Shown: positions 1 to 64,000 of the stretch, in pieces | Position numbering within the stretch: position 1 is the first letter of the stretch | How the letters are laid out: each line of letters starts with the position of its first letter | Translations under genes and position numbers: made by a program | Assembly: GCA_942492865.1 (NCBI GenBank) | Contig: OW818650.1 | Span: 23,892 to 87,891 of the forward strand | Source of the DNA: an uncultured Bacteroidales bacterium | GTDB lineage: Bacteria > Bacteroidota > Bacteroidia > Bacteroidales > VadinHA17 | Reading direction: 5' to 3' | Length of the DNA stretch: 64,000 nt | Notes under the pieces: generated by a model | What the model saw: only the letters and a program-made list of their open reading frames with translations | Databases searched by the model: none | Told to the model about the DNA's origin: nothing

Positions 1-111
1 ATTTAATCCATTGCTATTTATTTTTTCAACAATTGCATCCTTTTCAATCTGCGCTGATATTGTTGTGGAAGCTAAAGAAATTAAAATCGTTACTAAGAAG
101 AATTTAACCAT
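1..111 (-). CDS. N-terminal part of a secreted hypothetical protein (partial, runs off the window)
   Basis: Reverse-strand ATG at 111-109 translates to MVKFFLVTILISLASTTISAQIEKD..., which looks like a signal peptide. The frame stays open to position 1. Absent from the ORF track because it is truncated. Confidence 0.35.
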   Translation of the reverse strand, partial: MVKFFLVTILISLASTTISAQIEKDAIVEKINSNGLN

Positions 112-226
112 ACTTTAGGTAGATTAGTGGATCCTGACCATTGCATCAAAAATTATGCCTATCTGAATACCAATGCTTTTTATCGATACCAAATTCGTAT
201 CACAATTGCAAGCATGAAATAAAACC

Positions 227-619
227 TAACGGCCCGGCAATAAAATTAGTAAACGTTACCCGACGCACCGACGGCCGGTGAGCACTGCACACTACTATGA
301 AGAAAATGTATCGAGGCCGGAGAAGGAGGGTACGGCGCGTGTTTTTGCAATCCAGGCAGAGAATTTAATTGAGTATTACGAGTGTCGCGGTACAAGATGT
401 GATGCGCGCCATATGTTGTCCACGGTTACAGCGTGGTCTAGGTGCACTGGTGCAGTGTCGCGGTACAAAGTTGATGCGCGCCAGTTGTTGTCCACGGTTA
501 CTGAGGTTTCTATGGGGCAGAGGCGGGAATCCGGGTTTATCACCAGCCAGTAGTTGTCCAACGTGCAGAGAATCAAAGCAAAAACCGTGACGAGTTTATT
601 AATTTTATTGTCCGTGTTA
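227..619 (+). repeat. Cassette-boundary element E1, type A (393 bp), giant attC-like structured repeat
   Basis: Starts cc-TAACGGCCCGGCAATAAAATTAGTAAACG and ends CGAGTTTATTAATTTTATTGTCCGTGTTA. Nearly identical to the copies at 7387, 10797, 12778 and 17622. Confidence 0.9.
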
Positions 620-640
620 TAAGCAGAGCTGTTTAGAAAT

Positions 641-1414
641 TTATCTATGGTTACTCTTATTTTTTAAGTCTGGATTGAAGTTTATCCCAATTCCCATGTT
701 CATCTTAGCATAAGGAATCACATTGTCACTATTACTGAGCTTAATAAGCCCTGTGAGTCCAAATTTATAGATGAATTTGACTTTTTCTTTCCCTGAGCGG
801 AAAAACCAGACTGGTTCTATCAAAATACTATTTTGAGTATTTCGCGGAAATGGTCCATTTTCAGAGGTATACTCATAATAATTATGATCTGTTAAACTTG
901 AGTGAAAGTATCCGGCTTTAATTGCAACACCATAATCCATTTGTCCGGGGCTAACTGCAATTCTGCCAAAATTCAATTGAGTAAAATATAATTGATAGTC
1001 ACCGTATAATCTCCTTATATAGCGAAGTGGATAATTGGACAGCCTATTTACCCAAGTGTTGCCGTATCCGTTACCAAAACCGGCGTACAATTCAAGGACA
1101 TTTCTATCTCTAAATTTTTTGTAAAATCCTGGAGCTATTTGAAAATAGTATCTGTTTTCAAGACCTATTGATCCAGATGTCTGAATGGCAATCTTATTAG
1201 TGAGTCCATAGGATATTGTCGCTTGAGCTGAAGGAAGAAGGCATATTCCTGCGTCAATTCGTAAATCATTTTTTTCATTTATTAATGGTATATCCACTAT
1301 CTGGGTATTATAGATAACACAACCAGGAACCAGTAAGAAGCTCAAAACGCAAATCAGAATTCGTATATAAATTACTAGAACTCTCATCTTGTATTGGAAT
1401 TTTTCTATGAACAA
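641..1414 (-). CDS. Hypothetical beta-rich lipoprotein/outer-membrane protein (cassette cargo)
   Basis: 257-aa ORF with an N-terminal hydrophobic segment ending LLVPGC (lipobox-like) and a Gly/Tyr-rich alternating pattern. The stop lies 21 nt from the E1 right end. Confidence 0.6.
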   Translation of the reverse strand: MFIEKFQYKMRVLVIYIRILICVLSFLLVPGCVIYNTQIVDIPLINEKNDLRIDAGICLLPSAQATISYGLTNKIAIQTSGSIGLENRYYFQIAPGFYKKFRDRNVLELYAGFGNGYGNTWVNRLSNYPLRYIRRLYGDYQLYFTQLNFGRIAVSPGQMDYGVAIKAGYFHSSLTDHNYYEYTSENGPFPRNTQNSILIEPVWFFRSGKEKVKFIYKFGLTGLIKLSNSDNVIPYAKMNMGIGINFNPDLKNKSNHR

Positions 1415-1443
1415 TTTAATACGGGCAGAATGCGCTTTGCTTA

Positions 1444-1841
1444 TAACGGCCCGGCGGTATAATTAGTAAACGTTGCGGAGTCGACTGGAGGCCGCGGCAG
1501 AATGTTTTTCGCTTGGAATTCGCATGTTTCAAAGGCCGTATAGGAGCGTAGCACGGCGCGTGTTTTTGCTGTCAGGCAGTATTTTAATTGAGGGTAATGA
1601 GTAGTCGCGGTACAAAGGCCGGATGCGTGCCAGTTGTTATCACCGGTTACAAAGTGATCTTGGTGCAGTGGTGCAGTGTCGCGGTACAAAGCTGAACCCG
1701 CGCCGGTTGTTATCCCCGGTTACTGACTTTCCTTTTGGGCAGTGGCGGGAGTCAGGGTTTATCAGCGTGCCAGTTGTTATCCAAGGTGCAGAAAAGCCCG
1801 CAAAAACCGTGACGAGTTTATTAATTATACCGTCCGTGTTA
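1444..1841 (+). repeat. Cassette-boundary element E2, type B (398 bp)
   Basis: TAACGGCCCGGCGGTATAATTAGTAAACG ... CGAGTTTATTAATTATACCGTCCGTGTTA. The terminal helix carries compensatory changes relative to type A. Same type as 3121-3514. Confidence 0.9.
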
Positions 1842-2224
1842 GGTTTTCGGCCTTGTTATTATTCCCCAGATTGAAGATTATCCAGGAAGAGAATGAAAAA
1901 AAGAACTTCTCCCCTTGCAGTATTTGTCCAGGTGTGATATGCTTTCGCCGGGTCAGTTACATTAGAACTATCCGGGTATAATGGCAATATCTCAGGCTTG
2001 TGTTTATGATTTCCTTTTCTCTCCTTGAGATGTATTGCTTACTTAAAGCTAAGAAATTATCCTGAGATTGAAATTTGAGATTATTCAATAGAGATATTTA
2101 ATCTATGGTTACAAGTATCTGTTTTTCTGCTTGTAAGAACTTATTCCACGTGGCCGCCGTTAGGTTTTCGGCCTGTTTTTTTTGTTCAGTGGCAGAATCT
2201 TTCCGGACGACTCAGGCTGAAACC

Positions 2225-2553
2225 TAACGGCCCGGCGGTATAATTGAGTAAACGGTGCTGCGCTACTGGAGGCCGGACAGATCAACCTCTCTCCTATCCT
2301 ACAATTTCTATGAGGCCGTAAGGAGCGAAGCACGGCGCGGTTTTTGCCGCCGTACTCTGCACTTTATTTGAGGTAGCGAGCTGATGCGGTACAATTAGGA
2401 TTGACGCGCCAGTTTTTTTCCCCAGTTACTGATAGCCGGTTATGTGCACTGGTGGGAACAAAGTGGCGTTATTCGCAATATCGGTTGTTTCTTTTGGTGC
2501 AGTAAGGAATTGCAAAAACCGTGACGAGTTTATTAATTATACCGTCCGTGTTA
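2225..2553 (+). repeat. Cassette-boundary element E3, type C (329 bp)
   Basis: Ends match type B (CGGTATAATT / AATTATACCG) but the interior is shorter and divergent. Near-identical to 4541-4868. Confidence 0.9.
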
Positions 2554-2565
2554 GCCTTAGTGTGT

Positions 2566-2874
2566 TTACAAAAGTCTCTTTAATGCAGTCTGTCTTAGCT
2601 TTTTAGCAGAATGATGGACTGTAAGAATGTGAACTATTTGAGTACTTGAAATTTTGTAGATTATCCTGTAATTTCCAAAGATTATCTCTCTGATTTTGTC
2701 TTTCCTGCTTTCCGGAACCATTCTCCCTATTCGGGGATTGATCTCAATATATTTTGTTACGTCAATAATCCGCTCAATTGTCAGAGATGCATATTTTACT
2801 GAATCTTTGGATATGTATTCAGCAATTGATTTTAAGTCAGTCAGTGATCGCTTAGTCCAGATTATTTTAACCAT
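2566..2874 (-). CDS. RelE/ParE-family type II toxin
   Basis: 102-aa ORF (MVKIIWTKRSLTDLKSIAEYI...GNYRIIYKI...ILTVHHSAKK), the typical ParE/RelE length and motif pattern. Overlaps the upstream antitoxin ORF by 13 nt. Confidence 0.8.
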   Translation of the reverse strand: MVKIIWTKRSLTDLKSIAEYISKDSVKYASLTIERIIDVTKYIEINPRIGRMVPESRKDKIREIIFGNYRIIYKISSTQIVHILTVHHSAKKLRQTALKRLL

Positions 2875-3044
2875 TTTTTGAGTTCTTGCTTAACCTGGGC
2901 AGTAGTGTATGTTTTCCCTTCCTCAATGTCCTTAAGCCCTTCCTCAATCTTATTTAATACAACCAATTCTTCAACAATCTGGTCAACTGTGAAATTATCC
3001 GGTAAACTGTCCAAGGTTTTCTTTACTTTATCTTTCGTTAACAT
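2862..3044 (-). CDS. Antitoxin partner of the RelE/ParE toxin
   Basis: 60-aa product from the internal ATG (MLTKDKVKKTLDSLPDNFTVDQIVEEL...). Small, acidic and overlapping the toxin start. The ORF-track start at 3110 would lie 10 nt from E4 and seems less likely. Confidence 0.65.
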   Translation of the reverse strand: MLTKDKVKKTLDSLPDNFTVDQIVEELVVLNKIEEGLKDIEEGKTYTTAQVKQELKKWLK

Positions 3045-3120
3045 AATTAACTCCGTTTCTGCAAATATATAAAAAAACAGTATGTTTTCCCGGTTAAATA
3101 GGGGCAGCATCCATTAAGGC

Positions 3121-3514
3121 TAACGGCCCGGCGGTATAATTAGTAAACGTTGCGGAGTCGACTGGAGGCCGCACCCGAGATGTTTTCGCTTGGAATTCGG
3201 ATGTTTCAAAGGCCGTATAGGAGCGTAGCACGGCGCGTGTTTTTGCTGTCAGGCAGTATTTTGATTGAGGGTACTGTGTAGTCGCGGTACAAAGCCGGAT
3301 GCGCGCCAGTTGTTATCCCCGGTTACAAAGTGATCTTGATGCAGTGGTGCAGTGTCGCGGTACAAGGCCAAACCCGCGCCGGTTGTTATCCACGGTTACT
3401 GACTTTTCTTTCGGGTAGAGGCGGGAGTCCGGGTTTATCAGCAACTACTTGTTTATCAAGGTGCAGGACCCCGCAAAAACCGTGACGAGTTTATTAATTA
3501 TACCGTCCGTGTTA
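3121..3514 (+). repeat. Cassette-boundary element E4, type B (394 bp)
   Basis: Same termini and interior as E2. Confidence 0.9.
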
Positions 3515-3525
3515 GCTTTAGGTAT

Positions 3526-4044
3526 TTAGTTTTTCTTGATTGTAACATGCTTATATTGAGCAACTACTCGCTGTAGCTCAATCAAATTTGGTTGATCAGG
3601 AATATAAAATTCGAATTTTCGTGTAGCAATGTCTGTCTGAATGGAAATGAAATTATTTATTCCGCTTCTATAACTTATGTCATATAATCCATGAGGAGTA
3701 GTTGATTTGTTGATCCCTTCATACCCGCGCAATCCAAGTTGTATGCTCTTAATGTCTTCAATTTTAATTATTTCTTTTCTCTGCATTAGTTCAACTTCAA
3801 TATGTTCTTTTGAAAATGAAATACTGCCAATAATACTTTTAAACTTAAATGAATAGCTCAAAATGAACAGACTTGTTATAAATGAAATGGCAACAATACC
3901 AATTAATATTGTTTTTATCGAATCATTCATTGAGTCAGGAATTAACCCAATAATGACCAAAAGTATTATACCAAACATTACTCCAAAAATGGCAAGATTC
4001 TTAATTGGTCTTCTCTTTTTGTCTATAAGTTCAAAGGTAAGCAT
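3526..4044 (-). CDS. Hypothetical membrane protein (cassette cargo)
   Basis: 172-aa ORF with two clear hydrophobic helices near the N-terminus. The stop lies 11 nt from the E4 right end. Confidence 0.6.
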   Translation of the reverse strand: MLTFELIDKKRRPIKNLAIFGVMFGIILLVIIGLIPDSMNDSIKTILIGIVAISFITSLFILSYSFKFKSIIGSISFSKEHIEVELMQRKEIIKIEDIKSIQLGLRGYEGINKSTTPHGLYDISYRSGINNFISIQTDIATRKFEFYIPDQPNLIELQRVVAQYKHVTIKKN

Positions 4045-4096
4045 AGTATATTAAATGGCACCGACTTAAAGCTAACTCGCTTTTAGCTTTATTTTA

Positions 4097-4465
4097 TTAT
4101 TTATTACTTTTAATAAAAGTACCTGAATTATCCCCAAATCCAAATGTTGGATACATGTTACTTAGAGTCACCAAATTATGTTCAGCTTCTATTCTATGTT
4201 CGGTCTCCCCTGGAAAATCTGGTAGTCGAACATATAGTATGTTTGCATCAATTCTATACAAGTACTCTTCGTTAACAATGTAACCTCTTCTAATAAAATG
4301 TGAAGAGTCAACAAATTCTAGAGTATCTCGATCATCTGGAGTTATCCATTGACCAATCCTATATTCATCATTATAGAAATTAGGACTGTCCCCATTTCTT
4401 TTATTACAAGAATTCGCAAAAATTAATAGGGAAAAGCATAATAAGAATTTTAAAATCGTTTTCAT
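4097..4465 (-). CDS. Hypothetical lipoprotein (cassette cargo)
   Basis: 122-aa ORF with a signal peptide ending LIFANSC (lipobox). Confidence 0.6.
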   Translation of the reverse strand: MKTILKFLLCFSLLIFANSCNKRNGDSPNFYNDEYRIGQWITPDDRDTLEFVDSSHFIRRGYIVNEEYLYRIDANILYVRLPDFPGETEHRIEAEHNLVTLSNMYPTFGFGDNSGTFIKSNK

Positions 4466-4540
4466 AGAGATGGATAATATGTTATAGATTCACAAAATAA
4501 AAGGGATAGATCTTTATATCGAGCAGGATGTACTTAAAGC

Positions 4541-4868
4541 TAACGGCCCGGCGGTATAATTTAGTAAACGTTGCTGAGCTACGGAAGGCCGGACAGAACA
4601 ACCTCTCTCCTATCCTACAATCTCTGTGAGGCCGTAAGGAGCGAAGCACGGCGCGGTTTTTGCCGCCGTACTCTGCATTAAATTTGAGGTAGTGAGCTGA
4701 TGCGGTACAATTATGATTGACGTGCCAGTTTTTTTCCCCAGTTACTGAAAGCAGGTTATGAGCACTGGAGGGAACAAAGTGGCTTTAATCGCAGTATCGG
4801 TATTTTCTTTTGGTGCAGTAGGATAAGCAAAAACCGTGACGAGTTTATTAATTATACCGTCCGTGTTA
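4541..4868 (+). repeat. Cassette-boundary element E5, type C (328 bp)
   Basis: Near-identical to E3. Confidence 0.9.
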
Positions 4869-5011
4869 GTGTGCCGTGCCATTTTGAAACTTGGAGCTTA
4901 TACAATGTTGTTTAAAAAACGTGAATTATTGTTTAGGCAGAAATAAAAGTCCCGGTTTAAGGCAGAAAATAATTATCGTTGTATTGGCCTTTGCATCAAG
5001 CGCATGGCCAC

Positions 5012-5283
5012 TAACGGCTCGGTGGTTGCGGTAGTAAGCGTTGGTGGCGCCGTCCGCCGTTGCGTGTCCCGGTACTTTAGGTCGGATTAGTCCCGGCGGG
5101 CAAGCCACCATGGCGCAATTTTTGCCAGTCCCGGCGAACGATAAAGTTGTCACGATAAACGGATTTGTCCAGAGCCGGAAGAAACGGAATTGGTAGATAA
5201 GTGAAAAGTTATTCGTCACGAAAAAATTGTCAAGGTAGTGAGCAAAAATTGTGACAAGCTTATTACCTCAACCATCCGGGTTA
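5012..5283 (+). repeat. Cassette-boundary element E6, type D (272 bp)
   Basis: TAACGGCTCGGTGGTTGCGGTAGTAAGC ... GCTTATTACCTCAACCATCCGGGTTA. Same architecture: terminal helix plus an inner CAATTTTTGC/GCAAAAATTG helix. Interior differs, with TTGTCAC-type motifs. Confidence 0.75.
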
Positions 5284-5512
5284 TGGTTAGTTCTAAAATT
5301 AAAACTGTCAAGATATTACGAATTTGTCATGGTAAAGAAATTTGTCTTGGTTCCAAATCCCGGTGAAAGAGCAGGAGTGGTCCAGTTTTACGAATTTGTC
5401 ACAAGTATGAATCCCTGTGGCAATGGTCCCGGTCCCGGATATACGGCGGGAATTGTCAAATATTGGATTTTACCCATAATGTCATAGATAACAAATGGAT
5501 GTTTTTTGGTCA

Positions 5513-6118
5513 TTATAGTTTAAAATTTATCCCAGTGGATACAATGATAAACTTACTATTAACATTTTCTGTTAGATAATATGTAAATCCAGGTTGTATG
5601 AAGATGCTGATGTCTTGATTTATTGAATAAACTAAATCTATTTTTGTATTTACCCCCAAGCCAAAAAAGTTATAATTGTCTTTATGTTGCAAATCAAGAA
5701 GATCGTTCGAAACAAGGTATCTATTAAATTCATAGTGGCTGGTAAAATAGGAGGGGAGTAGACTGCCCCCAATTCTTATTTCAAATCTGTCATTAATTAT
5801 TGGATATGATAATCCAAGATTAAGGACATAAACTGATTCTTTGAAAACTTCTTCTGTTCGATATGTAGCAGGTGTAATCTGATTATAATAGTCATGCGAA
5901 TGATGGGAGTATTCAAGACCTGCCGTAAGAATATACTTTTTTGAGAAATGCTTTGAAATGGAACTTCCAAATCCAATTGGGTAATGCTGTTTCGCTAGAT
6001 CAAATTTGTATCCATATTTATAGAACACGGAGATACTTATGTCATCTTGGGCAACGATCCTGTTTGCTAGAAGTAATGCACACAGAAATAAGAGAAATTT
6101 TTGTAGAATAGTTTTCAT
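5513..6118 (-). CDS. Outer-membrane beta-barrel-like hypothetical protein
   Basis: 201-aa ORF with a signal peptide (LLANRIVAQ) and an alternating aromatic/Gly beta-strand pattern. Confidence 0.55.
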   Translation of the reverse strand: MKTILQKFLLFLCALLLANRIVAQDDISISVFYKYGYKFDLAKQHYPIGFGSSISKHFSKKYILTAGLEYSHHSHDYYNQITPATYRTEEVFKESVYVLNLGLSYPIINDRFEIRIGGSLLPSYFTSHYEFNRYLVSNDLLDLQHKDNYNFFGLGVNTKIDLVYSINQDISIFIQPGFTYYLTENVNSKFIIVSTGINFKL

Positions 6119-6301
6119 TATGCTGTGATTTGATGTTAATCATTCTATTTTGTCGATAAAATGGTTGCTAACATTCTATTAATGGCAATAGTCAAAGTTA
6201 CAAAACATTTTGAATCCCGATTGTAGATTTAGATTCTCAAAATATTGCAAGTCCAGCAGACGTATTCCAATAGACTCGACATTGAGGAAATTTGTTATGC
6301 T

Positions 6302-6934
6302 TTAAAATTTATAAATTGCTCCAATTGTGATTGCATTCAAAGAAACAATGTTGCTTAGTCCAGCCCCAAAGTTAAAATTTGATCTTTTATCTGTAAAATC
6401 ATCTTCTTTGGATGTGCTATGACTATAACCAACACTTAATATATTGAGTGATGTTTCTATAGATAATTTCTCTGAAATATCATATGCCAATCCCGGGAAA
6501 ATACTTAAATACGTACTTGTTGTTTTAGGACCATCATTTATGGTTCCTCCTCTTTTAACACTTGATTTTGAGAATTCTAATCCAATATTTCCCTGACCAT
6601 AGATTGAGAACTTATTCCATTTAACTGCGTAATATCGCAAAAAAGGACTTACCCCGATACCGGAAGATTTGGATATGGTTTCATTATTACCATCTGTTTT
6701 GTTATAAGAAAGAGAATAATCTAATGCCAACCCTATAGCCAGCTTTTCAGATAGAAATTTGCCGACATTTGGCCTAAGGTTAAGATTATAACCAAACGAT
6801 TTTTGAGCAGGCATTCCCTGGAGATTATTGTTAGAGGTATTAAAACCAGCATTTCCTCCCACAAATACCTGAGCACTAGTATTGATGAAAACAAAAGAGC
6901 AAATAGCGATCAAAAAAACTTTACAGGATTTCAT
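6302..6934 (-). CDS. Outer-membrane beta-barrel (porin-family-like) protein
   Basis: 210-aa ORF with a signal peptide (FINTSAQ), beta-strand periodicity and a C-terminal ...GAIYKF typical of OMP barrels. Confidence 0.6.
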   Translation of the reverse strand: MKSCKVFLIAICSFVFINTSAQVFVGGNAGFNTSNNNLQGMPAQKSFGYNLNLRPNVGKFLSEKLAIGLALDYSLSYNKTDGNNETISKSSGIGVSPFLRYYAVKWNKFSIYGQGNIGLEFSKSSVKRGGTINDGPKTTSTYLSIFPGLAYDISEKLSIETSLNILSVGYSHSTSKEDDFTDKRSNFNFGAGLSNIVSLNAITIGAIYKF

Positions 6935-7127
6935 AAATATTATTTTTTGAATTATGCCTACTCTTTGGTTTTTCGGCCTCCACCAGTTGGTAATAAATAA
7001 GTTTTAGTGTTAATTACTTCACAGCAAAAATCAAACCAATCTTTTTTCTTAGGAATACCATAAAATCGACCTAAAGAACGTGCAGGAATAAGCTAGATAT
7101 AAGATATTTGTAATAGTTAACATCCCG

Positions 7128-7336
7128 GTAGATTAGCAGGTTTTGACTCTCTGTGAGAAATTTGTCACGTTAATAATCCCGGCAGATGGGCAGAAGTAGT
7201 CCAGATTTACGAATTTGTCACGGTTACCAATCCCGGCAAAAGGGCAGGAGTAGTCCAGTTTTACGAATTCGTCACAAGTTACCAATCCCGGTGGCGAAGC
7301 AGGATTTGTCACTATTTATGAACCTTGCTTGAGTTA
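7128..7336 (+). repeat. Degenerate type-D element (E6b) built from about 54-bp iterated units
   Basis: Begins gTTAACATCCCGG and ends GAGTTA followed by the same flank as E6 (TGGTTAGTTCT). The interior holds 3-4 units of AATCCCGG-N-GTAGTCCAG-TTTACGAATTTGTCAC. Confidence 0.5.
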
Positions 7337-7386
7337 TGGTTAGTTCTGAAAGAATTGGCAACTATCACGAAACTAAAGAATTAACC

Positions 7387-7781
7387 ATAACGGCCCGGCA
7401 ATAAAATTAGTAAACGTTACCCGACGCACCGACGGCCGGTGAGCACTACAGCCTACTATGAAGAAAATGTATCGAGGCCGGAGAAGGAGGGTACGGCGCG
7501 TGTTTTTGCTGTCCATGTAGAGAATTTAATTGAGTATTACGAGTGTCGCGGTACAAGATGTGATGCGCGCCATATGTTGTCCCCGGTTACAGAGGTGATC
7601 TAGGTGCACTGGTGCAGTGTCGCGGTACAATGCCAAATCGGCGCCAGTTGTTGTCCCCGGTTACTGACGTTTCTACGGGCAGGGCGGGAATCCGGGTTTA
7701 CCACCATACCAGTTGTTGTCCAACGTGCAGAGAATCAATGCAAAAACCGTGACGAGTTTATTAATTTTATTGTCCGTGTTA
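7387..7781 (+). repeat. Cassette-boundary element E7, type A (395 bp)
   Basis: Same termini and interior as E1. Confidence 0.9.
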
Positions 7782-7792
7782 GCAACAGGCTT

Positions 7793-8833
7793 TTATTTTC
7801 TCTTCTTTTTATTTTTAATTCTATTGGATTCGATTTGAACTTTTGTTATACTATGCATCTCCACAGAAACACATTCAATTTTTTCTTGCTCAAATAATAC
7901 TATATTCTTACCTCCTTTATGAAGAGAACTATTAAAGATTATCCCTTCTGCTCCAGTTATATATCTGATGAATTCACAGATAAATTGGGTTGGTATATAC
8001 TCCAATTCTGAATCATATCTTCGTATTGGTTTTGAAAGGTCCAAACTTATCTTCTTCTTTAATAGCATACTTTTAGTGTATTCCACCAAATTTCCGATAT
8101 TTAAAAATGAGCTTATGTCTTCGGTAAAGTCAACTATAATAATTTTTTCTCCATGTTTAATTTTAAAAATCCCAATACTAATATCGTCAAGATATGTGGC
8201 TCGAGTTTCATATAGAGTTGTATCAACAGACTTACTTAAATATAAATATGGTATTCCAAGAGGATTAGCTCTACCGCTCTTTGTTTCATAATTTTTAGGA
8301 CACCCCATATTGGTTTTGGTGAAAGGTGATTTTTCTCCTTTAAAATGGATCCTGGCTCGATATAATTCCTGCCTTGGAGAAAGTTCAATAGTTCTATTAA
8401 AAAAACTATCCCATCTTAACTCGATTAGTCTATCAATATCGTTTAGGTACCGAAATTTCCATTTTAAATTCTCTTTTAGAATGTCCCAATATGAAACACA
8501 TTCAAAAATTTCATCAATGTAGGATACCGAATCTGAAGAACTCGTTATTGGCTTATCAACCCTTGATAATATCTCTTCGAGTATGTTTTTGCAATTTGTC
8601 TCTGACGAGAAAAGATTCCAATCATCTTGGATTACTTTGCATATTGGTTGGCCAGAAAGATCCTTTTTGAAAATGTTAATTAACTCTGAGAAAAAATCTA
8701 ATAATTCAGTAATATCTAAAACACTAGTTTCAATACTTTTAGAACAAAAATCACAGTGGTCTTTTACTTTTGAATTTATTATAATGAATTGCTTAATTTC
8801 AACATCGTTGAAGCAATTAGCACAGATGTTCAT
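7793..8833 (-). CDS. RES-domain protein with N-terminal CxxC...CxxC zinc ribbon (putative NAD-targeting toxin/effector)
   Basis: 346 aa. N-terminus MNICANCF...HCDFCSK. Candidate RES signature residues: SGRANPLGIPYLYLS (R), TLYETRA (E), IIFNSSLHKGGKNIVLF (S). Confidence 0.7.
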   Translation of the reverse strand: MNICANCFNDVEIKQFIIINSKVKDHCDFCSKSIETSVLDITELLDFFSELINIFKKDLSGQPICKVIQDDWNLFSSETNCKNILEEILSRVDKPITSSSDSVSYIDEIFECVSYWDILKENLKWKFRYLNDIDRLIELRWDSFFNRTIELSPRQELYRARIHFKGEKSPFTKTNMGCPKNYETKSGRANPLGIPYLYLSKSVDTTLYETRATYLDDISIGIFKIKHGEKIIIVDFTEDISSFLNIGNLVEYTKSMLLKKKISLDLSKPIRRYDSELEYIPTQFICEFIRYITGAEGIIFNSSLHKGGKNIVLFEQEKIECVSVEMHSITKVQIESNRIKNKKKRK

Positions 8834-8844
8834 AATCCTAAGAG

Positions 8845-9789
8845 TTATAAAATGCTATTCACTAATTCCAGATGATTCTTAATGGATATTTTTTTGACCA
8901 TTCCTAGACCGGGATATGTTCCTTTACCATTATTGTAGTAGCATCGTAACTCTTCAGATGCATTAGTATGAATATTTTCAGAATCAAGAAACCTTACCGC
9001 CTTTTTTGCCGCCTCGGCAAACTTTCCTTGAATATTTTCCCTACCTAAGTTAGTTTCTGATACAAAATGTCTTACCCAAATAATATCATCGTCCTTTTGA
9101 TATGTAATATGTATGGCAACAGCATATGGAAGTGCGCCACCTTCTTTAAATTCGTTTTCAAGAACGGTATAATCTGAAAAACCATAATATCCATCCTCTG
9201 TGTAGAACAAATGCTCTTCTGTAAATTTTTCTTCGGAAATATTGAGATAATCTTTATTTTGCTTTTGTGCATTAAAACTATCATCTATTCTAATTAATTT
9301 TTTCTCAGTCTTATGTAAAAATCTTCTAAGTGTTCGATTCTCCTTAGACACTATATATTTTACTTGATCACATAATATTAAACTCTGAAAGTTCGGATCA
9401 CTTGTATTTGTACTTTCTGAACAAACTATCATTACAGAATTATAGTTTTGATTTGATATATGTTTCTCCAGTTCTTTATAGCCAGTTGTAACTATAAATG
9501 CAGGTATCCATCTTTTATCATCAATAAGAACATTTTTTAATTCTCTAAGAATCATTTTCTCTTTTTCTAGATCGGATAAACTCTTAATCTCTCCAACTTT
9601 GGGGTTGAGAATTAGAACTGGAGTTATATTTGAATCAAGGATTTTTGTTAATGCAAGCTTTAAACTATTAAAAGTTTCTTTAACAGGTTCTATAATTGGA
9701 ATAATATGATTATCGGATCCGAATTGCTCTGCATATTCTCGTAAAGCGATTAATTCAAATTGTCTACCTCTTAAATAGGGAAAGTACAT
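8845..9789 (-). CDS. sce7725-family-like protein
   Basis: 314 aa starting MYFPYLRGRQFELIALRE. From memory this matches the characteristic N-terminus of the sce7725 family, which is normally paired with sce7726. Needs HMM confirmation. Confidence 0.55.
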   Translation of the reverse strand: MYFPYLRGRQFELIALREYAEQFGSDNHIIPIIEPVKETFNSLKLALTKILDSNITPVLILNPKVGEIKSLSDLEKEKMILRELKNVLIDDKRWIPAFIVTTGYKELEKHISNQNYNSVMIVCSESTNTSDPNFQSLILCDQVKYIVSKENRTLRRFLHKTEKKLIRIDDSFNAQKQNKDYLNISEEKFTEEHLFYTEDGYYGFSDYTVLENEFKEGGALPYAVAIHITYQKDDDIIWVRHFVSETNLGRENIQGKFAEAAKKAVRFLDSENIHTNASEELRCYYNNGKGTYPGLGMVKKISIKNHLELVNSIL

Positions 9790-9806
9790 TATATTATGTT
9801 TTACAA

Positions 9807-10685
9807 TTAAATTTTTACAGAAATACTAAGTTTGGAATATAACTCATTAAAGGTTTTAGAGTCCAGGTTTAGTGCCAAGCACATTTGTCTTAATTCTTTG
9901 GTGAATGAATCAATAATTTTAGTATTTGATTTTCTCTTTTTTATTTCTGCAATAAAAAGTTGGTTTAATATGTCATTTGGGATTTCTCTAATCAGCTTTT
10001 TGCATTCTTCAAACATTTTAAAGCTATTCACATTAGGGAGTTCTCCGTAATAGCGGAGAATTATGTTTTTATATTCAGATGTTCTGACAGAACAAATTAG
10101 AGTATCAGGATCAATGATATGATTTTCAAAAGCAGGTCTGATTTCTCTCATTGCTAATGATTTATGGTTATCAGTGAGTTCGATAATACCTACTTTCTCA
10201 TTCTCTCTTAGGTAAATATTGATCAATGATCTATGTGTTATTACATAACATTCCTTAAATATTTTTGTATAATCTGATAATTGATTATATAAACGTTTTT
10301 TTGAATCTAATTCTGTTTTAATTTCAAACGCTTTACTAGTTCCATTGAATAAAACTAAATCAGCGATAGAATTATTGACTCTAAATTCGTTAATGATGAT
10401 TGACTCTTTTTTCCCATACTTTTCAATTAATAAATCATTAATGAACGTATTTTTATAAATATATTCATTTTGATAATGCTTTTTCAGTTCTCGGTATGTG
10501 TATTGAATGTAATCGAAATATGTGTGAATACTTTTACCGATTTTAGGCAAATCATAAATCTGAATATTGGAATTTATTAAAGAGTAATCATTATTTTTTA
10601 ATATTCTAGTGAAGGCCATCCGGGAGAAAATAGCTGAATAGCTCCTATATTTGTTAAGTGATATTTGATTCTGTATAAAACTCAT
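9807..10685 (-). CDS. sce7726-family-like protein with PD-(D/E)xK nuclease-like motif
   Basis: 292 aa. NEFRVNNSIADLVLFNG...KAFEIKTELD fits a D...ExK restriction-endonuclease-fold core. Adjacent to the sce7725-like gene. Confidence 0.55.
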   Translation of the reverse strand: MSFIQNQISLNKYRSYSAIFSRMAFTRILKNNDYSLINSNIQIYDLPKIGKSIHTYFDYIQYTYRELKKHYQNEYIYKNTFINDLLIEKYGKKESIIINEFRVNNSIADLVLFNGTSKAFEIKTELDSKKRLYNQLSDYTKIFKECYVITHRSLINIYLRENEKVGIIELTDNHKSLAMREIRPAFENHIIDPDTLICSVRTSEYKNIILRYYGELPNVNSFKMFEECKKLIREIPNDILNQLFIAEIKKRKSNTKIIDSFTKELRQMCLALNLDSKTFNELYSKLSISVKI

Positions 10686-10796
10686 TTATAAAATGTTATG
10701 TCTTATATTGGCTGTTAATAACACAAATGTAAACAATATAATTAGTATAAATGTAAGGGTCATTAGATATTTGCATCGTCGGTGAGTGCTTGTTGC

Positions 10797-11189
10797 TAAC
10801 GGCCCGGCAATAAAATTAGTAAACGTTACCCGACGCCACGACGGCCGGACAAGACAATGCCTACTAAGAAGAAAATGATTTGAGGCCGGAGAAGAAGGGT
10901 ACGGCGCGTGTTTTTGCTGTCCAGGCAGAGAATTTAATTGAGTATTACGAGTGTCGCGGTACAAAATGTGATGCGCGCCATATGTTGTCCCCGGTTACAG
11001 AGTGATCTAGGTGCACTGGTGCAGTGTCGCGGTACAAAGTTGATGCGCGCCAGTTGTTGTCCCCGGTTACTGAGGTTTCTTTCGGGCAGAGGCGGGAATC
11101 CGGGTTTATCACCATGCCATATGTTGTCCAACGAGCAGAGAATCAGAGCAAAAACCGTGACGAGTTTATTAATTTTATTGTCCGTGTTA
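10797..11189 (+). repeat. Cassette-boundary element E8, type A (393 bp)
   Basis: Same termini and interior as E1. Confidence 0.9.
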
Positions 11190-11218
11190 GGTGGTCGTAG
11201 TATTGTACTTTTTATTAT

Positions 11219-12715
11219 TTAATTAGTTATCAATGATTCTTCAATCCATTTTTTCATACTATCGATTCCCATAAAGGATTGATAATTATGTTTCAATATA
11301 CCACTCTTGTCAAAGATGAGATAGTGAGGTATAGCAGTAAATCCATAAAATTTGTTCAAGTAATTCCATTCTTTTTCAGTAATATAATAGTGATCTCCAC
11401 CAATCTTAGGTATTTGCTGCTCCCATATATAACTTGGTGATGAAGGATCTGTGACATACACAAAGACTACATCTTTATTCTCAAAATCGTTTCTTACATT
11501 CTCAGATTCTATCATTGCACGTTGACAAGGTCCACACCATGTAGCCCAAAAGTCAACAAAAACTACTTTCCCTTTATACTTTGAAATAATTGAATCCATT
11601 ATATTTCCAGGTGATGTAACATTAATTTTTCTTGCTTTGCTCGATGATATTAATTTTAATGATTCATCATCCTTGTCAAACAAAATATTAACAAAGGATT
11701 GATTTTTAAAGTAGGATTTTATATTTTGTCTTTGAAAATTACTTAAAGGAGTTTTATTATTTATCTGCTTAGCATAGGAATTGCTCACAAGCAAATCATA
11801 AAACAAACCCTCATCGGTTCCAATGTCATCTTTTAGTATTTCCTTGACCTTATTTAACCAAATATCTATTTGCATTTCTTCTATGGCTGGAATATCAAAC
11901 ATTTCATTACCAAGTATATATTGGATGATCATAGGATAAAATCCAGAAGTGAGATATGAAGGATCACTCAGATTAAAATATTTAAGAAATGAATAGTAAG
12001 ATTTGTCCGGCGACTGAAAATGAAATTCTTTCTGTAAACTATCTGTTTTGGGCTGATTCGAGTATGCCTTTTTTATATAGTGGGAATAATCGAATAAACC
12101 ATAATAAATACACATCAATTTGATATCAGCAGACAAAATCTGCTTTGCTGCATCTGATATATTTATATTATTCTCAACACGTTTCAATACATCAGGAATT
12201 CCTTCAATAATCCGCTCACTGAATACTTCTGGAGAAATAATTTCATTCCCTATATTTGGAAGTGCCCATGGCCAATTTAAAAAAATCATTCCATCCTCGG
12301 CTGTAAAGCCTACACTGTTTTCTATTTTGATGGGATTTAGCTTATTACCATCATAACTTATTTCCATTCTTGTTTCCTCGCCTGGTACAAGATAAGTAAT
12401 GACTACATTATTATCTATAGCTAACGAAGCCAATGAAGTGCATTGGATTGGTTTGCTGAAGGTGAAAGTTCCGTCTCCGTTTATCGGAACATCATGGATC
12501 GATCTGTCCCCAGTAACCACGCCGGATAGACTTATTTTTGCCTTATTTTCCTTTTTATCGCCATTTGGCAGGCCGTTAATTTTACATGAAAGGGTTGCAG
12601 TTTCGTATAGTATCTGAGGAATAAAAGTCAGATCACTCTGTTGAATCCGAGAAGGTTTTCCACAGCCAATCAATAGCAGTGAAAAAATAATGCTAATTAA
12701 AGATGTGCTTTTCAT
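11219..12715 (-). CDS. TlpA/redoxin-family thiol:disulfide oxidoreductase lipoprotein
   Basis: 498 aa with lipobox LLIGCGK. The C-terminal thioredoxin fold carries VVFVDFWATWCGPCQ (CxxC). Confidence 0.8.
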   Translation of the reverse strand: MKSTSLISIIFSLLLIGCGKPSRIQQSDLTFIPQILYETATLSCKINGLPNGDKKENKAKISLSGVVTGDRSIHDVPINGDGTFTFSKPIQCTSLASLAIDNNVVITYLVPGEETRMEISYDGNKLNPIKIENSVGFTAEDGMIFLNWPWALPNIGNEIISPEVFSERIIEGIPDVLKRVENNINISDAAKQILSADIKLMCIYYGLFDYSHYIKKAYSNQPKTDSLQKEFHFQSPDKSYYSFLKYFNLSDPSYLTSGFYPMIIQYILGNEMFDIPAIEEMQIDIWLNKVKEILKDDIGTDEGLFYDLLVSNSYAKQINNKTPLSNFQRQNIKSYFKNQSFVNILFDKDDESLKLISSSKARKINVTSPGNIMDSIISKYKGKVVFVDFWATWCGPCQRAMIESENVRNDFENKDVVFVYVTDPSSPSYIWEQQIPKIGGDHYYITEKEWNYLNKFYGFTAIPHYLIFDKSGILKHNYQSFMGIDSMKKWIEESLITN

Positions 12716-12777
12716 TGAATGCTTTTTTATGTTTGAATTGTCCAGAATTTGTCTTTGGGGGCACTTACTATGCCACC

Positions 12778-13169
12778 TAACGGCCCGGCAATAAAATTAG
12801 TAAACGTTACCCGACGCCCGGAGGCCGGTGAGCACTGCACCCTACTATGAAGAAAATGTATCGAGGCCGGAGAAGGAGGGTACGGCGCGTGTTTTTGCAG
12901 TCCAGGCAGAGAATTTAATTGAGTATTACGAGTGTCGCGGTACAAAATGTGATGCGCGCCATATGTTGTCCCCGGTTACAGAGTGATCTAGGTGCATAGG
13001 TGCAGTGTCGCGGTACAAGGCTGATGCGCGCCGGTTGTTGTCCACGGTTACTGATGTTTCTACGGGCAGAGGCGGGAATCCGGGTTTATCACCACGCCAG
13101 TTGTTGTCCAACGAGCAGAGAATCAATGCAAAAACCGTGACGAGTTTATTAATTTTATTGTCCGTGTTA
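12778..13169 (+). repeat. Cassette-boundary element E9, type A (392 bp)
   Basis: Same termini and interior as E1. Used as the exemplar for the fold analysis. Confidence 0.9.
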
Positions 13170-13208
13170 GGTGTTCGTGGTATTGTATTTGATTATATAT
13201 AAGCATTA

Positions 13209-13685
13209 TTAAAATCTATAAGAAATAGTTAATCCTGTACATAAAGGACCATTATTGTTAATGAAAACTGGTCTAAAACTAATTGAGTTATTATATTTAT
13301 TGTGCTCAATCATTACCTTTTTTATATTATGAGATCGGCTAATACCTATATTACACGCGATAACTCCGCCTCCAATTAGGCCGTAGCCAAGGATTTTATA
13401 AATACCTTTCATCACGCGGCTGCCCAGAATTTCTTCACCAAAAGTAGCATCCTCAGGCAATCCATTTTTATAGGTAGTATTGGCAACCAGGATTGATAAA
13501 CATCCTAAACCTATACTACAACCACCAGCAATGGTGACTTTCTTATAATCTTGGAAAGATATGGTGAGCTGTTCATTCGTGAGATCTCTGATATCATTGA
13601 CACCATATTGTTTTGTGTACCACTGACTTTTTAACGAGCAATTCAGTAATAATAAAATTAGTTGAGCACATAAAAGGCGTTTCAT
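13209..13685 (-). CDS. Hypothetical secreted/membrane protein (cassette cargo)
   Basis: 158-aa ORF with a signal peptide and Gly-rich hydrophobic segments. Confidence 0.5.
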   Translation of the reverse strand: MKRLLCAQLILLLLNCSLKSQWYTKQYGVNDIRDLTNEQLTISFQDYKKVTIAGGCSIGLGCLSILVANTTYKNGLPEDATFGEEILGSRVMKGIYKILGYGLIGGGVIACNIGISRSHNIKKVMIEHNKYNNSISFRPVFINNNGPLCTGLTISYRF

Positions 13686-13840
13686 CTTTTAAGTATTAGA
13701 AAGGAGTAAAAGTAAATTGTTGAATCTTTCGAGAATGCGAAGTTTGAAGGCTGCTCAGTATGTTTGTAAGAAGGTATGTCCAATACTTGTCATAAGTTTC
13801 TAAACGAACAAAAATATTTTAAAATCCAAATGATTATCGC

Positions 13841-15727
13841 ATCGAGTAGGTAAAGGGGAGTTTCACCCCTAAACCTCTCACGGAACCGTACGTGATACTC
13901 TCGCATCATACGGCTCTTGTTATACAAAAAAAGTCAAGCGGTTTCGAAGCCATGCTGCCAGTGTACAAATAAATCGGGTTGCCGTTTAGCAAGATCCCGA
14001 ATCCATCGACCAGCTTTCTTATGACTACCATTAAACCGTTTATACCGTTTAACCACCCACATGTTCAACCTGCGATGAAAGACACTGAATATCCACTGTA
14101 ACTCGTGTTTCCTGTATTTCCCAAAGTGATCAATCCAGCTCTTAATCTTCGGGTTGAAGAAAGCAGCTATGTGGTATATATCCCTGTTGGTCCAATTGTG
14201 AAAATTTGAGTCACGTATCTCGTCAATGATCCTCTTCTCGTTCTTCTTGCTAATCGCACAATCAAATCCTAAGAACATTCTGCCCTCTTCTTTATTCATT
14301 GCCGGTCTTGGCTGAAAGCTGAATCCCAGAAAATCAAACTGCACTGTATTATAGTCGGCATTGCGCCGTGCTTTCTTACAGTATACAATTTTCGTCTTCT
14401 TTTCATTCAGTTGCAGCTTGCATTCGACCATTCTCTCCCTTATGGCTTTTAGAACTTCCTCTGCTTCCTGCTGCGTATTACAGTGAACAATTATGTCATC
14501 TGCATAGCGTACAAATCGAAGCTTCGGGTATGTCTTTCCAAGCCATTTGTCAAAAGCATAATGAAGGAATAGGTTCGCAAGCAGAGGACTAATTACTCCT
14601 CCCTGCGGTGTGCCCTCTCCCATCCTGTATCTCTTGCCACCTTTTCTATCTTCTATCGCGGCTTCAAGCCACCTCACGAGATACATCTTTACCCATTTCT
14701 CCTCAACATGCCTTTCAACTGCCTTCATGAGCAGCTCGTGTGACATCTTGTCGAAGAAACTTGATATGTCCATGTCGACAACCCACTCGAACTCCCGCAC
14801 ATTTCTACGAACCTGTGCGATTGCCTGATGAGTACTTCTAAGTGGTCGATATCCGTAAGAGCTTTCCACAAATATAGCTTCAAAGCGGGCTTCAAGGTAA
14901 TCTTTGATGACCTGCTGCGCTATCCGGTCTCTTACTATGGGTATTCCAAGCTTACGCTTTCTCCCATCATCCTTAGGAATTTCTACTTCGAGAACTGAAG
15001 TTGGTCGGTAGCTGCCTGAACTCAGGCGGTTCCAGATCACATAGAGATTGTTAGATAATTTCTCTTCAAACTTCTCCAGAGTCTCCCCATCTATCCCGGC
15101 TGCTCCCTTGTTCTTCTTTACTCTCTTGTAGGCGGCGACTACCATTTCCTGGGTAATCGGTATGCTTTTCGTCTCCGTTGTCCTACTCCTACCCCGGTTA
15201 TCCAAGGGTGGTAGAGGCAATTTCAACTGTATAACCTCAGCCCTTCGCTCCGCTCCCATTACAGGAGTTTCATCACTACTACGACTGAGTCTGTCCTCAT
15301 ACAAGTCATCAGTATTCGGCCTCCCGGGTTGTCCTCCTGGTTGTGCCTTTCCTTTACCATCCTTGTATGAGTTCCCCTGTTCCATAACTAAGCCTGAATA
15401 GAAATCATGCCCCCTTTATGCCGTCTGCCATGCAGCCAGTAAGCAGGTGCCCGCTGCACTTTGGTCCCCCAGCAGCCATAAACCGGTGGTTTTGACAGAT
15501 TGTCGTTCTCTCGACACTTCATCGAAGGTTCATTTTCATTCATCTTTCCTATTCTTACCTGATCCTTTTGGCAGGACCTTTTCCCCTTACCGTTTAGTAC
15601 CTCGCCGTTGCCAGTTCAGCACCGAGGGGCGGTTTCCGGGTACGCCTGTACGTCCCCGTGAGAGGCCATACTCTCATCTTAATTACAGCATCAGATCCCG
15701 TTGGTACGAGGTCTGTTCAGGGCACAC
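13841..15727 (-). mobile_element. Group II intron, copy 1 (intact, 1887 bp)
   Basis: On the minus strand the 5' end reads GTGTGCCCTGAAC (GUGYG). A 34-nt domain V, GAGCCGTATGATGCGAGAGTATCACGTACGGTTC, is the reverse complement of 13883-13916 and shows the AGC triad, a 2-nt bulge and a GAGA tetraloop. A domain VI-like hairpin follows and the intron ends ...CTACTCGAT. Encodes an RT/maturase. Confidence 0.9.
13934..15385 (-). CDS. Group II intron reverse transcriptase/maturase (no endonuclease domain evident)
   Basis: 483 aa with RT motifs (AAGIDG, RKLGIPIVRDRIAQ, FVRYADDIIVHC) and a C-terminal maturase-like region. Confidence 0.9.
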   Translation of the reverse strand: MEQGNSYKDGKGKAQPGGQPGRPNTDDLYEDRLSRSSDETPVMGAERRAEVIQLKLPLPPLDNRGRSRTTETKSIPITQEMVVAAYKRVKKNKGAAGIDGETLEKFEEKLSNNLYVIWNRLSSGSYRPTSVLEVEIPKDDGRKRKLGIPIVRDRIAQQVIKDYLEARFEAIFVESSYGYRPLRSTHQAIAQVRRNVREFEWVVDMDISSFFDKMSHELLMKAVERHVEEKWVKMYLVRWLEAAIEDRKGGKRYRMGEGTPQGGVISPLLANLFLHYAFDKWLGKTYPKLRFVRYADDIIVHCNTQQEAEEVLKAIRERMVECKLQLNEKKTKIVYCKKARRNADYNTVQFDFLGFSFQPRPAMNKEEGRMFLGFDCAISKKNEKRIIDEIRDSNFHNWTNRDIYHIAAFFNPKIKSWIDHFGKYRKHELQWIFSVFHRRLNMWVVKRYKRFNGSHKKAGRWIRDLAKRQPDLFVHWQHGFETA

Positions 15728-17613
15728 ATCGAGTAGGTAAAGGGGAGTTTCACCCCTAAACCTCTCACGGAACCGTACGTGATACTCTCGCATCATACGG
15801 CTCTTGTTATACAAAAAAAGTCAAGCGGTTTCGAAGCCATGCTGCCAGTGTACAAATAAATCGGGTTGCCGTTTAGCAAGATCCCGAATCCATCGACCAG
15901 CTTTCTTATGACTACCATTAAACCGTTTATACCGTTTAACCACCCACATGTTCAACCTGCGATGAAAGACACTGAATATCCACTGTAACTCGTGTTTCCT
16001 GTATTTCCCAAAGTGATCAATCCAGCTCTTAATCTTCGGGTTGAAGAAAGCAGCTATGTGGTATATATCCCTGTTGGTCCAATTGTGAAAATTTGAGTCA
16101 CGTATCTCGTCAATGATCCTCTTCTCGTTCTTCTTGCTAATCGCACAATCAAATCCTAAGAACATTCTGCCCTCTTCTTTATTCATTGCCGGTCTTGGCT
16201 GAAAGCTGAATCCCAGAAAATCAAACTGCACTGTATTATAGTCGGCATTGCGCCGTGCTTTCTTACAGTATACAATTTTCGTCTTCTTTTCATTCAGTTG
16301 CAGCTTGCATTCGACCATTCTCTCCCTTATGGCTTTTAGAACTTCCTCTGCTTCCTGCTGCGTATTACAGTGAACAATTATGTCATCTGCATAGCGTACA
16401 AATCGAAGCTTCGGGTATGTCTTTCCAAGCCATTTGTCAAAAGCATAATGAAGGAATAGGTTCGCAAGCAGAGGACTAATTACTCCTCCTGCGGTGTGCC
16501 CTCTCCCATCCTGTATCTCTTGCCACCTTTTCTATCTTCTATCGCGGCTTCAAGCCACCTCACGAGATACATCTTTACCCATTTCTCCTCAACATGCCTT
16601 TCAACTGCCTTCATGAGCAGCTCGTGTGACATCTTGTCGAAGAAACTTGATATGTCCATGTCGACAACCCACTCGAACTCCCGCACATTTCTACGAACCT
16701 GTGCGATTGCCTGATGAGTACTTCTAAGTGGTCGATATCCGTAAGAGCTTTCCACAAATATAGCTTCAAAGCGGGCTTCAAGGTAATCTTTGATGACCTG
16801 CTGCGCTATCCGGTCTCTTACTATGGGTATTCCAAGCTTACGCTTTCTCCCATCATCCTTAGGAATTTCTACTTCGAGAACTGAAGTTGGTCGGTAGCTG
16901 CCTGAACTCAGGCGGTTCCAGATCACATAGAGATTGTTAGATAATTTCTCTTCAAACTTCTCCAGAGTCTCCCCATCTATCCCGGCTGCTCCCTTGTTCT
17001 TCTTTACTCTCTTGTAGGCGGCGACTACCATTTCCTGGGTAATCGGTATGCTTTTCGTCTCCGTTGTCCTACTCCTACCCCGGTTATCCAAGGGTGGTAG
17101 AGGCAATTTCAACTGTATAACCTCAGCCCTTCGCTCCGCTCCCATTACAGGAGTTTCATCACTACTACGACTGAGTCTGTCCTCATACAAGTCATCAGTA
17201 TTCGGCCTCCCGGGTTGTCCTCCTGGTTGTGCCTTTCCTTTACCATCCTTGTATGAGTTCCCCTGTTCCATAACTAAGCCTGAATAGAAATCATGCCCCC
17301 TTTATGCCGTCTGCCATGCAGCCAGTAAGCAGGTGCCCGCTGCACTTTGGTCCCCCAGCAGCCATAAACCGGTGGTTTTGACAGATTGTCGTTCTCTCGA
17401 CACTTCATCGAAGGTTCATTTTCATTCATCTTTCCTATTCTTACCTGATCCTTTTGGCAGGACCTTTTCCCCTTACCGTTTAGTACCTCGCCGTTGCCAG
17501 TTCAGCACCGAGGGGCGGTTTCCGGGTACGCCTGTACGTCCCCGTGAGAGGCCATACTCTCATCTTAATTACAGCATCAGATCCCGTTGGTACGAGGTCT
17601 GTTCAGGGCACAC
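15728..17613 (-). mobile_element. Group II intron, copy 2 (1886 bp, head-to-tail with copy 1)
   Basis: By eye identical to copy 1 except for one missing C in the run at about 16488-16490. Its 5' end lies 8 nt from the TAAC of E10. Confidence 0.85.
15821..17271 (-). pseudogene. Frameshifted group II intron RT/maturase
   Basis: A 1-nt deletion (ctccctgc becomes ctcctgc) splits the ORF into 16480-17271 and 15821-16318, which otherwise translate identically to copy 1. Confidence 0.85.
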
Positions 17614-17621
17614 ATGACACC

Positions 17622-18013
17622 TAACGGCCCGGCAATAAAATTAGTAAACGTTACCCGACGCCCGGAGGCCGGGGAGCACTACACACTACTATGAAGAGAA
17701 TGTATCGAGGCCGGAGAAGGAGGGTACGGCGCGTGTTTTTGCAGTCCAGGCAGAGAATTTAATTGAGTATTAAGAGTGTCGCGGTACAAGATGTGATGCG
17801 CGCCATATGTTGTCCCCGGTTACAGTGTAATCTAGGTGCACTGGTGCAGTGTCGCGGTACAAAGTTGATGCGCGCAGGTTGTTGTCCACGGTTACTGTGG
17901 TTTCTAAGGGCAGAGGCGGGAATCCGGGTTTATCACCAAGCCAGTTGTTGTCCAACGTGCAGAGAATCAATGCAAAAACCGTGACGAGTTTATTAATTTT
18001 ATTGTCCGTGTTA
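17622..18013 (+). repeat. Cassette-boundary element E10, type A (392 bp)
   Basis: Same termini and interior as E1. Confidence 0.9.
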
Positions 18014-18087
18014 GCATTTCGGGGCCAATTTTAAATCATGTCCTTGGCAAATAAATATTTCTGTGTTTGAGTCTGATTTTGCAACCT

Positions 18088-18813
18088 TTAATTAAATATT
18101 CGGTGCTTACCTAACATGTCATTAATATTCTCTATATGCTGAGTTTGTATTGCTTTACTATTGCCATTATACATAGCTTCTTTCAATACTTTAACTACTT
18201 CATATTTGTCAGTATAAGGAGCTAATTCCTTTTTGCTTAAGATGATATCCAAAGCTTCTAAAACTCTTGCTGATTTGACAATAAATGTACCATCTGGAAC
18301 GAAATTGATATCTTTCAATACACAATCTCCATAGAACACTACTATTGAATAGAAAGCGATATTTTCAAATTGCCTAAGTTTTTTTCTTATTTCAGCTATA
18401 TGCCTATTGTTTTGCATGATTGGATTATAAAAACGATATTTTTCCTTTCCATAAGCCAATACTTGGGTCCATTCTCTATATTTCCCATTTCCAAAGATCC
18501 ACCCACTGTAGTCTTTTACTTCAAATACAATTATCCCTGTTTTTGCAGCTACTACTAAATCAATCTGTGAAAATTCACCATCAGACTTTTCTATATACAG
18601 GTCATGAAAAATCGCCTGTGCTGGTATTCCATGTTTTAAAAATTTTAATACTAAATCTTTTTCCGTTCTCGTGCCTCTATTTGATTTAGTGACAGTTTCT
18701 AATAGTTTTTTGTCGCGTATCTTTCTAAAAATAGCATAGAAACACAGACAGATGAATATGATAAGAGGAATCCATTTTATATAAGGCAAATATGATTTAA
18801 AGTCTCCTTCCAT
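18088..18813 (-). CDS. NERD (nuclease-related domain) protein with N-terminal TM helix
   Basis: 241 aa. TEKDLVLKFL...HDLYIEKSDGEFSQIDLVVAAKTGIIVFEVKDYSGWIFG fits the NERD pattern. Confidence 0.7.
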   Translation of the reverse strand: MEGDFKSYLPYIKWIPLIIFICLCFYAIFRKIRDKKLLETVTKSNRGTRTEKDLVLKFLKHGIPAQAIFHDLYIEKSDGEFSQIDLVVAAKTGIIVFEVKDYSGWIFGNGKYREWTQVLAYGKEKYRFYNPIMQNNRHIAEIRKKLRQFENIAFYSIVVFYGDCVLKDINFVPDGTFIVKSARVLEALDIILSKKELAPYTDKYEVVKVLKEAMYNGNSKAIQTQHIENINDMLGKHRIFN

Positions 18814-18965
18814 CTACTAATTATTTTCAATCGGGCTGCTCAAACTAGTGAATTTTGATGATTTTCTGATGCTTTGTCTTTCGCAATCTTATCCTATCCG
18901 TCCTGTCGTGCGTAGGGAGTATCCCGATAAAAAATTAGTATTGTTAGGATTTCGTGCATGTTAAA

Positions 18966-19475
18966 TTAGGATGATGTTGTTTTAAAACTAGGTAGATTAG
19001 GTATTTCTGCTTTATTTAAAAATTCTATGGTTAACTCATATTTGATTTTAGTAAACAACCAGTCATGGTAATTTATAATTAGATCGTTCCATCTTGTAAA
19101 CTTTATATTGTCAGGCAGAAAAACATTATGAGAATTATTTAACTTCTCAATGTTGGCTTTATCGGTTGTAATTATTATAGGCAGATTAATAGTGAATAGA
19201 CTAGTAAATAATCCATTTTTCTTTGGACATATTATTATTAAGTTTTCTTTATAGTACATGTCAGCTTTAACAGGGAAACCAAGACCTTCTCGAATTGCTA
19301 AGCTGTCACTGGTTTGGGAATACCTAATAGAGGAATGTTGAAGTTGCTCTGAGGGAAATTTTTTCAATATACTTTTACTTAGGTGTTGTTGTACTAGAGT
19401 CATGATAAGGAAATATGTTGAAAAAGCGATAGCGACAGCTAGGAAGAAAAACAATGCGATTGTATCAGAATTCAT
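18966..19475 (-). CDS. Hypothetical membrane-anchored protein
   Basis: 169-aa ORF with one N-terminal TM helix. No motif recognised. Confidence 0.45.
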   Translation of the reverse strand: MNSDTIALFFFLAVAIAFSTYFLIMTLVQQHLSKSILKKFPSEQLQHSSIRYSQTSDSLAIREGLGFPVKADMYYKENLIIICPKKNGLFTSLFTINLPIIITTDKANIEKLNNSHNVFLPDNIKFTRWNDLIINYHDWLFTKIKYELTIEFLNKAEIPNLPSFKTTSS

Positions 19476-20056
19476 AATTTTCTTTTTACTATTGAAATGA
19501 AGTTTTGCACAGCGGCATAGATGCTAACTTGTTTTTAATTGTGCATTAGCCAAAGTCATAACAGAACTATCTTGTGTAGTCGCAAAAGCCAATGCCAGGT
19601 TACCAATTATATTTGGTTTTTGATGCATTTCGGGGCCATTTTAAAAACGATCACTTGATCCTTTCAAGGTCTTGTCGCAGTGAGGGAATATAGGCGATCA
19701 CTAGTTACCCCTGAGTGTAGTTATGAAAATCAAATATATAAATTTTAAGTCCCATATCCCCTATCAGTATCTTGTCGTGAGTTGGGATATCCTGATAGAA
19801 AGCAGTATTGTTATTAAAATAACAGAAGTTTTCTAAAGACGGCGCGAGGGCAAACTATCGAGCGATGGCAAATCCCGATACAAGAGATGAAGTTGTCATA
19901 TTACACAAAATTTTCATAAAACGGAGCGACGGCAAATCCTTGTTATCAAGCGATATATGGATTTTCTGTTAGCATTTCGGGGCCTCAATTATTGACACGC
20001 GTTTTTCACCATAGATAATTTGTCAATGTATCTGGGCGCACCAGGGCCCTGAATGC

Positions 20057-20455
20057 TAACGGCCCGGCAATAAAAGTCGTTTGCAGTGCGTAGTCGACCG
20101 GAGGCCGCCAGCAGAATTTCAAGGGTTTGTTAAAGCATAAATCTACTAAAGGCCGTAGGGAGCGAAGCATGGCGCAATTTTTGCCATCACGGCACAATTT
20201 TGCTTGGTGCTGGCGCGATCGCGGTACAAGTTTTCGGGCGACTGAGATTGAGTCATGGTTCTAAGTATGGTCGAAGACGTTTGCGCAGTTTCGCGGTACA
20301 ATACTTGGTCGGAGCCACAATCTGTCACGGTACAGAAGTTTAGTAGAGGGCAGATGAGCGTATCACGGCATAAGAGTTTGGGCAGAAACTAATCTTGTAA
20401 GCAGGAATAAAACGCAAAAATTGTGACAAGCAAATGACTTTTATTGTCCGTGTTA
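20057..20455 (+). repeat. Cassette-boundary element E11, type E (399 bp)
   Basis: TAACGGCCCGGCAATAAAAGTCGTTTGC ... GCAAATGACTTTTATTGTCCGTGTTA. The terminal helix is re-coded with compensatory changes. The inner CAATTTTTGC/GCAAAAATTG helix and TCGCGGTACAA motifs are retained. Confidence 0.85.
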
Positions 20456-20470
20456 TAAACCGTTGTTTTT

Positions 20471-20902
20471 TTAAATTATCGAGCAGGCAAGACATCTGTC
20501 ACGGTGAACACTTAATGTTTCACCACAATTTGGGCATTTTCTTCTTTTTGTCTCAAAAGTCAGGAAGTAGTCAATGCCATTTTGCTTAATCATCATCAGG
20601 TTATCCAGAAAGCTAGTTTTATACTTTGTTCTATATCGTTTGTCGAGTTGTTTTAATCTCTGACACGGATATTTCTGACAATCAAAACAGAATTTAGAGT
20701 CAGTCTTTTTGAGTAATTCACAATTTCTTATTACACAATGAACTCTGGCTTCGCCTTCAATCACGAATCTGCATCCAGGACATTTATTTTTCGGGCGCAT
20801 GTAACCAATACATGATCCACAATTCATCCCGCAAGGAGCAATCGTGCTTTTGTCGAATGTGATCGATGTATTATACTTTTTATTCTCGGCTGAATTTTTC
20901 AT
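20471..20902 (-). CDS. Cys-rich DUF3795-like zinc-binding protein
   Basis: 143 aa with CGMNCGSC...CPGCRF and further CxxC pairs. Confidence 0.6.
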   Translation of the reverse strand: MKNSAENKKYNTSITFDKSTIAPCGMNCGSCIGYMRPKNKCPGCRFVIEGEARVHCVIRNCELLKKTDSKFCFDCQKYPCQRLKQLDKRYRTKYKTSFLDNLMMIKQNGIDYFLTFETKRRKCPNCGETLSVHRDRCLACSII

Positions 20903-20922
20903 GTCATGATAACTATTCTTTG

Positions 20923-21627
20923 TTATTCAAATGATTGTATTAGTCTTATGTTTCTATTCTCTAATGAGGTAAGAAATTTATCCACTGTCTTATTCCGTCC
21001 ATAGTACCAAGATTGTTTCTTGAAATACTTGTCCATTTTTCCATTAGGTTTAAAAATATATCCATAACGGGCATATATTTCGTTTCGCATAATTTCAAGA
21101 TCAGATTTGGTCATTGTCTTTAGTTCTTCACTGGTTAAATTTCTCAAGGAAGCATGGGGAAACTTGCCTGGAAAATAAAGTCCATTAATAAAACCTATCT
21201 CTTGACCTTTGGGATTTGCATAAAAAACCCAACTACTCCAAGGTTTATAAACGAGCAATCCTTTCGTTGGTAAACTATCTGGATCAATAAAAATCACAAA
21301 TTCTCCATTTGTTTTATCAGAAAAGAATCTATTTCCCAAAATCTTAACATTATTAAGATTTTCAACATTTTGAATCCACTCCTCTTTTTTATTAATTATG
21401 ACCCAACTTCCTGTTTCAATTTGAGCATAGCAAGAATCACGGTCTATTATTAATGTCAACCTTGATTCAAGTTCAGATACTCCAAAATGGTAAGAAGATT
21501 GATACTCCTTGTTATCTTTGGCGAACCATTGATTAATACAAGAATCTTCAATTTGAAGTCCATTGTTTTGACTTTTTATGGGGAGAGTCAATAAAATCAA
21601 TCCTGATAGAATTAATCTAGTTTTCAT
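20923..21627 (-). CDS. YARHG-domain secreted protein
   Basis: 234 aa with a signal peptide. The C-terminal RNEIYARYGYIFKP matches the YARHG motif. Confidence 0.7.
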   Translation of the reverse strand: MKTRLILSGLILLTLPIKSQNNGLQIEDSCINQWFAKDNKEYQSSYHFGVSELESRLTLIIDRDSCYAQIETGSWVIINKKEEWIQNVENLNNVKILGNRFFSDKTNGEFVIFIDPDSLPTKGLLVYKPWSSWVFYANPKGQEIGFINGLYFPGKFPHASLRNLTSEELKTMTKSDLEIMRNEIYARYGYIFKPNGKMDKYFKKQSWYYGRNKTVDKFLTSLENRNIRLIQSFE

Positions 21628-21683
21628 TGTCTTAATCTAATCTTCTAATCAAATCTTAGAGTCTAGTCGTGTGCAATGGTTTA

Positions 21684-21704
21684 TAACTTGCTGATAAACC
21701 GTTA
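21684..21704. repeat. Possible collapsed boundary site (TAAC-13 nt-GTTA)
   Basis: caatGGTTTATAACttgctgataaaccGTTAT. The left flank is the reverse complement of the E11 right flank (GTTATAAACC). Confidence 0.35.
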
Positions 21705-21741
21705 TATTTTTGAATATTCTAAAATGGTAGTTAATCCCATA

Positions 21742-22290
21742 TTATTCAATAAATACTTGTTTTAAAATTGAAATCATTTTATAAAAAGAGTAAATAATCC
21801 CAATTATTACTGCAATAAAAACCGCAATTAATATTGATTGATGGCACAGTAACAAGTTTCCTAATGGTATTATTGCCAGGCAGAATACAATAATTGCAGC
21901 AGTCACGGTGGAATAATTTATTGTTTTATTTAAAATTTCTTCTCTTTTAGGAAATATTTTAAGAAATTCTTCCGAATGTCGTTTATAATTCCCTTCCTGC
22001 GGTATTTTTTCTTTCTCATTCAAATCCAGAGCACTTTTAATTTTTCTGAAATCCTTTTGCTCTAAACCCTCTTTAATATCTTTATGGACCTTAACACCTA
22101 TTTTTATCTTATCTTTATCAAAATCAGGCGGATACCAGGTGCGAGCATCTTGATAAATTTCATTTGATTTTTTTGTTAAGACCTCAGACAGTATTTGAAT
22201 TTTGAATATTGTAAAAACCCCAAATAAAGCTAGAATGCCACCCAGAACTTGAGGTGTTGCACTGAAGAAGTAGTAAAATGAATTATCCAT
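21742..22290 (-). CDS. Hypothetical membrane protein
   Basis: 182-aa ORF with hydrophobic helices at both ends. Confidence 0.5.
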   Translation of the reverse strand: MDNSFYYFFSATPQVLGGILALFGVFTIFKIQILSEVLTKKSNEIYQDARTWYPPDFDKDKIKIGVKVHKDIKEGLEQKDFRKIKSALDLNEKEKIPQEGNYKRHSEEFLKIFPKREEILNKTINYSTVTAAIIVFCLAIIPLGNLLLCHQSILIAVFIAVIIGIIYSFYKMISILKQVFIE

Positions 22291-22396
22291 AGTATGAAGT
22301 TTAACTCAGTCTTATTTTGGATTTTGTTTCTGATTCGCAAATCATCTCAGGGAAATAATCTTTATGGTAAGGAAGCCAATGGTTTATAACTTGTTT

Positions 22397-22447
22397 ATAG
22401 ATGCATAAAAATTACTTAAAATGTGCTTTTTAGGGTGGATAGTGTTA
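22397..22447. repeat. Possible collapsed boundary site (TAAC...GTGTTAGGTTT)
   Basis: The caatggtttATAACTTG block seen at 21675 repeats here. About 40 nt later comes aGTGTTAGGTTT, identical to the E2 right junction. Confidence 0.3.
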
Positions 22448-22496
22448 GGTTTAAGATTATTGGATGATGAAGTGATACTTCATAAATGAGGACCGG

Positions 22497-23828
22497 CTAT
22501 TCTTCGCGGGTGAAGGTGTTGAGACGACCTCCTTGATTCATTTCAAACTGATTATCTCCGGGCTTGAAATAAATGATTATTCCTGCCGGATCAAACCTGA
22601 ACTCATCCTTACCTGTTGCTTCAAGCGGGAAAGATGGCTGACCTGTTCCCTGCCCGTATAACCGGCCGTTGTTCTTGCTGATCGTGAGCTTTATCGGTAT
22701 TGCCGGATTTGAATATACCCCCAGGTACTTGTCGAGGTCTCCAGGATTTACGTTGTAAACGTTGAATTGCGGCAGCTTTTCATTCTTGCCGTAATAATTG
22801 TTCAATGTCCGCAGGATTATATCATTTACAGAATATACAGTTCCGTTTGAACAATAAGAAACCGCCAGCCTGTCCGCAGGAATATACAACAGAAGGGAGT
22901 TAAAACCATCAATGCCTCCTGCATGTCCGTAAATAGTCTTATCTTCATAAGGAAGCTTCATTATCCCCATCCCCATCCCATCAGTAATTGTGGTCATTGT
23001 GCCCAAACTCTCCTCACTTATTAGCCTGCCATCAAATAAAGCAGTTATAAACCTGAGAAGATCGGTAGGAGTCGATACGACAGCACCGGCACCGTGTGGA
23101 ATACTCATGTCTGTCTCCGGCGATTTGTTCCAACTTCTGTCGTAAGTGTAGGAATAGGTCTCATTTTTCGACAGGTCTGTACTGCTTCCGTAATAAGTGC
23201 TTGCCAGACCAGCCTTTGAACATATATATTTTTGAAGCACCTCATTGTAAGCCGCCTTGCGTAGTTCCTCTATAATGTAACCGAGCAGAATGTAATTGGA
23301 GTTGCTGTATGAGAACTTCTTCCCAGGTTCAAAATCAGATGAAAAAGCCGACATTACTTCAACCATCTCACTCTTAGTCTTAGGTTTTGTCATATAACTG
23401 GTATATGCAGGATCACTTGTTAAATTATGAATTCCACTCCGGTGATTCAACAGATTACCGATAGTTATCTTTCCTGCATTTGGTACCTGAGGAAAAAACC
23501 TGTCAAGAGTAGTCGTGAGCTGAAGCTTATTCTCTTCAATGAGCTGAAAAATAAGAGTTGAAGTGAACATCTTGGAGATAGAACCGATCCTGTATTTTGT
23601 TTCCGGAGTTGATAAAACCTTTTCAGGCGATACCGATGCATAACCGATAGCCCTGGAATAAATCATACTACCCTTATCCATAAGAGCAAGACTTCCCATT
23701 GCCTTGTTCTTTTCACCAAGTAGTGTCAGAAGGCTGTCTTCAAAAGCCTGGCTGAATCCGTTCTGGCCAAATGCTGAAAAGATTAGCAAAGCCTGAAGAA
23801 GAACTAAAGTAAAAATAAACTTTTTCAT
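22497..23828 (-). CDS. Serine hydrolase, beta-lactamase (class C-like)/PBP family
   Basis: 443 aa with a signal peptide, an SxxK motif (GSISKMF) and a YSN motif (YSNSNY). Confidence 0.8.
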   Translation of the reverse strand: MKKFIFTLVLLQALLIFSAFGQNGFSQAFEDSLLTLLGEKNKAMGSLALMDKGSMIYSRAIGYASVSPEKVLSTPETKYRIGSISKMFTSTLIFQLIEENKLQLTTTLDRFFPQVPNAGKITIGNLLNHRSGIHNLTSDPAYTSYMTKPKTKSEMVEVMSAFSSDFEPGKKFSYSNSNYILLGYIIEELRKAAYNEVLQKYICSKAGLASTYYGSSTDLSKNETYSYTYDRSWNKSPETDMSIPHGAGAVVSTPTDLLRFITALFDGRLISEESLGTMTTITDGMGMGIMKLPYEDKTIYGHAGGIDGFNSLLLYIPADRLAVSYCSNGTVYSVNDIILRTLNNYYGKNEKLPQFNVYNVNPGDLDKYLGVYSNPAIPIKLTISKNNGRLYGQGTGQPSFPLEATGKDEFRFDPAGIIIYFKPGDNQFEMNQGGRLNTFTREE

Positions 23829-24092
23829 GAAAATTGCGTATTAAATTGGAGCCCTAATGAATAAATTGTTATGATAAGATTCAACGAAGTTCAGCAGGGG
23901 TCCTCTTATGCGTTCGCCCCGTCAGTCACAAGAGCATTTCACTTAATCAACAACACAAATTATTCTCCAAAAAATACTACGGCCTGACTTTTAAACTTTC
24001 AACTGCTTTAACCCAACTCCAGATTTAGCAGAATTTTTGCTTTCACAAAACTAAATTTACAGTTTTTTTTCATAATCAAAAATTTTTCAGCC

Positions 24093-24177
24093 TAACCTTT
24101 TACTTATTCTTCACCTGACATTATTTATATAAATGTCTATTTATAAATTTTCAAAGCAGGCTCATGATAACTGGTTA
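24093..24177. repeat. Possible collapsed boundary site (cagccTAAC ... ctgGTTAtc)
   Basis: CTAAC at 24092-24096. The perfect palindrome GATAACtgGTTATC lies at 24166-24179. Confidence 0.25.
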
Positions 24178-24252
24178 TCAATTAATTATAAATTGAAGTT
24201 TTGAATGCTTTAGTATATGCCTGAATAAGTCGGACTGGCTTCAGGTGAAATA

Positions 24253-24711
24253 TTATCTTAATTGCACTAATACCGTTTTTATTTCCTGCACATAATCCTG
24301 AATCTGTGCCGGGAGACTGGCAATATTCGTATCAAAATGCCATTTTGTTATTTTGCCATTTTCCTGAATTTCAATGTGTATACCACCCTGATCGGCACAA
24401 TCGGGACAACCGAAGGTCTTATCCGGATTGTCTATCAAATATTTCGGGAAGTTGTCAATCAACTTTTTTGCAATATCATATTTTTCAACTGACAGAGCTT
24501 CTCCACTAAACTCTAATGATGTTCCATTATAGGATGCCACATTATCCGGATAGAGCCTGCTGTCCTTCATCATAAAAAAATTAGCGCAATCTCCCTGGCA
24601 GAATCCATAAGCATCACCAAAAGCAAAATAATCTATGTTACCCAGATCTTCCTTTGAACATGAAGACAAGAAAATAAAAACAAAAATTATAATTAAAAAC
24701 TTAATTTTCAT
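24253..24711 (-). CDS. Hypothetical lipoprotein
   Basis: 152 aa with a signal peptide ending FLSSCSK. Confidence 0.55.
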   Translation of the reverse strand: MKIKFLIIIFVFIFLSSCSKEDLGNIDYFAFGDAYGFCQGDCANFFMMKDSRLYPDNVASYNGTSLEFSGEALSVEKYDIAKKLIDNFPKYLIDNPDKTFGCPDCADQGGIHIEIQENGKITKWHFDTNIASLPAQIQDYVQEIKTVLVQLR

Positions 24712-24828
24712 GGCTTAATAAGATGTTACGGAATTAAACAATGCTAAAGTAGCATCAAAATTTATGCCACGGAGATCCCATGAATAACTTGAGATGAACA
24801 AGCTTGCCCCTGCATAAATCAAACCGAC

Positions 24829-26388
24829 TCATTCATGTACTCCAGTCTTTTCCAGGTGCAAATAATCAACTACCTGCTCTTTCACGTCAAGATCCTCAAT
24901 AGGACTTCTGATTGCCACCAGATTCCTGCGGCTGACGTGAGTATATATCTCTGTTGTGCGGGTGCTTTTGTGACCAAGTAGCTCCTGAATATATCTTATA
25001 TCAAGTCCATTCTCATGCAGATGCGTTGCGTAACTGTGCCTCAGGCTGTGAACGCCCACTTCCTTCTGTATGCCGGCATCTCTTAATGCTTTCTTGAAAA
25101 CATGATAAACGCTTTCAACGGAATACCGCTGACCCCTCTGGCCTTCAAAAAGATATTTTCCCGGACGATGGCTTTCAAGATACTCATCAACCTTCGGCCA
25201 GAGTTTACCTGGCACCGGAACAATCCGGTCAACTCCCCCCTTCCCTTCCCGAATGTGAAGAATATTACGCTCCCTGTCAAAATCGGTGAGCCTGATATTT
25301 GTAACCTCCGATCTCCTCAGCCCACAGGAATAAATAATCCAAAGGAGCAACTTGTGCTTGCTGTTACGCGCAGAGTTAAGTATTCTGGCTATCTCATCTT
25401 TGGAAAAGACCTTCGGCAATGCTCTGCTGCGCCTGGGCCTCTCAAGTATCCCGGGTATAATTCTCCCTTTTCCGGCGAGCTCATAATAAAGCTTGATCGC
25501 CGAAACCATCTGGTTTTGAAATGATGCGGAAAAGCCGTGCTTCAAAACAAAGTCATTAATGAAGTCCGACACTTCATTATGGGATATTTCATGCGGATCT
25601 TTTGTATGATAGTACTTAAAAAATAATTCAAGCTGGGAAATGTATGACTCAATTGTCCTGTTACTATACCTGTATTCTTCGAGATGCCTCCGTAAAAGTT
25701 CAACTCCTTCCCTTGCAGCTGTTTTAAGTTCCCTTGACCTTACTTCTTCACCTGAGGCCTTCCGGGCCTCTGCAACATCTGCTTTTGGTGCCTGCTTTAA
25801 TACAATGACCTTCACCCCCTGGCCAGAGAAGTAATCGGACAATGAATCAACGGTAATCTTCGACCACTTAAGAAGAAACTCCCTGTGAACCTTGTCATAA
25901 TAATACTTACCGTAACTTCTGATCTCATCAATCCATTTCTTATCATAGTAACCGGTGAACCTTACAGACAACCGCTCATCTTCAATGCGGAATTCAACCG
26001 GTGAATATCCTGATGTGAATGACCTTTCATGGAAATCTTTTTTTCCTTCAACTAAGTCATCATCACGGATTTTCTCTTTAACTATTTTTATTTCAGTTCT
26101 GGGGATGAGCGCTTCTTCCTCATGATGATCAGGAACATGATCAGGTATTTTGAGCCCGCCATAGTAGGCTGTATTCGATAGATCGATATCTGCTACCTCC
26201 CTGAAAGCCATCAGAACCTTCCTGAGGTTTTCTTTGTTATCCTCAATATGCCAGCATTTTAGCGAACCGCTGTAATTAACTCCATTAAGTTGTTTTGTAA
26301 TTGAAATAAGTTCCCTGTCATACACGAATTCAAGAGACAATCTTCGCCTTTCATCATGTATGATGTGCCTTACAGTGATCTTTTTCAT
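24829..26388 (-). CDS. Tyrosine recombinase/integrase with a long N-terminal extension
   Basis: C-terminal catalytic motifs: GLRRSE (R), HSLRHSYATH (HxxR), LLGHKS, IYTHV (Y). Preceded by about 250 aa, including two similar modules (RRRLSLEFVYD... and ERLSVRFTGYYD...). Start taken at MKKITVRH (26388). The ORF track extends to 26496. Confidence 0.85.
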   Translation of the reverse strand: MKKITVRHIIHDERRRLSLEFVYDRELISITKQLNGVNYSGSLKCWHIEDNKENLRKVLMAFREVADIDLSNTAYYGGLKIPDHVPDHHEEEALIPRTEIKIVKEKIRDDDLVEGKKDFHERSFTSGYSPVEFRIEDERLSVRFTGYYDKKWIDEIRSYGKYYYDKVHREFLLKWSKITVDSLSDYFSGQGVKVIVLKQAPKADVAEARKASGEEVRSRELKTAAREGVELLRRHLEEYRYSNRTIESYISQLELFFKYYHTKDPHEISHNEVSDFINDFVLKHGFSASFQNQMVSAIKLYYELAGKGRIIPGILERPRRSRALPKVFSKDEIARILNSARNSKHKLLLWIIYSCGLRRSEVTNIRLTDFDRERNILHIREGKGGVDRIVPVPGKLWPKVDEYLESHRPGKYLFEGQRGQRYSVESVYHVFKKALRDAGIQKEVGVHSLRHSYATHLHENGLDIRYIQELLGHKSTRTTEIYTHVSRRNLVAIRSPIEDLDVKEQVVDYLHLEKTGVHE

Positions 26389-26652
26389 AAGCAGCGAGAG
26401 TAAGAATTTAGCACTTTGAACTACTCCAATACATGAGATAAACACGGATTGAAAAAGCAGTCTGCATAGCAAGTTACAAAGAATTAGAAAAACCACAAAA
26501 AGTTTTCAATTGCTGTCACTCATTTAACTAAATCATTTCAATAAGTTGTCCAACATATCCAAAAAGTACTATAGATATATCAATTTGCATTATCGGAATT
26601 GTTGACTATTTTTGTGAAAGTTTTGCCGTCTTGCTGAAAGAGGTAAAAAATC

Positions 26653-26726
26653 CGGGGTGTGGCGCAGTTGGCTAGCGCACTTGCATGGGGTGCAAGGGGT
26701 CGTCCGTTCAAGTCGGATCACCCCGA
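26653..26726 (+). tRNA. tRNA-Pro (anticodon GGG)
   Basis: Hand-folded cloverleaf. Acceptor CGGGGTG/CACCCCG with C1:G72, D stem GCGC/GCGC, anticodon stem CTTGC/GCAAG, loop ATGGGGT (U33, GGG, G37), T arm GTCCG-TTCAAGT-CGGAT, discriminator A. Confidence 0.85.
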
Positions 26727-26740
26727 CAAAAGGTATAATG

Positions 26741-26769
26741 GGGGCTTACAATTTGTGAGTCCCCTTTTT
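26741..26769 (+). terminator. Rho-independent terminator after tRNA-Pro
   Basis: GGGGCTTAC-aattt-GTGAGTCCCC hairpin followed by TTTTT. Confidence 0.6.
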
Positions 26770-27217
26770 ATTTAAGATCGTTTGCACACCATTTGAACAC
26801 AGCTTCCTAATATTATGTATCTTGAAAGCAAAATTTAAAAGCATTAAGAATCCCTTGGCATTATAAGAAGCAGAATCGTTATTAAATAAGGGACTATACC
26901 TTGTTCTACTTTCTTTTTATGGTCGGAGTGAAAAAAGAATGCGTTTTTAATGCCGGTGGTTCGCGCAGGATCGTTTTCCCTTTTTGACCCTACCACCAGT
27001 AAAAGTACCATTGACTCCCCATGTCTTTTTTTTGTTTATCAAATCATATTGGATAACAGCATGTTATATTGGATTTGGTATAATTCATACAGATTCTGAC
27101 CTGCAAAACTAACAGCTATTATGTCATATTTGTCAAGATATTGATATTCAACAAAATATGCTCTTGTTGAATTGTGATGAGATTTAATCACTTAAAACTC
27201 GTTTAAGGCATAGATAA

Positions 27218-30200
27218 TTATCTGAAAACTACCAAGTTTTTTGAAATTATGCCCTTTGCGGTCGAGATTTTCATTAAATAGTTTCCTGTTGAAAGTTGCG
27301 AGAGATCGATTCTAACCTTTTGTGACTTTATCGTTTTTTCTAATAAAACTGAACCTAACAAATTTAAAACTTGGACATGGTTTAAAATTAAGTCAGACTC
27401 AAGTACAACCTCATGATTTGCCGGATTTGGATAAACTTTAATATTTAATGATTCAGTTTCTGCAATGGACGATATGTTTTTCTTTGCGAGAACATTCATG
27501 GTTATCCCATACCAAGAACCAAGATACAAGCCGCCAATTTGATCATGAATTGAAAACCCAGAATATGGAATTCCATCTGAAGAATAATGCACATAATAAT
27601 GTCTGTTAACGTTATAAAAATTTGCTCCGTTCTTGGTAAGCAAAAAAGTTTGATCTTCCGATAATCCAATACAGGAAATCCAATCATTAATGTTTGATAT
27701 TGCTTTTAAATCAGCCCAGTCTGCAATAGAATAATTTTCGCCGAATTCTGATTGAATTCGTGTATTAAGATTTTCCGTTTCAGCATATTGTCCTTTTGTT
27801 AATAAAAAATTATTACATAAAGGATTTGATCCCTGAGTAAAATTTGCTACGAGGTTCCTGTTTGATGTTAGAGTGAAGGTATATGTTGCATTAGAAGATA
27901 CCACTGATCCGCTTTCCGTCCAGTTAGAAAATGAATAGCCACTGGTTGGAGTTGCTGTTACTGATCGGGAGGTTCCACTCTGGAATGTCCCAGATCCGTT
28001 AGTAGTACCGCCACCTGAGGGATTAGAAGAAGTAGTGATAGTATAGTTTACAGGATTCTGTGTGAAATTTGCTACGAGGTTCCTGTTTGATGTTAGAGTG
28101 AAGGTATATGTTGCATTAGAAGATACCACTGATCCGCTTTCCGTCCAGTTAGAAAATGAATAGCCGCTGGTTGGAGTTGCTGTTACTGATCGGGAGGTTC
28201 CACTCTGGAATGTCCCAGATCCGTTAGTAGTACCGCCACCTGAGGGATTAGAAGAAGTAGTGATAGTATAGTTTACAGGATTCTGTGTGAAATTTGCTAC
28301 GAGGTTCCTGTTTGATGTTAGAGTGAAGGTATATGTTGCATTAGAAGATACCACTGATCCGCTTTCCGTCCAGTTAGAAAATGAATAGCCACTGGTTGGA
28401 GTTGCTGTTACTGATCGGGAGGTTCCACTCTGGAATGTCCCAGATCCGTTAGTAGTACCGCCACCTGAGGGATTAGAAGAAGTAGTGATAGTATAGTTTA
28501 CAGGATTCTGTGTGAAATTTGCTACGAGGTTCCTGTTTGATGTTAGAGTGAAGGTATATGTTGCATTAGAAGATACCACTGATCCGCTTTCCGTCCAGTT
28601 AGAAAATGAATAGCCACTGGTTGGAGTTGCTGTTACTGATCGGGAGGTTCCACTCTGGAATGTCCCAGATCCGTTAGTAGTACCGCCACCTGAGGGATTA
28701 GAAGAAGTAGTGATAGTATAGTTTACAGGATTCTGTGTGAAATTTGCTACGAGGTTCCTGTTTGATGTTAGAGTGAAGGTATATGTTGCATTAGAAGATA
28801 CCACTGATCCGCTTTCCGTCCAGTTAGAAAATGAATAGCCGCTGGTTGGAGTTGCTGTTACTGATCGGGAGGTTCCACTCTGGAATGTCCCAGATCCGTT
28901 AGTAGTACCGCCACCTGAGGGATTAGAAGAAGTAGTGATAGTATAGTTTACAGGATTCTGTGTGAAATTTGCTACGAGGTTACTGTTTGATGTTAGAGTG
29001 AAGGTATATGTTGCATTAGAAGATACCACTGATCCGCTTTCCGTCCAGTTAGAAAATGAATAGCCACTGGTTGGAGTTGCTGTTACTGATCGGGAGGTTC
29101 CACATAGATATGTCCCAGATCCTCCAGTAGTGCCTCCTCCTGTAGGATTTGAGGATAAATTAATTGAATAGTATATCGGTGAGAAGTGAGCGAAAAGATT
29201 TGTATTTTCATAAACATAAAAAGAATATGTAGCATTTGTTGATACAACCGAACCGTTATCATTAGTCCAATAGTTGAATGAATAACAATTTTTTGGCGTA
29301 GCGGTAACAATTACCTTATCTCCGTAAAAATAAGTCCCATTTCCAGATGTTGTGCCGCCATTGGAGGGAACCGAGGATGTTGAAACCAGATTTGTTTCCC
29401 TTATAAAAATCCCTCTTTCTCTCTGAGTTGTCATATTCCCAACATTATCATAAGCACGAACTCTAAAAAAATATGTATGACCTCTTACTCCTGTAAATGA
29501 ATAATTAAATTCAGGTCCAATATTTGGGAATGGTGATAATTGTTGCCATGCAGCAGCATTTGTAGTTACAAATCCGACATTATCTGCATATTCTAATTCA
29601 ACCTTCCAAATGCCACTCTCGTTACCAGTATTATTTAGATTATCTATTGGGTATGTGTAAACAATAAATGATGTTTCATCACTAAGGTCTCCCATAGGAA
29701 TTTCATTATTGTTGCTATCATAAATACCAATGTAGGCCCCCCCGCTGAAAATGGCAAAAACAGGAGCATCAGCATCGGTAATTTGTTGAATGAATTTTGT
29801 TTCAACAAGGTCATCAAACAATAAATCATTTTCCTTCAGTTCGAGATGCAAATATTTAGATGGCTTATCTGAATATGTTGGATTCAAGACCTGCATGTTA
29901 AATGTGAAATATGACATACTTCCAAGTGAAATTATATTCGATTTGTTATTGCTTGAAGTAGAAAAAAATGAATTCCATGGTAATGTTGGCTCATCTGCAA
30001 TATTAAGATAATATTTCCCAGATTCATTGGCTCTTATTTTTAAACCAACTATTGCACCATTAGTTGGAAGATTGTTACGAGAAGGTAGGTAGATAGGACC
30101 TGTAAGAGAATTTGGGACATAAACTCTATATTGGTCAATGCCAATGTTGCTACCACTTATTTCAGTAATATATGCTTGAGAGGAAGCTTGGGTTACGGTT

Positions 30201-30313
30201 AAAATTAATAGCAATGTTCCCAATAATATAAAATGGAATTTGGTTCTAATACTAACGCCTAATCGAATTATGGCTTCAAATGAACCTGCTATTATTTTTG
30301 TTAATTTATACAT
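27218..30313 (-). CDS. T9SS-sorted surface protein with seven Listeria-Bacteroides (InlB B-type) repeats
   Basis: 1031 aa with an N-terminal signal/TM. Seven 75-aa repeats contain the GYSFSNWTE pattern. The C-terminal VYPNPANHEVVLE...GNYLMKI...VVFR looks like a Por/T9SS sorting domain. Confidence 0.8.
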   Translation of the reverse strand: MYKLTKIIAGSFEAIIRLGVSIRTKFHFILLGTLLLILTVTQASSQAYITEISGSNIGIDQYRVYVPNSLTGPIYLPSRNNLPTNGAIVGLKIRANESGKYYLNIADEPTLPWNSFFSTSSNNKSNIISLGSMSYFTFNMQVLNPTYSDKPSKYLHLELKENDLLFDDLVETKFIQQITDADAPVFAIFSGGAYIGIYDSNNNEIPMGDLSDETSFIVYTYPIDNLNNTGNESGIWKVELEYADNVGFVTTNAAAWQQLSPFPNIGPEFNYSFTGVRGHTYFFRVRAYDNVGNMTTQRERGIFIRETNLVSTSSVPSNGGTTSGNGTYFYGDKVIVTATPKNCYSFNYWTNDNGSVVSTNATYSFYVYENTNLFAHFSPIYYSINLSSNPTGGGTTGGSGTYLCGTSRSVTATPTSGYSFSNWTESGSVVSSNATYTFTLTSNSNLVANFTQNPVNYTITTSSNPSGGGTTNGSGTFQSGTSRSVTATPTSGYSFSNWTESGSVVSSNATYTFTLTSNRNLVANFTQNPVNYTITTSSNPSGGGTTNGSGTFQSGTSRSVTATPTSGYSFSNWTESGSVVSSNATYTFTLTSNRNLVANFTQNPVNYTITTSSNPSGGGTTNGSGTFQSGTSRSVTATPTSGYSFSNWTESGSVVSSNATYTFTLTSNRNLVANFTQNPVNYTITTSSNPSGGGTTNGSGTFQSGTSRSVTATPTSGYSFSNWTESGSVVSSNATYTFTLTSNRNLVANFTQNPVNYTITTSSNPSGGGTTNGSGTFQSGTSRSVTATPTSGYSFSNWTESGSVVSSNATYTFTLTSNRNLVANFTQGSNPLCNNFLLTKGQYAETENLNTRIQSEFGENYSIADWADLKAISNINDWISCIGLSEDQTFLLTKNGANFYNVNRHYYVHYSSDGIPYSGFSIHDQIGGLYLGSWYGITMNVLAKKNISSIAETESLNIKVYPNPANHEVVLESDLILNHVQVLNLLGSVLLEKTIKSQKVRIDLSQLSTGNYLMKISTAKGIISKNLVVFR
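27839..29188. repeat. Six tandem 225-bp units inside the CDS (five near-identical)
   Basis: The GAAATTTGCTACGAGGTT anchor recurs at 28064, 28289, 28514, 28739 and 28964, an exact 225-nt period. The 27839 unit carries a variant anchor (AAAATTTGCTACGAGGTT) at the same spacing. Only a few substitutions separate the units. Confidence 0.9.
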
Positions 30314-30659
30314 ATTTATGATTTTTGATCAGTATAGTTTATACAAAAATGGATTTCAATAGGGGAAATGTCGATTTCAGTAAGAATTTATTAAGATATC
30401 TTCTAAAGAGTTATATTTTTATTCTAACTATAATTTGATTATCAGATCTTTATAAATATATAAAATTTACGATTTTCGATATTATTAACAATAATTGAAA
30501 GGTTACGCTTTACTTTAAGTGTGATAAAAGTTACAATAAAATGATCAACGGTTGTTACACAAATTAGATTATTTTGACAAATCCCTGACTTTTTTGGATG
30601 AAATGCATATTTTAAATTGTTAAGTCTTGATGAAGTTATCTGGTCACTTGCTGCTGGTT

Positions 30660-30698
30660 CAAGGGGTCGTCCGTTCAAGTCGGATCACCCCGACAAAA
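30660..30698 (+). other. 39-bp direct repeat of the tRNA-Pro 3' half (att-like; decayed tRNA remnant)
   Basis: CAAGGGGTCGTCCGTTCAAGTCGGATCACCCCGACAAAA is identical to 26693-26731. Upstream, cacttgc also matches, but there is no acceptor 5' strand. A hairpin plus T-run follows. Confidence 0.8.
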
Positions 30699-31170
30699 AT
30701 AGGATAAGGGTTTGCGATGATGCAGACCCTTTCCTTTTTCAACCATTTGCAAACAATTTGCAAAAATGTTCTCACTCTGAATCCTGCATTAATGCTGGAT
30801 TTTAAAAAAAACTTTTATTGGTTCGCATCAAAGACAGCAGAAAACCTCGAGAAGATGGCCAGGTTATCAACCAGGCCAGAAGCAGTGCTGGTTAAATCAG
30901 TGACACTCGAACCTTCCACGTTTTACCACGAGCTTATCAGCAATGGCAAAGCATGATCATCGCAGAAGGCTGTTATCCCATTCAAGGTAAACGGAATAAT
31001 ACTTTGTTTGCCAGATTAAGAATCTGACTCATTTCACCTAAAAACAAAGACCAATTACATTTGTTTTGATAATAATTAATTACCCTTTCGGAGTGATATC
31101 TATGAGGTATAATAATTTATATTACTGTATCGGAAAGAATCTGGAATTATACATAATTAACTTTTAAAAA

Positions 31171-31746
31171 ATGGCAGGCAAAACACAAAAGAAGTTGTCT
31201 ACGGAACGACATAAGGAACTTATCAGAAAACTTAAAGAGCGTTTTGAGAAGAACATGAACCGCCATAAAGGTTTAGAATGGGACAAGTTAGAGGCAAAGC
31301 TGAACTCTAATGCTGAAAAACTGTGGGCACTCTATGAGATGGACAGAACGGGTGGCGAACCGGATGTCGTTGGTTATGACAAACAGACGAACGAATACAT
31401 TTTTTATGATTGCTCAGCGGAAAGTCCTGAAGGACGCAGAAATGTATGTTATGACAGCGATGGCCAGGCATCGAGGGATAAGAAGGGAGTGCATCCTGCA
31501 GGTAACGCAATTGATATGGCAACAACAATGAACATTGAGATCTTAAGTGAAGAACAATACCGGGAGTTGCAGACTCTTGGAGATTTCGATACAAAAACAT
31601 CGAGTTGGATAAAAACACCTTCTGAAATAAGAAAACTGGGTGGCGCCCTCTTTGCCGACCGCCGTTACAACAAAGTATTCATTTACCACAACAGTGCACC
31701 GTCTTTCTATGGTGCAAGAGGTTTCCGCGGCTCACTAAGGATCTGA
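31171..31746 (+). CDS. DUF4256-like protein
   Basis: 191-aa ORF. The pattern recalled for DUF4256 is ...GGEPDVVGYD...YDCSAESP... Confidence 0.5.
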   Translation: MAGKTQKKLSTERHKELIRKLKERFEKNMNRHKGLEWDKLEAKLNSNAEKLWALYEMDRTGGEPDVVGYDKQTNEYIFYDCSAESPEGRRNVCYDSDGQASRDKKGVHPAGNAIDMATTMNIEILSEEQYRELQTLGDFDTKTSSWIKTPSEIRKLGGALFADRRYNKVFIYHNSAPSFYGARGFRGSLRI

Positions 31747-31928
31747 ACCGTATAGCAAAACGCTCCTGCCTGCCTGGACATAATGAGATTCAAAGAGTGG
31801 GAAATAATGGATTAAAATAAAACTACCCGGTTCTTAATCATTTTGAGACTTCTCAAGAATGATAAGCATTATTCTGCCCTTTCTTTTTATTTTTATACTT
31901 TTGTGAATCGACAAACAATACCAAAATC

Positions 31929-32924
31929 ATGGCACTTTTTAAACCGCTTGACCTTAGTAATGAATCTGAAAAAACAAAACTTCACAAAACCGAAAAGGTC
32001 AGATGCCTGATCATTGGTTCTGGCCCTGCCGGGTACACTGCTGCAATCTATGCTGCACGGGCTAACCTCAAACCGGTTCTCTACACCGGTATGCAAATGG
32101 GTGGACAACTTACCACAACCACCGAGGTTGAGAATTATCCGGGTTATCCAAAAGGAATTACCGGACCTGAAATGATGGAGGAATTCAAGGAACAGGCTGA
32201 ACGTTTTGGGACAGACATACGGTTCGGAGTAGCGACCGGGGTTGACTTTACAGGCACTCCACATAAAGTGATTATTGATGATGAGACAGTTATAGAAGCC
32301 GATGCCGTGATCATTTCGACAGGAGCGACAGCAAAATATCTTGGGATAGAAGCAGAAACGAAATATGCAGGAATGGGTGTTTCAGCCTGCGCCACATGCG
32401 ACGGATTCTTCTACAAAGGAAAGGATGTTGCAGTTGTAGGTGGCGGCGATACAGCAGCTGAAGAGGCAGTTTACCTGGCAGGTATCTGCCGGAAAGTCTA
32501 CCTGATTGTGAGAAGAAACGAACTAAGGGCTTCAAAGGTAATGCAGGAAAGGGTCTTTAAAACTCCTAATATCGAAATTCTGTGGGAACATCAGGTAGTG
32601 GACCTTTACGGTGAAACAGGTGTTGAAGGCGCCACGCTGGTAAAAAAATCAGGAACATCTGAAGAAACAATTGTAAAGATTGCCATCGATGGATTCTTCC
32701 TTGCAATAGGACACACTCCGAACTCAGAGGTCTTCAGAAAATATCTTGAAACCGATGCAGTTGGCTATATAAAAACTATTCCCGGCACAACAAAAACAAA
32801 TGTTGAGGGGGTCTTTGCTGCCGGTGACGTTCAGGACAGGCACTACAGGCAGGCGGTAACTGCAGCAGGAACAGGATGTATGGCTGCTATCGATGCCGAA
32901 CGCTACTTATCGGATCATCATTAA
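31929..32924 (+). CDS. trxB: Thioredoxin-disulfide reductase
   Basis: 331 aa with GSGPAGYTAA FAD motif, redox CATCDG, and GGGDTAAEEA NADPH motif. Confidence 0.9.
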   Translation: MALFKPLDLSNESEKTKLHKTEKVRCLIIGSGPAGYTAAIYAARANLKPVLYTGMQMGGQLTTTTEVENYPGYPKGITGPEMMEEFKEQAERFGTDIRFGVATGVDFTGTPHKVIIDDETVIEADAVIISTGATAKYLGIEAETKYAGMGVSACATCDGFFYKGKDVAVVGGGDTAAEEAVYLAGICRKVYLIVRRNELRASKVMQERVFKTPNIEILWEHQVVDLYGETGVEGATLVKKSGTSEETIVKIAIDGFFLAIGHTPNSEVFRKYLETDAVGYIKTIPGTTKTNVEGVFAAGDVQDRHYRQAVTAAGTGCMAAIDAERYLSDHH

Positions 32925-32941
32925 GACTAAATCATGGGGGG

Positions 32942-33328
32942 ATGAAAACATTTAAAAAGCATTTCAAAATAAATGCAGAACCTTCGGATGTCTATTCTGC
33001 TATTACAAATCCCTATACCATAGAACTATGGACCGGATACCCTGCATTGATGTCGACCGAACCAGGAAGCGAATTCTCCCTGTGGGAAGGTGATATTACA
33101 GGAAAAAACATTGAGTTTGTGACCGACAGGAAAGTTGTTCAGGAGTGGTACTTCGGAGACCAGACTGAGAAATCAATAGTAACAATCATGATTCAGGATG
33201 ACCGCGGAAACTCTTCCGTAATGGTAGACCATACAAATATTCCTGATGATGACTTTGATGATATTGCCGAGGGATGGCGCGAATATTATATGGGAGCAAT
33301 TAACAGCTTTTTTAACCCTAATTTTTAA
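32942..33328 (+). CDS. SRPBCC/Aha1-like small protein
   Basis: Start at the internal ATG (MKTFKKHFKINAEPSDVYSAITNP...). The ORF-track start overlaps trxB. Confidence 0.5.
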   Translation: MKTFKKHFKINAEPSDVYSAITNPYTIELWTGYPALMSTEPGSEFSLWEGDITGKNIEFVTDRKVVQEWYFGDQTEKSIVTIMIQDDRGNSSVMVDHTNIPDDDFDDIAEGWREYYMGAINSFFNPNF

Positions 33329-33348
33329 AGAAAATAGCAGATCAAAAA

Positions 33349-33999
33349 TCAATTCCTGCTTTTGTCAGTGTTTGAGAGGACATTATTTACGTCTTCAATG
33401 CATGCATGAATAAGAGTTCCTATTCCCTTATAGCAAAGTGTATTGGCATGTTCCTGAACCTGATCGTTCCACTGAGGTATCCATGATAAAAGATGTTGTC
33501 CGATAAAACGTCGTATCTCTTTTCCCATTTCGTTTTTGCAGGGCAAATCGTCAATTGAAAGATATTTCTCAATGAGGCGGGTCAAAAACAGTAACTCAAT
33601 GGCAAGATGATCATCATTTTCTTTACCGCGCATTTTTGAAACCCAGCCGTAAGCATCGTAAAAAGCACTCACATCTTCCGCATGTCCTGAACCGTTATGT
33701 TTATGGTAGCCTGATTCCCTTACCGGAACCAGGGAGTTATTACCTGAAGGAAAAAGTCTTCTGTAATCGGTAAGAAGATCGTCCACGCACAGATGAACAT
33801 TCTCCACCGATTCCCTTAGCTGCGATGCAGCATTTATGAACCTTGGATTCCGGCTGGCGACAGGCAACTGCTTGAGTAAACCGTTCTTCCAAAAATCAAC
33901 AACACACTCTTTTGAAGGCTCATAGAGTACCATGCTACCTGCAAAAAGTAAAAGCATATTATACGCTTTAAGAATGTTATTGTCTTCTATATTTTCCAT
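33349..33999 (-). CDS. TorD/DmsD-family chaperone-like protein
   Basis: 216 aa. ...PVRESGY...FYDAYGW...DDHLAIELLFLTRL matches the recalled TorD-like pattern. Confidence 0.5.
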   Translation of the reverse strand: MENIEDNNILKAYNMLLLFAGSMVLYEPSKECVVDFWKNGLLKQLPVASRNPRFINAASQLRESVENVHLCVDDLLTDYRRLFPSGNNSLVPVRESGYHKHNGSGHAEDVSAFYDAYGWVSKMRGKENDDHLAIELLFLTRLIEKYLSIDDLPCKNEMGKEIRRFIGQHLLSWIPQWNDQVQEHANTLCYKGIGTLIHACIEDVNNVLSNTDKSRN

Positions 34000-34123
34000 C
34001 GTTCCTTAATGGCATGTATAACCGGAAAACTAAAAAATTGTTCGAAACATGAAAAAAAAACCGGAACAGCCTTGGGGCCATTCCAGTTTAAAATCAGTTA
34101 TGTTTAATTGTCAGGGATGTCAA

Positions 34124-35377
34124 TTACTGGATCATCTTAGAAAAGTCAATCATCTTATCAGGATATGAATTTGAGTCAATTTTCTTTTTGATCTCCTTAA
34201 AGGTTTTGACGGTATAATTTACATCATCAAGAGAATGGACCGCTGTAGGAATAAGCCGAAGCATAACAACATCCTTTGGAACTACCGGATAAATAACAGC
34301 TGAACAGAAGATGCCATAATTTTCCCTGAGGTCATAGATCATCTGGGTTGTCTGTTTAAGACCGCATTTCATAAATACGGGGGTAACCGGCGATTCAGTC
34401 TTTCCAAGATCAAGGCCTGCGTTCTTTAATCCTTCCTGAAGAGCTTTTACCACTGTCCAAAGCTTAGTTCTGAGCTCTGGATGAGTTTTAATAAGCTCCA
34501 GTCTTTTGATAGCGCCTAATGTCATTGCCATCGGAAGAGATTTAGCATATATCTGCGACCTCAGGTTATAACGAAGATAGGTTATCACCTCTTTTTTGCT
34601 GGCAATAAATCCACCTATACCTGCCATTGACTTGGCAAATGTGGCAAAATACATGTCAATGCCATCCTGTACTCCAAAATGTTCGCCTGTACCAGCACCA
34701 TTGGCGCCCATGGTACCAAACCCATGTGCATCATCAACCAGGAAACGGAAGTTGTATTTCTTTTTCAGCGCCACTATCTTGTCAAGTTTGCCAAGATCAC
34801 CAGCCATTCCGAAAACACCTTCGGTAATAACAAGTATTCCGCCACCGGTTTCCTTTGTTATTTTTTCGGCACGCTGAAGCTGCTTTTCGCAACTTTCAAT
34901 ATCGTTATGAGGAAATACGAATCTCTTTCCAATATGAAGCCTTAATCCGTCCATTATACATGCATGAGATTCCGAGTCATATACGATTACATCATGCCTG
35001 TCAACTATAGCATCAATAATGGAAACCATTCCCTGGTAGCCATAATTCAGCAGGTATGCATCCTCTTTACCGGTAAATTCAGCGGCCATTTTTTCGAATT
35101 TCTCATGCATAGTTGTTTGCCCCGACATCATTCTGGCTCCCATAGGATATGCCAGGCCATAGGTTTCAGTCACTTGTGCATCATACTTCCTTACCTCAGG
35201 ATGATTGGCCAGGCCCAGATAATTATTTAAGCTCCAGGTTAATACTTCCTTGCCAAGAAATTTCATCCTGGGGGCAATCTCCCCTTCCAGTTTTGGAAAC
35301 GTAAAATATCCATGAGCCATATGTGAGTACTGGCCAAGAGCACCTTTATCAGATGTGATTTTTTCGAAAATATCCAT
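34124..35377 (-). CDS. Alpha-oxoamine synthase family PLP enzyme (Kbl/BioF/serine-palmitoyltransferase-like)
   Basis: About 417 aa from MDIFEKI. Features NNYLGLANHPEV, DDAHGFG and FAKSMAGIGGF (PLP lysine). An alternative start lies at 35407. Confidence 0.8.
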   Translation of the reverse strand: MDIFEKITSDKGALGQYSHMAHGYFTFPKLEGEIAPRMKFLGKEVLTWSLNNYLGLANHPEVRKYDAQVTETYGLAYPMGARMMSGQTTMHEKFEKMAAEFTGKEDAYLLNYGYQGMVSIIDAIVDRHDVIVYDSESHACIMDGLRLHIGKRFVFPHNDIESCEKQLQRAEKITKETGGGILVITEGVFGMAGDLGKLDKIVALKKKYNFRFLVDDAHGFGTMGANGAGTGEHFGVQDGIDMYFATFAKSMAGIGGFIASKKEVITYLRYNLRSQIYAKSLPMAMTLGAIKRLELIKTHPELRTKLWTVVKALQEGLKNAGLDLGKTESPVTPVFMKCGLKQTTQMIYDLRENYGIFCSAVIYPVVPKDVVMLRLIPTAVHSLDDVNYTVKTFKEIKKKIDSNSYPDKMIDFSKMIQ

Positions 35378-35615
35378 GATTGAATTTAAATTAAAGAATT
35401 GGGACAAAATTAGTGAAAGAAGGAAGACCGGAATACCTATTTATACCTATTTCTGGCAGACAAGAAAATTTAAGCATTGACTAGTACAGCGCAATAAGCT
35501 CTCATTCTCAATTATAAATTCAATTTCACCTATTGCAGATCCCTGATTTTTTATAACTTTCCGATCCTGGCCTGCCCTCAATTATGAAAACTTCAAATTT
35601 AATTATATCATAACT

Positions 35616-35906
35616 ATGGCTTTTTACTTTGTTGCTCACACAAGGATCATTGATCCCAATGAATATGCACGCTACCTGGAAAGGTTTGATGAAATTTTTT
35701 CAAAATTCAAAGGTCAGTACATTGCAATTGATGAGTGTCCGGTTATTATTGAAGGAAACCGGAATTATAACAAATCGGTCCTTATAAAATTCCATAGCAG
35801 GGAGGATTTTGAAGATTGGTTTAATTCAGAAGATTACCGGGAAATAATGAAGCATAGATTGAAATCCTCAGAAAGTGACATTATACTTGTTGAAGGAGTA
35901 GACTGA
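35616..35906 (+). CDS. DUF1330-like protein
   Basis: 96-aa ORF. Family assignment is from memory of the size and pattern only. Confidence 0.4.
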   Translation: MAFYFVAHTRIIDPNEYARYLERFDEIFSKFKGQYIAIDECPVIIEGNRNYNKSVLIKFHSREDFEDWFNSEDYREIMKHRLKSSESDIILVEGVD

Positions 35907-35932
35907 GAAGGTAAATTAAGACAAAACCATCA

Positions 35933-36283
35933 ATGAAACTCACAGTTTTACCGGAGAAATATTCAATTTATAAATTCAGAGATGAATCATCCATAGATGA
36001 ATGGATCATGTCTTCCGATTTTTATTCTGTAACCAGGACTAAAGATGAAATATCAGTTGTAGCAATTCAGAAAGATCCTTCTCCTTCCGGCATTGTCTGC
36101 AACAGGGATTGGCGGATCCTTAAAATTGAAGGACCCCTGGATCTTTCGCTGGTTGGTGTAATTGCCGGAGTTTCTGCGATCTTTGGAGAAAAAAAGATTC
36201 CTGTCTTTATTATATCAACTTACGATACTGATTATATTCTGATAAAACATAATGATTTAAATACCGGGATAGAAGCCCTTTAA
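35933..36283 (+). CDS. ACT-domain-like small protein
   Basis: 116-aa ORF (MKLTVLPEKYSIYKF...) of ACT_7-like length and pattern. Confidence 0.4.
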   Translation: MKLTVLPEKYSIYKFRDESSIDEWIMSSDFYSVTRTKDEISVVAIQKDPSPSGIVCNRDWRILKIEGPLDLSLVGVIAGVSAIFGEKKIPVFIISTYDTDYILIKHNDLNTGIEAL

Positions 36284-36317
36284 GAACAAGGATATAACAT
36301 AAAAAACACATGGTAAA

Positions 36318-38156
36318 ATGAAAAAAATAACGCCTGTAATTGTCTTTTCAATAGCTTATCTTTTATGCCTTCCCCTTGCTGCACAGCAAGGAACAGCAGC
36401 ACTGACCTATTCAAGACAGGAAGTACTGATCACAATGAGGGATAGCATTAAATTGAACACTGTCATCTACGCTCCGGAAAACGTAAAAGAACCATTTCCG
36501 TTGATTTTTCTACGGACACCCTACGGAGTGAGCACCAAACCATCTCCCGAAAAGACCCCTTATATCAGTGATCTGGCTGAAGAAGGATATATATTTGTAT
36601 TTCAGGATATCCGTGGACGATATAAATCAGGTGGTACATTCGAGATGCAGCGTCCGATGCGCGATAAAAAAGATCCGGATGCGATAGATGAAAGTACGGA
36701 TACATTCGATACTATTGAATGGCTGCTGAAAAATGTTCCCGGTAATAACGGAAAAGTCGGTATGATAGGAGTCTCATACGACGGGTGGACGACAATGATG
36801 GGAGCAATAGATCCCCATCCTGCATTAAAGGCAGCCTCGGAACAGGCAACACCGTCTGATATGTTCATCGGGGATGATTTTCATCATAATGGCGCTTTCC
36901 GGTTGAGCTACGGATTCGAATATGCGTACATGACTGAACATTCAAAAGTAAGCGAACAGTTCCCGTTCGATCAGTATGACACTTATGAGTGGTATCTGAA
37001 CCTTGGGCCTTTATCCAATGTAAATGAGAAATATTTTCATGGGGAACTCCCTTCCTGGAACGATTTTGTAAAGCACCCAGATTATGACGATTTCTGGCAG
37101 AAACAATCAATGGTTTACAGGCTCTCAACTCCTGAGGTCCCCATTTTACACGTCGCAGGCTGGTGGGACCAGGAAGATTTTTATGGACCCCTGAAAGCTT
37201 ATGAGTTCCTGGAAAAAAATGACGACCGCAACCTTAATTTCATAACGATCGGACCATGGAATCACGGTGGATGGAGAAACGGTGCAGGAGACGTATTAGG
37301 AAGAATTAGTTTTGGAGTTCCTACTGCAGAAACATTCAGAAAAACAATCCAGGCTCCGTTTTTTGCATTTTATCTCAAAGGGAAAGGAAAGGGTCAGTTT
37401 CCGGAAGCTTTAACATTTCAGACAGGTTCAAATACCTGGAAAAGTTATAATGCCTGGCCTCCCTCTGAGTCCACAACGGTAAAGAATCTTTACATGAATG
37501 CAAATGGCAATCTTTCATTTGATCCGCCACGGGAGAATATGGGTTTTGATGAGTATCTGTCAGATCCGTTCCACCCGGTTCCTTACAGGCCCCGTCCCGT
37601 TGAGGTGACTTACGGGCCCGGCTCCAGGTGGAGTACCTGGCTGCTTGAAGACCAGCGCTTTGTCCATCGCCGTCCGGATGTCATGAGCTGGGAAACAGGT
37701 GTTTTGACAGAAGATATTGAGGTAACAGGCAACCTGCTTGCCGTATTATTCGCATCCACCACCGGAACCGATGCTGACTGGATTGTAAAGCTCATTGATG
37801 TGTATCCTGAAGCATATCCTGAAAAACCGGAAATGGGAGGATACCAGTTAATGATTGCCAATGATGTTTTCCGTGGAAGGTTCCGCAACAGCTTCTCAAA
37901 TCCCCAACCTGTTGAGCCTGACAAGGTGAATGAATATAAGATCGACCTGCATTCTGTAAATCATATTTTTAAAAAAGGTCATAAAATAATGGTCCAGGTC
38001 CAAAGCTCATGGTTTCCTATCATTGACCGGAATCCGCAAAAATATGTACCAAATATTTTTAAAGCTACTGAAAGTGATTTCACTATAGCTTATCAGAAGG
38101 TATACAGATCAGCAGATTTTCCTTCGCACATTAAATTGCCTGTGATGCAAAAATAG
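36318..38156 (+). CDS. CocE/NonD-family hydrolase (X-Pro dipeptidyl-peptidase S15-like)
   Basis: 612 aa with a signal peptide and the GVSYDGW nucleophile elbow. Overall size is typical of the family. Confidence 0.75.
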   Translation: MKKITPVIVFSIAYLLCLPLAAQQGTAALTYSRQEVLITMRDSIKLNTVIYAPENVKEPFPLIFLRTPYGVSTKPSPEKTPYISDLAEEGYIFVFQDIRGRYKSGGTFEMQRPMRDKKDPDAIDESTDTFDTIEWLLKNVPGNNGKVGMIGVSYDGWTTMMGAIDPHPALKAASEQATPSDMFIGDDFHHNGAFRLSYGFEYAYMTEHSKVSEQFPFDQYDTYEWYLNLGPLSNVNEKYFHGELPSWNDFVKHPDYDDFWQKQSMVYRLSTPEVPILHVAGWWDQEDFYGPLKAYEFLEKNDDRNLNFITIGPWNHGGWRNGAGDVLGRISFGVPTAETFRKTIQAPFFAFYLKGKGKGQFPEALTFQTGSNTWKSYNAWPPSESTTVKNLYMNANGNLSFDPPRENMGFDEYLSDPFHPVPYRPRPVEVTYGPGSRWSTWLLEDQRFVHRRPDVMSWETGVLTEDIEVTGNLLAVLFASTTGTDADWIVKLIDVYPEAYPEKPEMGGYQLMIANDVFRGRFRNSFSNPQPVEPDKVNEYKIDLHSVNHIFKKGHKIMVQVQSSWFPIIDRNPQKYVPNIFKATESDFTIAYQKVYRSADFPSHIKLPVMQK

Positions 38157-38194
38157 AGGTAGTAATCAAGCTTGTAAAAGTTTTAATATCTCAT

Positions 38195-38632
38195 ATGAAA
38201 AGACTCCTGTTCCTGTTGCTTATAATGATGTTAAGTACCTGCTGCAATCATCCGGCAGACAGTGAAAAAATCAAAAAAGAAATTCTTCAAAGTGAAAAAG
38301 CTTTTGAAAATATGGCATCCGGAAAGGGCCTGGCAGAAGCCTTTTATTATTTTGCAGATGAGAATGCAGTGATCAAAAGGGAAAACGATACATTAATAAT
38401 GGGTAAAGAGAATATTAAGACCTATTATTACAATAAGAAAAATAAAAACGTAACCTTAAACTGGACCCCTGATTTTATAGAAGTGTCAAATTGCGGAACT
38501 CTTGGATACACGTATGGAAAATATGTAATGACAGCAAAACAGGATAATGGCAAAACGATTGAATTCACGGGCGTTTTCCACACGGTTTGGAAGAAACAGG
38601 CCGACAAGTCCTGGAAATATGTCTGGGACTAA
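38195..38632 (+). CDS. SnoaL/DUF4440-like (NTF2 fold) lipoprotein
   Basis: 145-aa ORF with a signal peptide ending LSTCC. Confidence 0.45.
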   Translation: MKRLLFLLLIMMLSTCCNHPADSEKIKKEILQSEKAFENMASGKGLAEAFYYFADENAVIKRENDTLIMGKENIKTYYYNKKNKNVTLNWTPDFIEVSNCGTLGYTYGKYVMTAKQDNGKTIEFTGVFHTVWKKQADKSWKYVWD

Positions 38633-38686
38633 AATCCCTGTTTTTGAAATTCTTTAAAGACTTTAACATACGACAATATTAAAGGA

Positions 38687-40594
38687 TTGTACGATCTGGT
38701 GGGTCTTACTGTCAATGTTCATTTTATGGTAACTAATTATGAAGTAGGCTTACTAAATAGCCTGATGCTGGAGTCTAAGGAAAAAAGCAATAAAAGTATT
38801 GAACTTGCAACCCAAAGCACCGTAAAACTACGGGAAGTGCTTAAAGAAATCCTGTTAAGCGATAAGTCCATTACAGATTACCGTCAAATGGAAGCTATTG
38901 GTTCTTTCTTTATAGAAATAAGGACTATACTTTTTGATTTTTGTATGAGCCCCTTTCTAAAAGTTCTCGATAATGAGGTCCTTAATAAATTTGAAATGGT
39001 CTATTCGTATCTAATTAAATTTGTTGACAGTGAGCAGGTAGAATTGAAAAAAGCAGGCAAAATATGGCAGTTTGTAAATTCTAAATTTCAAAAAGAACTC
39101 GAGAAAAAAACATTTCCGTTACTTCTTGAATACAGAATGTTTGAGGCCGGCATATCGGCCGGTAATCTCCTTGCAGATATTGCACAGTTATTAGCCGGGA
39201 TTATACTGTTTCTCTGGGGCGCCGGAAAGATTATGGTCAAAGGGGGCAAACTGGCTTTATTAAAATTGCTAAAACTCTCGGCTACAGATAAAGTAAAAGC
39301 CTTGGCATTATTGTCAGCTGTCAGCCTCGATTTAGGATATTTAAAGAAATTGCAGCCGCTCACTATGGATTCACCTGTGTTCTCATTAGTACTCAAAAAC
39401 GATGAAATTAACAAAATTTCAACGACACTCATCAATGAGTTATCATATGCTGAGTCCAGAAATGTAAAAATGATTGATGCAGATGTAGCAAACAGCCTTT
39501 TACAGGAGTATAGAAAGCCTTTGCTGTTTGAAAGCTCCGCAACAGGAGGTGATCCTACTTATTTAATAAGTATTCTCGGTCTTTTTTTAATGCTTCGTAA
39601 ACGCAAGAAAGAAGAGGCTCTGGAGAATTACCGTCTCAATAATATAAGGAACCTTTTTCAGGAAGCTTTTACCGTAAAATTAACGGTCAGTCTCTCAAAA
39701 AACGTGAAATTTGAGAGTTTCTTGAGGGAAGTTGCAACAGTCGATGGAATAAATATTCCCGATAATTTGAGTGTGGAAAAAATTCTTCAACTTATTATTA
39801 ATGATTTTGTTAAACAATTTGAAAAATTTGTTGAAAGTAAAATAAAAAAAGGCGTGGTTTTTAGTAAAAAAGGCATTTACAGTAATTTTAATTCATTTAT
39901 AAACGGGAAATTCAGGGAGGTAAGCAAAAGAAAAACATTTGACGGCTTTGTGTTGTTAATTGACAAAAGACTAGATAGTTTATTATTAAACATACTGAAC
40001 AGGAACGCTTTAACGCTATCCAAAATCAAGCCCATTAAGGTAAGTGAATTGTTTGAAATGACTATCGGGGAATTTTATAAAAGATTTTATCCTGAGAAGA
40101 AGATGAGTGAGATGTATGGCCGTTTTGTTGATAAAATTAAGAGAAACGGAGGTAAGGAAATCTACGATAAAAGAGAGAAATTATTGGCTGTTATTAACAG
40201 TGGGACAAGTAAGAATGTTGATTCACTTCTAAAAGACTATGAAGCCCTGACTGATGAAATAAATTTTTTAATTCAGGAGTTAATAGACAAGAAGAAAATC
40301 AGCATAACCGATAGCGATAAAATTGTATTGAGAGTATTCGGGAAACTCAATATTGATGGCAAATGCGGTGCCGCCAGACCGGATATGGCATTAATGAGCC
40401 TCATTGAAGGAACCAATGTTTTTGATTTTCTGCATGCTGCAAATAAAGATGTCGTTGATCCAAGTCATTTGACCGGATCAGATTTTTATCAGGACTTTTT
40501 CAGAGTTATCTTTGGTGAAATTCCAAAGGAAAACGAAGTAACAAAAGATATCATTTATACTTTCAGTGAGGAATTTATGAAAAAACTTAAATAA
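38687..40594 (+). CDS. Large hypothetical protein, no motif recognised
   Basis: 635-aa ORF, visibly more AT-rich than its neighbours. The first codon is TTG; the first ATG is at 38726. A hydrophobic segment lies around residue 160-180. Confidence 0.55.
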   Translation: MYDLVGLTVNVHFMVTNYEVGLLNSLMLESKEKSNKSIELATQSTVKLREVLKEILLSDKSITDYRQMEAIGSFFIEIRTILFDFCMSPFLKVLDNEVLNKFEMVYSYLIKFVDSEQVELKKAGKIWQFVNSKFQKELEKKTFPLLLEYRMFEAGISAGNLLADIAQLLAGIILFLWGAGKIMVKGGKLALLKLLKLSATDKVKALALLSAVSLDLGYLKKLQPLTMDSPVFSLVLKNDEINKISTTLINELSYAESRNVKMIDADVANSLLQEYRKPLLFESSATGGDPTYLISILGLFLMLRKRKKEEALENYRLNNIRNLFQEAFTVKLTVSLSKNVKFESFLREVATVDGINIPDNLSVEKILQLIINDFVKQFEKFVESKIKKGVVFSKKGIYSNFNSFINGKFREVSKRKTFDGFVLLIDKRLDSLLLNILNRNALTLSKIKPIKVSELFEMTIGEFYKRFYPEKKMSEMYGRFVDKIKRNGGKEIYDKREKLLAVINSGTSKNVDSLLKDYEALTDEINFLIQELIDKKKISITDSDKIVLRVFGKLNIDGKCGAARPDMALMSLIEGTNVFDFLHAANKDVVDPSHLTGSDFYQDFFRVIFGEIPKENEVTKDIIYTFSEEFMKKLK

Positions 40595-40648
40595 TATACA
40601 TTCTTAACCGTTTCAAAGTTATTATACATACGGAAGTATTTTTTGATA

Positions 40649-41194
40649 ATGAAAGAAATTTTCAAAATTCAGGTGATAATCATAATTATATTAATATCTG
40701 CTTTCCAGATAGTATATACTTCCTGCTCAAGGTCAGTCTATCAGCCTTCCACATCAGGAATAACCGAAAAAAAGGGTAACCCTGGCATAATTTCAAAAAT
40801 TGAAACCATGGGCATCACTCCTGATGAAATCATAAGGACAGCTCAAAAGTACCTTGGTGTGCCGCATTGCATGGGTGGCACATCGACCAGATGTATAGAT
40901 TGTTCCGGATTGCTGGTAAAGGTTTTTGCGAGTCATGGCATTTATCTGCCTCATAACTCGGATGAACAGTCAAGGTACGGGAAAAAAATATCCGTCAGGG
41001 ATGAATTAGAGAAAGGAGATCTTGTATTTTTTATAAGATCATATAAAACAAATCGTTTCATCACCCATTCAGGTATCTACATTGGTAATAATAAATTCAT
41101 TCACGCTTCTTCTTCAAAAGGTGTAACTATAACCTCAATGAGTAATCCCTGGTGGAATGACAGATTCATTTTCGGGACTCGCTTATTTGATTGA
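40649..41194 (+). CDS. NlpC/P60 (C40) peptidoglycan hydrolase
   Basis: MGGTSTRCIDCSGLL (catalytic Cys) and ITHSGIYIGNNKFIHAS (His). Confidence 0.8.
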   Translation: MKEIFKIQVIIIIILISAFQIVYTSCSRSVYQPSTSGITEKKGNPGIISKIETMGITPDEIIRTAQKYLGVPHCMGGTSTRCIDCSGLLVKVFASHGIYLPHNSDEQSRYGKKISVRDELEKGDLVFFIRSYKTNRFITHSGIYIGNNKFIHASSSKGVTITSMSNPWWNDRFIFGTRLFD

Positions 41195-41340
41195 GGGTTT
41201 TCCTTCCACAAAAGTTAGTTATTAACTTCAAGTACCAAATCGGGCATACGATTGGATTTCGTAACTTGCTTTATGAATTGTTTTAAACAACTTTAAACAA
41301 TTTGACCTTAGCAGTTGTTCTTTTTTTAATTGGTTATGAT

Positions 41341-42036
41341 ATGAAGAGAATTGGAATAATCGGCGGCATGGGGCCAGAATCAACCATTGACTATTACAGG
41401 GAATTGATCAATGCCTTCAAAAATGAAAAAGGCGAAATGAATTACCCTGAAATAGTAATATTCAGTATCAATATCTCCCAGTTTCTCAGGTTAATCAAAG
41501 AAAAAAAATATGCTGAAGTCACTGATTTCCTGCTGGGGAAGATTGAACTTTTAAAACGTGCCGGTGTCGATTTTGCTGCGATCAGCGCCAATACCCCACA
41601 TCTCGTCTTTGAAAGCCTGCGTGAAAGGTCTCCTGTCCCGTTGATAAGCATTGTTGAAGCGACTTGCGAAGAGGCCAGTCGTAAAGGGCTGATGCGTACA
41701 GGGTTGCTCGGAACAGGATTTACAATGAAAGCCACTTTTTACAGAGACGTTTTCTGCAAGGATGGAATAGAGGTTATTGTTCCGGAAGAAGATGATATTG
41801 AATATATTGACCAAAAGCTTTTCAGCGAAATAGAGCTTGGTATTTTTAAGGATGAGACAAGAAGATCAATTGAAGAAATTATCGGAAAAATGGTCAGGGA
41901 AAAAAATATTGATTCAATAATTCTTGGATGTACTGAACTTCCTATCATTCTTAAAGAGGATTCTTATTCAGGAATTCCTGTACTTAATACTACAAAAATA
42001 CATGTTAATGAGATAGTTAACTATTGTTTGAAGTAA
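41341..42036 (+). CDS. Aspartate/glutamate racemase-family protein
   Basis: MKRIGIIGGMGPESTIDYY, ...ANTPH..., ...ILGCTELP... Confidence 0.8.
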   Translation: MKRIGIIGGMGPESTIDYYRELINAFKNEKGEMNYPEIVIFSINISQFLRLIKEKKYAEVTDFLLGKIELLKRAGVDFAAISANTPHLVFESLRERSPVPLISIVEATCEEASRKGLMRTGLLGTGFTMKATFYRDVFCKDGIEVIVPEEDDIEYIDQKLFSEIELGIFKDETRRSIEEIIGKMVREKNIDSIILGCTELPIILKEDSYSGIPVLNTTKIHVNEIVNYCLK

Positions 42037-42079
42037 TCTTGTATTACCATTAAAAAATTATCTGCTAAAATATTATATC

Positions 42080-42268
42080 ATGTCAATAAATAAAGTTTGG
42101 ATCATAGATGGATGCACTGCCTGCGGGTTGTGTTCAGATATCTGCCCGGAGGTTTTTCAGATGGAAGACCTCGCGACCGTAATACCGGGCGCAGATTTCA
42201 ATGCTAATGAGGCTTCGGTGAAGGAAGCAGCAGAAAGCTGCCCGGTTGAGGTAATAAAATATGAATGA
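42080..42268 (+). CDS. Small ferredoxin
   Basis: 62 aa with CTACGLCSDICP plus a distal CP. Confidence 0.7.
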   Translation: MSINKVWIIDGCTACGLCSDICPEVFQMEDLATVIPGADFNANEASVKEAAESCPVEVIKYE

Positions 42269-42292
42269 TCGCTAATACTAAAAGAAACAATC

Positions 42293-42820
42293 ATGGAGAA
42301 AATTACCGACACCCGGAAAAGTGCGAAGAAATTTACGCCTGTCAGAATGAAAAAAGTATTGATTGCCCTCGATTTTGATCCTTCGGCCCAAAAAGTTGCT
42401 GAGACAGGATATTCACTGGCAAAGTCGATGAATGCTGAAGTTACATTGTTACATGTTATTGGCGGACTCAGCTACTACACATCTCTTGAATTTTCGCCTA
42501 TCATGGGATACAGCGGCTTCAGCACGGCAACAGCCCAAAACCTGATTGATATGGATAAGATCAGGGAAGGGTCAAAAAACTTCCTGGAGGAATCAAGAAA
42601 ACATCTTGGTGATGAAAATATCCAGGTAATGGTAAATGAAGGTGATGCTGCAGAAGAAATCATCACTGCTGCCGATAACATCAAGGCTGACCTGATAGTG
42701 GTTGGCACTCACAGCCGAAGGGGACTGGATAAGATGCTAATGGGAAGTGTTGCTGAAGAGGTCTTCCACAAAACATCGATACCTCTATTTGTTATTCCAA
42801 CAAAAAAACAAGAGGAATAA
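42293..42820 (+). CDS. Universal stress protein (UspA family)
   Basis: 175 aa. ...DLIVVGTHSRRGLDKMLMGSVAEEV... Confidence 0.8.
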   Translation: MEKITDTRKSAKKFTPVRMKKVLIALDFDPSAQKVAETGYSLAKSMNAEVTLLHVIGGLSYYTSLEFSPIMGYSGFSTATAQNLIDMDKIREGSKNFLEESRKHLGDENIQVMVNEGDAAEEIITAADNIKADLIVVGTHSRRGLDKMLMGSVAEEVFHKTSIPLFVIPTKKQEE

Positions 42821-42857
42821 AAGCTCCGGATTACGGATCAGGCAGATTTTCTATTCC

Positions 42858-43322
42858 TTAATTGGAACTCCTTTGTTCAAGTTCCCTGATCTTCTCAAGC
42901 CGGCGGTCATGCCTTTCTGCCCCTATATATTCTGACTCAAGGAAAGTACGAACAATATCTTTTGCAAGATAACGTCCGGTGACCCTTCCTCCAAGACATA
43001 TCACATTCATATCATCATCCTCCACACCCTGGTGTGCCGAAAAAGTATCGCCTATCAGGCAGCCCCTAACCCCTATTATCTTGTTAACAGTAACACATGC
43101 TCCCACTCCACTGCCGCATACCGCTATGCCGCGGTACACATCACCTGCTGCAACCGCACTTGCCAGAGGAATTACATAATCAGGATAATCATCTTCGTTG
43201 TTCAGAATGCTGTTGCCAAAATCAACGAGTTCGTATCCTGATCTTTGAAGTTCATCCTTAAGATATTCTTTCAGCTCAAACCCACCATGGTCCGAAGCTA
43301 TTCCTATTTTTTTCTTCATCAT
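42858..43322 (-). CDS. rpiB: Ribose-5-phosphate isomerase B
   Basis: 154 aa. KIGIASDHGGFELKEYL and CGSGVGA. Confidence 0.85.
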   Translation of the reverse strand: MMKKKIGIASDHGGFELKEYLKDELQRSGYELVDFGNSILNNEDDYPDYVIPLASAVAAGDVYRGIAVCGSGVGACVTVNKIIGVRGCLIGDTFSAHQGVEDDDMNVICLGGRVTGRYLAKDIVRTFLESEYIGAERHDRRLEKIRELEQRSSN

Positions 43323-43355
43323 TATCCTGAATAAATTTAATTTACATACAAACCA

Positions 43356-44042
43356 CTAACGCACCAGGTTATTATAATAATCTATCATTTCAGCCAGCTG
43401 AACGACATTTTCTATCTTTATCCGATTTTTTTTACTGAAATCCTTTAGATCCTTTTCCCTGTCAGACAGTAATTTAAAAAGCTGTTTCTCACTATAAAAA
43501 TCGAGCAGCTCATCACCTCTGCGTATAAGGTAAACCGGAGAATAATCAACAATATAATCCTTTGACAGTGGCAGGTTATAGCGTCCGCTCGATATCTCAA
43601 TGCTCGATAATCTCTTTGTTGCTGCCACCTGTGATGTTCCTCCGTACCCCGCTGGAGTGCCTGCCGACTGCAATGAAGCCTGCTGCCGTATAAACAAAGT
43701 CAATGGTTCTCCTTTAAGTATAAGTTCATGAAAGACCTTCCCCTGAGGTATGAACTTCCTGTCGTGCATGTAAACTGTATCAACCGTACCAGTATTGATC
43801 AGATCAAATTTTTTGCCGTCCAGCTCATACACCATCTTTTCAGTCACCATGTTATAATTCATCATGACTGTCTGGCTGCTTCCGTTTTTGAGTAAAACTT
43901 TTGTTTTGCTGAATGCAGGAAAAAGATATTGCTGCAATGTGAGCTCAGAATCTTCCTGTGCTGAAAGGATACTGCTAATCCCTGTTACCATTAAAAGCAA
44001 TAAAATTCCGGTGTTCCTGATTAAAATATCTTTGTATCTCAT
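43356..44042 (-). CDS. Hypothetical secreted protein
   Basis: 228-aa ORF with a signal peptide. Confidence 0.5.
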   Translation of the reverse strand: MRYKDILIRNTGILLLLMVTGISSILSAQEDSELTLQQYLFPAFSKTKVLLKNGSSQTVMMNYNMVTEKMVYELDGKKFDLINTGTVDTVYMHDRKFIPQGKVFHELILKGEPLTLFIRQQASLQSAGTPAGYGGTSQVAATKRLSSIEISSGRYNLPLSKDYIVDYSPVYLIRRGDELLDFYSEKQLFKLLSDREKDLKDFSKKNRIKIENVVQLAEMIDYYNNLVR

Positions 44043-44251
44043 AATAATCTCAAATTATGTTCTATAAAGATATAAAACCCGGACAATCTAGGCCATCCTG
44101 ACAACCAATTTTATCGCCAACTGTTTGTTTCATGACAAACACATCCAGTAAGTCAACATTAAAATACGTGAAGGACCTTATAGTAAATGAAATAATTAAT
44201 TATTAAATTTGGTTTTAATCTCAATTTTTGATAACCTAAAAGGAATATACT

Positions 44252-45064
44252 ATGAAATCAACACCATTTCTTAACCGTTATGCTATAGTTCTTTTTCTGT
44301 CTGTTATTTCGACCGGGCTTCTGGCGCAGGAATTTGTTCCTGAAGTAGGCCAGCGCGGGAAAGATGTTGTTTGGGTTCCTACACCCAATGATCTCGTTGA
44401 CACAATGCTTGATATAGCCAAAGTGACTTCCTCAGATTTTCTTGTGGATCTGGGGTCGGGCGATGGCCGTACAGTAATTGCCGCCGCAAAACGCGGAGCC
44501 CGTGCCGTAGGCATCGAGTTCAATCCTGAAATGGTAAAACTATCTGTCAATAGCGCCAAACAGGAAGGAGTTAGTGACAGGGCACAATTCCTTAATATGG
44601 ACCTTTTTGAGTATGATCTGACAAAAGCCACAGTTATTACAATGTTCCTGCTTCCTGAGATCAACCTTAAACTTCGCCCGAAACTGCTTGATCTCAAGCC
44701 AGGTACGCGCATCGTTTCAAACACATTCACAATGGGCGACTGGGAACCGGATCTTGAGGTGGAAACCAATGATAACAGTCATAGCTGGACCACTGCTCTG
44801 TTATGGATCATCCCGGCAAAAGTTGAAGGTACATGGAAAATGCCTCAGGGAGAGCTCAAGCTTACCCAGGAATTTCAGATGATCAACGGCAGCCTGACTA
44901 ACGGCTCCAAAAACGCGGCAATCCGTGAAGGCAGAATACGCGGTAATGAGATCACCTTCAGCGTTGACGGCACCAAATATACAGGGCAGATCAAAGGCAA
45001 TACGATGTCTGGTAAATCAACACGCGGATCAGGTACAGCATCAGATTGGATTGCAACAAAATAG
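44252..45064 (+). CDS. Class I SAM-dependent methyltransferase (secreted/periplasmic-type leader)
   Basis: LVDLGSGDGRTVIAAAKRGARAVGIEFNP motif I. Confidence 0.75.
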   Translation: MKSTPFLNRYAIVLFLSVISTGLLAQEFVPEVGQRGKDVVWVPTPNDLVDTMLDIAKVTSSDFLVDLGSGDGRTVIAAAKRGARAVGIEFNPEMVKLSVNSAKQEGVSDRAQFLNMDLFEYDLTKATVITMFLLPEINLKLRPKLLDLKPGTRIVSNTFTMGDWEPDLEVETNDNSHSWTTALLWIIPAKVEGTWKMPQGELKLTQEFQMINGSLTNGSKNAAIREGRIRGNEITFSVDGTKYTGQIKGNTMSGKSTRGSGTASDWIATK

Positions 45065-45174
45065 ACAATCGACCTCTCCCCTCCCGATAGCTATCGGGCC
45101 CCTCTCCCGAGTGAGAGGGGCTAAGAAAGAATGAGGGGGAAAGAGGGTGGAAAGATGGGGTGAGACCGGTAAAT

Positions 45175-47193
45175 TCAATGAACTTTTGAATATAGCAGCT
45201 TTTGCAGCTCTGTCATTTCGTCGCGGTACCTGGCTGCCTCTATAAAGTTGAGTTCCGAAGCTGCTTTCTCCATGTTCTTCTTTGATTTTTCGATTGCTTT
45301 TTCCAGGGCATTTTTATCCATATACCTGACAACAGGATCAGCTGCAATATCAGTATGGTCAGGTTCTACATAAGCCTTCAAAGAAGTTGCTTTTTTGCCA
45401 AGACCAATAAATACAGAACCTTTTTTCTTAACAATCTGGGCAGGTACTATCCCCATCTTTTCATTGTATTTTAACTGCTTTTCCCGTCTTCTGTTGGTTT
45501 CATCTATGGTCACCTGCATGCTTCCTGTTATCCTGTCGGCATACATTATTACCTTGCCATTTAGGTTACGCGCCGCTCTTCCTGATGTCTGGGTAAGTGA
45601 CCTCGCTGATCTCAGGAATCCTTCCTTGTCTGCATCAAGAATCGCCACAAGGGAAACTTCAGGCAGATCGAGGCCCTCTCTTAAAAGATTTACCCCGACA
45701 AGAACATCAAATTCGCCCGAACGCAAGCCTTCCATAATATCTATTCTCTCCAGGGTCTCAATATCAGAATGAATATACCTGCATCGTATATCATACCTTG
45801 TAAGATATGCTGTGAGCTCTTCAGCCATCCTTTTTGTAATGGTTGTAACAAGGGTTCTTTCATCTATTTTTGCGCGCGTCCTTATCTCTGCCATCAGATC
45901 ATCTATCTGGTTCAGGCTGGGCCTGATCTCGATTGCCGGATCAAGCAATCCCGTTGGCCTTATCACCTGGTCAATAAAAACACCTTCACTCTTTTCCAGC
46001 TCATAGTCGGCAGGAGTGGCACTTACGAAAATAGTCTGACCTGTAAGGGCTTCAAATTCCTCAAGTCTCATAGGACGGTTATCCAATGCCGCAGGAAGCC
46101 TGAACCCATATTCCACAAGGTTCTGCTTCCTTGAACGGTCCCCTCCGAACATGGCGCTTATCTGAGGAACACTTGCATGACTCTCATCAATGACCGTCAG
46201 GAAATCTTTGGGAAAGTAATCAAGAAGACAGAACGGCCTGGTGCCTGGTTTTCTTCCATCGAAATACCGGGAATAATTCTCTATACCGCTGCAATAACCA
46301 AGCTCTTTGATCATCTCAAGATCATATAAAACCCTCTGCTCAAGCCTTTTGGCTTCCTCCTTCTTTCCAATCTCATTAAAATGGCTGACCTGCAGGAAAA
46401 GATCGTTCTGTATGTATTCAATAGCCTGGTTTATCCTCTCCCTCGTAGTGACAAAAATATTTGCCGGATATATAGTGTATTCCCTCAGGTCCTCAATACG
46501 GTGGCCGTTAAGAGGATCAAATGAATATATCTCTTCAATCTGGTCACCGAAGTAGATTACCCTTATCCCAATATCGGCGTAGGCAGGAAAAATGTCAACC
46601 GTATCTCCCCGCACCCTGAAAGTTCCATGCTTGAATTCCATTTCATTCCTTGAGTAGAGACTGTCCACCAGGTTTCTGAGGAAAATGTTTCTGGAAAAAG
46701 TCTGACCCTGACGTATATGAACCGTGCTCGAATGAAAATCATCAGGGTTTCCTATGCCGTAAATACAGGATACCGATGAAACCACTATTATATCTTTTCT
46801 GCCTGACAAAAGTGAAGAAGTCGCGCTGAGCCTGAGCTTTTCAATTTCTTCATTTATTGAAAGGTCCTTTTCAATATAAGTATCTGATACAGGGAGATAG
46901 GCCTCAGGCTGATAATAGTCATAATATGAAACGAAATATTCAACCCTGTTTTCAGGAAAGAACTGCCGGAATTCACCATAGAGCTGTGCAGCAAGAGTTT
47001 TATTATGGCTCAGTACGAGAACTGGTCTCTGAACTTTATCGATTACATTGGCAATTGTAAACGTTTTACCTGATCCCGTGACGCCAAGCAGGGTCTGATA
47101 CGGAACACCGTTATTAAGTCCATCCACAAGCTGTCTGATGGCCTCAGGCTGATCGCCGGTCGGTTGAAAATCAGATATGAGTTTAAAATCCAT
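45175..47193 (-). CDS. uvrB: Excinuclease ABC subunit B
   Basis: 672 aa. GVTGSGKTFT Walker A, helicase motifs and a C-terminal UVR domain (AARYRDE). Confidence 0.95.
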   Translation of the reverse strand: MDFKLISDFQPTGDQPEAIRQLVDGLNNGVPYQTLLGVTGSGKTFTIANVIDKVQRPVLVLSHNKTLAAQLYGEFRQFFPENRVEYFVSYYDYYQPEAYLPVSDTYIEKDLSINEEIEKLRLSATSSLLSGRKDIIVVSSVSCIYGIGNPDDFHSSTVHIRQGQTFSRNIFLRNLVDSLYSRNEMEFKHGTFRVRGDTVDIFPAYADIGIRVIYFGDQIEEIYSFDPLNGHRIEDLREYTIYPANIFVTTRERINQAIEYIQNDLFLQVSHFNEIGKKEEAKRLEQRVLYDLEMIKELGYCSGIENYSRYFDGRKPGTRPFCLLDYFPKDFLTVIDESHASVPQISAMFGGDRSRKQNLVEYGFRLPAALDNRPMRLEEFEALTGQTIFVSATPADYELEKSEGVFIDQVIRPTGLLDPAIEIRPSLNQIDDLMAEIRTRAKIDERTLVTTITKRMAEELTAYLTRYDIRCRYIHSDIETLERIDIMEGLRSGEFDVLVGVNLLREGLDLPEVSLVAILDADKEGFLRSARSLTQTSGRAARNLNGKVIMYADRITGSMQVTIDETNRRREKQLKYNEKMGIVPAQIVKKKGSVFIGLGKKATSLKAYVEPDHTDIAADPVVRYMDKNALEKAIEKSKKNMEKAASELNFIEAARYRDEMTELQKLLYSKVH

Positions 47194-47272
47194 ATATTAT
47201 ACACTGGCAGGATTTACAAAATTAGTAAAAAAACAGCCGCCGGGATCAGGCGGAAGGATTATACAGGCCGAT

Positions 47273-47305
47273 AAAAAAACAGGCGCCATGAAGCGCCTGT
47301 TTTTA
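47273..47305 (-). terminator. Rho-independent terminator downstream of rpoD
   Basis: CAGGCGC-catgaa-GCGCCTG hairpin flanked by A- and T-runs. Confidence 0.6.
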
Positions 47306-47327
47306 AAACTCCCTGATAAACCTTTAT

Positions 47328-48188
47328 CTAACCTAAATAACCTTTCAATAACCTGCTTCTGGAAGTATGTCTTAATCTCCTGATAGCCTTTTCTTTAATC
47401 TGGCGTACTCTTTCACGTGTAAGCCCGAATTTTTCACCAATCTCCTCAAGGGTCATTTCCTGACAGCCTATTCCGAAGAAAAACCTTATAATGTCTCTCT
47501 CCCTTTCCGTGAGTGTCGCAAGAGCCCTGTAGATCTCCCTTGACAGAGATTCGTCCATGAGGAGTTTATCTGCTACGGGAGAATCGTTATTAGTAAGCAC
47601 ATCAAGAAGACTGTTATCTTCTCCTTCAATAAAAGGAGCATCTACAGAAACGTGCCTGCCTGATACTTTAAGAGTATCCGTCACCTTTTCTTTCGGCAGC
47701 TCAAGAACATCGGCCAGCTCTTCGGGAGAAGGAGTGCGTTCGTTCTCCTGCTCAAATTTGGAGAAAGCCTTATTTATCTTGTTAAGTGAACCTACCTGGT
47801 TAAGAGGTAATCTCACTATCCTTGATTGTTCAGCCAGAGCCTGGAGTATGGATTGACGAATCCACCATACTGCATACGAAATGAACTTAAATCCCCTCGT
47901 CTCATCAAACTTCTCTGCAGCTTTAATAAGACCCAGGTTGCCCTCGTTAATAAGATCCGGAAGGCTTAAACCCTGATTCTGATACTGCTTTGCAACAGAA
48001 ACGACAAACCGTAGATTTGCTTTAGTAAGTTTCTCAAGAGCAGCTCTATCACCTTTCTTAATCCTTTGAGCCAGTTCGACTTCTTCTTCTACCGATATCA
48101 ACTCTTCCTTACCAATCTCCTGCAGATATTTGTCCAATGAAGCACTTTCCCTGTTGGTGATTGATTTGGTAATTTTTAGCTGTCTCAT
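47328..48188 (-). CDS. rpoD: Primary RNA polymerase sigma factor (Bacteroidota-type short sigma-70)
   Basis: 286 aa with regions 2-4 ([43 protein letters not shown]). Confidence 0.9.
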
Positions 48189-48317
48189 TCGCCTTTTTAA
48201 AATTTTTGCAAAGATAGACCTTTTAGGAATAATAACAAAATTATCTCAATAATGTTGTGTCAGGAGACCTGATTTACAAATCTCCTGACACGCAATAAAT
48301 TATGTATGAGGACCAGA

Positions 48318-49766
48318 TTAGTTCCTGAACTGGTAGCTAAACATTGTACCGTCAGACTGGATCCCTTCAATCGCTTTAAGTCCGCTGCCTGCTGCCTGGC
48401 GGGCATCAGAAGGCTTTTCTATTTTTCTGCCGTTGATGCTCAGAATAATATTACCTTTTCTTAATCCAATATCCCGTAACCTTCCTTCGCCAATTTCAGT
48501 AATTTTAACACCATAATCTATGTCAAGTGATTGCTTGTCTGAATCGGATAAAGCCTCAAGTCTCGCACCGAACACGCTCCCCGAACTCATTTCAGCGGTA
48601 ACAATGTCAGTGTTTCCGGCAGCATTCCTAAGATTGATTGGCACTGTCTTTTCCGAACCATCCCTGACATAGGTGATTGTTGCCTTATCGCCCGGACGGA
48701 AGCGGCTAACCTGGACCTGAAGGTCAGTGGCTGTATTTACCGGGACCCCGTTGAAGGCCAATACTATATCATTTGGTTTCAGACCAGACTCTTCTGCAGA
48801 ACTTCTTTCCAGGATATTGGTTACATAAACACCTCTTATCTCTTTGAGTTTTTTCTCTTCAGCATCCCTGGAAGTAACATCCCTGATGTTCACCCCAATG
48901 ATAACACGCTGTACCTCTCCAAATTCTTTAAGATCCTTAACAACTTTCTCTACAATTTCAACCGGAATGGCAAAAGAGTTACCTGCATAAGCTCCACTGG
49001 GGGAATAAATTGCCGATGTAATGCCTACGAGCAGACCCCGGGTGTTAACCAGAGCGCCGCCGCTGTTACCCATATTCAGGGCTGCATCAGTCTGAATGAA
49101 TGATTCTAATCTTGTATCGCTTTCAATAATTTCAAGACTTCTCCCTTTGGCGCTTACAATACCTGCCGTAACTGTCGACGTAAGATTAAACGGATTGCCT
49201 ACTGCAAGGACCCACTCTCCGATTTTCAGCTTTTGTGAATCTCCATATTTGACATAAGCCAGCTTATCAGCTTTGACCTTCAGAAGAGCAAGATCTGTAC
49301 TCGGATCACGACCAATCACATCTGCTTTTAAAATCCTGTTATCGTTAAGCTTAACCTCTATTGATTCGGCGTTCTCAATAACATGATTGTTGGTTACTAT
49401 ATATCCATCGGGTGTAATTATTACACCTGAGCCGTATCCTCTAACTTCTCTTGGCTGCCTGTTGCTGTAACGGTCGCCATAGAACCATTCCATAATGGGA
49501 TTTTCCGGGTTGGAGCCAACCACTGAGGTCGTACGCACATGTACTACTGCATGCACAGTTTGTTCTGCTGCATAAGTAAAATCAACCTGACCTTCACCCA
49601 TCTGAAAAGCTGTCAGCATACCTGATGTATCCGGATGACCAATCGCTGAATATGTGTTCTGCTGATTGTCGACCGGGTTGCTAACGAAAGTGGTATATGC
49701 AAACAGTGCTATTATTGCTCCCAATAGAGCCATAACTAATCCTCCTAATAAAAACTTTCCTTTCAT
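48318..49766 (-). CDS. htrA: HtrA/DegP/DegQ-family serine protease with two PDZ domains
   Basis: 482 aa with His/Asp/Ser triad context (TNNHV, DLALLK, GNSGGAL). Confidence 0.9.
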   Translation of the reverse strand: MKGKFLLGGLVMALLGAIIALFAYTTFVSNPVDNQQNTYSAIGHPDTSGMLTAFQMGEGQVDFTYAAEQTVHAVVHVRTTSVVGSNPENPIMEWFYGDRYSNRQPREVRGYGSGVIITPDGYIVTNNHVIENAESIEVKLNDNRILKADVIGRDPSTDLALLKVKADKLAYVKYGDSQKLKIGEWVLAVGNPFNLTSTVTAGIVSAKGRSLEIIESDTRLESFIQTDAALNMGNSGGALVNTRGLLVGITSAIYSPSGAYAGNSFAIPVEIVEKVVKDLKEFGEVQRVIIGVNIRDVTSRDAEEKKLKEIRGVYVTNILERSSAEESGLKPNDIVLAFNGVPVNTATDLQVQVSRFRPGDKATITYVRDGSEKTVPINLRNAAGNTDIVTAEMSSGSVFGARLEALSDSDKQSLDIDYGVKITEIGEGRLRDIGLRKGNIILSINGRKIEKPSDARQAAGSGLKAIEGIQSDGTMFSYQFRN

Positions 49767-49928
49767 ATCAATAATTTTTTAATTTAATCTTTATATCAGC
49801 AATTTATAAAAATCTGCTGGTAAAAGATTTTTATCTTTATAACCTTAATTTTTGTGTATTGTTTCGTAAAGGTCATACATTTTTTATGCCGTTTTTTATG
49901 TAAAAAAATATTTAACAACACTTTAACA

Positions 49929-50708
49929 ATGATATCTTTAGTATTTAACAAATACCAGGGGGCAGGAAATGATTTTGTAATGGTGGATAATCGCCGGGCT
50001 CAGATAAATCCGTCAGATCATACCCTTATTAACAAATTATGTGACCGGCGATTTGGCATTGGCGCCGATGGATTGATACTGATCTCGGACCATAATGAGT
50101 TCGATTATGAGATGAAGTACTTTAATTCTGACGGGTATATAGGGTCTATGTGCGGAAACGGAGGAAGATGCACCGCGAGATTCGCCTATAACCTTGGAAT
50201 AGCAGGAAAGAGCCAGAAATTCATGGCCTTCGATGGAATGCACGAAGCAATTGTTGAAGATGATATCATCCGCCTGCAGATGAGGGATGTTGCCAATCCG
50301 GGACTTTCTGACGGGGATTATTTCATCAATACAGGTTCACCTCATCTTGTATTGTTCGGAAAAAATATCGACGACATAGACGTTAAAACTGAAGGCAGTA
50401 AGCTGAGATACTCTCCTATGTTTGCTCCGGGTGGCACAAATGTAAATTTTGTTCAGGTTTTGAAAGACGGAATATACGTAAGGACTTATGAAAGGGGTGT
50501 AGAAGATGAAACCCTTGCCTGCGGAACTGGTGTCACAGCATCTGCCATTGCTTCAGTCCTTAAAGGACATTTTGACACTAATTCAATTAATATACGCACC
50601 AAAGGAGGAAATCTTAACGTAACAATGGATTTCTCACAGGAAAAAATTTCCAAAATCTGGTTAAGCGGACCGGCAACATTCGTCTATAAAGGAGAAATTG
50701 AAATCTGA
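49929..50708 (+). CDS. dapF: Diaminopimelate epimerase
   Basis: Begins at the ATG at 49929 (MISLVFNKYQGAGNDFVMVDN). Both catalytic Cys motifs are present (MCGNGGRC, ACGTGV). Confidence 0.9.
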   Translation: MISLVFNKYQGAGNDFVMVDNRRAQINPSDHTLINKLCDRRFGIGADGLILISDHNEFDYEMKYFNSDGYIGSMCGNGGRCTARFAYNLGIAGKSQKFMAFDGMHEAIVEDDIIRLQMRDVANPGLSDGDYFINTGSPHLVLFGKNIDDIDVKTEGSKLRYSPMFAPGGTNVNFVQVLKDGIYVRTYERGVEDETLACGTGVTASAIASVLKGHFDTNSINIRTKGGNLNVTMDFSQEKISKIWLSGPATFVYKGEIEI

Positions 50709-50725
50709 AAGACATCACTTTCAAT

Positions 50726-51751
50726 ATGCAGAAGGAGAAACTCTACGGGAAAACATTAAATGAGCTCATCGCTGTTACTAAACGCGTCGGCTTGCCAGCT
50801 TATTCTGCCAGGCAGATAGCTGACTGGCTGTACAGGAAAGAGATAAGTTCAATCGAAGAGATGACTAATCTTTCAAAAAAGATGAGGGATCTTCTGACTG
50901 AAGATTACGAAATAGGGCTCGCTCCTCCTGAAAGTTTTGCAGTAAGCTCTGACGGAACAAAAAAATATCTGTATAAAGTTCTCAATAATAAGTTTATTGA
51001 GACGGCTTATATTCCGGAAGAAGACAGGGCAACCATCTGCGTTTCATGCCAGGCGGGCTGTAAAATGGGATGTGTATTCTGCATGACGGGCAGGCAGGGA
51101 TTCCAGGGACATCTTTCATCAAATGAAATTCTCAACCAGTTCAGAAGCCTGCCGGAATTTAAAAGTCTCACCAACATGGTCTATATGGGTATGGGAGAAC
51201 CTCTGGATAATGTTAATGAGGTGCTTAAAACACTGGAAATACTTACAAGCGAATGGGGTTATGGCTGGAGCCCTACCAGGATCACTGTGAGCACAGTCGG
51301 ATTAAAAACAGGCCTGAAGGAGTTTCTTGAAAAAAGCCGTTGCCATCTTGCTGTGAGCCTTCATTCACCCTTTGACGCAGAAAGGAGAAAACTTATGCCA
51401 ATCCAGAAGACAAACAGTGTAAAGGAAGTGCTTGATATAATCAGAAATTTCGATTTTAACAGTCAGAGAAGAGTGTCATTCGAATATATACTCTTCAAGG
51501 GGATGAACGACTCACCTGCCCATATAAAGGAGCTTGCCCGCATTCTCAATGGAATAAAATGCAGAATCAATATCATAAGGTTTCACAAAATACCGGGATC
51601 CGAATTCTTCAGTCCGGATGCGAAGGAAACCCTGAATTTTAAAGAGGAACTGACCAAAAAAGGGATCATCACAACAATAAGGGCCAGCAGGGGAGTTGAT
51701 ATAAATGCCGCATGCGGGCTTCTTTCAACACTTGAGAAAAACAAAGCCTGA
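50726..51751 (+). CDS. rlmN: 23S rRNA/tRNA m2A methyltransferase, radical SAM
   Basis: 341 aa with CQAGCKMGCVFCMTG and GMGEPL. Confidence 0.9.
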   Translation: MQKEKLYGKTLNELIAVTKRVGLPAYSARQIADWLYRKEISSIEEMTNLSKKMRDLLTEDYEIGLAPPESFAVSSDGTKKYLYKVLNNKFIETAYIPEEDRATICVSCQAGCKMGCVFCMTGRQGFQGHLSSNEILNQFRSLPEFKSLTNMVYMGMGEPLDNVNEVLKTLEILTSEWGYGWSPTRITVSTVGLKTGLKEFLEKSRCHLAVSLHSPFDAERRKLMPIQKTNSVKEVLDIIRNFDFNSQRRVSFEYILFKGMNDSPAHIKELARILNGIKCRINIIRFHKIPGSEFFSPDAKETLNFKEELTKKGIITTIRASRGVDINAACGLLSTLEKNKA

Positions 51752-51756
51752 AAAGA

Positions 51757-53187
51757 ATGATCAGCAGAGCGCTTTCCATGATTTTTATATTAATACCTTC
51801 CCTCCTGTTTTCACAGAATGGATCCCTTAAAAAATTCATTGAAAATCATGCACTGCAACATGCTTCGTTATCGGCAAGTATTATCGATGCCGGCAGCGGA
51901 AGACCTGTGATGGAATATGACTCCCGAAAGAGCCTTACACCTGCTTCTGCCCTTAAAATTGTAACCTCAGCGGCAGCGCTTGAATTGCTCGGGCCCGATT
52001 ATAAATTTAAGACAGTACTGGGGTATACCGGATCTGTTACCGACGGACGGCTCCAGGGCGATATCATAATCAAAGGTGGCGGGGATCCTGCATTAGGCTC
52101 AGAATACTTCAAAGATCATTACGGTGATTTTATAAAAGGGTGGATCAATGCTATAAAGAGCCTTGGAATAAAGAATATAACGGGCAGGATAATAGCTGAT
52201 GATTCTTATTATGACTACCTGCCGGTTCCGGCAAAATGGCTCTGGGAAGATGCCGGAAATTACTATGGAGCAGGTGCTTATGGAATATCGGTGTTTGATA
52301 ATACCTGCAAAATACATTTTAACACCACCGATTCATTAAGACCTTCAATAACCGGGTTTTCACCTGCTGAATCCAAAATTGAACTGACAAATCGTTTAAT
52401 CGCTGCCGGTAACACAGATGAAGGTTATGTTTTTGCAGCGCCATACAGTAAATACGGATGGATAGCAGGATCAATACCTGTTAACAGGGAAGACTTTATA
52501 CTAAAAGCATCTGTAAGTGATCCGCCTCTGCTGCTTGCCAAAATTATTGACAGGAAGCTTAAGGATGAAGGAATAAGCGTTGCAGGCGCTCCCACAACTG
52601 CAAGGATACTGGAAAAATCTCTCACAACACCCTTAAAGACGATAACAGAGATCAACTCACCTTCCCTTAAGGAAATAATTATGGTGTTAAATCACAACAG
52701 TGTAAACCTATATGCAGAACATCTGACCAAGGAACTTGGAAAAGTTTTCAGAAATTCAGGTACCACACAGGCGGGTATTGAGGTTATTAAGGAATTCCTT
52801 TCAGGCGCCGGAGTAAACCTCAGTGGAATGTTTATTGAAGACGGAAGCGGTTTATCTCCGATGAACGCCGTTAATGCAAAAGAAATGACCGGTCTTTTGC
52901 TCTATATGAAGACTAAAGGGAAATATTTCCCCGATTATTTCGATTCATTTGCCGATGCAGGGAAAGAAGGAACTCTGAGATATTATTTCAGAAATAAAGT
53001 ATTTGAATCAAGAGTAAAAGCCAAAGGAGGATCGATGAAAGGTGTAAGAAGTTTCGCCGGATACTTTAAAACTGCTTCCGGCAGGGATGTGATCTTCTGC
53101 ATAATAGTAAATCATTACTCCGGTCCTGCATCGGATATTATAACGGGGATAGAGGAGATAATAAAAGAATCTATTCTGAATTACTGA
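51757..53187 (+). CDS. dacB: D-alanyl-D-alanine carboxypeptidase/endopeptidase (PBP4, S13)
   Basis: 476 aa with PASALKIVTS (SxxK) and family-typical length. Confidence 0.8.
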   Translation: MISRALSMIFILIPSLLFSQNGSLKKFIENHALQHASLSASIIDAGSGRPVMEYDSRKSLTPASALKIVTSAAALELLGPDYKFKTVLGYTGSVTDGRLQGDIIIKGGGDPALGSEYFKDHYGDFIKGWINAIKSLGIKNITGRIIADDSYYDYLPVPAKWLWEDAGNYYGAGAYGISVFDNTCKIHFNTTDSLRPSITGFSPAESKIELTNRLIAAGNTDEGYVFAAPYSKYGWIAGSIPVNREDFILKASVSDPPLLLAKIIDRKLKDEGISVAGAPTTARILEKSLTTPLKTITEINSPSLKEIIMVLNHNSVNLYAEHLTKELGKVFRNSGTTQAGIEVIKEFLSGAGVNLSGMFIEDGSGLSPMNAVNAKEMTGLLLYMKTKGKYFPDYFDSFADAGKEGTLRYYFRNKVFESRVKAKGGSMKGVRSFAGYFKTASGRDVIFCIIVNHYSGPASDIITGIEEIIKESILNY

Positions 53188-53373
53188 TCAATTGGAGGCT
53201 TTATCAAAAGCTTGTTATATTGCCCTCCACCCCCTGAAGGAGGTTTCCTAAGTGCCTGCATATCAACAAGTACCCTTTAGATGTCACGATAACTATCGGG
53301 ATAGGTGCAAATAATGAAAAGTGAGCTTTTGATACACCCTCATTCAGTGGGTGAGGCCGATCCAGAAATTATA

Positions 53374-55365
<1,992 letters not shown>

Positions 55366-55536
55366 TTACCGGCCGGCTTCAATAATATTAAGAGCCGACA
55401 CTAAATCAACCTGTTAATTATAAACTATAAATAATTGATTATATGCAAATTAATTAGCACCACAAAGATATTATTTTTAAATGATTTTAAAAGAATAATC
55501 TCATTTTTTATCAATCAAAAACATCCATATTTACAC

Positions 55537-57312
55537 TCATAGGCTATAGGTGAACCCTACCATTCCCATAAATCTTTGTGAAGGATAAAAGGCCCATTCA
55601 TAATATCGCCTGTATGATACATTATTCAGTTTAACCCAGAATGAAAGGATCTTAGTGTATCGGTATTCTGCACTTAAATTCAGGTTCAGGTGCGCAGGCT
55701 GGTTAAGAGTCATAATCTCAAAAAGTGGTTCAGGCAGCCTGATATCTCGTGTCGCCAAATGTTTGCGGCTACCGGTACCCACAAATTCTGCTCCGGCAAG
55801 TATTTTATCTCTCAGATTATATTTAAGGGAAAGGCTGGTTTGCCAGTCAGGCTTGTTCCAGGCATAAGCCTGGTCAGCAAGAGTATATTTGAAATAGTCG
55901 CCTTTTGCAATAAATGAGATCTTACCGGTTATTCTGCCCGAAACTTCACCATGAAGATTTAATACTTCGCCGTCATCGGTTAAAACATTAAAATTATTTC
56001 CCAGCCTGTTCCTGCGGGGAATATTATTTGCGGGATCAGGTGTTAGCTGTGAAGTATCAGGGAAAAACCAATTATGGAAGAAGTTCATATCATTGACAAC
56101 AGAATATGTAGCGGAGAGAACATAGTTTCCTTCAATACCTGTATTTCCCTTTAGTCCTGCAAACACAACAAGCTCATTATCTGTGGGAGAAATATTGTAG
56201 AGTCTTCCGTCGGGAATAACATACGGATTTACCCCTATTACTGATCGCGGAGTATTTTTCTCCATAAAGCCTCCAAGTCCGGTATAAAATTGGATATACG
56301 ACGGCACAATGCTGAAACCAAAGTTGATATCGGGATAGATATGCAATCTTGCGGCATTTGTAGTATTTCTTTCGAGCATTGCCTGAAAACCTGCTTTAAA
56401 ATTCCAAAGACGGGTATTTTTGGATATGAATGGACTGACAGAGGTAAAATATTTTGATTTATCCCAGATACTGTCGGACACCTGGTAAAAATCAAGCTCA
56501 GTTTCCGCTCCTGCATAAAAATCACTGAAGAAGGATTTAGCCATTTTACCTGAAAAACGTGTGTTGTGACTGAAAAGGTATTTGTCCTGTGTAAAGTAAT
56601 TGTAGCTGAGATCAAAATCATAAGAGAAGCGCGATGAATCTGAGGTGGAAGATGCAAAACCGATATTTGCTCCTATATTATTATAATTAAACCTTGTATC
56701 CTTTTTATTCATTGGAGGGTAAACGGCTATTGTATCAAATCCGTATGCATGTCTCAGTTTCTGGCTGAAATCAATTGATCCATCCACTAAACTCTTTCTG
56801 AAAAACTTTTTACCGAAGAGAGAGACATCATTATCCATATAGCCTGCATAGGTCCTTAAGTCATTGTCAAGCTTTATATTTGAATTAGTTGAATAATGCC
56901 TGCCGTAAAAGCCTATCGCTCCCTTTTTTGATCTGCGGCTTGCTATGCTTATTTCAGCAAGCGGGCTGTTGTAATTGCCCAGCCCCAGGTTAACAAAGCT
57001 TTTATAAAGCCTGGGCAAAGGATCAGGAAGTAACGAGGCTGGTTTCAGCGGGCTAATAACATACTCCGGTGAGAACGGAATTGTATTTATTTCATAGATA
57101 ATATCAGGGCTGATCTTCAAAGTATCATTCATCTCGGGTAAAAAGCTCCTTTTCTTAAATTCCGGCAAAGATGGCTTATACGGATTGTAAAGAGTGATCT
57201 CTCTTTTCAATCCTGGTTCCTGCTTCCTTGTCTGAGCTTTTGCCGGAACGACAAAAAGGAACATCAGAATGGCAAAAACAAGGTTCCTGTTAATCATATC
57301 AACTATATTCAT
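55537..57312 (-). CDS. Outer-membrane beta-barrel protein (putative porin family)
   Basis: 591 aa with a signal peptide, beta-rich sequence and C-terminal ...GFTYSL. Confidence 0.55.
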   Translation of the reverse strand: MNIVDMINRNLVFAILMFLFVVPAKAQTRKQEPGLKREITLYNPYKPSLPEFKKRSFLPEMNDTLKISPDIIYEINTIPFSPEYVISPLKPASLLPDPLPRLYKSFVNLGLGNYNSPLAEISIASRRSKKGAIGFYGRHYSTNSNIKLDNDLRTYAGYMDNDVSLFGKKFFRKSLVDGSIDFSQKLRHAYGFDTIAVYPPMNKKDTRFNYNNIGANIGFASSTSDSSRFSYDFDLSYNYFTQDKYLFSHNTRFSGKMAKSFFSDFYAGAETELDFYQVSDSIWDKSKYFTSVSPFISKNTRLWNFKAGFQAMLERNTTNAARLHIYPDINFGFSIVPSYIQFYTGLGGFMEKNTPRSVIGVNPYVIPDGRLYNISPTDNELVVFAGLKGNTGIEGNYVLSATYSVVNDMNFFHNWFFPDTSQLTPDPANNIPRRNRLGNNFNVLTDDGEVLNLHGEVSGRITGKISFIAKGDYFKYTLADQAYAWNKPDWQTSLSLKYNLRDKILAGAEFVGTGSRKHLATRDIRLPEPLFEIMTLNQPAHLNLNLSAEYRYTKILSFWVKLNNVSYRRYYEWAFYPSQRFMGMVGFTYSL

Positions 57313-57325
57313 TATACTTCGCAGG

Positions 57326-60300
57326 TTACATTGTGGGAATAGTGTCTTTCTTTACCGGATCGCTTTCACTTAGGGAATCCAGCTTTGATCTTACTTCATC
57401 AAGAATACCATCATCATTTATTGAATAATATTCTTTCAGGCTCTGAAGCGTTGCCCTGGCCTGGAGTACATCACCCTTCTTTATACTTACATCGGCAAGA
57501 AGCAGGAATATCCGAGCCATCCAATACTGGTGCGGAGTATTCTTTTCGATGAATTCGGTTATTACTTTTTCCGCCTCCTGACTTTTATCTGACCTGAAGA
57601 GGATCTCGGCAACACGATATTTTGATTCTGCACCCTCTACGCTTGACACCTCAGTCGCAACTTTCCTGAAATCAGCTAGGGCTCCAGGGAAATTATTAAG
57701 GCTGTAATTTGCTTTGGCATTCATGAAAGTTGCTTCCCGCAGAAGTTCTTCAGGTATTTTCGGAGTATTGATGAGCTTTGAGGCTGCACTAAGTGTTTTC
57801 TGTGCATCTCCTTCCTCCCATGAAGACCTGAGCTGACCTCTGAGGCCGATCATTTTGTTTTCATGATTTGAAGCAATATTTTCAAGTCGCTCATAATAGT
57901 TGTAAGCCGCGGTGTAATTCTCTTTTTCATATTCCAGGATAGCAGCCGATATCAATGCGGGTTCCATGAATTGGTTGTTTGGCACATCGGTAACCGCCGA
58001 ATAAAGTTTAAGTGCCTCATCTTTATTAGCGGATGATTTTAGTGTTTCAGCAAGATAGAACTGGGCATTGAGCCTGAAGCTCCCATCAGGGAATTCATCC
58101 AGGTAATTTCTGAAAACCTCACCGGCCCGTGCCTGATTTCCGGTTATATACAGGTTCTCACCGGAGGCGTAAAGTAACGAGTCGCGTTCCGACTGGTTGA
58201 CATCCCCGTAACCGTCTAGCGATTTCACGTAAGCAAAATATGATTCGACTTCGTTTGTTTCAACATACGCGTTCCTGAGCCCTGTCATCGCATCCCTTGC
58301 TTCCGGAGTAGATTTATAATTTTCTATCACTTTCTTATACTGACCGATAGCCCTTTGATTATCTCCGAGGTTGGTATATAGCAGGCCAAGCTGAACAATT
58401 GAACGAGGGACAAACTGTGAAGTGGGATAATTTTGTATAATGGTGTTGAAGTCAGCTTCTCCTCTTTTATAGTCTTCGAGAACAAGCCTTGCCCTTCCCC
58501 TTTCAAATATCGCATTGGGAACATAGGAAGAAGCAGGAAATTTCTCAACAAGCGTAGTAAGTATTTCGGCTTTGCCCCTCTGATCTTTCATAAGGCCGAG
58601 TGAAAATCCCTTTTGAAACATTGCGTAATCCGCATCGACCCTGCCATAGTCAATTATCTTATCGTAATACCTGATGGCATCAGTGTAGTTAGTTGATATG
58701 TAATAACAATCCGCCATCCTGTTCCGGGCATCTGTCACTATTTCAGGATTAACATTGCCAGGATTTGACTCAAAGCTCCTGAAGTGATTAACAGAATTAT
58801 TATATTCCTTCAGATTGAACCAGGCATATCCAAGGTTATATCTTACCATCTTGTATTCGGAAAGCCCGGCTGAACCGGGAATACCCATAAATTCCTCATA
58901 ATCTTTAATGGCATTTGCATATTCACCCATCCGGTACCAGGCTTCCCCTCTCCAGTAGATAGCTCTTGCCCTTAGGGGCCTGTTGTATTTTCCGTATTGA
59001 AGCGACTTATCGAACATGTCTATTGACGCTTCAATTTCGATATTCTTAAAAAGCTCCAGCGCTCTGTAGAAGGCGACTCTCTGGTAAGCTTCCTGGAGCC
59101 TTGCATCCTTATTCCTTATTTTATCGAGTGAAGCAAGCGCTGCCTTATAGTTCTTTACCTGAAGGTATGTTGATACCAGATAGTCATAAGCTTCCTGGAT
59201 TTTGTCAGACCCGGGATAGAGGTCAATATATTCCTGAAAAGCGTCAATAACTTCTCCAAATGGAGAATATGATGTTTCGTAGGTCAGCTTGGCATAATTG
59301 AACAGTGCATCTTCCCTGATCTTTTTATCAAAATCCATTTTCGAAGCCTCTCCAAACCCCAGCTGTGCTCTTTTCTTATCTCCTTTCTCGATGTATGAAT
59401 TCCCGAGCATGTACCAGATATTCTGAGTCAGAAGGTCATTTCGTACTCCTATCTCAAGGAAGAGCTTGATAGCTTTGTCAACATCACCTGTTCTATAATA
59501 ACTGTACGCAAGCTGGTACTTATCCTCCCTGCCGCTCAACTTTGTTCCCGCCGCGTATTTTTCAAGGTAAGGAAGGGCTTCTTTATATTGTTCCTTATTA
59601 TAATAAGCATCCCCAATAAACCTGTACAGCTCAACGACTCTCTCTTTTCCTGCCGACTCGATCAGCCCTGGGGCCATTGACAGTATTCCGTCGTAATCTT
59701 TCCGCTGGTAAAGGATCTGAACAATGTAAAATGGAACAATGCTGCCGAATGTCTCGTCATCTTTAAGCCTCGTGAAACCATCCATTGCTGTTTCAAACAT
59801 TCTCTGCTCATAAGCTATATGAGAGAAATAATAGATAGCCGGGGGGGTGTAGTCAGTATCAATATCTTTTATCTCAGAGAACATAAGCAAGGCATGAGGT
59901 TTATCACCCTTGTTATATAATGAATATCCGTATCTGAAGAAATATTTCGCCAGATTCTCATCTTTAAGTTCCTGCCGGTTAACTCTTTCATAGTAAGCAG
60001 AAGCCTTTCTGTAGGCTTTATCCTGATAAAAGTAATCAGCAAGCTCCAGCAATCCTTCATTGATCTTTGTACTTTCAGGGTGTTTTGCTATATATTTCAT
60101 CATCCGGTACTCACCATCCGGATTAAAAGCCCTTATGGCCGCAATAGCGCTCATATATTCTGCTTCGGCAGCCTGAATATCATCAGTGCCGGCATTTTTG
60201 GCAACGTAATTATCAAGCAGTCTTATTGCGGCCGGGTACTTCTCCTTATTGAACAGTTCCACACCCCGTCTGAATTCAGAGTTCCATTCCGTTCCTGGGA

Positions 60301-60478
60301 AAGGGACCTGGGATGATACTTCAAAAAAGAAAGCAATAAAAAATATGATAAAAGAAATTGGCTTTAACGCCAACCGGGATTTTGTATGATTTATTTCCAC
60401 CACTGTACAGCTATTAGTAAAAACACAACCACTTAATTTTATGTCAATTAAGTATTTATACCCACATTTGTATAACAA
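57326..60478 (-). CDS. Large tetratricopeptide-repeat protein
   Basis: About 1050 aa with many TPR-like A/Y/L heptad patterns. The start is uncertain; the signal-like segment begins about 40 residues in. Confidence 0.7.
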   Translation of the reverse strand: MLYKCGYKYLIDIKLSGCVFTNSCTVVEINHTKSRLALKPISFIIFFIAFFFEVSSQVPFPGTEWNSEFRRGVELFNKEKYPAAIRLLDNYVAKNAGTDDIQAAEAEYMSAIAAIRAFNPDGEYRMMKYIAKHPESTKINEGLLELADYFYQDKAYRKASAYYERVNRQELKDENLAKYFFRYGYSLYNKGDKPHALLMFSEIKDIDTDYTPPAIYYFSHIAYEQRMFETAMDGFTRLKDDETFGSIVPFYIVQILYQRKDYDGILSMAPGLIESAGKERVVELYRFIGDAYYNKEQYKEALPYLEKYAAGTKLSGREDKYQLAYSYYRTGDVDKAIKLFLEIGVRNDLLTQNIWYMLGNSYIEKGDKKRAQLGFGEASKMDFDKKIREDALFNYAKLTYETSYSPFGEVIDAFQEYIDLYPGSDKIQEAYDYLVSTYLQVKNYKAALASLDKIRNKDARLQEAYQRVAFYRALELFKNIEIEASIDMFDKSLQYGKYNRPLRARAIYWRGEAWYRMGEYANAIKDYEEFMGIPGSAGLSEYKMVRYNLGYAWFNLKEYNNSVNHFRSFESNPGNVNPEIVTDARNRMADCYYISTNYTDAIRYYDKIIDYGRVDADYAMFQKGFSLGLMKDQRGKAEILTTLVEKFPASSYVPNAIFERGRARLVLEDYKRGEADFNTIIQNYPTSQFVPRSIVQLGLLYTNLGDNQRAIGQYKKVIENYKSTPEARDAMTGLRNAYVETNEVESYFAYVKSLDGYGDVNQSERDSLLYASGENLYITGNQARAGEVFRNYLDEFPDGSFRLNAQFYLAETLKSSANKDEALKLYSAVTDVPNNQFMEPALISAAILEYEKENYTAAYNYYERLENIASNHENKMIGLRGQLRSSWEEGDAQKTLSAASKLINTPKIPEELLREATFMNAKANYSLNNFPGALADFRKVATEVSSVEGAESKYRVAEILFRSDKSQEAEKVITEFIEKNTPHQYWMARIFLLLADVSIKKGDVLQARATLQSLKEYYSINDDGILDEVRSKLDSLSESDPVKKDTIPTM

Positions 60479-60592
60479 ATGTAAAATTACAACTATTAAA
60501 CGCCGTTACATGGCTCTTTATTACTGATTTTATTAACATACAAATGTTAATTATCAATTCTTTCCTTAATTTGCGGAAAATTTAACTGGATA

Positions 60593-61309
60593 ATGAAAGA
60601 AAATCTTCCTCTCGATATTATTATTTCGCTGGAAGAGTGCTCTATCTGGCAACAGGATCATCTTGTGCTTACCGGAGTAAATCTGCAGGTCGGAAAAGGT
60701 GAATATATCTACCTTATAGGAAAAGTTGGGACCGGTAAAACCAGTCTGATCAAAACACTGCATGCCCAGATCCCTTTAAAGAACGGTGTCGGGATTGTAG
60801 CAGGTTACAACCTGTCAAAAATAAAAAACCGCGAAATTCCTTTTCTGAGAAGGAAAGTTGGTGTTGTTTTCCAGGATTTTCAACTTCTTACCGACAGATC
60901 GGTGAATGAGAACCTTGAATTTGTTCTGCGATCGACAGGTTGGAAGAACAAGGCAGATATTGATGCCAGGATAGGTGAAGTGCTTGAAAAGGCCGGCTTA
61001 GGATTGAAAGGATACAAAATGCCGCATCAGCTGTCAGGAGGTGAACAGCAACGAGTGGTAATTGCCAGGGCTCTTCTGAATGATCCCGACATTATCCTTG
61101 CCGACGAACCTACCGGAAATCTTGATCCTGAAACATCTGAAGGTATAATCAACCTTTTGCAGGAGATCAGTAAAACAGGCAGAGCCGTCATCGTGGCGAC
61201 TCATAATCATACTATCATTAAGAAATTCCCTTCCAGGACTATCCGGTGCGAAAACGGAAAGCTAAGCGATGTACCCCAGGATCAGCCGTTCGAACTGGAG
61301 GAGCTTTGA
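60593..61309 (+). CDS. ftsE: Cell-division ABC ATPase FtsE-like
   Basis: 238 aa with GKVGTGKTS Walker A, LSGGEQQR and [11 protein letters not shown]. Confidence 0.8.
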
Positions 61310-61334
61310 TGCCCGGATCATCTGGCGAAAATTC

Positions 61335-62594
61335 TCACACCAGATTTCTCAGCATATATTCAAATACCTCACGCCTTTCAAGCATTTCTTCACTTCCGCT
61401 AAGTGATGAAATATGCCAGGAGCTTACAAAGACGCCTCCTGCCCTCCTGGTTTCGCTGATCAGCTTCGAAATAAATTTCATGATCTGATCTGCCGGATAT
61501 TTTTGAAATGACCTGTCTGAATATTGAAAAGGTATAATTTTCAAGCCTGTGACTTCATCTGTCATTACATCGTAAAAATAAAAAGGGCGGGCAGTGCCTG
61601 CCCTGAAACCCGGTTCATCGGGATATCCCATTGAATACTCATTTGTAATTCCGGCTTTTATCAGATTACGGTGCGAATGAGGAACATCGAGGTTCACTAA
61701 ATGGGTAAGACTTGAGCGTACATCACCTGTCAATATTTTCTCAAGCCTTGAAATCTCAGCGGTCATCAGTGAATAACCCGAAGATGCCCTGAAGGAGACG
61801 TGCAGGCCCGTCTCATATTTTTCTGCAATGCGGCGTATCAGGCTCCGGTACCTTTCATTTTTCCAGGAAGGGTTATGGTCATATTTTGAGTTATTCCCAA
61901 CGGGAAAAAAGAATTTTGCATCCAGTCCAGCTTTTTTAATTGTCTGAAGAATATATTCAAAAAAGTCCGGATGATCCCTGTCGCCGTTTGATGCCGGTTC
62001 TTTTTTCCTGAAATCAAGCAATCCTCCCATGAAACCTTTCTCCTGTGATTCAAACGGATGATCTGCATCAACCGCAAGCAGGGAACTGTATTCGCTTCCC
62101 TTAAAGGTAAGCATCTGGAACTTTTTCAGCAAAGATCTGGATAATTCTTTGACCCACAGATCAATAACAGGAATCTGCAAAAAGCCATTCTTAAAAGCAA
62201 CAGACGATGAAGCCTGGAACCTTCCTAATTCATCCGGCACAAAATCGAGGTACTCCTCATAGCGTGTGACAAGAAAAAAAGAGGCCGCAAAAATATCGAA
62301 CGGAAGATCGGATGGTGAGTCGTCTGAAAAAAATACAGGCAGGCCGTTCCAGGTGCTCACTTTTATCTCCTGCTCGTTTATTTCTTTTTCAAAAAGAAGA
62401 GGGACCTGGCTTATCTTAAATGAATTACGAATGTTCTCTGCTGAATAATTTATTACGGGATTCTTTCCGATCTTACGTTTGTCGGTTACAATCTTCCACC
62501 TCAGTCCGAGCATATCTCCAATGATGAGTCCTGCTATGTATCTTAGCCTTGGAACATCATAATTGCTGTATATTATTACCTGTAAAGTGGCCAT
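61335..62594 (-). CDS. Conserved hypothetical protein
   Basis: 419-aa ORF with core-like composition. No motif recognised. Confidence 0.5.
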   Translation of the reverse strand: MATLQVIIYSNYDVPRLRYIAGLIIGDMLGLRWKIVTDKRKIGKNPVINYSAENIRNSFKISQVPLLFEKEINEQEIKVSTWNGLPVFFSDDSPSDLPFDIFAASFFLVTRYEEYLDFVPDELGRFQASSSVAFKNGFLQIPVIDLWVKELSRSLLKKFQMLTFKGSEYSSLLAVDADHPFESQEKGFMGGLLDFRKKEPASNGDRDHPDFFEYILQTIKKAGLDAKFFFPVGNNSKYDHNPSWKNERYRSLIRRIAEKYETGLHVSFRASSGYSLMTAEISRLEKILTGDVRSSLTHLVNLDVPHSHRNLIKAGITNEYSMGYPDEPGFRAGTARPFYFYDVMTDEVTGLKIIPFQYSDRSFQKYPADQIMKFISKLISETRRAGGVFVSSWHISSLSGSEEMLERREVFEYMLRNLV

Positions 62595-62704
62595 TCATAC
62601 AAATTTATGAATTTTTAAGTTACCTTTGTCGCCTTATTTAATAAAGTGATTTTCAACAGGGCTTCATTATCTTTAGCTCTAAGAATCACACCACAAAACA
62701 TATA

Positions 62705-64000
62705 AATGACAAAATTCGAAGAACTGGGATTTACTCCCGGAATCCTTAAAGCCATACAGGAGCTGGGATTTGAGGAACCAATGCCTGTACAGGAAAAAGT
62801 TATTCCATTGATGCTTGGGGAAGAAGGCGACATTATCGCCCTCGCTCAGACAGGAACAGGAAAAACAGCTGCCTTCGGGCTGCCCCTGGTACAGATGACC
62901 GACACTGATATTAATGCCCCGCAGGCGCTAATACTCTGTCCCACGCGCGAGCTCTGCATGCAGATAACAGGCGATCTGAACGATTACGCACGGTTCACTG
63001 GCAAGCTGAAAATACTCGCAGTTTACGGCGGAGCGAGCATCGACAATCAGATAAGGGAACTGAAAAAAGGTGTCCATATAATTGTTGCCACGCCGGGGAG
63101 GCTCATAGACCTGATCGGAAGAAAGGCGGCAAAATTATCAGCAGTGCATACCGTAATTCTCGATGAAGCCGATGAGATGCTTAACATGGGATTTTTAGAC
63201 AGTATTAATGAGATCCTGGAAGAAGTTCCGGACGGAAGAAGGACATTATTATTCTCAGCCACAATGTCGGCTGAAATATCAGGGATCGCCAGAAAGTACA
63301 TGGATAACCCCAGGGAGATTACAATCGGGGTAAAAAACGCTTCTGCCGAAAACGTTACACATGGATACTATCTTGTAAATGCAAGGGATAAATATAAGGT
63401 CCTGAAAAGAATCGCTGATTCAGAGCCTGACATTTACGGTATCGTATTCTGCCGTACAAGAATAGAAACCCAGGAAATTGCTACAAAACTTATTAATGAC
63501 GGTTATAATGCCGATGCCCTTCATGGAGATCTTTCACAGGCTCAGCGTGATGTGGTGATGCAGAAATTCAGGGTCAGGAACCTTCAGCTCCTGGTTGCAA
63601 CCGACGTTGCTGCCCGTGGTCTTGATGTCGATGACCTGACTCATGTGATACATTACAGCCTTCCCGACGATACTGAGGTATATACCCATCGGTCAGGAAG
63701 AACTGGCAGAGCAGGTAAAAAGGGAATATCCATTTCACTTGTACATACACGGGAGAAATATAACCTGAAGCAGGTTGAAAAGCTAATTAAGAAGCCAATA
63801 AAGATTATCACTATTCCTACAGGTAATGAAATATGCGGCAAGCAACTGTTCCACTATGTAAAGAAACTCGAAACAGTTGTAACTGAACACCAGGAGATAG
63901 AAAAATTCCTTCCCGAAATAAAAAAGAAACTGGAAGGACTAGACAGGGAGGAATTAATCAGAAGAGTTATTTCACTTCAGTTCGGGAAATTCCTCGACGA
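62705..64000 (+). CDS. DEAD-box ATP-dependent RNA helicase (3' end beyond window)
   Basis: Own translation from the ATG at 62705: MTKFEELGF...AQTGTGKTAAF...PTRELC...LDEADEM...SAT...HRSGRTGRAG. Open for all 432 codons to the window edge. Confidence 0.9.

Follow-up and report, generated by a model that had tools for sequence, protein, structure and literature searches.

The closest described systems are sedentary chromosomal integrons, such as the superintegron of Vibrio cholerae with its VCR sites. They share with the locus described here a tyrosine recombinase at one end, an attI or attI-like site at which the first cassette differs between strains, and tens of co-oriented cassettes, mostly with 1-3 ORFs and each followed by an imperfectly palindromic site. 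Further shared features are a crossover (here predicted) at G|TT of a GTTRRRY-like core, a cassette start that complements R'' of its own site, unpaired features on one strand only, antisense to the ORFs, toxin-antitoxin and defence-like cassettes, site-targeting group II introns, and duplication of cassettes within the array. The classical attC site has a length of 57-141 nt and carries its extrahelical bases internally, between the R and L boxes. Group IIC-attC introns insert within attC, antisense to the cassettes. Xer recombinases are also known to act on folded single-stranded DNA, as XerCD does on CTX-phi attP at dif1 and in other Xer-exploiting integrative elements; strand specificity comes from mismatches, and with elements of the CTX-phi type an entire phage or island enters dif by means of the host XerCD. 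The archaeal and bacterial dimer resolvases XerA, XerC and XerD have about 300 aa, work at one dif site only and show no linkage to cassette arrays. According to IntegronFinder surveys, integrons are almost absent from Bacteroidetes. The I2 insertion of the integron integrase IntI is regarded as key to single-strand recombination (PMC7790495).

We analysed a stretch of 64,000 nt from an uncultured Bacteroidales bacterium (the window). We consider it very likely that an integron-like cassette array of the sedentary type has one of its ends in the window, and that the paired flanks described below are, in all probability, the ends of mobile gene cassettes of an integron-like gene-capture system of Bacteroidales. 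No earlier description of such a system was found in the literature, and we regard it as a novel form of the integron principle. It differs from sedentary integrons in its host phylum, Bacteroidota, and in its recombinase, which is encoded in the same direction as the cassettes, has no IntI-specific insertion (I2 helix) and carries one or two extra N-terminal domains. The sites are also different, with 272-399 nt in this lineage and conserved internal direct modules of 72 nt. Complementarity of the arms extends 13-17 nt past the core into cassette-specific sequence, and the strand is marked by a G:T wobble, obligate at position 11, and by an optional T bulge, both outside the core. The eleven elements in the window, which behave as giant attC-like sites, and one minimal site are the following.

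227-619, plus strand: E1, giant attC-like site TAAC...GTTA; nhmmer score 401; the better-folding 'bottom' strand is the plus strand
1444-1841, plus strand: E2, subtype B
2225-2553, plus strand: E3, short subtype, without one internal module of about 72 nt
3121-3514, plus strand: E4, subtype B
4541-4868, plus strand: E5, short subtype
5012-5283, plus strand: E6, divergent; only the ends and the right half align with the family (model positions 153-392)
7388-7781, plus strand: E7
10797-11189, plus strand: E8
12778-13169, plus strand: E9, inner terminal stem of 17 bp, 72-nt internal direct modules
17622-18013, plus strand: E10
20057-20455, plus strand: E11, divergent; terminal-stem pairing kept by compensatory changes
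21674-21705, plus strand: minimal hairpin site of 32 nt without the 390-nt element; same G:T mismatch kept

An earlier note had proposed that the right flank of each element is the reverse complement of the left flank of the next one. When each right flank of the eleven elements was compared with the reverse complement of each left flank, adjacent pairs scored 5-9 (mean 7.3), while the mean was 1.2 for the two flanks of one element, which indeed do not match, and 1.4 (maximum 6) for non-adjacent pairs. In 100,000 permutations, the observed sum for adjacent flanks was never attained. All ten proposed pairs were recovered, with the flank sequences correctly given, including the five cases with an extra T, and an eleventh pair was found beyond the range covered before (GTTATAAACCgTTG at 20452 and CAAtGGTTTATAAC at 21674-21687). 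The only early mismatch in all ten pairs is, as had been claimed, a G of the right flank opposite a T of the left flank, thus G versus A when the left flank is reverse-complemented, and it always occurs at position 11 (numbering starts with the G of GTTA and skips the extra T). Two details had to be corrected. The spacing of 0.05-3.5 kb is wrong in its upper bound, as E9 and E10 are 4.46 kb apart, a distance enlarged by two group II introns, and the flank assigned to 'E6(b)' at 7333 duplicates the right flank of E6 itself, which lies at 5280.

The rule is not restricted to the window. It holds in 122 further non-redundant adjacent pairs from about 70 other Bacteroidales/Bacteroidota genomes, and 89% of these pairs score at least 5 (random-pair mean 1.3). 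At position 11, 103 of 106 pairs have G/A; an extra base, where present, is located in the right flank and is a T in 19 of 21 cases, and for only one pair is an extra base in the left flank the better explanation. When the regions downstream of 80 recombinase homologues were searched in an unbiased manner, 25 arm pairs emerged, 24 with A/G and none with a Watson-Crick pair at position 11. Arrays beside shorter relatives of the recombinase, with sites of 45-125 nt, follow the same G/A rule (24 of 25).

The strand asymmetry is real. The hairpin of the plus strand is the more stable one in 117 of the 122 flank pairs and in 112 of 129 terminal stems of the elements. This strand is antisense to the cassette ORFs, as is the bottom strand in integrons, and its better folding fits bottom-strand selection. 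The G:T wobble and the bulged T are present solely on this strand, while the coding strand has C:A mismatches. The terminal stem of the element shows compensatory changes between subtypes, with G:U pairs on the plus strand only, which we count in favour of the integron-like reading. The suggested resemblance to the extrahelical bases of attC thus applies to the asymmetry but not to the position, since wobble and bulge are situated beyond the conserved GTTA/TAAC core, towards the cassette as seen from the crossover, and not between R and L boxes.

Between the elements, the cassettes are arranged as follows.

616-1447, minus strand: cassette body 1, bounded by the arms GTTATAAGCAgAGC and GCTtTGCTTATAAC; 257-aa ORF; belongs to E1 (left)
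1838-2228, minus strand: cassette body 2, no long ORF; arm GTTAGGTTTTCGGCC has a second copy at 2159
2550-3124, minus strand: cassette body 3, ParE toxin and 82-aa partner
3511-4544, minus strand: cassette body 4, ORFs of 172 and 122 aa
4865-5015, minus strand: cassette body 5, 151 nt, no ORF
5280-7391, minus strand: cassette body 6, ORFs of 201 and 210 aa; second arm copy at 7333
7778-10800, minus strand: cassette body 7, three ORFs (RES-domain protein of 346 aa; 314 aa; 292 aa)
11186-12781, minus strand: cassette body 8, 498-aa protein with thioredoxin-like domain
13166-17625, minus strand: cassette body 9, 158-aa ORF and two tandem group II introns
13841-15727, minus strand: group II intron copy 2, intact reverse transcriptase/maturase of 483 aa
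15728-17613, minus strand: group II intron copy 1, frameshifted reverse transcriptase
18010-20060, minus strand: cassette body 10, NERD-domain protein of 241 aa and 169-aa ORF; second arm copy at 19968
20452-21687, minus strand: cassette body 11, DUF3795 and YARHG proteins; arms GTTATAAACCgTTG and CAAtGGTTTATAAC
21688-22390, minus strand: first cassette, adjoining attI; 182-aa ORF; a different cassette is found here in a related strain
22391-22425, minus strand: attI-like site, coding strand GTAATTTTTATGCATCTATAAACAAG|, predicted crossover at 22389/22390
24829-26388, minus strand: tyrosine recombinase of 519 aa, N-terminal domains at aa 1-70 and 130-200, then an Xer/XerA-like core-binding and catalytic region

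The cassette content (ParE, RES, NERD, small unknown proteins) is similar to that of sedentary integrons. Cassettes homologous to body 3 occur in other arrays, and the 292-aa ORF of body 7 hits a PADLOC candidate model. Body 6 has short tandem repeats at 5295-5470 and 7121-7332. Arms are duplicated in four cassettes, which the cassette model does not predict and which we count against it.

Intron copy 1 is inserted 12 nt past the G of GTTA, with the 5' exon GTTAGGTGTCAT, and one group II intron lineage occupies five independent sites, each 12-13 nt past this G. This resembles the group IIC-attC introns, where a single lineage also inserts repeatedly and site-specifically at cassette recombination sites; here, however, the intron has the same direction as the cassette ORFs and is located at the outer end of the arm.

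The extent of the cassette unit became evident from strain comparisons and from a duplication. Contigs from a related strain (L118, L119, L120) are 96% identical to the window across the recombinase platform, but homology stops at position 22385, directly after ...CTATAAACAAG|TTATA, and continues there with a different first cassette, the arms of which obey the flank rule. In another array, one cassette is present in duplicate, and the copies show 100% identity that starts at G|TTA, spans the ORF and the complete element downstream of it, and ends at the next G|TT. The attI-like motif (C/A)TATAAAC(A/G)AG|TTA was found downstream of the recombinase in about 30 loci, at about 90 nt where adjacent and at 2.4 kb in the window. 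In every array with a visible end (L088, L099, L111 and the window), the same end carries the gene of a recombinase of one family, always in one orientation. The attI polymorphism, the cassette duplication and the recombinase at the array end support the earlier proposal of integron-type cassettes that recombine at G/TTA.

Residues 230-500 of the recombinase find their best sequence and structure matches among XerA, XerC and XerD (4a8e at E = 2e-43); the family differs from these resolvases in its N-terminal extensions and in the conserved attI-like motif downstream. With NF040815 it scores 220.5 bits (cut-off 220). Both N-terminal domains have a beta-beta-alpha-beta-beta-alpha-beta order and are possibly HARP-like, a similarity that is weak (Foldseek E = 0.1, Pfam E = 0.016-0.13). 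In the related-strain contigs the recombinase gene is broken into two ORFs, which counts against our reading, as does the missing I2 insertion. The linkage suggests that this Xer-like enzyme catalyses the recombination. As presumed for Xer enzymes on folded DNA, an Xer-family catalytic domain may act on a hairpin of one strand, but in the form of a dedicated recombinase with extra domains that serves a many-cassette array at its own attI-like site.

It must be considered that only double-stranded sites are used and no strand is folded. The arms would then be inverted protein-binding repeats, and G/A at position 11 would mark the left versus the right end. An Xer-like enzyme without the I2 insertion speaks for this, cassette boundaries and attI polymorphism fit a double-strand crossover at GTTA equally well, and position 11, invariant in each arm (A or C on the coding strand) and never Watson-Crick, is readable as sequence. 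However, apart from GTTA and position 11 the arms vary, and yet they are complementary in more than 140 different cassettes. Unrelated arm sequences cannot be recognised by a protein but can be recognised by pairing, and in duplex DNA there is no cause for arms 0.05-4.5 kb apart to co-vary. In addition, every mismatch, in the flanks and in the element stem, is of the G:T type on one strand. We thus regard a purely double-stranded mechanism as unlikely.

Considerably less probable is an ordinary IntI-dependent integron with unusually long attC sites, even though the GTTA/TAAC core agrees with GTTRRRY/RYYYAAC, the attI-like CTATAAACAAG|TTA is similar to CTAAAACAAAG|TTA of attI1, and relatives are named 'site-specific tyrosine recombinase/integron integrase' by the NCBI annotation pipeline. 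The recombinase reaches only 200 bits with the integron-integrase model TIGR02249 (cut-off 265), and residues 182-248 of VchIntIA are matched by a stretch of only about 24 residues (query 406-429), so that this IntI segment of about 67 residues is largely absent. Class 1 integron cassettes have an arm complementarity of only 7-12 nt and no fixed mismatch at position 11, and the near-absence of integrons from Bacteroidetes also argues against a canonical array. Of the integron analogy drawn before, cassettes and asymmetry hold, but not the canonical form, as the IntI insertion is missing and the sites are 3-5 times as long as classical attC.

The elements are G+C-rich islands with conserved ends within an A+T-rich array, and pairs compatible with G:U are confined to one strand. 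This would also be compatible with genes for structured non-coding RNAs, such as guide or bridge RNAs of an RNA-guided mobile element, with flanks that pair as RNA. We consider this very improbable: Rfam gave no match for the elements even at E = 5, whole elements fold no better than shuffled sequences (z = -1.3 and -0.9), arrays with the short sites obey the same rule, and the linked enzyme is a tyrosine recombinase with no RNA-guided nuclease or transposase nearby. That the element interior (about 300 bases) is thermodynamically ordinary (z = -1.3) is also counted against the integron-like reading.

Mobile repeats of the MITE or IS type, inserted into palindromic targets so that the flanks are target hairpin halves or target-site duplications, would account for repeated, uniformly oriented elements with terminal inverted repeats, but this is scarcely credible, as flank scoring refutes the target-site interpretation (between the flanks of an element there is neither complementarity nor direct repetition), every copy belongs to the one array by the recombinase, with no further copy in the 64 kb, and the duplicated unit is cassette plus element.

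For the integron-like system that we favour, sequence comparison suggests the following course of recombination. On the coding strand (minus strand of the window), the recombinase gene and two resident genes precede the attI-like site ...CTATAAACAAG|TTA and the cassettes, each consisting of TTA-arm(N6-A-N3) ... ORF(s) ... arm'(N3-C-N6)-TAAC-(270-400-nt element)-G. With crossover at G|TTA, the arm after each element would be part of the next cassette, which would explain why its complement is the arm before the following element rather than the flank on the other side of its own element. In the excised circle, both arms of a cassette would come to flank its own element, and arms, TAAC/GTTA core and the inner stem of about 20 bp could form one long imperfect hairpin. 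The position-11 wobble and the bulged T may favour folding and recognition of the 'bottom' strand and would thus fix the orientation of insertion, like the unpaired features of attC. The additional N-terminal domains, which may be HARP-like and bind branched DNA, could stand in for the I2 insertion of IntI, and the internal 72-nt modules may have a role as well. Unlike in the excised circle, the outer stem of 14 bp cannot form around the element in the array, and this was counted against the model.

We thus propose an integron-like capture of genes that would operate with giant sites and a non-IntI recombinase, in a phylum thought to be nearly without integrons.

The eleven elements (E1-E11), all on the plus strand between 227 and 20455, are defined by their conserved ends, TAACGGCCCGG... 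and ...CCGTGTTA. The 30 nt outside each element end were extracted, and all right flanks were scored for their match to all reverse-complemented left flanks. Adjacent flanks score 5-9 (mean 7.3), as compared to means of 1.2 for the two flanks of the same element and 1.4 for non-adjacent flanks, and the observed sum was reached in 0 of 100,000 permutations of the pairings. The complementarity between adjacent elements, as described in the earlier note, is thus certain, and the flank sequences quoted there are all correct; the largest spacing had to be corrected from 3.5 kb to 4.46 kb. An eleventh complementary pair (20452 with 21674-21687) lies outside the range of that note. In every pair from the window, the sole early mismatch is a G in the right flank opposite an A in the reverse-complemented left flank. 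It sits at position 11, counted from the G of GTTA, if the extra T that occurs in five of the pairs is set aside. The two flanks of a single element do not match, as they would in a direct target-site duplication.

Homologous arrays were collected by an exact-pattern scan for the conserved right end of the element, using one genome per species. This yielded at least 113 blocks from at least about 70 assemblies, almost all of them metagenome-assembled genomes of Bacteroidales/Bacteroidota, and some of the arrays span at least 80 kb. A profile search retrieved 333 element copies among the matches listed, 129 of which are full length. In these other genomes, 89% of 122 non-redundant adjacent pairs score at least 5, as compared to a mean of 1.3 for random pairs. 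The mismatch keeps its position relative to GTTA, with G/A at position 11 in 103 of 106 pairs, and the extra base is located in the right flank and is a T in 19 of 21 cases.

The mismatch is not equivalent on the two strands, being a G:T wobble on the plus strand and a C:A mismatch at the identical position on the coding strand. According to DNA energy parameters, the more stable hairpin is that of the plus strand for 117 of 122 arm pairs, and the same holds for 112 of the 129 terminal stems of the elements. This terminal stem of about 20-23 bp retains its pairing across subtypes via compensatory changes, and all of its non-Watson-Crick pairs are of the G:U type on the plus strand. All cassette ORFs in the window are on the minus strand, so that the plus strand is antisense to them, just like the bottom strand of attC, the recombinogenic one, in integrons. 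We infer that the sites fold as single strands, with the plus strand probably the active one. The hypothesis of a wobble that never varies and always lies equally far from the crossover is simple and open to mutational test, and it bears on how a tyrosine recombinase chooses strand and orientation.

A cross-species comparison could not tell which element travels with a cassette, being confounded by homologous cassette bodies that occur between unrelated elements. The question was settled by a cassette that is duplicated within one array, with copies (L082 and L092, blocks from another genome) about 16 kb apart on one contig. Identity of 100% sets in ~15 nt before the end of the upstream element and spans G|TTATGGGCAATTG..., a body of 847 nt and the downstream element in full length, ending at ...CCGGGCCG|TT; past this point the copies diverge at once. 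The upstream elements differ by scattered mismatches and a 31-nt gap (81% identity by global alignment). Because the identity is bounded by G|TTA and G|TT, the cassette unit includes the downstream element. The mobile unit is thus TTA-arm...ORF...arm'-TAAC-element-G, with crossover placed at G|TTA, and an element belongs with the ORFs to its right (window coordinates). The duplication thus has the composition of an integron cassette, with ORF(s) and a downstream attC, bounded by G|TT. Arrays start as attI-G|TTA-arm and there is no element ahead of the first cassette. At the end of the duplicated cassette in L092, the following cassette starts with GTTG instead of GTTA; GTTR is thus accepted as a core, which agrees with the integron consensus GTTRRRY.

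On its right side, the array is followed by a beta-lactamase-family gene, a 152-aa ORF and then the recombinase gene:
24829-26388, minus strand, tyrosine recombinase gene, adjoining tRNA-Pro

Downstream of this gene, the coding strand carries the attI-like motif CTATAAACAAG|TTA, which resembles the crossover region of attI1, CTAAAACAAAG|TTA. Close variants occur in four loci from other genomes (L099, L111, L001, L004), and the conserved form (C/A)TATAAAC(A/G)AG|TTA follows the recombinase gene in about 30 further loci as well as in the window. Short-read contigs from a closely related strain (L118-L120) share 96-99.8% identity with the window across the platform, and homology stops at window position 22385, immediately beyond ...CTATAAACAAG|TTATA. 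Beyond this breakpoint, the related strain has a different cassette, coding for a 149-aa ORF with arms GTTATAGTGCaTAGG and CAAACgCACTATAAC, which is followed by an element. An integron attI is located by the integrase gene and is where cassettes enter; the two strains diverge exactly at the motif and differ in their first cassette. From this polymorphism, the motif is likely to work as attI. No 390-nt element was found in L001 and L004, which code for recombinase homologues. L004 has the attI-like site and one plausible arm pair, and no further cassettes could be made out there. In L001, downstream of the recombinase homologue and attI-like site, about 2 kb (11800-13900) are extremely G+C-rich and of low complexity, unlike the rest of the contig, which may be due to an assembly chimera.

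Taken as a whole, we regard cassette recombination as a well supported and highly probable reading of the array. The cassettes of the window code for a ParE toxin with a small partner, a three-gene RES-domain set, a thioredoxin-like protein, a NERD nuclease-domain protein, DUF3795 and YARHG proteins, and several small proteins of unknown function. An exact-protein lookup with the ParE cassette protein did not return any match. Directly upstream of cassette ORF 6302-6934, the Rfam motif DUF805b RNA is matched on the minus strand at 6955-6986 (37 bits, cut-off 35.6).

Four cassettes from the window have a duplicated arm of 14-17 nt, which the cassette model does not account for:
1838 and 2159, duplicated arm
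5280 and 7333, duplicated arm
18010 and 19968, duplicated arm
21674 and 22377, duplicated arm

The duplication leaves an ORF-less hairpin "mini-cassette" of 58-92 nt beside one element, while the ORF segment is located between identical arms. Directly left of duplicated arms, short tandem repeats (TACGAATTTGTCAC... and CGAGCGATGGCAAATCC...) occur at 5295-5470, 7121-7332 and ~19600-19967, and the repeat region at 7121 begins with TAACATCCCGG, which resembles an element's left end. These may be degenerate or alternative recombination sites. At 21674-21705, where an element is expected, there is only a bare 32-nt hairpin, CAAtGGTTTATAAC-TTGCTGA-TAAACCgTTAT, which keeps the G:T mismatch and could be a minimal or deleted site.

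The elements have the conserved TAAC/GTTA core, an inner stem of ~20 bp in which changes are compensatory, and a spacer that does not pair, being GGCC on one side and T on the other. The ~300 internal bases hold 72-nt direct modules, the core of which resembles the right terminus. The element interior has no unusual folding energy, as single elements fold no better than shuffled sequence, and there is no Rfam match to the elements, either at the gathering threshold or at E values up to 5. A MAFFT alignment of the 129 copies extends to 903 columns and is too noisy, with the consensus fold backing only the terminal stem. Regular-expression counts of the internal TTGTC..GGT motif were not informative as this motif is too variable.

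Cassette 9 contains two tandem copies of a group II intron (13841-17613, on the minus, coding strand), one with an intact and the other with a frameshifted reverse transcriptase. The insertion point of the first copy lies 12 nt beyond the G of GTTA. Relatives in arrays from other genomes (L081, L030, L114, L046) are inserted 12-13 nt after this G, giving five sites together with the window, and the same intron lineage occurs in at least nine other arrays. This suggests a lineage that is specialised on cassette recombination sites. As the introns are inserted independently and site-specifically, the outer end of the arm is indicated to be a structural landmark.

Full-length homologues of the recombinase with 55-67% sequence identity are abundant in Bacteroidales. 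The array end is covered for three other arrays (L088, L099, L111), and each of these has a family member at the end that corresponds to that of the window, with matching relative orientation. Residues 230-500 of the window recombinase match archaeal XerA (4a8e, E = 2e-43), and the protein scores 220.5 bits with the XerA-type model (cut-off 220). Residues 1-225 are predicted to form two copies of a beta-beta-alpha-beta-beta-alpha-beta domain (pLDDT above 90). The best fold match of this predicted model in PDB is the HARP domain of SMARCAL1 (probability 0.87-0.89, E = 0.11, TM 0.55-0.57), and matches to Pfam HARP stay under the cut-off of 25 bits (12-15 bits; E = 0.13 and 0.016), so that the likeness of the modelled domains to HARP is suggestive only.

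The platform may occupy a tRNA-linked hotspot: tRNA-Pro (GGG) at 26653-26727 is divergently oriented, ~265 nt from the start codon of the recombinase. The related strain has its recombinase gene broken into two ORFs (141 and 380 aa). The contigs of this strain (L118-L121, compared to window 22385-36792) are 99.8% identical upstream of a repeat protein, but the platform with tRNA, recombinase and beta-lactamase reaches only ~96%. The strain may have a mosaic history, or the gene may be a pseudogene. The repeat protein (27218-30313, minus strand, 1031 aa) has a type IX secretion sorting domain and seven repeats of the Flg_new_2 type. The corresponding 225-bp tandem repeats in the gene (27867-29052) are nearly identical, and this region is collapsed where the related strain was assembled from short reads.

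When metagenome contigs were scanned with the recombinase alignment, 80 loci were identified. The attI-like motif is present in about 30 of these, ~90 nt downstream of the gene where it is adjacent. Many of the recombinases have only 350-390 aa and a single N-terminal domain, and the cassettes of these relatives are separated by sites of 45-125 nt which are plain attC-like hairpins. In an arm-pair search without any constraint on position 11, an A at the cassette start is opposite a G at the reverse-complemented end in 24 of 25 pairs, and this position is Watson-Crick paired in none of the 25. As a control, class 1 integron cassettes have arm complementarity of 7-12 nt with no fixed mismatch. 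The 390-nt element occurs in only 2 of the 80 recombinase loci and, as the relatives have short sites, the giant elements are one sublineage of a wider system.

The system resembles a sedentary integron in its mode of working, but fails the defining integrase test. VchIntIA (2a3v) matches residues 230-500 in two pieces, and its IntI-specific region (residues 182-248) is represented by only ~24 residues of the recombinase in the alignment. The integron-integrase model TIGR02249 reaches 200.4 bits in two separate stretches, below the cut-off of 265. An integrase of the IntI clade carries an additional domain, the I2 helix, between its conserved patches; the recombinase lacks this insertion and does not qualify as one. 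A classical attC site is 57-141 nt long and forms an imperfect inverted repeat; it has the boxes R''/L''/L'/R', conserved AAC/GTT triplets, and extrahelical bases that lie between R and L boxes. The window elements, in contrast, have 272-399 nt, and wobble and bulge are located outside the core. A canonical integron was thus rejected, on integrase as well as on site features. Xer proteins for chromosome-dimer resolution have ~300 aa and act on a single dif site close to the replication terminus, without cassettes, while this recombinase has 519 aa with two extra domains, and several genomes have it linked to arrays that span at least 20-80 kb. An origin of the elements from MITEs or target duplication is rejected by the mismatch between the two flanks of one element.

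On balance, we lean towards a second, previously unrecognised integron lineage in Bacteroidota with widespread gene capture. Its Xer-like recombinase, lacking I2 but having one or two HARP-like structure-sensing domains, would act on folded single-stranded sites; an obligate G:T wobble 11 nt from the crossover would set the strand, and in one sublineage the sites would have grown to ~400 nt with accessory half-site arrays. No earlier description was found in the full-text literature, from which subscription journals are largely missing, so that a prior report may exist there. Surveys with IntegronFinder 2.0 report almost no integrons in Bacteroidetes.

An integron-type platform built on a different recombinase architecture is present in at least about 70 species-level genomes of Bacteroidales/Bacteroidota. 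Standard integron tools, which target IntI and attC sites of less than about 200 nt, are therefore expected to miss it. Environmental and anaerobic-digester Bacteroidales probably harbour a large uncatalogued reservoir of mobile cassettes, coding for secreted, defence-like and toxin-antitoxin proteins. PMC7790495 views the I2 helix of IntI as the innovation that enabled single-strand recombination. Comparison of this system with IntI integrons makes the origin of integrons and attC sites directly testable. If our reading is true, single-strand cassette recombination evolved, or persisted, independently of the IntI innovation.

Follow-up and report, generated by a model that had tools for sequence, protein, structure and literature searches.

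Satellite phage P4 carries a three-gene system, gop-β-cII, which is named Rst_gop_beta_cll in DefenseFinder and for which PADLOC v2 has the models gop, beta and cll. The toxicity of gop in the absence of β was reportedly described in 1990. The system was validated as a defense in 2022; it guards E. coli from infection by λ and P1, and gop becomes toxic once β is missing (PMC9122126). The phage protein orf184 triggers the toxicity of gop-β-cII (bioRxiv 10.1101/2023.04.06.535777). No mechanism of gop-β-cII was found in the literature searched. A Beta-family protein is also the third component of PD-λ-2 (Vassallo et al. 2022), a three-gene TA-like defense system; P4 Beta matches PD-Lambda-2_C, and PD-λ-2C is required for defense, not for antitoxicity (bioRxiv 10.1101/2022.05.12.491691).

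Other known systems act on NAD+. The defense protein aRES degrades NAD+ to nicotinamide and ADP-ribose-1''-phosphate (ADPR-1''-P) (Osterman et al., bioRxiv 10.64898/2026.01.28.702374). It is defined there as standalone and non-operonic, and its criteria are HEPN/RES-NTD1 (PF18870) and RES in one protein of 300–600 aa. RES domains acting on NAD+ are also the toxins of the two-gene Xre-RES type II TA systems (MbcTA, ParST, and the RES-Xre of Skjerning et al. 2019). Defense modules are further known as cassettes of integrons (bioRxiv 10.1101/2024.07.02.601719).

The window, that is, the whole 64-kb stretch of DNA analyzed, contains a 3,013-bp integron-type cassette at 7783–10795, whose content by ORF listing is three genes only. 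The G+C of the cassette is 29%, vs. 40% for the window. Its features are:

7387..7782, plus strand: attC-like repeat element E7, terminating in GTCCGTGTTAG; the cassette boundary follows 7782
7783..10795, minus strand: the cassette, bounded by CAACA...TGTTG, extending to GTTAG/CTAAC
7793..8833, minus strand: gene 3, last of the operon; CxxC...CxxC zinc ribbon, probable HEPN/RES-NTD1 (residues ~1–130) and RES domain (157–322)
8845..9789, minus strand: gene 2; sce7725 protein with a TIM-barrel-like predicted fold, probable distant homologue of P4 Beta
9807..10685, minus strand: gene 1, first of the operon; sce7726 / Phage_P4_cII protein, predicted PD-(D/E)xK nuclease fold
10686..10795, minus strand: leader of 110 nt, from the cassette boundary to the start codon of gene 1
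10796..11190, plus strand: attC-like repeat element E8, beginning with CTAACGGCCCGGC

The three ORFs are co-directional on the minus strand, in the order 10685–9807 (292 aa), 9789–8845 (314 aa) and 8833–7793 (346 aa). The intergenic gaps of 17 nt (9790–9806) and 11 nt (8834–8844) are exactly those given in the earlier note, which had read the genes as an sce7726-like, sce7725-like and RES-domain module. All motifs quoted there were found: gene 1 contains IADLVLF...FEIKTE, gene 2 contains MYFPYLRGRQFELIALRE, and gene 3 has CxxC...CxxC at its N terminus. The family calls of the note agree with the HMM searches, in which sce7726, sce7725 and RES were all matched and HEPN/RES-NTD1 was detected in 26 of 40 family members. 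The note was aware of no characterization of the exact trio; the literature mentions sce7725 and sce7726 only in incidental gene lists, and experiments on any member of the trio were not found in it.

The sequence GTTAGCAACA occurs at two sites only in the window, 7778–7787 (+) and 10791–10800 (−). The chance expectation is about 0.09 matches, and two or more were obtained in 0 of 100 shuffles, so that the matched flanks previously placed round a single cassette between E7 and E8 are borne out. Both sites mark the outer end of a ~395 bp repeat, in its copies at 7387–7782 and 10796–11190; this repeat is present in at least 10 copies between 226 and 20456 (repeat families D2–D7). In eight of nine inter-element segments, the 4–5 nt after the left GTTAG are the reverse complement of the 4–5 nt before the right CTAAC; the ninth segment holds an additional divergent element. 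This complementarity follows the same rule as integron cassettes (R''/R' ends), and the flanks of the present cassette are GTTAG-CAACA on the left and TGTTG-CTAAC on the right. The ends of the attC-like elements pair with compensatory changes in an alignment of 10 elements. It is this alignment that indicates the pairing, not the folding of a single element, which taken alone showed no significant gain over shuffles (z = −1.5).

The locus resembles the integron defense cassettes in having a defense-type module as one cassette, attC-like sites and R'/R''-type flanks. It differs from them in three respects. The attC-like elements are 330–400 bp, much longer than classical attC. The nearby tyrosine recombinase, at 24829–26496, scores below the integron-integrase cut-off (200 bits on TIGR02249, cut-off 265), with 220.5 bits on the XerA/integron-integrase model (cut-off 220). 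The host is Bacteroidota-like, as judged from the closest homologues. An assignment of the recombinase to a tRNA-Pro island was rejected, the tRNA 3'-end repeat being on the opposite side of the tRNA. Within the leader, TACATTTG at 10731–10724 fits TAnnTTTG, the −7 promoter consensus of Bacteroidota, and it is possible that the leader carries a candidate cassette-internal promoter. A sigma-70 promoter scan was uninformative in this AT-rich region (24 sites vs. 19 expected).

Gene 1 matches the NCBIfam sce7726 model (NF033832) with 161.9 bits (cut-off 70; E 1.6e-47), in keeping with the family first suggested for it. It is window protein P0121, with a precomputed match to Pfam PF26915 Phage_P4_cII; it also matches the PADLOC cll model (E 6.7e-20) and P4 cII itself (BLASTP, E 2e-12). 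P4 cII scores 151 bits on the sce7726 model (E 2.5e-44), and its RefSeq annotation agrees. By profile match, P4 cII is itself an sce7726 protein, a link absent from the earlier note. The columns E...D...ExK...D...R...Q are common to gene 1 and P4 cII, and E100, D109, E121 and K123 do not vary in any of 41 sequences, P4 cII among them. The AF2 model of gene 1, with a domain pLDDT of 58–70, gave weak but consistent Foldseek matches to 3dnx, Cas4 (4ic1), SfsA, XPF and McrC. The invariant residues and the weak nuclease fold matches both agree with the PD-(D/E)xK-like core proposed before, and gene 1 is predicted to encode a PD-(D/E)xK nuclease-fold protein.

Gene 2 belongs to the sce7725 family, as its MYFPYLRGRQFELIALRE motif had suggested, by a full-length match to NF033831 (293.3 bits, cut-off 60; E 2.9e-87; residues 2–314 on model positions 1–312). 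The family comprises 1,416 clusters at 50% identity. The AF2 model is TIM-barrel-like (pLDDT 85, pTM 0.87), and its Foldseek matches in the PDB are aldolases and glycosidases with TM ~0.4. Many acidic, His and Lys residues are invariant in sce7725 proteins, so that the protein looks enzyme-like and would fit poorly with a simple binding antitoxin. The conserved residues of the barrel include E34, D206, H227 and H241.

The relation of gene 2 to P4 Beta lies below family thresholds. No similarity to P4 Beta was found by BLASTP, and no match to the PADLOC beta model at E up to 1. Pfam PF14350 Beta_protein matches only the N-terminal 50 residues of gene 2, with 16.3 bits, below the gathering score of 27; sub-threshold matches to this model were seen in 18 of 30 sce7725 relatives. 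Profile comparison by hhalign gave 54% probability with shallow profiles and 76% in another run, and with 136 diverse sequences the probability was 89% in local and 93.5% in global mode. The alignment is collinear over the full length (E 2.5e-6 to 3.4e-8). Beta-family genes at other loci adjoin an sce7726-family gene. These profile alignments make a remote homology of gene 2 to P4 Beta probable.

Gene 3 matches Pfam PF08808 RES with 53 bits (threshold 23.2; E 5.2e-14), and its match to HEPN_RES_NTD1 (PF18870; E 0.023, 15.5 bits) is below the threshold of 27.4. Among 40 family members, RES is present in all and NTD1 in 26, the best E being 4.3e-7. The zinc ribbon and RES domain claimed for this protein are therefore both seen, the former as CxxC...CxxC and the latter in each of the 40 relatives. 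The residues C4, C7, C27, C30, R188, N190, Y198, E209, S302 and S303 are invariant in the family. The columns of R188, E209, S302 and S303 align with those of a standalone E. coli RES protein, to which the RES domain of gene 3 is 28% identical (BLASTP). By its domain content, gene 3 appears to be a protein of the aRES architecture, a second link that had not been made before, and by analogy it is predicted to be the NAD+-cleaving effector. When the profiles of the three families were run on PDB sequences, no meaningful match emerged. A search of viral structures in BFVD returned an uncharacterized protein of Gordonia phage Powerball (TM 0.63/0.55, E 1e-8).

Orthologs of the three genes are strongly linked, as expected if they form one module. 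RES follows the sce7726/sce7725 pair in 78 of 80 other species, and all three genes occur in the same order and strand in 73, in line with the statement that sce7725 is usually paired with sce7726. Four more loci lack gene 1 solely through a contig cut. The other three comprise one with RES cut by the contig end, one with a RES remnant (L074) and one without RES (L021); in addition, RES is frameshifted in one of the 73 species with the full trio (L054). The median gaps across the species loci are 3 and 5 nt, the latter before RES, and the identities of the three proteins co-vary across loci (r = 0.77–0.93).

The trio occurs in Bacteroidota, Proteobacteria and other phyla. At ~30% identity it is found on plasmids of Rhizobium, Shinella and Moraxella and on a Salmonella ICE, and it was also reported on an IME of P. 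aeruginosa (PMC9394441). The single cassette with the integron-type flank rule and this recurrence on mobile elements are in keeping with the claim that the genes move as one unit. In IMG/VR, three prophage-like contigs carry the trio, the only matches in 2.9 million viral contigs, a count that weighs against the anti-phage reading. Of 5,426 E. coli genomes, 19 have the trio, and its neighbors in E. coli are a KwaB-like gene, a relaxase and the remnant of a type I R-M system. One of the 19 is strain MS 115-1, with the copy at 4105196–4108064 of NZ_CP146665.1 (WP_000986374, WP_000291755 and WP_000598935). A neighbor scan with PADLOC identified some R-M, MADS and PDC genes, counted without a baseline; the location of the trio in defense islands thereby receives weak support.

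Replacement of the toxin gene was seen in related loci. In a Firmicutes variant GNAT stands in place of RES, and the 295-aa upstream gene of this variant was negative against the cII family (hhalign, 1% probability). P4-type loci have unrelated genes in the gop position.

Like gop-β-cII, the trio consists of three genes on a mobile element, its gene 1 is of the cII family with the same invariant D-ExK motif, and its gene 2 is probably a distant homologue of Beta. The third gene would also be a toxin acting in an abortive-infection logic. The toxins themselves are different: Gop has 133 aa and no domain match, whereas the protein of the trio is an NTD1-RES of 346 aa, and no similarity between gene 3 and Gop was found by BLASTP. 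The gene order also differs, P4 having gop followed by β, with cII running convergently, and the trio having cII-like, Beta-like and RES genes all co-directional. Since gene 1 belongs to the P4 cII family and gene 2 probably to the P4 Beta superfamily, the trio is related to gop-β-cII, and from these profile relations the preferred reading is a variant of that family armed with RES. A PADLOC check found that only the cll model was matched, by gene 1; gop and beta gave no match to the trio at E up to 1. PADLOC v2 would not call the trio as a system.

In comparison with aRES, gene 3 has RES, its length is in the range, and the catalytic positions are conserved; NTD1 is sub-threshold in gene 3 itself and detected in 26 of 40 relatives. 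Unlike aRES, it belongs to a conserved operon, as the last of three genes, in 78 of 80 species, and the trio-linked clade is only 21–28% identical to the more distant standalone NTD1-RES proteins found (tblastn against plasmids). A Beta-like factor for licensing or sensing has a precedent in PD-λ-2C; its partners, however, are a HigB-like protein and an Xre-peptidase instead of cII-like and RES proteins, and the trio proteins gave no match to the PD-λ-2 models of PADLOC. The Xre-RES systems share the toxin domain, and differ in having two genes instead of three and in lacking the N-terminal zinc ribbon and NTD1 added in gene 3. No Xre/MbcA/ParS-type antitoxin was found in the cassette, which has three ORFs only, or as a domain of either partner.

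On balance it seems probable, by a modest measure, that the trio is a TA-like abortive-infection system depleting NAD+. Family membership, intact catalytic motifs and a near-obligate linkage with co-divergence are observed; the role in defense, the action on NAD+ and the division of restraining and triggering tasks among the proteins are inferred. The genes would form one operon whose members are transferred horizontally together, in this case within a single integron-type cassette. The effector would be the product of the last gene, whose RES domain, as in RES toxins and aRES, may cleave NAD+ to nicotinamide and ADP-ribose-1''-phosphate; the resulting depletion of NAD+ would arrest the infected cell. 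The two upstream proteins, homologous to cII and probably to Beta of P4, would be the control module. The Beta-like TIM-barrel sce7725 may keep the toxin silent, license it on a phage cue, or both, and the cII-like PD-(D/E)xK sce7726 may be a nucleic-acid sensor or a second (nuclease) effector. The roles of these two partners are guesses, because the standalone aRES needs no partners.

A broader proposal is more tentative. Phage sensing and toxin licensing may be the task of a portable, general module, made up of the cII-like nuclease and the Beta-like TIM-barrel protein and placed on interchangeable toxins, with the Beta-like protein a true enzyme and not a passive antitoxin. The swapped toxins would be Gop in P4, NTD1-RES in the trio and GNAT in Firmicutes; in PD-λ-2 it would be the HigB-like / Xre-peptidase pair, with the Beta-family protein only.

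TA cassettes stabilize chromosomal integrons, and the trio could likewise be a tripartite TA addiction module, whose main role is the retention of the integron array, plasmid or ICE by post-segregational killing and not phage defense. We regard this as unlikely. It would suit the location of the trio, found as it is in an integron-like array and on plasmids, ICEs and IMEs. Toxins with RES count as classical TA toxins, as cited in bioRxiv 10.64898/2026.01.28.702374, and P4 gop and β act as a TA pair (PMC9122126). However, the closest characterized relatives, gop-β-cII and aRES, were both shown to protect against phage, and three conserved, apparently enzymatic components exceed the needs of addiction. 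The two roles are also compatible with each other.

It is still more doubtful that the trio works by Thoeris-like signaling, with NTD1-RES as a sensor making an ADP-ribose-derived product, sce7725 binding or processing this product, and the PD-(D/E)xK nuclease, switched on by the product, being the real effector. Such a scheme would make use of the intact nuclease motif of sce7726, of a TIM-barrel-like sce7725 whose many invariant acidic, His and Lys residues suit an enzyme or ligand binder, and of ADPR-1''-P as a distinct small molecule. Yet the RES position is taken by unrelated proteins (Gop, GNAT and others) in P4-type and Firmicutes loci, so the Beta/cII pair cannot generally depend on a signal made by RES, and the standalone aRES defends by bulk depletion of NAD+ (bioRxiv 10.64898/2026.01.28.702374).

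Very improbable, and largely refuted by the linkage data, is the chance of two independent neighbors, a standalone aRES-type gene beside a separate sce7726/sce7725 module: more distant NTD1-RES proteins (21–28% identity) do stand alone, and the pair is seen without RES at L021 and with a RES remnant only at L074, but in 78 of 80 species RES comes after the pair, the gap being 5 nt in the median and the divergence correlated, the same arrangement recurs across phyla at ~30% identity, and RES is degraded at two loci, as a short remnant (L074) and by a frameshift (L054).

Read as an NAD+-depleting abortive-infection system, the trio is a widespread candidate anti-phage system overlooked by PADLOC v2. 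Two subjects kept apart until now, gop-β-cII of satellite P4 and the NAD+-phosphorolytic effector aRES, are joined by it. Provided that ADPR-1''-P is the product of the RES effector, as it is of aRES, the system would withstand NARP1 as well, the pathway by which phages reconstitute NAD+. That three genes are packaged in one cassette favors the idea of integron-type arrays as stores of whole defense systems. The native copies in 19 complete E. coli genomes, MS 115-1 included, offer a ready experimental handle. Should the cII-like and Beta-like proteins indeed form a portable module, the RES trio, with its far wider distribution than the version of P4, would be a tractable model for phage sensing of the gop-β-cII type.

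The trio consists of three co-directional genes, taken here from the ORF listing.

Genes of the trio and their cassette
10685-9807, minus strand: gene 1 (sce7726-type), 292 aa
9789-8845, minus strand: gene 2 (sce7725-type), 314 aa
8833-7793, minus strand: gene 3 (RES-domain), 346 aa
7783-10795, minus strand: trio cassette, 3,013 bp, filled by genes 1-3

The spacing of 17 and 11 nt read in the earlier note is borne out, with all three ORFs on the minus strand at 7793-10685. The note had also placed the trio between matched flanks in one cassette, which is confirmed by the cassette end rule described below and by GTTAGCAACA, which occurs only twice in the window, inverted, at 7778 and 10791 (about 0.09 expected by chance). 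Each of these sites forms the outer end of one copy of an approximately 395-bp repeat, which is present at least ten times between 226 and 20456.

Copies of the repeat element in the array
226-620: repeat copy
1443-1842: repeat copy
2224-2554: repeat copy
3120-3515: repeat copy
4540-4869: repeat copy
near 5242-5313: divergent repeat copy
7387-7782: repeat copy E7
10796-11190: repeat copy E8
12777-13170: repeat copy
17621-18014: repeat copy
20056-20456: repeat copy

The element opens with xTAAC-GGCCCGGC and closes with GTCCGT-GTTAG; these termini are complementary, and alignment of the elements reveals two subtypes with compensatory changes in the end-pairing stem. In eight of nine inter-element segments, the 4-5 nt past GTTAG, read in reverse complement, equal the 4-5 nt that precede CTAAC. 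Such a match is the signature of integron cassettes, in which R' and R'' have variable bases that move together with the cassette. The complementary flank bases and the element ends thus indicate that the trio fills a single 3,013-bp cassette. Its G+C content is 29%, versus 40% for the window. TACATTTG at 10731-10724, within the 110-nt leader, is a possible promoter, judged by the Bacteroidota consensus.

The array is integron-like, and its elements of 330-400 bp are unusually long for recombination-site-like sequences; classical attC sites measure roughly 60-140 bp. A duplicated unit, GTCGCGGTACAA...GTTGTCCxCGGTTAC, is found inside the elements, whose paired ends are conserved. Every cassette ORF is encoded on the minus strand, and the nearest homologues of these genes come from Bacteroidota. 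Other features are found in and beside the array.

Other features of the window
24829-26496, minus strand: integron-integrase-related tyrosine recombinase, extended at the N terminus by about 260 aa
13841-15675 and 15728-17561, minus strand: tandem, near-identical group II intron copies (Rfam RF00029, RF01999)
26653-26727: tRNA-Pro(GGG) gene
30645-30698: 54-nt direct repeat of the tRNA gene 3' end

On the XerA/integron-integrase model the recombinase reaches 220.5 bits (cut-off 220), and it falls below the TIGR02249 integron-integrase cut-off (200 vs 265 bits); it is the candidate enzyme for the array, though not a canonical IntI. About 4.4 kb separate it from the last element, with five intervening ORFs without repeats between them. 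Both intron copies, with an RT/maturase ORF at 13934-15385, lie within the cassette 13171-17620 and abut the left end of element E10, a placement reminiscent of group IIC introns targeting attC sites. The cassette ORF 18088-18813 (minus strand, 241 aa) has weak kinase-type matches, well below the cut-offs at E of about 1e-5, to the defence proteins MAD6 and PglW, and its cassette may be a second defence-related one. A Rfam DUF805b RNA motif at 6955-6986 (minus strand), just above the gathering score (37 vs 35.6 bits), precedes the start of a porin-like ORF, 6302-6934, by 21 nt. The tRNA repeat lies 4 kb downstream of its gene, and the only protein between them (27218-30313; 1,031 aa) carries InlB B-repeats and a T9SS sorting domain; the region looks like a small insertion in the tRNA gene.

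Linkage of the three genes, on which the earlier note had made its proposal depend, is strong among orthologues. Scanning a single genome per species gave 80 loci with a sce7725 relative at 41-63% identity, and 73 of them harbor all three genes in the same order and strand, with median intergenic gaps of 3 and 5 nt. Gene 1 is missing in four loci solely through a contig cut. Three have no called RES ORF: it is cut at the contig end in L016, is a remnant in L074 and is absent in L021; in L054, one of the 73, it is frameshifted. The three proteins diverge from their window counterparts in a correlated manner (r = 0.93, 0.79 and 0.77). The hosts are mostly Bacteroidota, but also Cloacimonadota, Ignavibacteriales, Calditrichaceae, Izemoplasmatales and Psychrobacter.

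More distant copies of the trio, about 30% identical, are present on plasmids of Rhizobium, Shinella and Moraxella, on a Salmonella houtenae ICE, on a human-gut phage-like contig, in three IMG/VR prophage-like contigs and in 19 of 5,426 complete E. coli genomes. In E. coli MS 115-1 its neighbours are a relaxase, IS elements, a KwaB-like gene and a type I restriction remnant. A separate gene-neighbour scan gave weak, baseline-free evidence of a defence-island location. The published gene list of a P. aeruginosa integrative mobilisable element also includes the trio (PMC9394441). The window repeat is absent from all other trio loci examined, so the trio moves among many kinds of mobile context.

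Gene 1 belongs firmly to the cII family. It scores 161.9 bits on NCBIfam sce7726 (cut-off 70) and carries a precomputed assignment to Pfam PF26915 Phage_P4_cII; P4 cII itself scores 151 bits on the sce7726 model and is 30% identical to gene 1 over the motif region. In a 41-member alignment including P4 cII, E100, D109, E121, K123, D127, R131 and Q135 are invariant, by sequence a D...ExK nuclease signature. Foldseek matches of the AlphaFold2 model (pLDDT 77.5) are weak but agree on PD-(D/E)xK proteins (3dnx, Cas4, SfsA, XPF and McrC), in line with the core noticed earlier. In the PADLOC check proposed in the earlier note, v2.0.0 matched its 'cll' model to gene 1 (E 6.7e-20) and recognised nothing else, both on the window proteins and on the E. 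coli copies.

Gene 2, assigned to sce7725 in that note, matches the NCBIfam model over its whole length with 293 bits. In a search of 1.84 billion representatives, the family comprised 1,416 clusters at 50% identity for E up to 1e-3, and 571 when E was limited to 1e-30. Its many invariant polar residues are such as an enzyme might have. The predicted model, a confident one (pLDDT 85, pTM 0.87), shows an alternating β/α barrel-like fold, and no close relative was found among solved structures, the nearest being TIM-barrel aldolases and glycosidases at a TM of only about 0.4. On Pfam Beta_protein, gene 2 has a weak N-terminal match below threshold (16.3 bits vs 27), which recurs in 18 of 30 relatives. 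The profile-profile comparison of sce7725 with Beta rose with profile diversity from 54% to 76% and then to 89% (local) or 93.5% (global; E 3.4e-8), the highest with 136 representatives from an exhaustive search. The alignment is collinear and full length, with the corresponding motifs YxPxLRxRxxExxAL, IPxI, YGD/FSDY, WxFxR/WIRHF, IEAA/FAEAA and RINxH/IKNH. A sce7726-family gene adjoins Beta-family genes on other plasmids too, an independent argument that Beta and sce7725 fill the same role.

The zinc ribbon and RES domain described for gene 3 are both upheld: the CxxC...CxxC is invariant and RES is present in 40 of 40 relatives. HEPN/RES N-terminal domain 1 (NTD1) is sub-threshold in the window copy and present in 26 of the 40 (best E 4e-7), and R188, N190, Y198, E209, S302 and S303 are invariant. 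The aRES protein of a 2026 preprint has the same NTD1+RES architecture, and it was reported to be a standalone, non-operonic defence protein converting NAD+ to nicotinamide and ADPR-1''-phosphate (bioRxiv 10.64898/2026.01.28.702374), whereas gene 3 is operonic. Distant NTD1-RES homologues (21-28% identity) from Bacillus, Comamonas, Pantoea, Rhizobium and E. coli are standalone. Therefore the trio-linked RES appears to be a subclade of the aRES-type effector captured into an operon. A standalone 384-aa RES protein is also encoded on the E. coli KE47 chromosome (filed among plasmids; L098 4536-5690), beside an ORF that we read as a KAP-like NTPase and others that look like P2-type portal and terminase genes. 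This RES gene is probably of the aRES type, occupying a P2 prophage hotspot.

In phage P4, gop is followed by beta, with cII convergent. The gop-β-cII system shields E. coli from λ and P1, and gop is toxic without β (PMC9122126); toxicity is triggered by a phage accessory protein (bioRxiv 10.1101/2023.04.06.535777). The trio shares the cII family with it through gene 1, whereas sequence comparison found no relationship between Gop and the RES protein. P4 Beta (L001 651-1718) also matches the PADLOC PD-Lambda-2_C models (E 8e-14), so that the Beta family occurs in two or more multi-gene defence systems with experimental validation. PD-λ-2C is required for defence and dispensable for toxin neutralisation (bioRxiv 10.1101/2022.05.12.491691).

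A Firmicutes variant carries a GNAT acetyltransferase after sce7725, in the RES position.

Firmicutes variant
L084 3108-5513, Enterococcus faecium plasmid p114-2; also L100, a 'Listeria phage' contig

Its order is an unannotated 295-aa ORF, the sce7725 homologue and GNAT, which suggests effector swapping around the sce7725 protein. The gop position in P4-type loci likewise holds various unrelated proteins. Thus the effector position is interchangeable while the partner module persists.

On balance we favour, by a modest degree, a toxin-antitoxin-like abortive-infection system whose RES effector would deplete NAD+. The data show the protein families, their intact motifs, the gene linkage and the mobile settings; defence, the chemistry on NAD+ and how the three proteins share the work are deduced from these. 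A pure addiction module is a less probable reading, and one compatible with defence, the two roles not being mutually exclusive. A signalling design, with the RES product as a ligand for the other two proteins, is improbable, and effector swapping counts against it. Two unrelated systems that are merely neighbours are very hard to credit, being contradicted by the linkage.

The exact set was thought uncharacterised in the earlier note, and we found no description of the trio as a system in the literature searched, where sce7725 and sce7726 appear only in gene lists. Its parts are of familiar kinds, and two of the three components resemble those of a validated system; the trio is therefore not categorically new. 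In the abortive-infection reading, gene 3 would be the NAD+-depleting effector. With far lower confidence for these specific roles, the Beta-like gene 2 protein may restrain or license it, and the cII-like nuclease-fold protein of gene 1 may act as a nucleic-acid sensor or provide a second activity.

Follow-up and report, generated by a model that had tools for sequence, protein, structure and literature searches.

A candidate giant attC-like recombination site with covarying nested helices in an integron-like cassette array of an uncultured Bacteroidales bacterium

We describe a family of long palindromic DNA elements in an uncultured Bacteroidales bacterium, each of which probably serves a mobile gene cassette as its recombination site, a giant analogue of attC within an integron-like array. 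The elements contain nested helices whose arms covary, their flanks carry a cassette signature, varied cassettes follow a common attI at an exact G|TT, and the arrays are linked to a recombinase gene in a constant orientation.

RESULTS

Organization of the Array

The window, by which we mean the whole stretch of DNA analyzed (64,000 nt of a VadinHA17 genome, assembly GCA_942492865.1, contig OW818650.1, positions 23,892-87,891; all coordinates below are those of the window), contains 11 copies of the element, 272-399 nt long and all on the plus strand, which lie between minus-strand ORFs and span positions 227-20455 (Table 1). A search of the other 43.5 kb of the window returned no further copies. 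Read along the minus strand, the array consists of a tyrosine recombinase gene, two fixed genes, attI and then the cassettes, where each cassette unit is made up of one or more ORFs followed by a single element at the 3' end, in uniform orientation. The same arrangement of one uniformly oriented site per cassette is seen in loci L020, L059, L102, L123 and others, and over all loci the length of the element ranges from 206 to 481 nt. The cassettes of the window carry a ParE toxin module, RES, NERD and small unknown ORFs, a content typical of chromosomal integrons.

The system is present in dozens of Bacteroidales MAGs as well as in metagenome contigs. Within 89 recombinase-centred loci, all element matches lie downstream of the recombinase and on the strand opposite its gene, and a search of 72,556 plasmids found neither the element nor a full-length homologue of the recombinase.

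Table 1. Positions of the elements, of the parts of element E9 and of associated features in the window
Feature	Position	Strand	Remarks
E1	227..619	+	type A
E2	1444..1841	+	type B
E3	2225..2553	+	type C; one fewer distal repeat unit
E4	3121..3514	+	type B
E5	4541..4868	+	type C
E6	5012..5283	+	type D; 272 nt, the shortest in the window
E7	7388..7781	+	type A
E8	10797..11189	+	type A
E9	12778..13169	+	exemplar of the candidate giant attC-like elements, 392 nt
R box 5' half (TAAC)	12778..12781	+	invariant in all copies
GGCCC, 5' side of internal loop	12782..12786	+	opposite CGT at 13163-13165; asymmetric
P1 5' arm (L-box stem), 19 nt	12787..12805	+	14 of 22 pairs of the helix covary
Inserted hairpin domain, ~79 nt	12807..12885	+	TACCC/GGGTA closure; 5 of 5 closing pairs covary
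P2 5' arm CGCGtGTTTTTGC	12886..12898	+	covariation
Distal domain	12899..13127	+	about seven ~36-nt modules with a TGTC-NN-GGT-N-CA motif
P2 3' arm GCAAAAACCGTG	13128..13139	+	covariation
P1 3' arm	13144..13162	+	covariation
R box 3' half (GTTA)	13166..13169	+	following GGTGT pairs with ACACC at 17617-17621, before E10
E9-owning cassette	12781..17624	-	starts TTAGGTGTCAT (17624 downwards), ends with C of TAAC at 12781
Pair of group II introns in tandem, each of 1886-1887 nt	13841..17613	-	11 nt beyond E10's G|TT, coding strand
E10	17622..18013	+	type A
E11	20057..20455	+	type E; element closest to attI
attI AACCTAACACTATCCACCC...CTATAAACAAG|TTA	22388..22451	-	crossover between 22390 and 22389
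Tyrosine recombinase, 520 aa	24829..26391	-	XerA-like

Nested Helices and Covariation

A first-pass annotation of this DNA had proposed that E9 folds through nested long-range helices, and the pairing it described is exact. The 392-nt element is bounded by TAAC and GTTA; numbering from its first nucleotide, nt 10-28 pair with nt 367-385 to form P1 (17 Watson-Crick and two G·T pairs), and nt 109-121 pair with nt 351-362 to form P2 (12 pairs, with one bulged T and one G·T). The insert of about 79 nt closed by TACCC/GGGTA is also as described, as are the re-coded P1 sequences of types B/C, D and E, including the lone C opposite T in type D. For the G·T at P1 position 2, a bulged T384 (13161) in a CGG/CCG register is an equally good drawing. 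By analogy, the asymmetric loop of GGCCC opposite CGT may correspond to an unpaired central spacer.

The claim that these helices carry compensatory changes was borne out in an alignment of 25 divergent copies from many Bacteroidales MAGs, in which P1, the insert stem and P2 all covary, with both-sided changes at 23 of their 41 pairs. Paired cells make up 98.7% of the helices compared with 83.8% in shuffles, none of 500 of which reached 98.7%, and with 37-44% when the partner arm was slid. The covariation score of 0.456 likewise exceeds the 0.173 of the shuffles (0/500). P1 occurs as 34 distinct arm pairs among the copies, and two variable pairs of P2 show five different Watson-Crick combinations.

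The distal domain (~230 nt in E9, 115-305 nt across copies) has no covariation-supported helices in RNAalifold analysis. Conserved distal helices were considered and set aside in favor of sequence modules, as RNAalifold gave only an unsupported CGCGG-CGCGG pairing; the module motif TGTC-NN-GGT-N-CA resembles the L'-spacer-R' end (TTGTCCGTGTTA). The minimum free energy of the whole of E9 is not below that of dinucleotide shuffles (z = -0.5 for the plus and -0.7 for the minus strand) and was therefore not used as evidence.

Strand Preference

The suggestion that folding favors the plus strand is supported, indirectly, by invariant G·T positions and by the geometry of the crossover, and only in part by thermodynamics. 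Four or five G·T positions are invariant, and all of them pair on the plus strand only: the +7/-7 position of the R stem (26/26), P1 position 14 (25/25), P1 position 2 and, in 20 of 25 copies with A-T in the remainder, a position in P2. The excess of G·T over A·C mismatches is confined to these few fixed positions; sporadic cells are equal in number (6 versus 7). Fixed strand asymmetries are mostly G·T pairs. As for extrahelical bases, which on the R''-L'' arm of attC sites are conserved and select the bottom strand, the bulged T at 13161 is possible on the arm corresponding to R''-L'', and some types bulge on the other arm. The TAA|C crossover sits on the 5' arm of the plus strand, where TAA|C would be the cleavage point; on the coding strand this is G|TT, the border of the cassette. 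The plus strand of E9 would then be the folded and exchanged ("bottom") strand. The plus strand is also the more stable in 54/54 copies, but about two-thirds of the difference reflects base composition and we therefore give it little weight.

The alternatives raised at the outset were an attC-like single-stranded DNA and a plus-strand RNA. Covariation does not separate RNA from DNA, RNA tolerates G·U wobbles well, and RNA parameters make the plus strand 22 kcal/mol more stable than the minus strand, all of which would suit an RNA-level role, either as a stabilizer, terminator or insulator in the mRNA 3'-UTR (minus strand) or as a plus-strand antisense RNA, with recombination using only TAAC/GTTA. 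We regard this as very unlikely. Rfam 15 returned no match at the gathering score, nor any for E9 even at E <= 1, the better-pairing strand runs antisense to all cassette ORFs, the energy difference is mostly compositional, and the cassette-specific bases of the outermost stem become contiguous only after excision. The RNA half of the suggestion is unsupported, while the attC-like half is strongly supported by the covariation and by the cassette signature, attI and recombinase linkage.

Cassette Boundaries, attI and Crossover

The bases that follow GTTA of one element are the reverse complement of those that precede TAAC of the next in 10/10 pairs of the window, and over 5-6 variable nt this complementarity extends to 26 of 28 pairs across 11 loci. 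Judged from sequence, this is the cassette signature of integrons. Within the R box, AAC/GTT and the following A are invariant; of the sequences seen, GTTAGGT fits the consensus RYYYAAC/GTTRRRY, and GTTATAA, GTTAGCC and GTTAGCA do not.

These flanks also bear on the possibility that the elements are non-autonomous transposons (MITEs) bounded by terminal inverted repeats and gathered by chance in one region. At first glance the TAAC...GTTA ends and the inverted arms of 19 bp resemble such repeats, but there are no target-site duplications, each flank being instead the inverted complement of the neighboring element's flank, and the arms covary in sequence and are not conserved. The elements occur in a single orientation, only in arrays downstream of one recombinase family, and had zero matches in the 72,556 plasmids. 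The flanks and the distribution together effectively refute a MITE or other TIR transposon.

An attI motif ending AAACRAG|TTA is present in the window and in 36 other loci, always downstream of the recombinase, at a distance of 2.4 kb from its gene in this genome. Position 21687 was considered as attI and rejected, as comparison with locus L125 placed the crossover at 22390|22389. The integrase/attI region of the window is ~96% identical to that of L125, and the homology stops at attI. Similarly, L123 and L124 are identical over 3896 nt up to the junction and then diverge. Overall, six independent locus sets have the same attI with different sequence right after G|TT; further sets of this kind are L200/201/202, L137/138, L144/147/148 and L133/135/146, the attI stretches of which are identical as displayed. 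Every break in the strain comparisons falls precisely at G|TT, and none has a mixed spacer. At the crossover attI and the elements have only GTTA in common and lack a shared overlap of 6-8 bp, which makes a classical, homology-requiring exchange of two strands unlikely.

Recombinase

The recombinase has a simple Xer-like tyrosine core and its gene adjoins attI and the array, as for IntI (VchIntIA, 2A3V). The nearest relatives of the catalytic part in both sequence and structure are archaeal XerA proteins (4a8e and 5hxy), and IntI4 also gives significant sequence and fold matches. Unlike IntI, the protein has no IntI-specific insertion (residues 182-248 of IntI4, a stretch that includes it, correspond to only 24 residues) and its TIGR02249 score of 200.7 is below the cutoff of 265; identity as a canonical IntI was ruled out on these two grounds. 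Also unlike IntI, it has ~230 extra N-terminal residues forming two repeated beta-beta-alpha-beta-beta-alpha modules with a disordered linker between them, and its gene is co-oriented with the cassettes. An integrase co-oriented with its cassettes is known only from the "inverted integrase" group of integrons.

The N-terminal 205 aa had no match in Pfam, and a PDB fold search with the N-terminal domains gave nothing significant, nor was similarity to the fold of the lambda Int arm-binding domain found. The best matches of that search, the SMARCAL1 HARP domain and the XPB N-terminal domain (E ~0.1-0.5), are a lead only.

A recombinase with two extra N-terminal domains and without the structure-reading insertion of IntI might instead act on duplex DNA. 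The P1 arms and R box would then be inverted binding sites and the modules arm-type or accessory sites like those of lambda attP, with no hairpin and with heterology at the crossover tolerated, as by the CTnDOT and Tn916 integrases. The conserved ~36-nt modules without supported helices in the distal domain, and the unremarkable folding energy of the whole element, would agree with this. However, P1, the insert stem and P2 vary between types and yet remain complementary, where the sites of one protein would stay conserved. Furthermore, the fixed G·T positions distinguish the two strands, every junction is at the exact G|TT without a mixed spacer, and the complementary 5-6 cassette-specific bases flanking the ORF segments make sense only as a stem of the circular form. 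On balance we consider recombination through duplex sites improbable and prefer a folded, attC-like site.

Group II Introns in the E9 Cassette

The cassette that owns E9 contains an ORF (13209-13685) and two introns, with an intron reverse transcriptase ORF of 483 aa. In two genomes, members of one group II intron lineage are placed precisely 11 nt 3' of the base of the hairpin. In being small, in homing beside cassette recombination hairpins and in their capacity to lie in tandem, these introns resemble the group IIC-attC introns. The latter enter the bottom strand, against the direction of cassette transcription (Leon et al. 2010, PMC3001079), whereas those found here occupy the coding strand at a point 11 nt 3' of G|TT.

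DISCUSSION

From the data above we infer a single-stranded substrate of which the plus strand is cleaved. The plus strand, opposite to the ORFs, would fold once single-stranded, TAAC and GTTA making the R-box stem, to which the excised circle would add 5-6 cassette-specific pairs and the fixed G·T. Over the R stem would lie the asymmetric unpaired spacer (GGCCC opposite CGT) and the 19-bp P1, and next a three-way junction with the ~79-nt hairpin and P2, the latter enclosing a distal domain of 115-305 nt built of ~36-nt modules. Two recombinase protomers would attach to the R stem and to the lower end of P1. Cleavage of the plus strand would fall at TAA|C, its partner in the exchange being the corresponding strand of attI (...AAACRAG|TTA) or of a second element, and the product would be resolved by replication, as in integrons. 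The TGTC..GGT..CA modules may be extra sites for the recombinase or for its two N-terminal domains.

Several points weigh against such a reaction. Without the insertion by which IntI reads extrahelical bases, recognition of structure would need another device. The arms of P1 are 340 nt apart, so that folding requires a long single-stranded stretch. In this genome attI is separated from the recombinase gene by 2.4 kb, and distal motifs without helices would equally suit the binding of protein to duplex DNA.

The elements share with the attC sites of integrons, above all the large chromosomal ones (Vibrio cholerae repeats, VCR), the placement of one co-oriented site 3' in every cassette, an imperfectly palindromic sequence that has AAC...GTT ends and a G|TT crossover, a cassette start complementary to its own R'' box, and a succession of R stem, unpaired asymmetric spacer, L stem and branched, variable terminal structure. 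At the level of the array, the high similarity of sites within it, the toxin-antitoxin cassettes and an attI beside the integrase are also as in integrons. The elements are, however, three to eight times longer (206-481 nt versus ~57-141 nt for attC). The terminal structure of the VCR measures 65 nt (Bouvier et al. 2009, PMC2727003), compared with ~340 nt here. Unlike attC, they have a conserved interior, in which the three-way junction with P2 is fixed and modules of ~36 nt recur, and an R stem that runs 5-6 variable bp and a G·T past GTTA; their strand asymmetry resides mainly in fixed G·T pairs, where attC has clear extrahelical G and T bases, and their partner recombinase is not IntI.

Xer-type enzymes are also known to move gene modules bounded by short sites, the pdif modules of Acinetobacter plasmids; the dif sites of XerA and XerC/D recombination are duplexes of ~28 bp with a 6-bp spacer. 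In contrast to the elements, dif and pdif have no cassette-specific stem, long palindrome or dedicated attI. Lambda attP resembles the elements in exceeding 200 bp, in its several repeated motifs and in a recombinase with an additional N-terminal DNA-binding domain, and its arm-type sites are a possible analogy for the distal modules. Unlike the elements, attP is a non-palindromic duplex and exchange there requires an identical overlap.

Full-text searches of a literature collection found no description of such a system in this group, and absence from it is not proof. IntegronFinder searches up to ~200 bp only; standard integron finders would overlook these sites, and annotation pipelines label the recombinase "XerD" or "integron integrase" and miss them. 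Integrons are regarded as almost lacking in Bacteroidetes, in which an earlier survey by the authors of IntegronFinder 2.0 reported In0 elements only (PMC9024848).

The platform shares the logic of the integron, namely a recombinase, an attI, cassettes ending in a folded palindromic site and a G|TT crossover, and differs in the lineage of its recombinase. If confirmed, it would mean that the IntI-specific domain is dispensable for structure-specific single-strand recombination. It would also open up a new, very large reservoir of cassettes for mining, toxin-antitoxin and defence-like genes among them, as well as a new structure-specific recombination tool, and would account for the repeated assembly breaks directly downstream of these recombinase genes. 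We can envisage, though we hold it somewhat short of likely, that these arrays constitute a second integron class, which is common among uncultured Bacteroidales and escapes the finders. In it, a XerA-like enzyme without the IntI insertion would use two N-terminal domains that bind structure or arms to recognize single-stranded sites of 200-480 nt with a three-way junction, and the ~36-nt modules inside these would be further binding sites of the enzyme. If that is true, the capture of cassettes through single-stranded DNA evolved twice, or its age and plasticity go well beyond what the IntI/attC paradigm implies.

Element architecture and covariation

Re-reading of the exemplar element, E9, bore out the helices proposed in the first-pass annotation. 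The outer stem P1 (nt 10-28 with nt 367-385) has 17 Watson-Crick pairs and two positions with G opposite T, the inner stem P2 (nt 109-121 with nt 351-362) has 12 pairs with one bulged T and one G·T, and the 79-nt insert between them is closed by TACCC/GGGTA; coordinates and pairing were exact, and the recoded P1 and P2 sequences quoted for other types were all found as given. A profile built from nine copies located 11 elements in the window, all on the + strand and within 227-20455, setting apart the minus-strand ORFs, and none in the other 43.5 kb.

Our set of 54 distinct complete elements spans 206-468 nt, and its 34 distinct P1 arm pairs are widely divergent and still complementary. For 25 divergent copies the 5' part (through the P2 5' arm) was joined to the 3' part, and in the resulting alignment RNAalifold found P1, P2 and the stem that closes the insert, all three covarying, as had been claimed for P1 and P2, with both-side changes in 23 of 41 pairs. 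Paired cells made up 98.7%, versus 83.8% for shuffles and 37-44% when partners were slid, and the covariation score of 0.456 (0.173 in shuffles) was reached by 0 of 500 shuffles. The two P2 pairs beside the A5/T5 run, for example, occur as CC/GG, TT/AA, AT/AT, GT/AC and GC/GC. Minimum free energy folds give the same three-way architecture in short and long types, and a second group of elements has the ends, spacer and P1 in common and a different inner 3' segment, TTGTCCGGGCTGC. The distal domain inside P2 is quantised in length (115, 155, 193, 229, 252 or 305 nt) and holds about seven modules of ~36 nt with the motif TGTC-NN-GGT-N-CA, which is like the L'-spacer-R' end, TTGTCCGTGTTA; no distal-domain helix had covariation support.

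Features of the window discussed in the text
Feature	Position	Strand	Description
Empty cassette	4869-5011		143 nt, no ORF; between E5 and E6
Module-like repeats	5320-5460; 7110-7387		TTTGTCAC, ATCCCGG and GTCCAG motifs; outside any complete element
DUF805b motif	6955-6986	-	Rfam cis-regulatory RNA, 37 bits (gathering score 35.6); just upstream of ORF 6302-6934, within a cassette
GAG|TTATGGTTAGTTCT	7330-7346		Repeats E6 junction (5279-5294); yields 56-nt unit with complementary ends
E9	12778-13169	+	392 nt; TAAC-GGCCC-GGCAATAAAATTAGTAAAC...GTTTATTAATTTTATTGTC-CGT-GTTA
Two tandem group II introns	13841-17613	-	1886-nt copies; RT ORF 13934-15385
17-nt direct repeat	21674-21690; 22377-22393		CAAGTTATAAACCATTG (coding strand); brackets 182-aa ORF 21742-22290
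attI	22451-22388	-	AACCTAACACTATCCACCC...CTATAAACAAG|TTA
Two genes between recombinase and attI	22497-24711	-	152-aa lipoprotein-like ORF; 443-aa beta-lactamase-family protein
Tyrosine recombinase	24829-26391	-	520 aa
tRNA-Pro(GGG)	26653-26727	+	Directly upstream of recombinase gene, divergent
Six tandem 225-nt repeats	27833-29257		99% identical; within ORF 27218-30313 (-)

Complementary flanks and insertion at attI

The bases after GTTA of each element are the exact reverse complement of those before TAAC of the next one in every adjacent pair, with a perfect match of 7-10 bp, GTTA/TAAC included, in 10/10 window pairs. The same rule is seen in arrays of ten other loci, with 5-6 variable complementary bases in 26 of 28 pairs overall. 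Beyond the complementary stretch G always faces T, and T stands at position -7 in 54 of 55 left flanks. The pattern is the signature of integron cassettes: cutting the palindromic site of a circular cassette at G|TT of R' yields a linear form that starts with TTA-N5 and ends with N5'-TAAC and the rest of the site. The empty cassette has flank complementarity of only 7 bp, GTTA included. The module-like repeats stand on either side of the E6-E7 cassette; together with the 56-nt unit they could represent an element that has degenerated or been split, or else another type of site.

The minus strand reads recombinase, two genes, attI and then the array. In a ~96%-identical strain (L125-L127), which keeps the two genes, the sequence is collinear with window 27894 down to 22385, followed by a different cassette (start TTATAGTGC, end GCACTATAAC) and an element of another type. 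In a 2.47-Mb contig (L123) a recombinase homologue precedes four elements in the same relative orientation; a contig from another sample (L124) is identical to it for 3896 nt to ...GACGAG|TT, 122 nt past the recombinase stop codon, and differs from there on. When metagenome contigs were scanned with the recombinase family, 80 loci were obtained; these, with look-ups of the encoding contigs, yielded the attI motif AAAC[CA]TAAC[AG]CTATCCACCC-N35-ATAAAC[AG]AG|TTA in 36 recombinase-bearing loci. The copy with the crossover invariably lies downstream of the recombinase gene; three related loci (L144, L147, L148) also have a degenerate copy upstream, lacking the AAACRAG|TTA end. The same attI is followed directly after G|TT by different sequences within four sets of loci (L200/201/202, L137/138, L144/147/148, L133/135/146), and all elements detected in recombinase loci lie downstream of the gene, on the opposite strand. 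Many contigs stop within ~1 kb downstream of the recombinase, as repeats are expected to break assemblies. These comparisons indicate that cassettes enter site-specifically at the G|TT of attI, beside the recombinase.

In other genomes attI starts 0-120 nt from the recombinase stop codon or 0.5-2 kb off. The unit of the 182-aa ORF has no giant element; its end is a 7-bp hairpin (GGTTTAT-CAGCAAG|TT-ATAAACC) whose loop holds the crossover, and the unit may have arisen from attI x attI exchange or represent a minimal attC. At three different attI sites (L123 11653-15900; the L148 and L150 junctions) G|TT is followed by a cassette-like insert starting TTGTACGTAACGCGG. An IS91/Y2-transposase gene is present twice in the L123 insert, and an IS91-like element may exploit the GTT of attI.

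The recombinase

The closest solved relatives of the recombinase are archaeal XerA/Xer, then VchIntIA. In the alignment, VchIntIA residues 182-248, which hold the IntI-specific insertion, have only 24 counterpart residues, and the protein scores 200.7 against the NCBIfam integron-integrase model, below the cutoff of 265; against the XerA model it comes just above the cutoff. The family is large: of 8000 candidates scored, 5812 proteins reached E <= 1e-20, and most of the best matches are about 470-550 aa long. The ~230 extra N-terminal residues are predicted (pLDDT > 90) to form two beta-beta-alpha-beta-beta-alpha modules with a disordered linker between them, for which there was no Pfam match and no significant PDB fold match.

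The ORF is intact in the window (24829-26496 compared); in four related assemblies (L125-L128) gene calling splits it into two overlapping genes, of 141 and 380 aa, reflecting either a frameshift or an assembly error. With a tRNA gene next to it, the platform may occupy a tRNA locus. The 225-nt repeats code for the repeated domains of a protein of 1031 aa that has a secretion-sorting tail at its C-terminus, and their number is collapsed in L125 and L126.

Which strand is exchanged

The argument of the first-pass annotation from P1 mismatches for the plus strand stands in part. Although there are 70 G·T against 3 A·C, the G·T are confined to two fixed positions and sporadic mismatches are equal (6 G·T and 7 A·C cells), which leaves the argument with a few invariant G·T pairs. 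These lie at R stem +7/-7, at P1 position 2 (alternatively a bulged T with a CGG/CCG register), at P1 position 14 and in P2; all become A·C mismatches on the minus strand, and their invariance amid freely covarying types is notable. Folding energies likewise support the claim only partly: the + strand is more stable in 54/54 elements, by 7.8 (DNA parameters) and 22 kcal/mol (RNA parameters), yet shuffles of the same composition already gain 5.1 and 17 kcal/mol, leaving a small excess. Whole-element z-scores against dinucleotide shuffles were not significant.

Geometry offers an independent argument. By their established chemistry, tyrosine recombinases cut at the 5' edge of the site's central region and form a 3'-phosphotyrosine, and for IntI the cut on the bottom strand is at AA|C. 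Here the crossover maps to the boundary of the R arm and the spacer, which is the spacer 5' edge only on the + strand (5'-N5-TAA|C-GGCCC-GGC...), and we therefore infer that the + strand is cleaved. Only GTTA is common to attI and the elements around the crossover, and the spacer of attI itself is kept at 37/37 attI junctions, a sequence pattern that argues for exchange of a single strand only.

Group II introns beside the elements

The tandem introns begin exactly 11 nt after G|TT of E10 (TTAGGTGTCAT^GTGTG), and a 77%-identical intron in another locus (L098, 6152-6800) lies just as far from a different element (TTAGCTTTAAT^GTGTG). They lie on the cassette coding strand, whereas classical IIC-attC introns use the opposite (bottom) strand (PMC3001079). 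Introns of this kind tend to insert just past palindromic sequences (PMC3001079), a habit that homing beside the hairpin base fits; this may be an intron lineage homing to giant hairpins.

Distribution and cassette genes

An exact-pattern scan of one genome per species returned at least 119 stretches; about 35 of the 119 listed contain elements, several with arrays, and almost all of these are from Bacteroidales, Bacteroidia or Bacteroidota MAGs. Neither an element nor a full-length recombinase was found among 72,556 plasmids. Cassette genes encode a ParE toxin, with an overlapping upstream ORF lacking a Pfam match, RES and NERD domain proteins, a thioredoxin-like protein, and YARHG and DUF3795 proteins; many cassette ORFs have no family. 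The element pattern scan placed homologues of the ParE cassette in two other loci, one copy (L073) ~0.4 kb from a verified element.

Relation to integrons

The system differs from integrons in that the recombinase lacks the IntI insertion and the element size is outside the attC range; as both are defining features, we do not class it as a canonical integron. No description of such a system was found in the literature searched, and the IntegronFinder 2.0 paper notes that its authors' earlier survey saw only In0 elements in Bacteroidetes (PMC9024848).

The helices, the cassette signature, the attI whose first cassettes vary at G|TT and the linkage to the recombinase are observed, and the following mechanism can be fitted to them. 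The + strand would fold when single-stranded, two protomers would occupy the R stem and the P1 base, a cut at TAA|C would allow exchange with attI or another element, and the product would be resolved by replication; more speculatively, the modules might offer the recombinase or its N-terminal domains additional sites to bind. With a recombinase, an attI and cassettes bearing folded palindromic sites, and subject to these inferred steps, the system thus appears to be functionally an integron.

What the first reader, a model, noticed from the sequence alone, without database searches (positions are those of the whole stretch)
12930..13115. Internal sub-repeats that echo the element's own right-end sequence
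In types A and B the interior contains two roughly 72-nt tandem modules. Each reads GTGTCGCGGTACAA-N-GATGCGCGCC-N-GTTGTCCnCGGTTAC. In E9 they lie at about 12932-12982 and 13004-13054. A third partial module, CCAGTTGTTGTCCAACG, follows.

The TTGTCCnCGGTTAC block resembles the real right terminus TTGTCCGTGTTAG. Its complement GTAACCGnGG resembles the left terminus TAACGGCCCGG.

The element therefore carries four spaced CGGT(T)ACA motifs and four TTGTCC motifs. This looks more like an array of protein-binding (arm-type or accessory) sites or pseudo-core sites than a simple hairpin. The recombinase at 24829-26388 has a duplicated N-terminal module that could read repeated sites. That link is speculation.
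Basis: partly seen in the sequence, partly recalled or inferred. Interest (0 to 1): 0.6.

Follow-up and report, generated by a model that had tools for sequence, protein, structure and literature searches.

The report
Repeated protein-docking boxes inside giant recombination sites
The repeats inside this 392-base gene-cassette recombination site are real and do not look like folded stems; they are a one-directional row of short conserved boxes, probably docking sites for the extra front-end domains that only the recombinases serving such giant sites possess.

Summary
Two modules repeat at a 72-nt offset: 39 of 51 bases match, against at most 29 in shuffles.

The anatomy needs revising:
- The repeat has three tandem units (12900-12967, 12968-13039, 13040-13105).
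E9 has eight interior copies plus a box-like right terminus, all in the same direction and 28-40 nt apart.

Helices do not explain them:
- No compensatory changes occur inside the interior.
- Cognate hairpin arms pair no better than swapped arms.
- The interior folds worse than shuffled sequence.
- Boxes are conserved across element types and lineages, while spacers and periods vary.

E9 is a giant attC-like site of the Bacteroidales integron-like cassette system, which this scan has already noted in at least 149 genomes.

What is new here:
- The site interior is a box array.
- Box arrays and 337-412-nt sites occur only beside about 505-aa recombinases with two tandem N-terminal modules, which are weakly HARP-like.
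- Relatives with one or no module sit beside 120-190-nt sites without boxes.

Accessory ("arm-type") protein binding is therefore the best reading, but it is inferred, not shown.

The parts
12778..13169 (+). Element E9, a giant attC-like recombination site (392 nt). The + strand is the better-folding 'bottom' strand.
   Evidence: One of 11 copies in the window and at least 56 in the genome (54 extracted, plus type-G copies found). The ends are TAAC...GTTA. The flank rule and the strand bias are shown.
12778..12810 (+). P1 5' arm: TAAC, the partly unpaired GGCCCGGC, then AATAAAATTAGTAAACGTTAC.
   Evidence: Pairs with 13137-13169. Compensatory changes occur between element types. 0 of 33 columns vary among type A copies.
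13137..13169 (+). P1 3' arm, ending in the box-like terminus GTCCGTGTTA (13160-13169).
12886..12899 (+). P2 5' strand, GGCGCGTGTTTTTGC. It is also the breakpoint of two chimeric elements elsewhere in the genome.
   Evidence: Pairs with 13128-13141. It is invariant in types A, B and D. E11 shows a compensatory GG/CC to AA/TT change (read). Chimeras were read.
13128..13141 (+). P2 3' strand, GCAAAAACCGTGAC.
12900..12967 (+). Tandem unit I: box GTCCAGGCAGAG, a spacer, box GTCGCGGTACAA, and a spacer containing GATGCGCGCC.
   Evidence: Unit I against II gives alignment z 11.9.
12968..13039 (+). Tandem unit II: box GTCCCCGGTTACAG, a spacer, box GTCGCGGTACAA, and a spacer containing GATGCGCGCC.
   Evidence: offset-72 match.
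13040..13105 (+). Tandem unit III, diverged: box GTCCACGGTTACTG, a spacer, box aTCCGGGTTTATC, a spacer.
   Evidence: Unit II against III gives z 6.4.
12932..12982 (+).
13005..13054 (+).
13097..13113 (+). It contains the start of the last interior box (13106).
12860..12872 (+). Box 0 (ATCGAGGCCGGAG) in the left domain. It is homologous to GTCACGGTGCA of type D.
   Evidence: type D box at position 80; sequence.
12934..12945 (+). Box GTCGCGGTACAA, the most conserved interior motif. A second copy lies at 13007-13018.
   Evidence: GCGGTACAA occurs 64 times in 54 elements against 0.06 expected.
24829..26388 (-). The cognate tyrosine recombinase, 519 aa. It has a Xer/IntI-like core-binding and catalytic part (about residues 260-519) and lacks the IntI-specific insertion.
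   Evidence: It is the only such gene in the genome.
26173..26388 (-). N-terminal module 1 (residues 1-72). Its topology is beta-beta-alpha-beta-beta-alpha-beta, and it is weakly HARP-like. It is shared with the 345-387-aa relatives.
   Evidence: pLDDT above 90. Weak HARP signals. Homology to the single module of the shorter relatives.
25789..26007 (-). N-terminal module 2 (residues 128-200). It has the same topology as module 1. It is found only in the roughly 505-aa recombinases that serve giant box-bearing sites, and it follows a disordered linker (residues 75-127).

Best explanation
E9 is a giant attC-like recombination site of an integron-like cassette array. Its two ends pair (helix P1) on the + strand, and this forms the site where strand exchange occurs. 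A second long-range helix, P2, closes off a 228-nt interior.

That interior is not a folded stem. It is three tandem copies of a unit of about 72 nt. Each unit carries two copies of a box, GTC-N2-3-GGT-(T)RCA, all pointing the same way. The boxes most likely serve as accessory ('arm-type') protein-binding sites.

The best candidate reader is the recombinase itself, through its two tandem N-terminal modules. Module 2 is the stronger candidate, because it is found only in recombinases that serve giant sites. Several protomers docking on the box row would organise the long interior and hold the distant P1 arms together, or control when and on which strand the site is used.

Shown here: the repeat, the box, its orientation, spacing and conservation, the lack of helices, and the co-occurrence with the two-module recombinase.

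Inferred: that a protein binds the boxes, which protein it is, whether binding is on single- or double-stranded DNA, and what binding achieves.
For: **The repeat and the box are real.**
- Offset-72 match of 39/51 against a shuffle maximum of 29. There are three tandem units.
- The strict box pattern occurs 76 times on the + strand of 54 elements, against 0.33 expected from the rest of the genome. It occurs 0 times on the other strand.
- Successive boxes are 33-39 nt apart in 91 elements from 10 genomes, with harmonics at about 72 and about 105.

**Boxes are conserved and spacers are not.**
- Information content across types A, B and D.
- Within type A, 16 of 91 box columns vary against 42 of 140 spacer columns (Fisher p 0.04).

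**Helices do not explain the interior.**
- The consensus fold finds only P1, P2 and two minor stems.
- A helix scan finds compensatory changes only in P1.
- Cognate hairpin arms give -2.08 kcal/mol against -1.89 +/- 0.16 for permuted arms, and 39 of 300 permutations do as well.
- Interior folding-energy z is +0.75 on the + strand and +1.16 on the - strand against dinucleotide shuffles.

**Comparison with relatives.**
- Recombinases of about 505 aa with two modules (own genus, L021, L101, L102/L103) sit beside 337-412-nt sites.
- Their site interiors hold 0.83-1.96 boxes per 100 nt on the bottom strand, against 0.01-0.19 on the top strand.
- Recombinases with only module 1 or none sit beside 120-190-nt sites. 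These have 0 boxes in the one-module site interiors and 1 box in 455 nt in the no-module interiors.
- Distant lineages keep the box but change the period to 18, 28-30 or about 58 nt.

**The recombinase.**
- Both N-terminal modules are confidently predicted.
- Three weak, independent signals point to the nucleic-acid-binding HARP fold.
- There is no conserved accessory gene next to the recombinase.
- The genome has only one such recombinase.
Against: - No binding data exist.
- The co-occurrence probably reflects one evolutionary event: the two-module recombinases are each other's closest relatives by identity. It therefore counts as roughly one observation.
- The HARP similarity is below every significance threshold: 15 bits against a Pfam cut-off of 25, Foldseek E 0.12, hmmsearch E 0.21.
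- A synapse would hold few recombinase protomers, but each site has 8-9 boxes.
- Type C, the commonest type in this genome, has degenerate boxes that lack GTC.
- The within-type conservation contrast is modest (p 0.04), and copies are related.
- One two-module recombinase (L104) has no array within 10 kb.
- Spacing is not a whole number of helical turns and differs between lineages. This argues against a rigid double-stranded nucleoprotein wrap.
Confidence: 0.5

Rival explanations
1. The modules are the two strands of conserved helices in the folded single strand. On this reading the interior is an elaborate variable terminal structure of the attC-like hairpin, and the motifs are conserved because they pair.
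For: ACAA at the end of the even boxes can pair with TTGT before the next box. In module 1 of type A this extends to about 9 of 10 pairs (read). A small palindrome, CACTG-GYG-CAGTG, lies between the modules. Classical attC sites do have structured interiors.
Against: - Cognate arms pair no better than swapped arms.
- No helix in the interior shows compensatory change, whereas P1 does.
- The consensus fold leaves the modules unpaired.
- The interior is less stable than dinucleotide shuffles on both strands.
- The two motifs are direct repeats of one box, not complements of each other.
Confidence: 0.08
2. The boxes are pseudo-core or secondary crossover sites. They would be copies of the terminal recombinase-binding sequence at which the enzyme can bind, or even exchange strands, and this would generate the variation in module number and the chimeric elements.
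For: The right terminus GTCCGTGTTA is box-like: it matches the interior variant GTCCGGGTGCA at 7 of 10 positions and TCCGGGTTTA closely. Distant lineages also share GTCCG.GT between terminus and boxes. The number of units varies from 1 to 3 between types. About 6 of 91 elements are chimeric.
Against: - In the two chimeras I mapped (genome 4521158 and 4557883), the breakpoint lies at the P2 5' strand and not at a box.
- No element was found truncated at an internal box followed by a cassette flank.
- The GTTA part of the resemblance is specific to some types.
- A lone half-site with no inverted partner cannot support cleavage in known tyrosine recombinase chemistry (established knowledge).
- Unequal homologous exchange explains the variation in unit number equally well.
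Confidence: 0.12
3. The boxes act at the RNA level or in transcription. They could be binding sites for an RNA-binding protein, part of a small RNA or insulator made from the element, or promoter/terminator-related signals for the neighbouring cassettes.
For: The elements lie between co-oriented cassette genes and must be transcribed in any read-through. The strict strand orientation of the boxes would also suit an RNA signal.
Against: - No Rfam family matches, even at E up to 5.
- No structure is conserved in the interior.
- The boxes do not resemble the Bacteroidetes promoter consensus TAnnTTTG / TTTG (from memory).
- The link with the recombinase's domain architecture would have no explanation.
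Confidence: 0.1
4. The boxes are bound by a different protein: a host nucleoid or architectural protein, or a single-strand-binding factor, and not the recombinase's N-terminal modules.
For: All the evidence that the boxes are binding sites applies here too. There are more boxes per site than recombinase protomers in a synapse. Classical integrons depend on host factors (PMC8946536).
Against: No conserved accessory gene lies next to the recombinase. The boxes occur at background frequency elsewhere in the window and genome. Box arrays track the recombinase architecture.
Confidence: 0.12
5. The repeats are neutral by-products of slippage or unequal crossing-over in a dispensable spacer. Their apparent conservation would come from recent common ancestry and gene conversion among copies.
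For: Copies within a type are 92-95% identical. Unit number and period differ between types and lineages. Chimeras show that the copies recombine with one another.
Against: The same box, in the same orientation, persists across types that are otherwise unalignable in the spacers. It also persists in lineages whose recombinases are only about 57% identical. Spacers diverge while boxes do not. The interior avoids self-structure.
Confidence: 0.08

Closest known systems
Integron attC sites (R''-L''...L'-R' imperfect palindromes with extrahelical bases, an unpaired central spacer and a variable terminal structure; PMC2727003, PMC5027507)
   Same: - The ends are inverted cores of RYYYAAC / GTTRRRY type.
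- The flank beyond each GTTA belongs to the next cassette. Complementarity between the right flank of one element and the left flank of the next is 5.9 of 8, against 2.7 for random pairs.
- One strand folds better, and it is the strand opposite the cassette genes: 48 of 49 elements.
- The sites separate co-oriented, mostly single-gene cassettes downstream of a tyrosine recombinase.
   Different: - The site is 272-484 nt here. Classical attC sites are about 55-141 nt (figure from memory).
- Its interior is a conserved row of direct-repeat boxes, not a hairpin tip.
- The recombinase lacks the IntI-specific insertion and has about 205 extra N-terminal residues.
Direct repeats DR1 and DR2 of the class 1 integron attI1 site (supplementary IntI1 binding sites that favour attI1 x attC recombination; PMC8946536)
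   Same: They are extra, same-orientation recombinase-binding repeats beside the crossover site of an integron. They are accessory, not catalytic.
   Different: - DR1 and DR2 are two sites in the double-stranded attI, and IntI1 itself binds them without a dedicated extra domain.
- Here there are 8-9 boxes inside every cassette-borne site.
- Binding has not been shown here.
Arm-type sites of lambda attP and of conjugative-transposon integrases, read by a separate N-terminal arm-binding domain of the integrase (established knowledge; structures 1z1b, 1z1g and 5j0n appeared)
   Same: A tyrosine recombinase with an additional N-terminal DNA-binding part, together with a recombination site of several hundred bases that holds multiple copies of a short motif distinct from the core.
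   Different: - Lambda arm sites flank a double-stranded core on both sides, in mixed orientations, and work with IHF, Xis and Fis.
- Here the boxes all point one way and lie inside the loop enclosed by the paired ends.
- The N-terminal modules do not match the lambda Int N-domain in the fold search.
HARP / substrate-recognition domain of SMARCAL1 (PDB 4o66; Pfam PF07443). It occurs as a tandem pair and is needed for annealing-helicase activity (Ghosal et al. 2011, cited in PMC9371921).
   Same: The N-terminal modules form a tandem pair with beta-beta-alpha-beta-beta-alpha topology. HARP is the best or second-best weak match by three methods.
   Different: All matches are below significance. 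HARP recognises DNA structure, not sequence (from memory). HARP has not been reported fused to a recombinase.

Membership tests
Integron attC site | Inverted core sites of RYYYAAC / GTTRRRY type at the two ends | tested here: met
   All copies begin (flank)TAAC and end GTTA(flank), for example ACCTAAC...GTTAGGT at E9.
Integron attC site | Split-site rule: the bases after G|TT belong to the next cassette and match that cassette's own far end | tested here: met
   Right flank of element n against left flank of n+1 gives 5.9 of 8 complementary. The same element's own flanks give 2.7, and random pairs give 2.75.
Integron attC site | Imperfect palindrome whose bottom strand is the better-folding recombination substrate | tested here: met
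   P1 duplex energy is -30.1 on the + strand against -24.3 kcal/mol on the - strand, with + better in 48 of 49. The cargo genes are on the - strand. P1 shows compensatory changes. Actual use of the strand was not tested.
Integron attC site | Length of roughly 55-141 nt with a hairpin-like variable terminal structure | tested here: not met
   Lengths are 272-484 nt. The interior has no conserved helix and folds worse than shuffles.
Integron attC site | Served by an IntI integrase that carries the IntI-specific additional domain | tested here: not met
   TIGR02249 scores 200 bits against a cut-off of 265 and matches in two stretches. The best NCBIfam model is XerA/integron-integrase, at 220.5 against 220.
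Arm-type (accessory) recombinase-binding sites | Multiple copies of a short conserved motif, distinct from the crossover core, inside the recombination site | tested here: met
   76 strict boxes against 0.33 expected. Spacing is, and conservation.
Arm-type (accessory) recombinase-binding sites | The recombinase has a separate N-terminal DNA-binding domain | tested here: inconclusive
   Two well-predicted N-terminal modules exist. Their DNA-binding nature rests only on sub-threshold HARP and MotA-like similarities.
Arm-type (accessory) recombinase-binding sites | Physical binding of that domain to the motif, and dependence of recombination on it | not testable with these tools
   This needs gel-shift, footprinting and recombination assays. 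The only support here is co-occurrence.
HARP domain (PF07443), for the recombinase N-terminal modules | A score above the Pfam gathering threshold, or a significant structural match to 4o66 | tested here: not met
   15.1 bits against a cut-off of 25, in 3 of 16 members. Foldseek gives E 0.12, probability 0.87, TM 0.55 on the target. The profile search against PDB gives E 0.21. This is a lead, not membership.

The most novel reading that the evidence does not exclude
Giant attC-like sites are a new kind of recombination substrate. A short paired stem carries the crossover point, and a long, deliberately unstructured single-stranded interior acts as a landing pad. Its periodic boxes would be read by tandem HARP-like modules of a Xer-type recombinase. 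This would replace the IntI-specific domain as the means of recognising a folded single strand, and would bring lambda-style arm-site control into an integron-like system.
Probability: 0.22. Interest if true: 0.8.

Novelty: new variant of a known kind. Interest (0 to 1): 0.6.

Why it matters
Classical integrons recognise their cassette sites by shape alone. They use a domain unique to IntI, and their cassette sites carry no accessory binding sites.

This Bacteroidales system lacks that domain, yet it maintains arrays of about 95 kb. This analysis gives a concrete, testable idea of what replaced it: a row of sequence boxes in the site and two extra modules on the enzyme, which appear together in evolution.

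If confirmed, three things follow:
- It would explain why these sites are three times longer than any known attC.
- It would give a signature (box density plus two-module recombinase) for finding such arrays, which standard integron finders miss.
- It would add a new design, an accessory-site scaffold on a folded single strand, to the repertoire of site-specific recombination.

I found no paper describing this system in the searchable library.

Tried and rejected
- **Tandem Repeats Finder** did not report the 72-nt repeat. I replaced it with an offset scan, autocorrelation and unit alignments.
- **Intramodule hairpin** (ACAA.../...TTGT). It looked convincing by eye in module 1 of type A and in some type D copies, but it failed the swapped-arm permutation test.
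- **All-against-all column covariation**. It was swamped by the split between types A/B and type D, because any two columns that differ between the clades appear to covary. I replaced it with a stacked-helix scan.
- **A 10-bp pairing between the two GTCGCGGTAC boxes**. I rejected it: it comes from the CGCG palindrome plus G:T wobbles and has no covariation.
- **Rfam**, at gathering thresholds and at E up to 5, found nothing on the element.
- **A conserved accessory gene beside the recombinase.** The 152-aa ORFs in the window and in L103 are unrelated.
- **Fold search with the full-length model.** It returned only Xer, IntI, lambda and Cre catalytic domains, so the N-terminus was modelled and searched alone.
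- **The end-pairing element finder at -17 kcal/mol.** It gave 4-26 false positives per 10 kb of control DNA, so I used only hits at -23 or better. Two long 'elements' beside one-module recombinases (L040, 303 nt; L054, 294 nt) proved to be false positives.
- **36-nt periodicity as the primary repeat.** Autocorrelation shows 72-74 nt is primary. The 36-nt signal is only the short box.

Full report
**1. Context**

The window is part of a complete 4.57-Mb genome. The genome is from Bacteroidota, judged by a type-IX secretion tail in a neighbouring gene.

A repeated element bounded by TAACGGCCCGG...GTCCGTGTTA occurs 11 times in the window. It occurs at least 56 times in the genome: 54 were extracted, and one search added type-G copies that the first pattern missed.

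The copies form one array of about 95 kb that wraps the start of the contig, plus a small second array near 1.1 Mb. The cargo genes lie on the - strand, between the elements.

The elements obey integron logic:
- The 8 bases after each GTTA are complementary to the 8 bases before the next element's TAAC: 5.9 of 8, against 2.7 for random pairs.
- The two ends of each element pair with each other (helix P1), with compensatory changes between element types.
- P1 is more stable on the + strand in 48 of 49 copies. The + strand is the 'bottom' strand relative to the cargo genes.

Downstream of the array's end lies the only matching recombinase in the genome (24829-26388, - strand, 519 aa). Its C-terminal 260 residues are Xer/IntI-like but lack the IntI-specific insertion.

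This scan has met the same Bacteroidales integron-like system in at least 149 other genomes. I found no paper describing it. The question here is narrower: what are the sub-repeats inside E9?

**2. The observation**

It is correct.
- Module 1 is at 12932-12979.
- The partial third copy is at 13097-13113.

The best ungapped self-match of E9 is at offset 72, with 39 of 51 identities. The maximum in 60 shuffles was 29. Across 83 elements the autocorrelation peaks at 72-74 nt (z about 15). Tandem Repeats Finder misses the repeat.

**3. Revised anatomy**

I laid out the interiors of 83 elements from ten genomes of the genus side by side.

In E9 the boxes start at 12860, 12900, 12934, 12968, 13007, 13040, 13078 and 13106. 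The right terminus at 13160 (GTCCGTGTTA) is box-like.

The interior between the P2 strands (12886-12899 paired with 13128-13141) consists of three tandem units of two boxes each:
- Unit I, 12900-12967.
- Unit II, 12968-13039 (I against II, z 11.9).
- Unit III, 13040-13105 (II against III, z 6.4).

Type C elements, about 328 nt, have a single unit with degenerate boxes.

The strict box pattern occurs 76 times on the + strand of the 54 elements, against 0.33 expected from the rest of the genome. It never occurs on the - strand. Successive boxes lie 33-39 nt apart, with harmonics near 72 and 105. Outside the elements the box occurs at background frequency.

**4. Are the motifs just paired strands of helices?**

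The answer is no.
- A consensus fold of 43 elements of types A, B and D finds P1, P2 and two trivial stems, and leaves the modules unpaired.
- A scan for stacked, conserved pairs finds compensatory changes only in P1. P2 is invariant in that set, although E11 shows a compensatory GG/CC to AA/TT change.
- The one plausible local hairpin, ACAA+n pairing with n+TTGT, fails a permutation test. Cognate arms give -2.08 kcal/mol and shuffled partners give -1.89 +/- 0.16, with 39 of 300 permutations doing as well.
- The interior folds less well than dinucleotide shuffles on both strands, with mean z of +0.75 and +1.16. The whole element is unremarkable, at z -1.3 and -1.0.
- Rfam has no match.

The conservation pattern is the opposite of a helix. 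Short blocks are conserved while the spacers between them vary in sequence but keep their length. Among nine type A copies, 16 of 91 box columns vary against 42 of 140 spacer columns (p 0.04). The P1 arms do not vary at all.

**5. The recombinase**

The true start is at 26388, by comparison with homologues of about 505 aa.

The first 200 residues form two modules of identical predicted topology, beta-beta-alpha-beta-beta-alpha-beta. They span residues 1-72 and 128-200, both with pLDDT above 90, and are joined by a disordered linker. Their profiles align in register (hhalign E 1e-3).

No structure matches significantly. The SMARCAL1 HARP substrate-recognition domain nevertheless recurs in three weak signals:
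- The only Pfam hit: E 0.017, 15 bits against a cut-off of 25, in 3 of 16 members.
- Foldseek rank 2: E 0.12, probability 0.87.
- The top profile hit against PDB sequences: E 0.21.

I treat this as a lead only.

**6.

Among 80 relatives fetched with 10-kb flanks, and four more fetched by identity, the recombinases fall into three architectures:
- No N-terminal module (264-294 aa).
- Module 1 only (345-387 aa). Homology to module 1 has E 2.5e-15 and 1.6e-12, and the 345-353-aa forms are also of module-1 type.
- Both modules (about 505 aa).

I located sites by end-pairing at -23 kcal/mol or better.

| Recombinase | Site length | Loci |
|---|---|---|
| No module | 121-148 nt | L031, L041, L044, L066, L086, L097 |
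| Module 1 only | 120-190 nt | L023, L029, L036, L047, L054, L074, L095 |
| Both modules | 337-412 nt | L021, L101, L102, L103, and this genus |

Two apparent long sites beside one-module enzymes were false positives.

| Site set | Boxes per 100 nt of interior |
|---|---|
| Distant two-module loci, bottom strand | 1.96 |
| Distant two-module loci, top strand | 0.19 |
| This genome, bottom strand | 0.83 |
| This genome, top strand | 0.01 |
| One-module sites | 0 |
| Whole genome | 0.10 |

The distant lineages keep the box (GTCCCGGTAGA, GTCACGATGAA, GTCCGGGTGCC). They arrange it at 18, 28-30 or about 58 nt instead of 36/72. The same alternative type also occurs in this genome.

So the extra DNA of the giant sites consists of boxes, and it appears together with module 2 and its linker.

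Caveats:
- The two-module enzymes are each other's closest relatives (57-100% identity, against 36-50% for the others). This may therefore be a single evolutionary event.
- L102 and L103 are near-duplicates.
- One two-module gene (L104) has no array within 10 kb.

**7. The 'echo of the termini'**

This is partly true. The right terminus shares GTCCG.GT with interior variants such as GTCCGGGTGCA and TCCGGGTTTA, and the same holds in distant lineages.

Several points weaken the idea:
- The GTTAC that suggested it is type-specific.
- The TTG of TTGTCC at the terminus is part of the covarying P1 helix and becomes CCG in type B.
- The likeness of the complement to the left terminus is TAAC only.
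- Chimeric elements exist. In the two I mapped, the breakpoint lies at the P2 5' strand and not at a box.
- I found no element truncated at an internal box.

**8. Conclusion**

The sub-repeats are real and functionally constrained, and they are not helices.

The best-supported reading (about 0.5) is an array of accessory protein-binding boxes in the interior of a giant attC-like site. The recombinase's own tandem N-terminal modules, especially module 2, are the most likely reader. The closest precedents are DR1/DR2 of attI1 (PMC8946536) and lambda-type arm sites. Neither lies inside a cassette-borne folded site.

Binding, the form of the DNA (single- or double-stranded) and the effect on recombination are all inferred.

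Noticed in passing
window 5320-5406 and 7132-7320: Tandem units of about 54 nt (GAATTTGTCACGGTTACCAATCCCGGCAAAAGGGCAGGAGTAGTCCAGTTTTAC) carry the same box at about 18-nt spacing. They lie beside an atypical element that starts TAACATCCCGG (7118) and ends GAGTTA|TGGTTAGTTCT (about 7336), the same junction as E6's right end at 5280. This looks like another site type built from the same box.
   Followed up: partly
genome coordinates 4521158 and 4557883 (outside the window); L002 5019, L012, L008 2957: These elements are chimeric: the left arm is of one type and the right arm of another, so P1 cannot pair. In the two that I mapped, the breakpoint is at the conserved P2 5' strand, GGCGCGTGTTTTTGC. 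They could be dead sites that fuse neighbouring cassettes.
   Followed up: partly
genome coordinates 11606 and 13399 (upstream of the window): The same array holds a second site architecture of about 347 nt. In it P2 lies near the left end and the box units are about 58 nt long. It is nearly identical in plan to the sites of distant loci L021, L102 and L103. One recombinase apparently serves both designs.
   Followed up: partly
window 13841-15727 and 15728-17614 (- strand): Two head-to-tail copies of a group II intron carrying a reverse-transcriptase gene (Rfam RF00029 and RF01999). They are inserted a few bases downstream of E10 on the cassette-coding strand. The known attC-targeting group IIC introns sit on the opposite strand (from memory).
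   Followed up: no
window 26678-26731 and 30645-30698: Two 54-nt direct repeats, 91% identical, that look like tRNA 3' ends. They bracket a 1031-aa secreted repeat protein (27218-30313) just beyond the recombinase gene. This may be an integrated element or a duplicated tRNA end.
   Followed up: no
genome coordinates about 1105443-1115442 (- strand): A second, small cluster of five elements of the same family, with no recombinase of this family nearby. It is the counterpart of an integrase-less attC cluster.
   Followed up: no
L101 12029-13267 and 14239-15477: In a related array, two identical IS91-family (Y2 transposase) copies sit in consecutive cassettes next to 394-396-nt sites.
   Followed up: no
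L104 10001-21512: A two-module recombinase of the same family is followed not by a cassette array but by a block of defence-type genes (an MmeI-like restriction-modification enzyme, a KAP NTPase, DUF4145).
   Followed up: no
window 6955-6986 (- strand): An Rfam DUF805b RNA motif (37 bits, just above its threshold of 35.6) upstream of a cassette gene.
   Followed up: no
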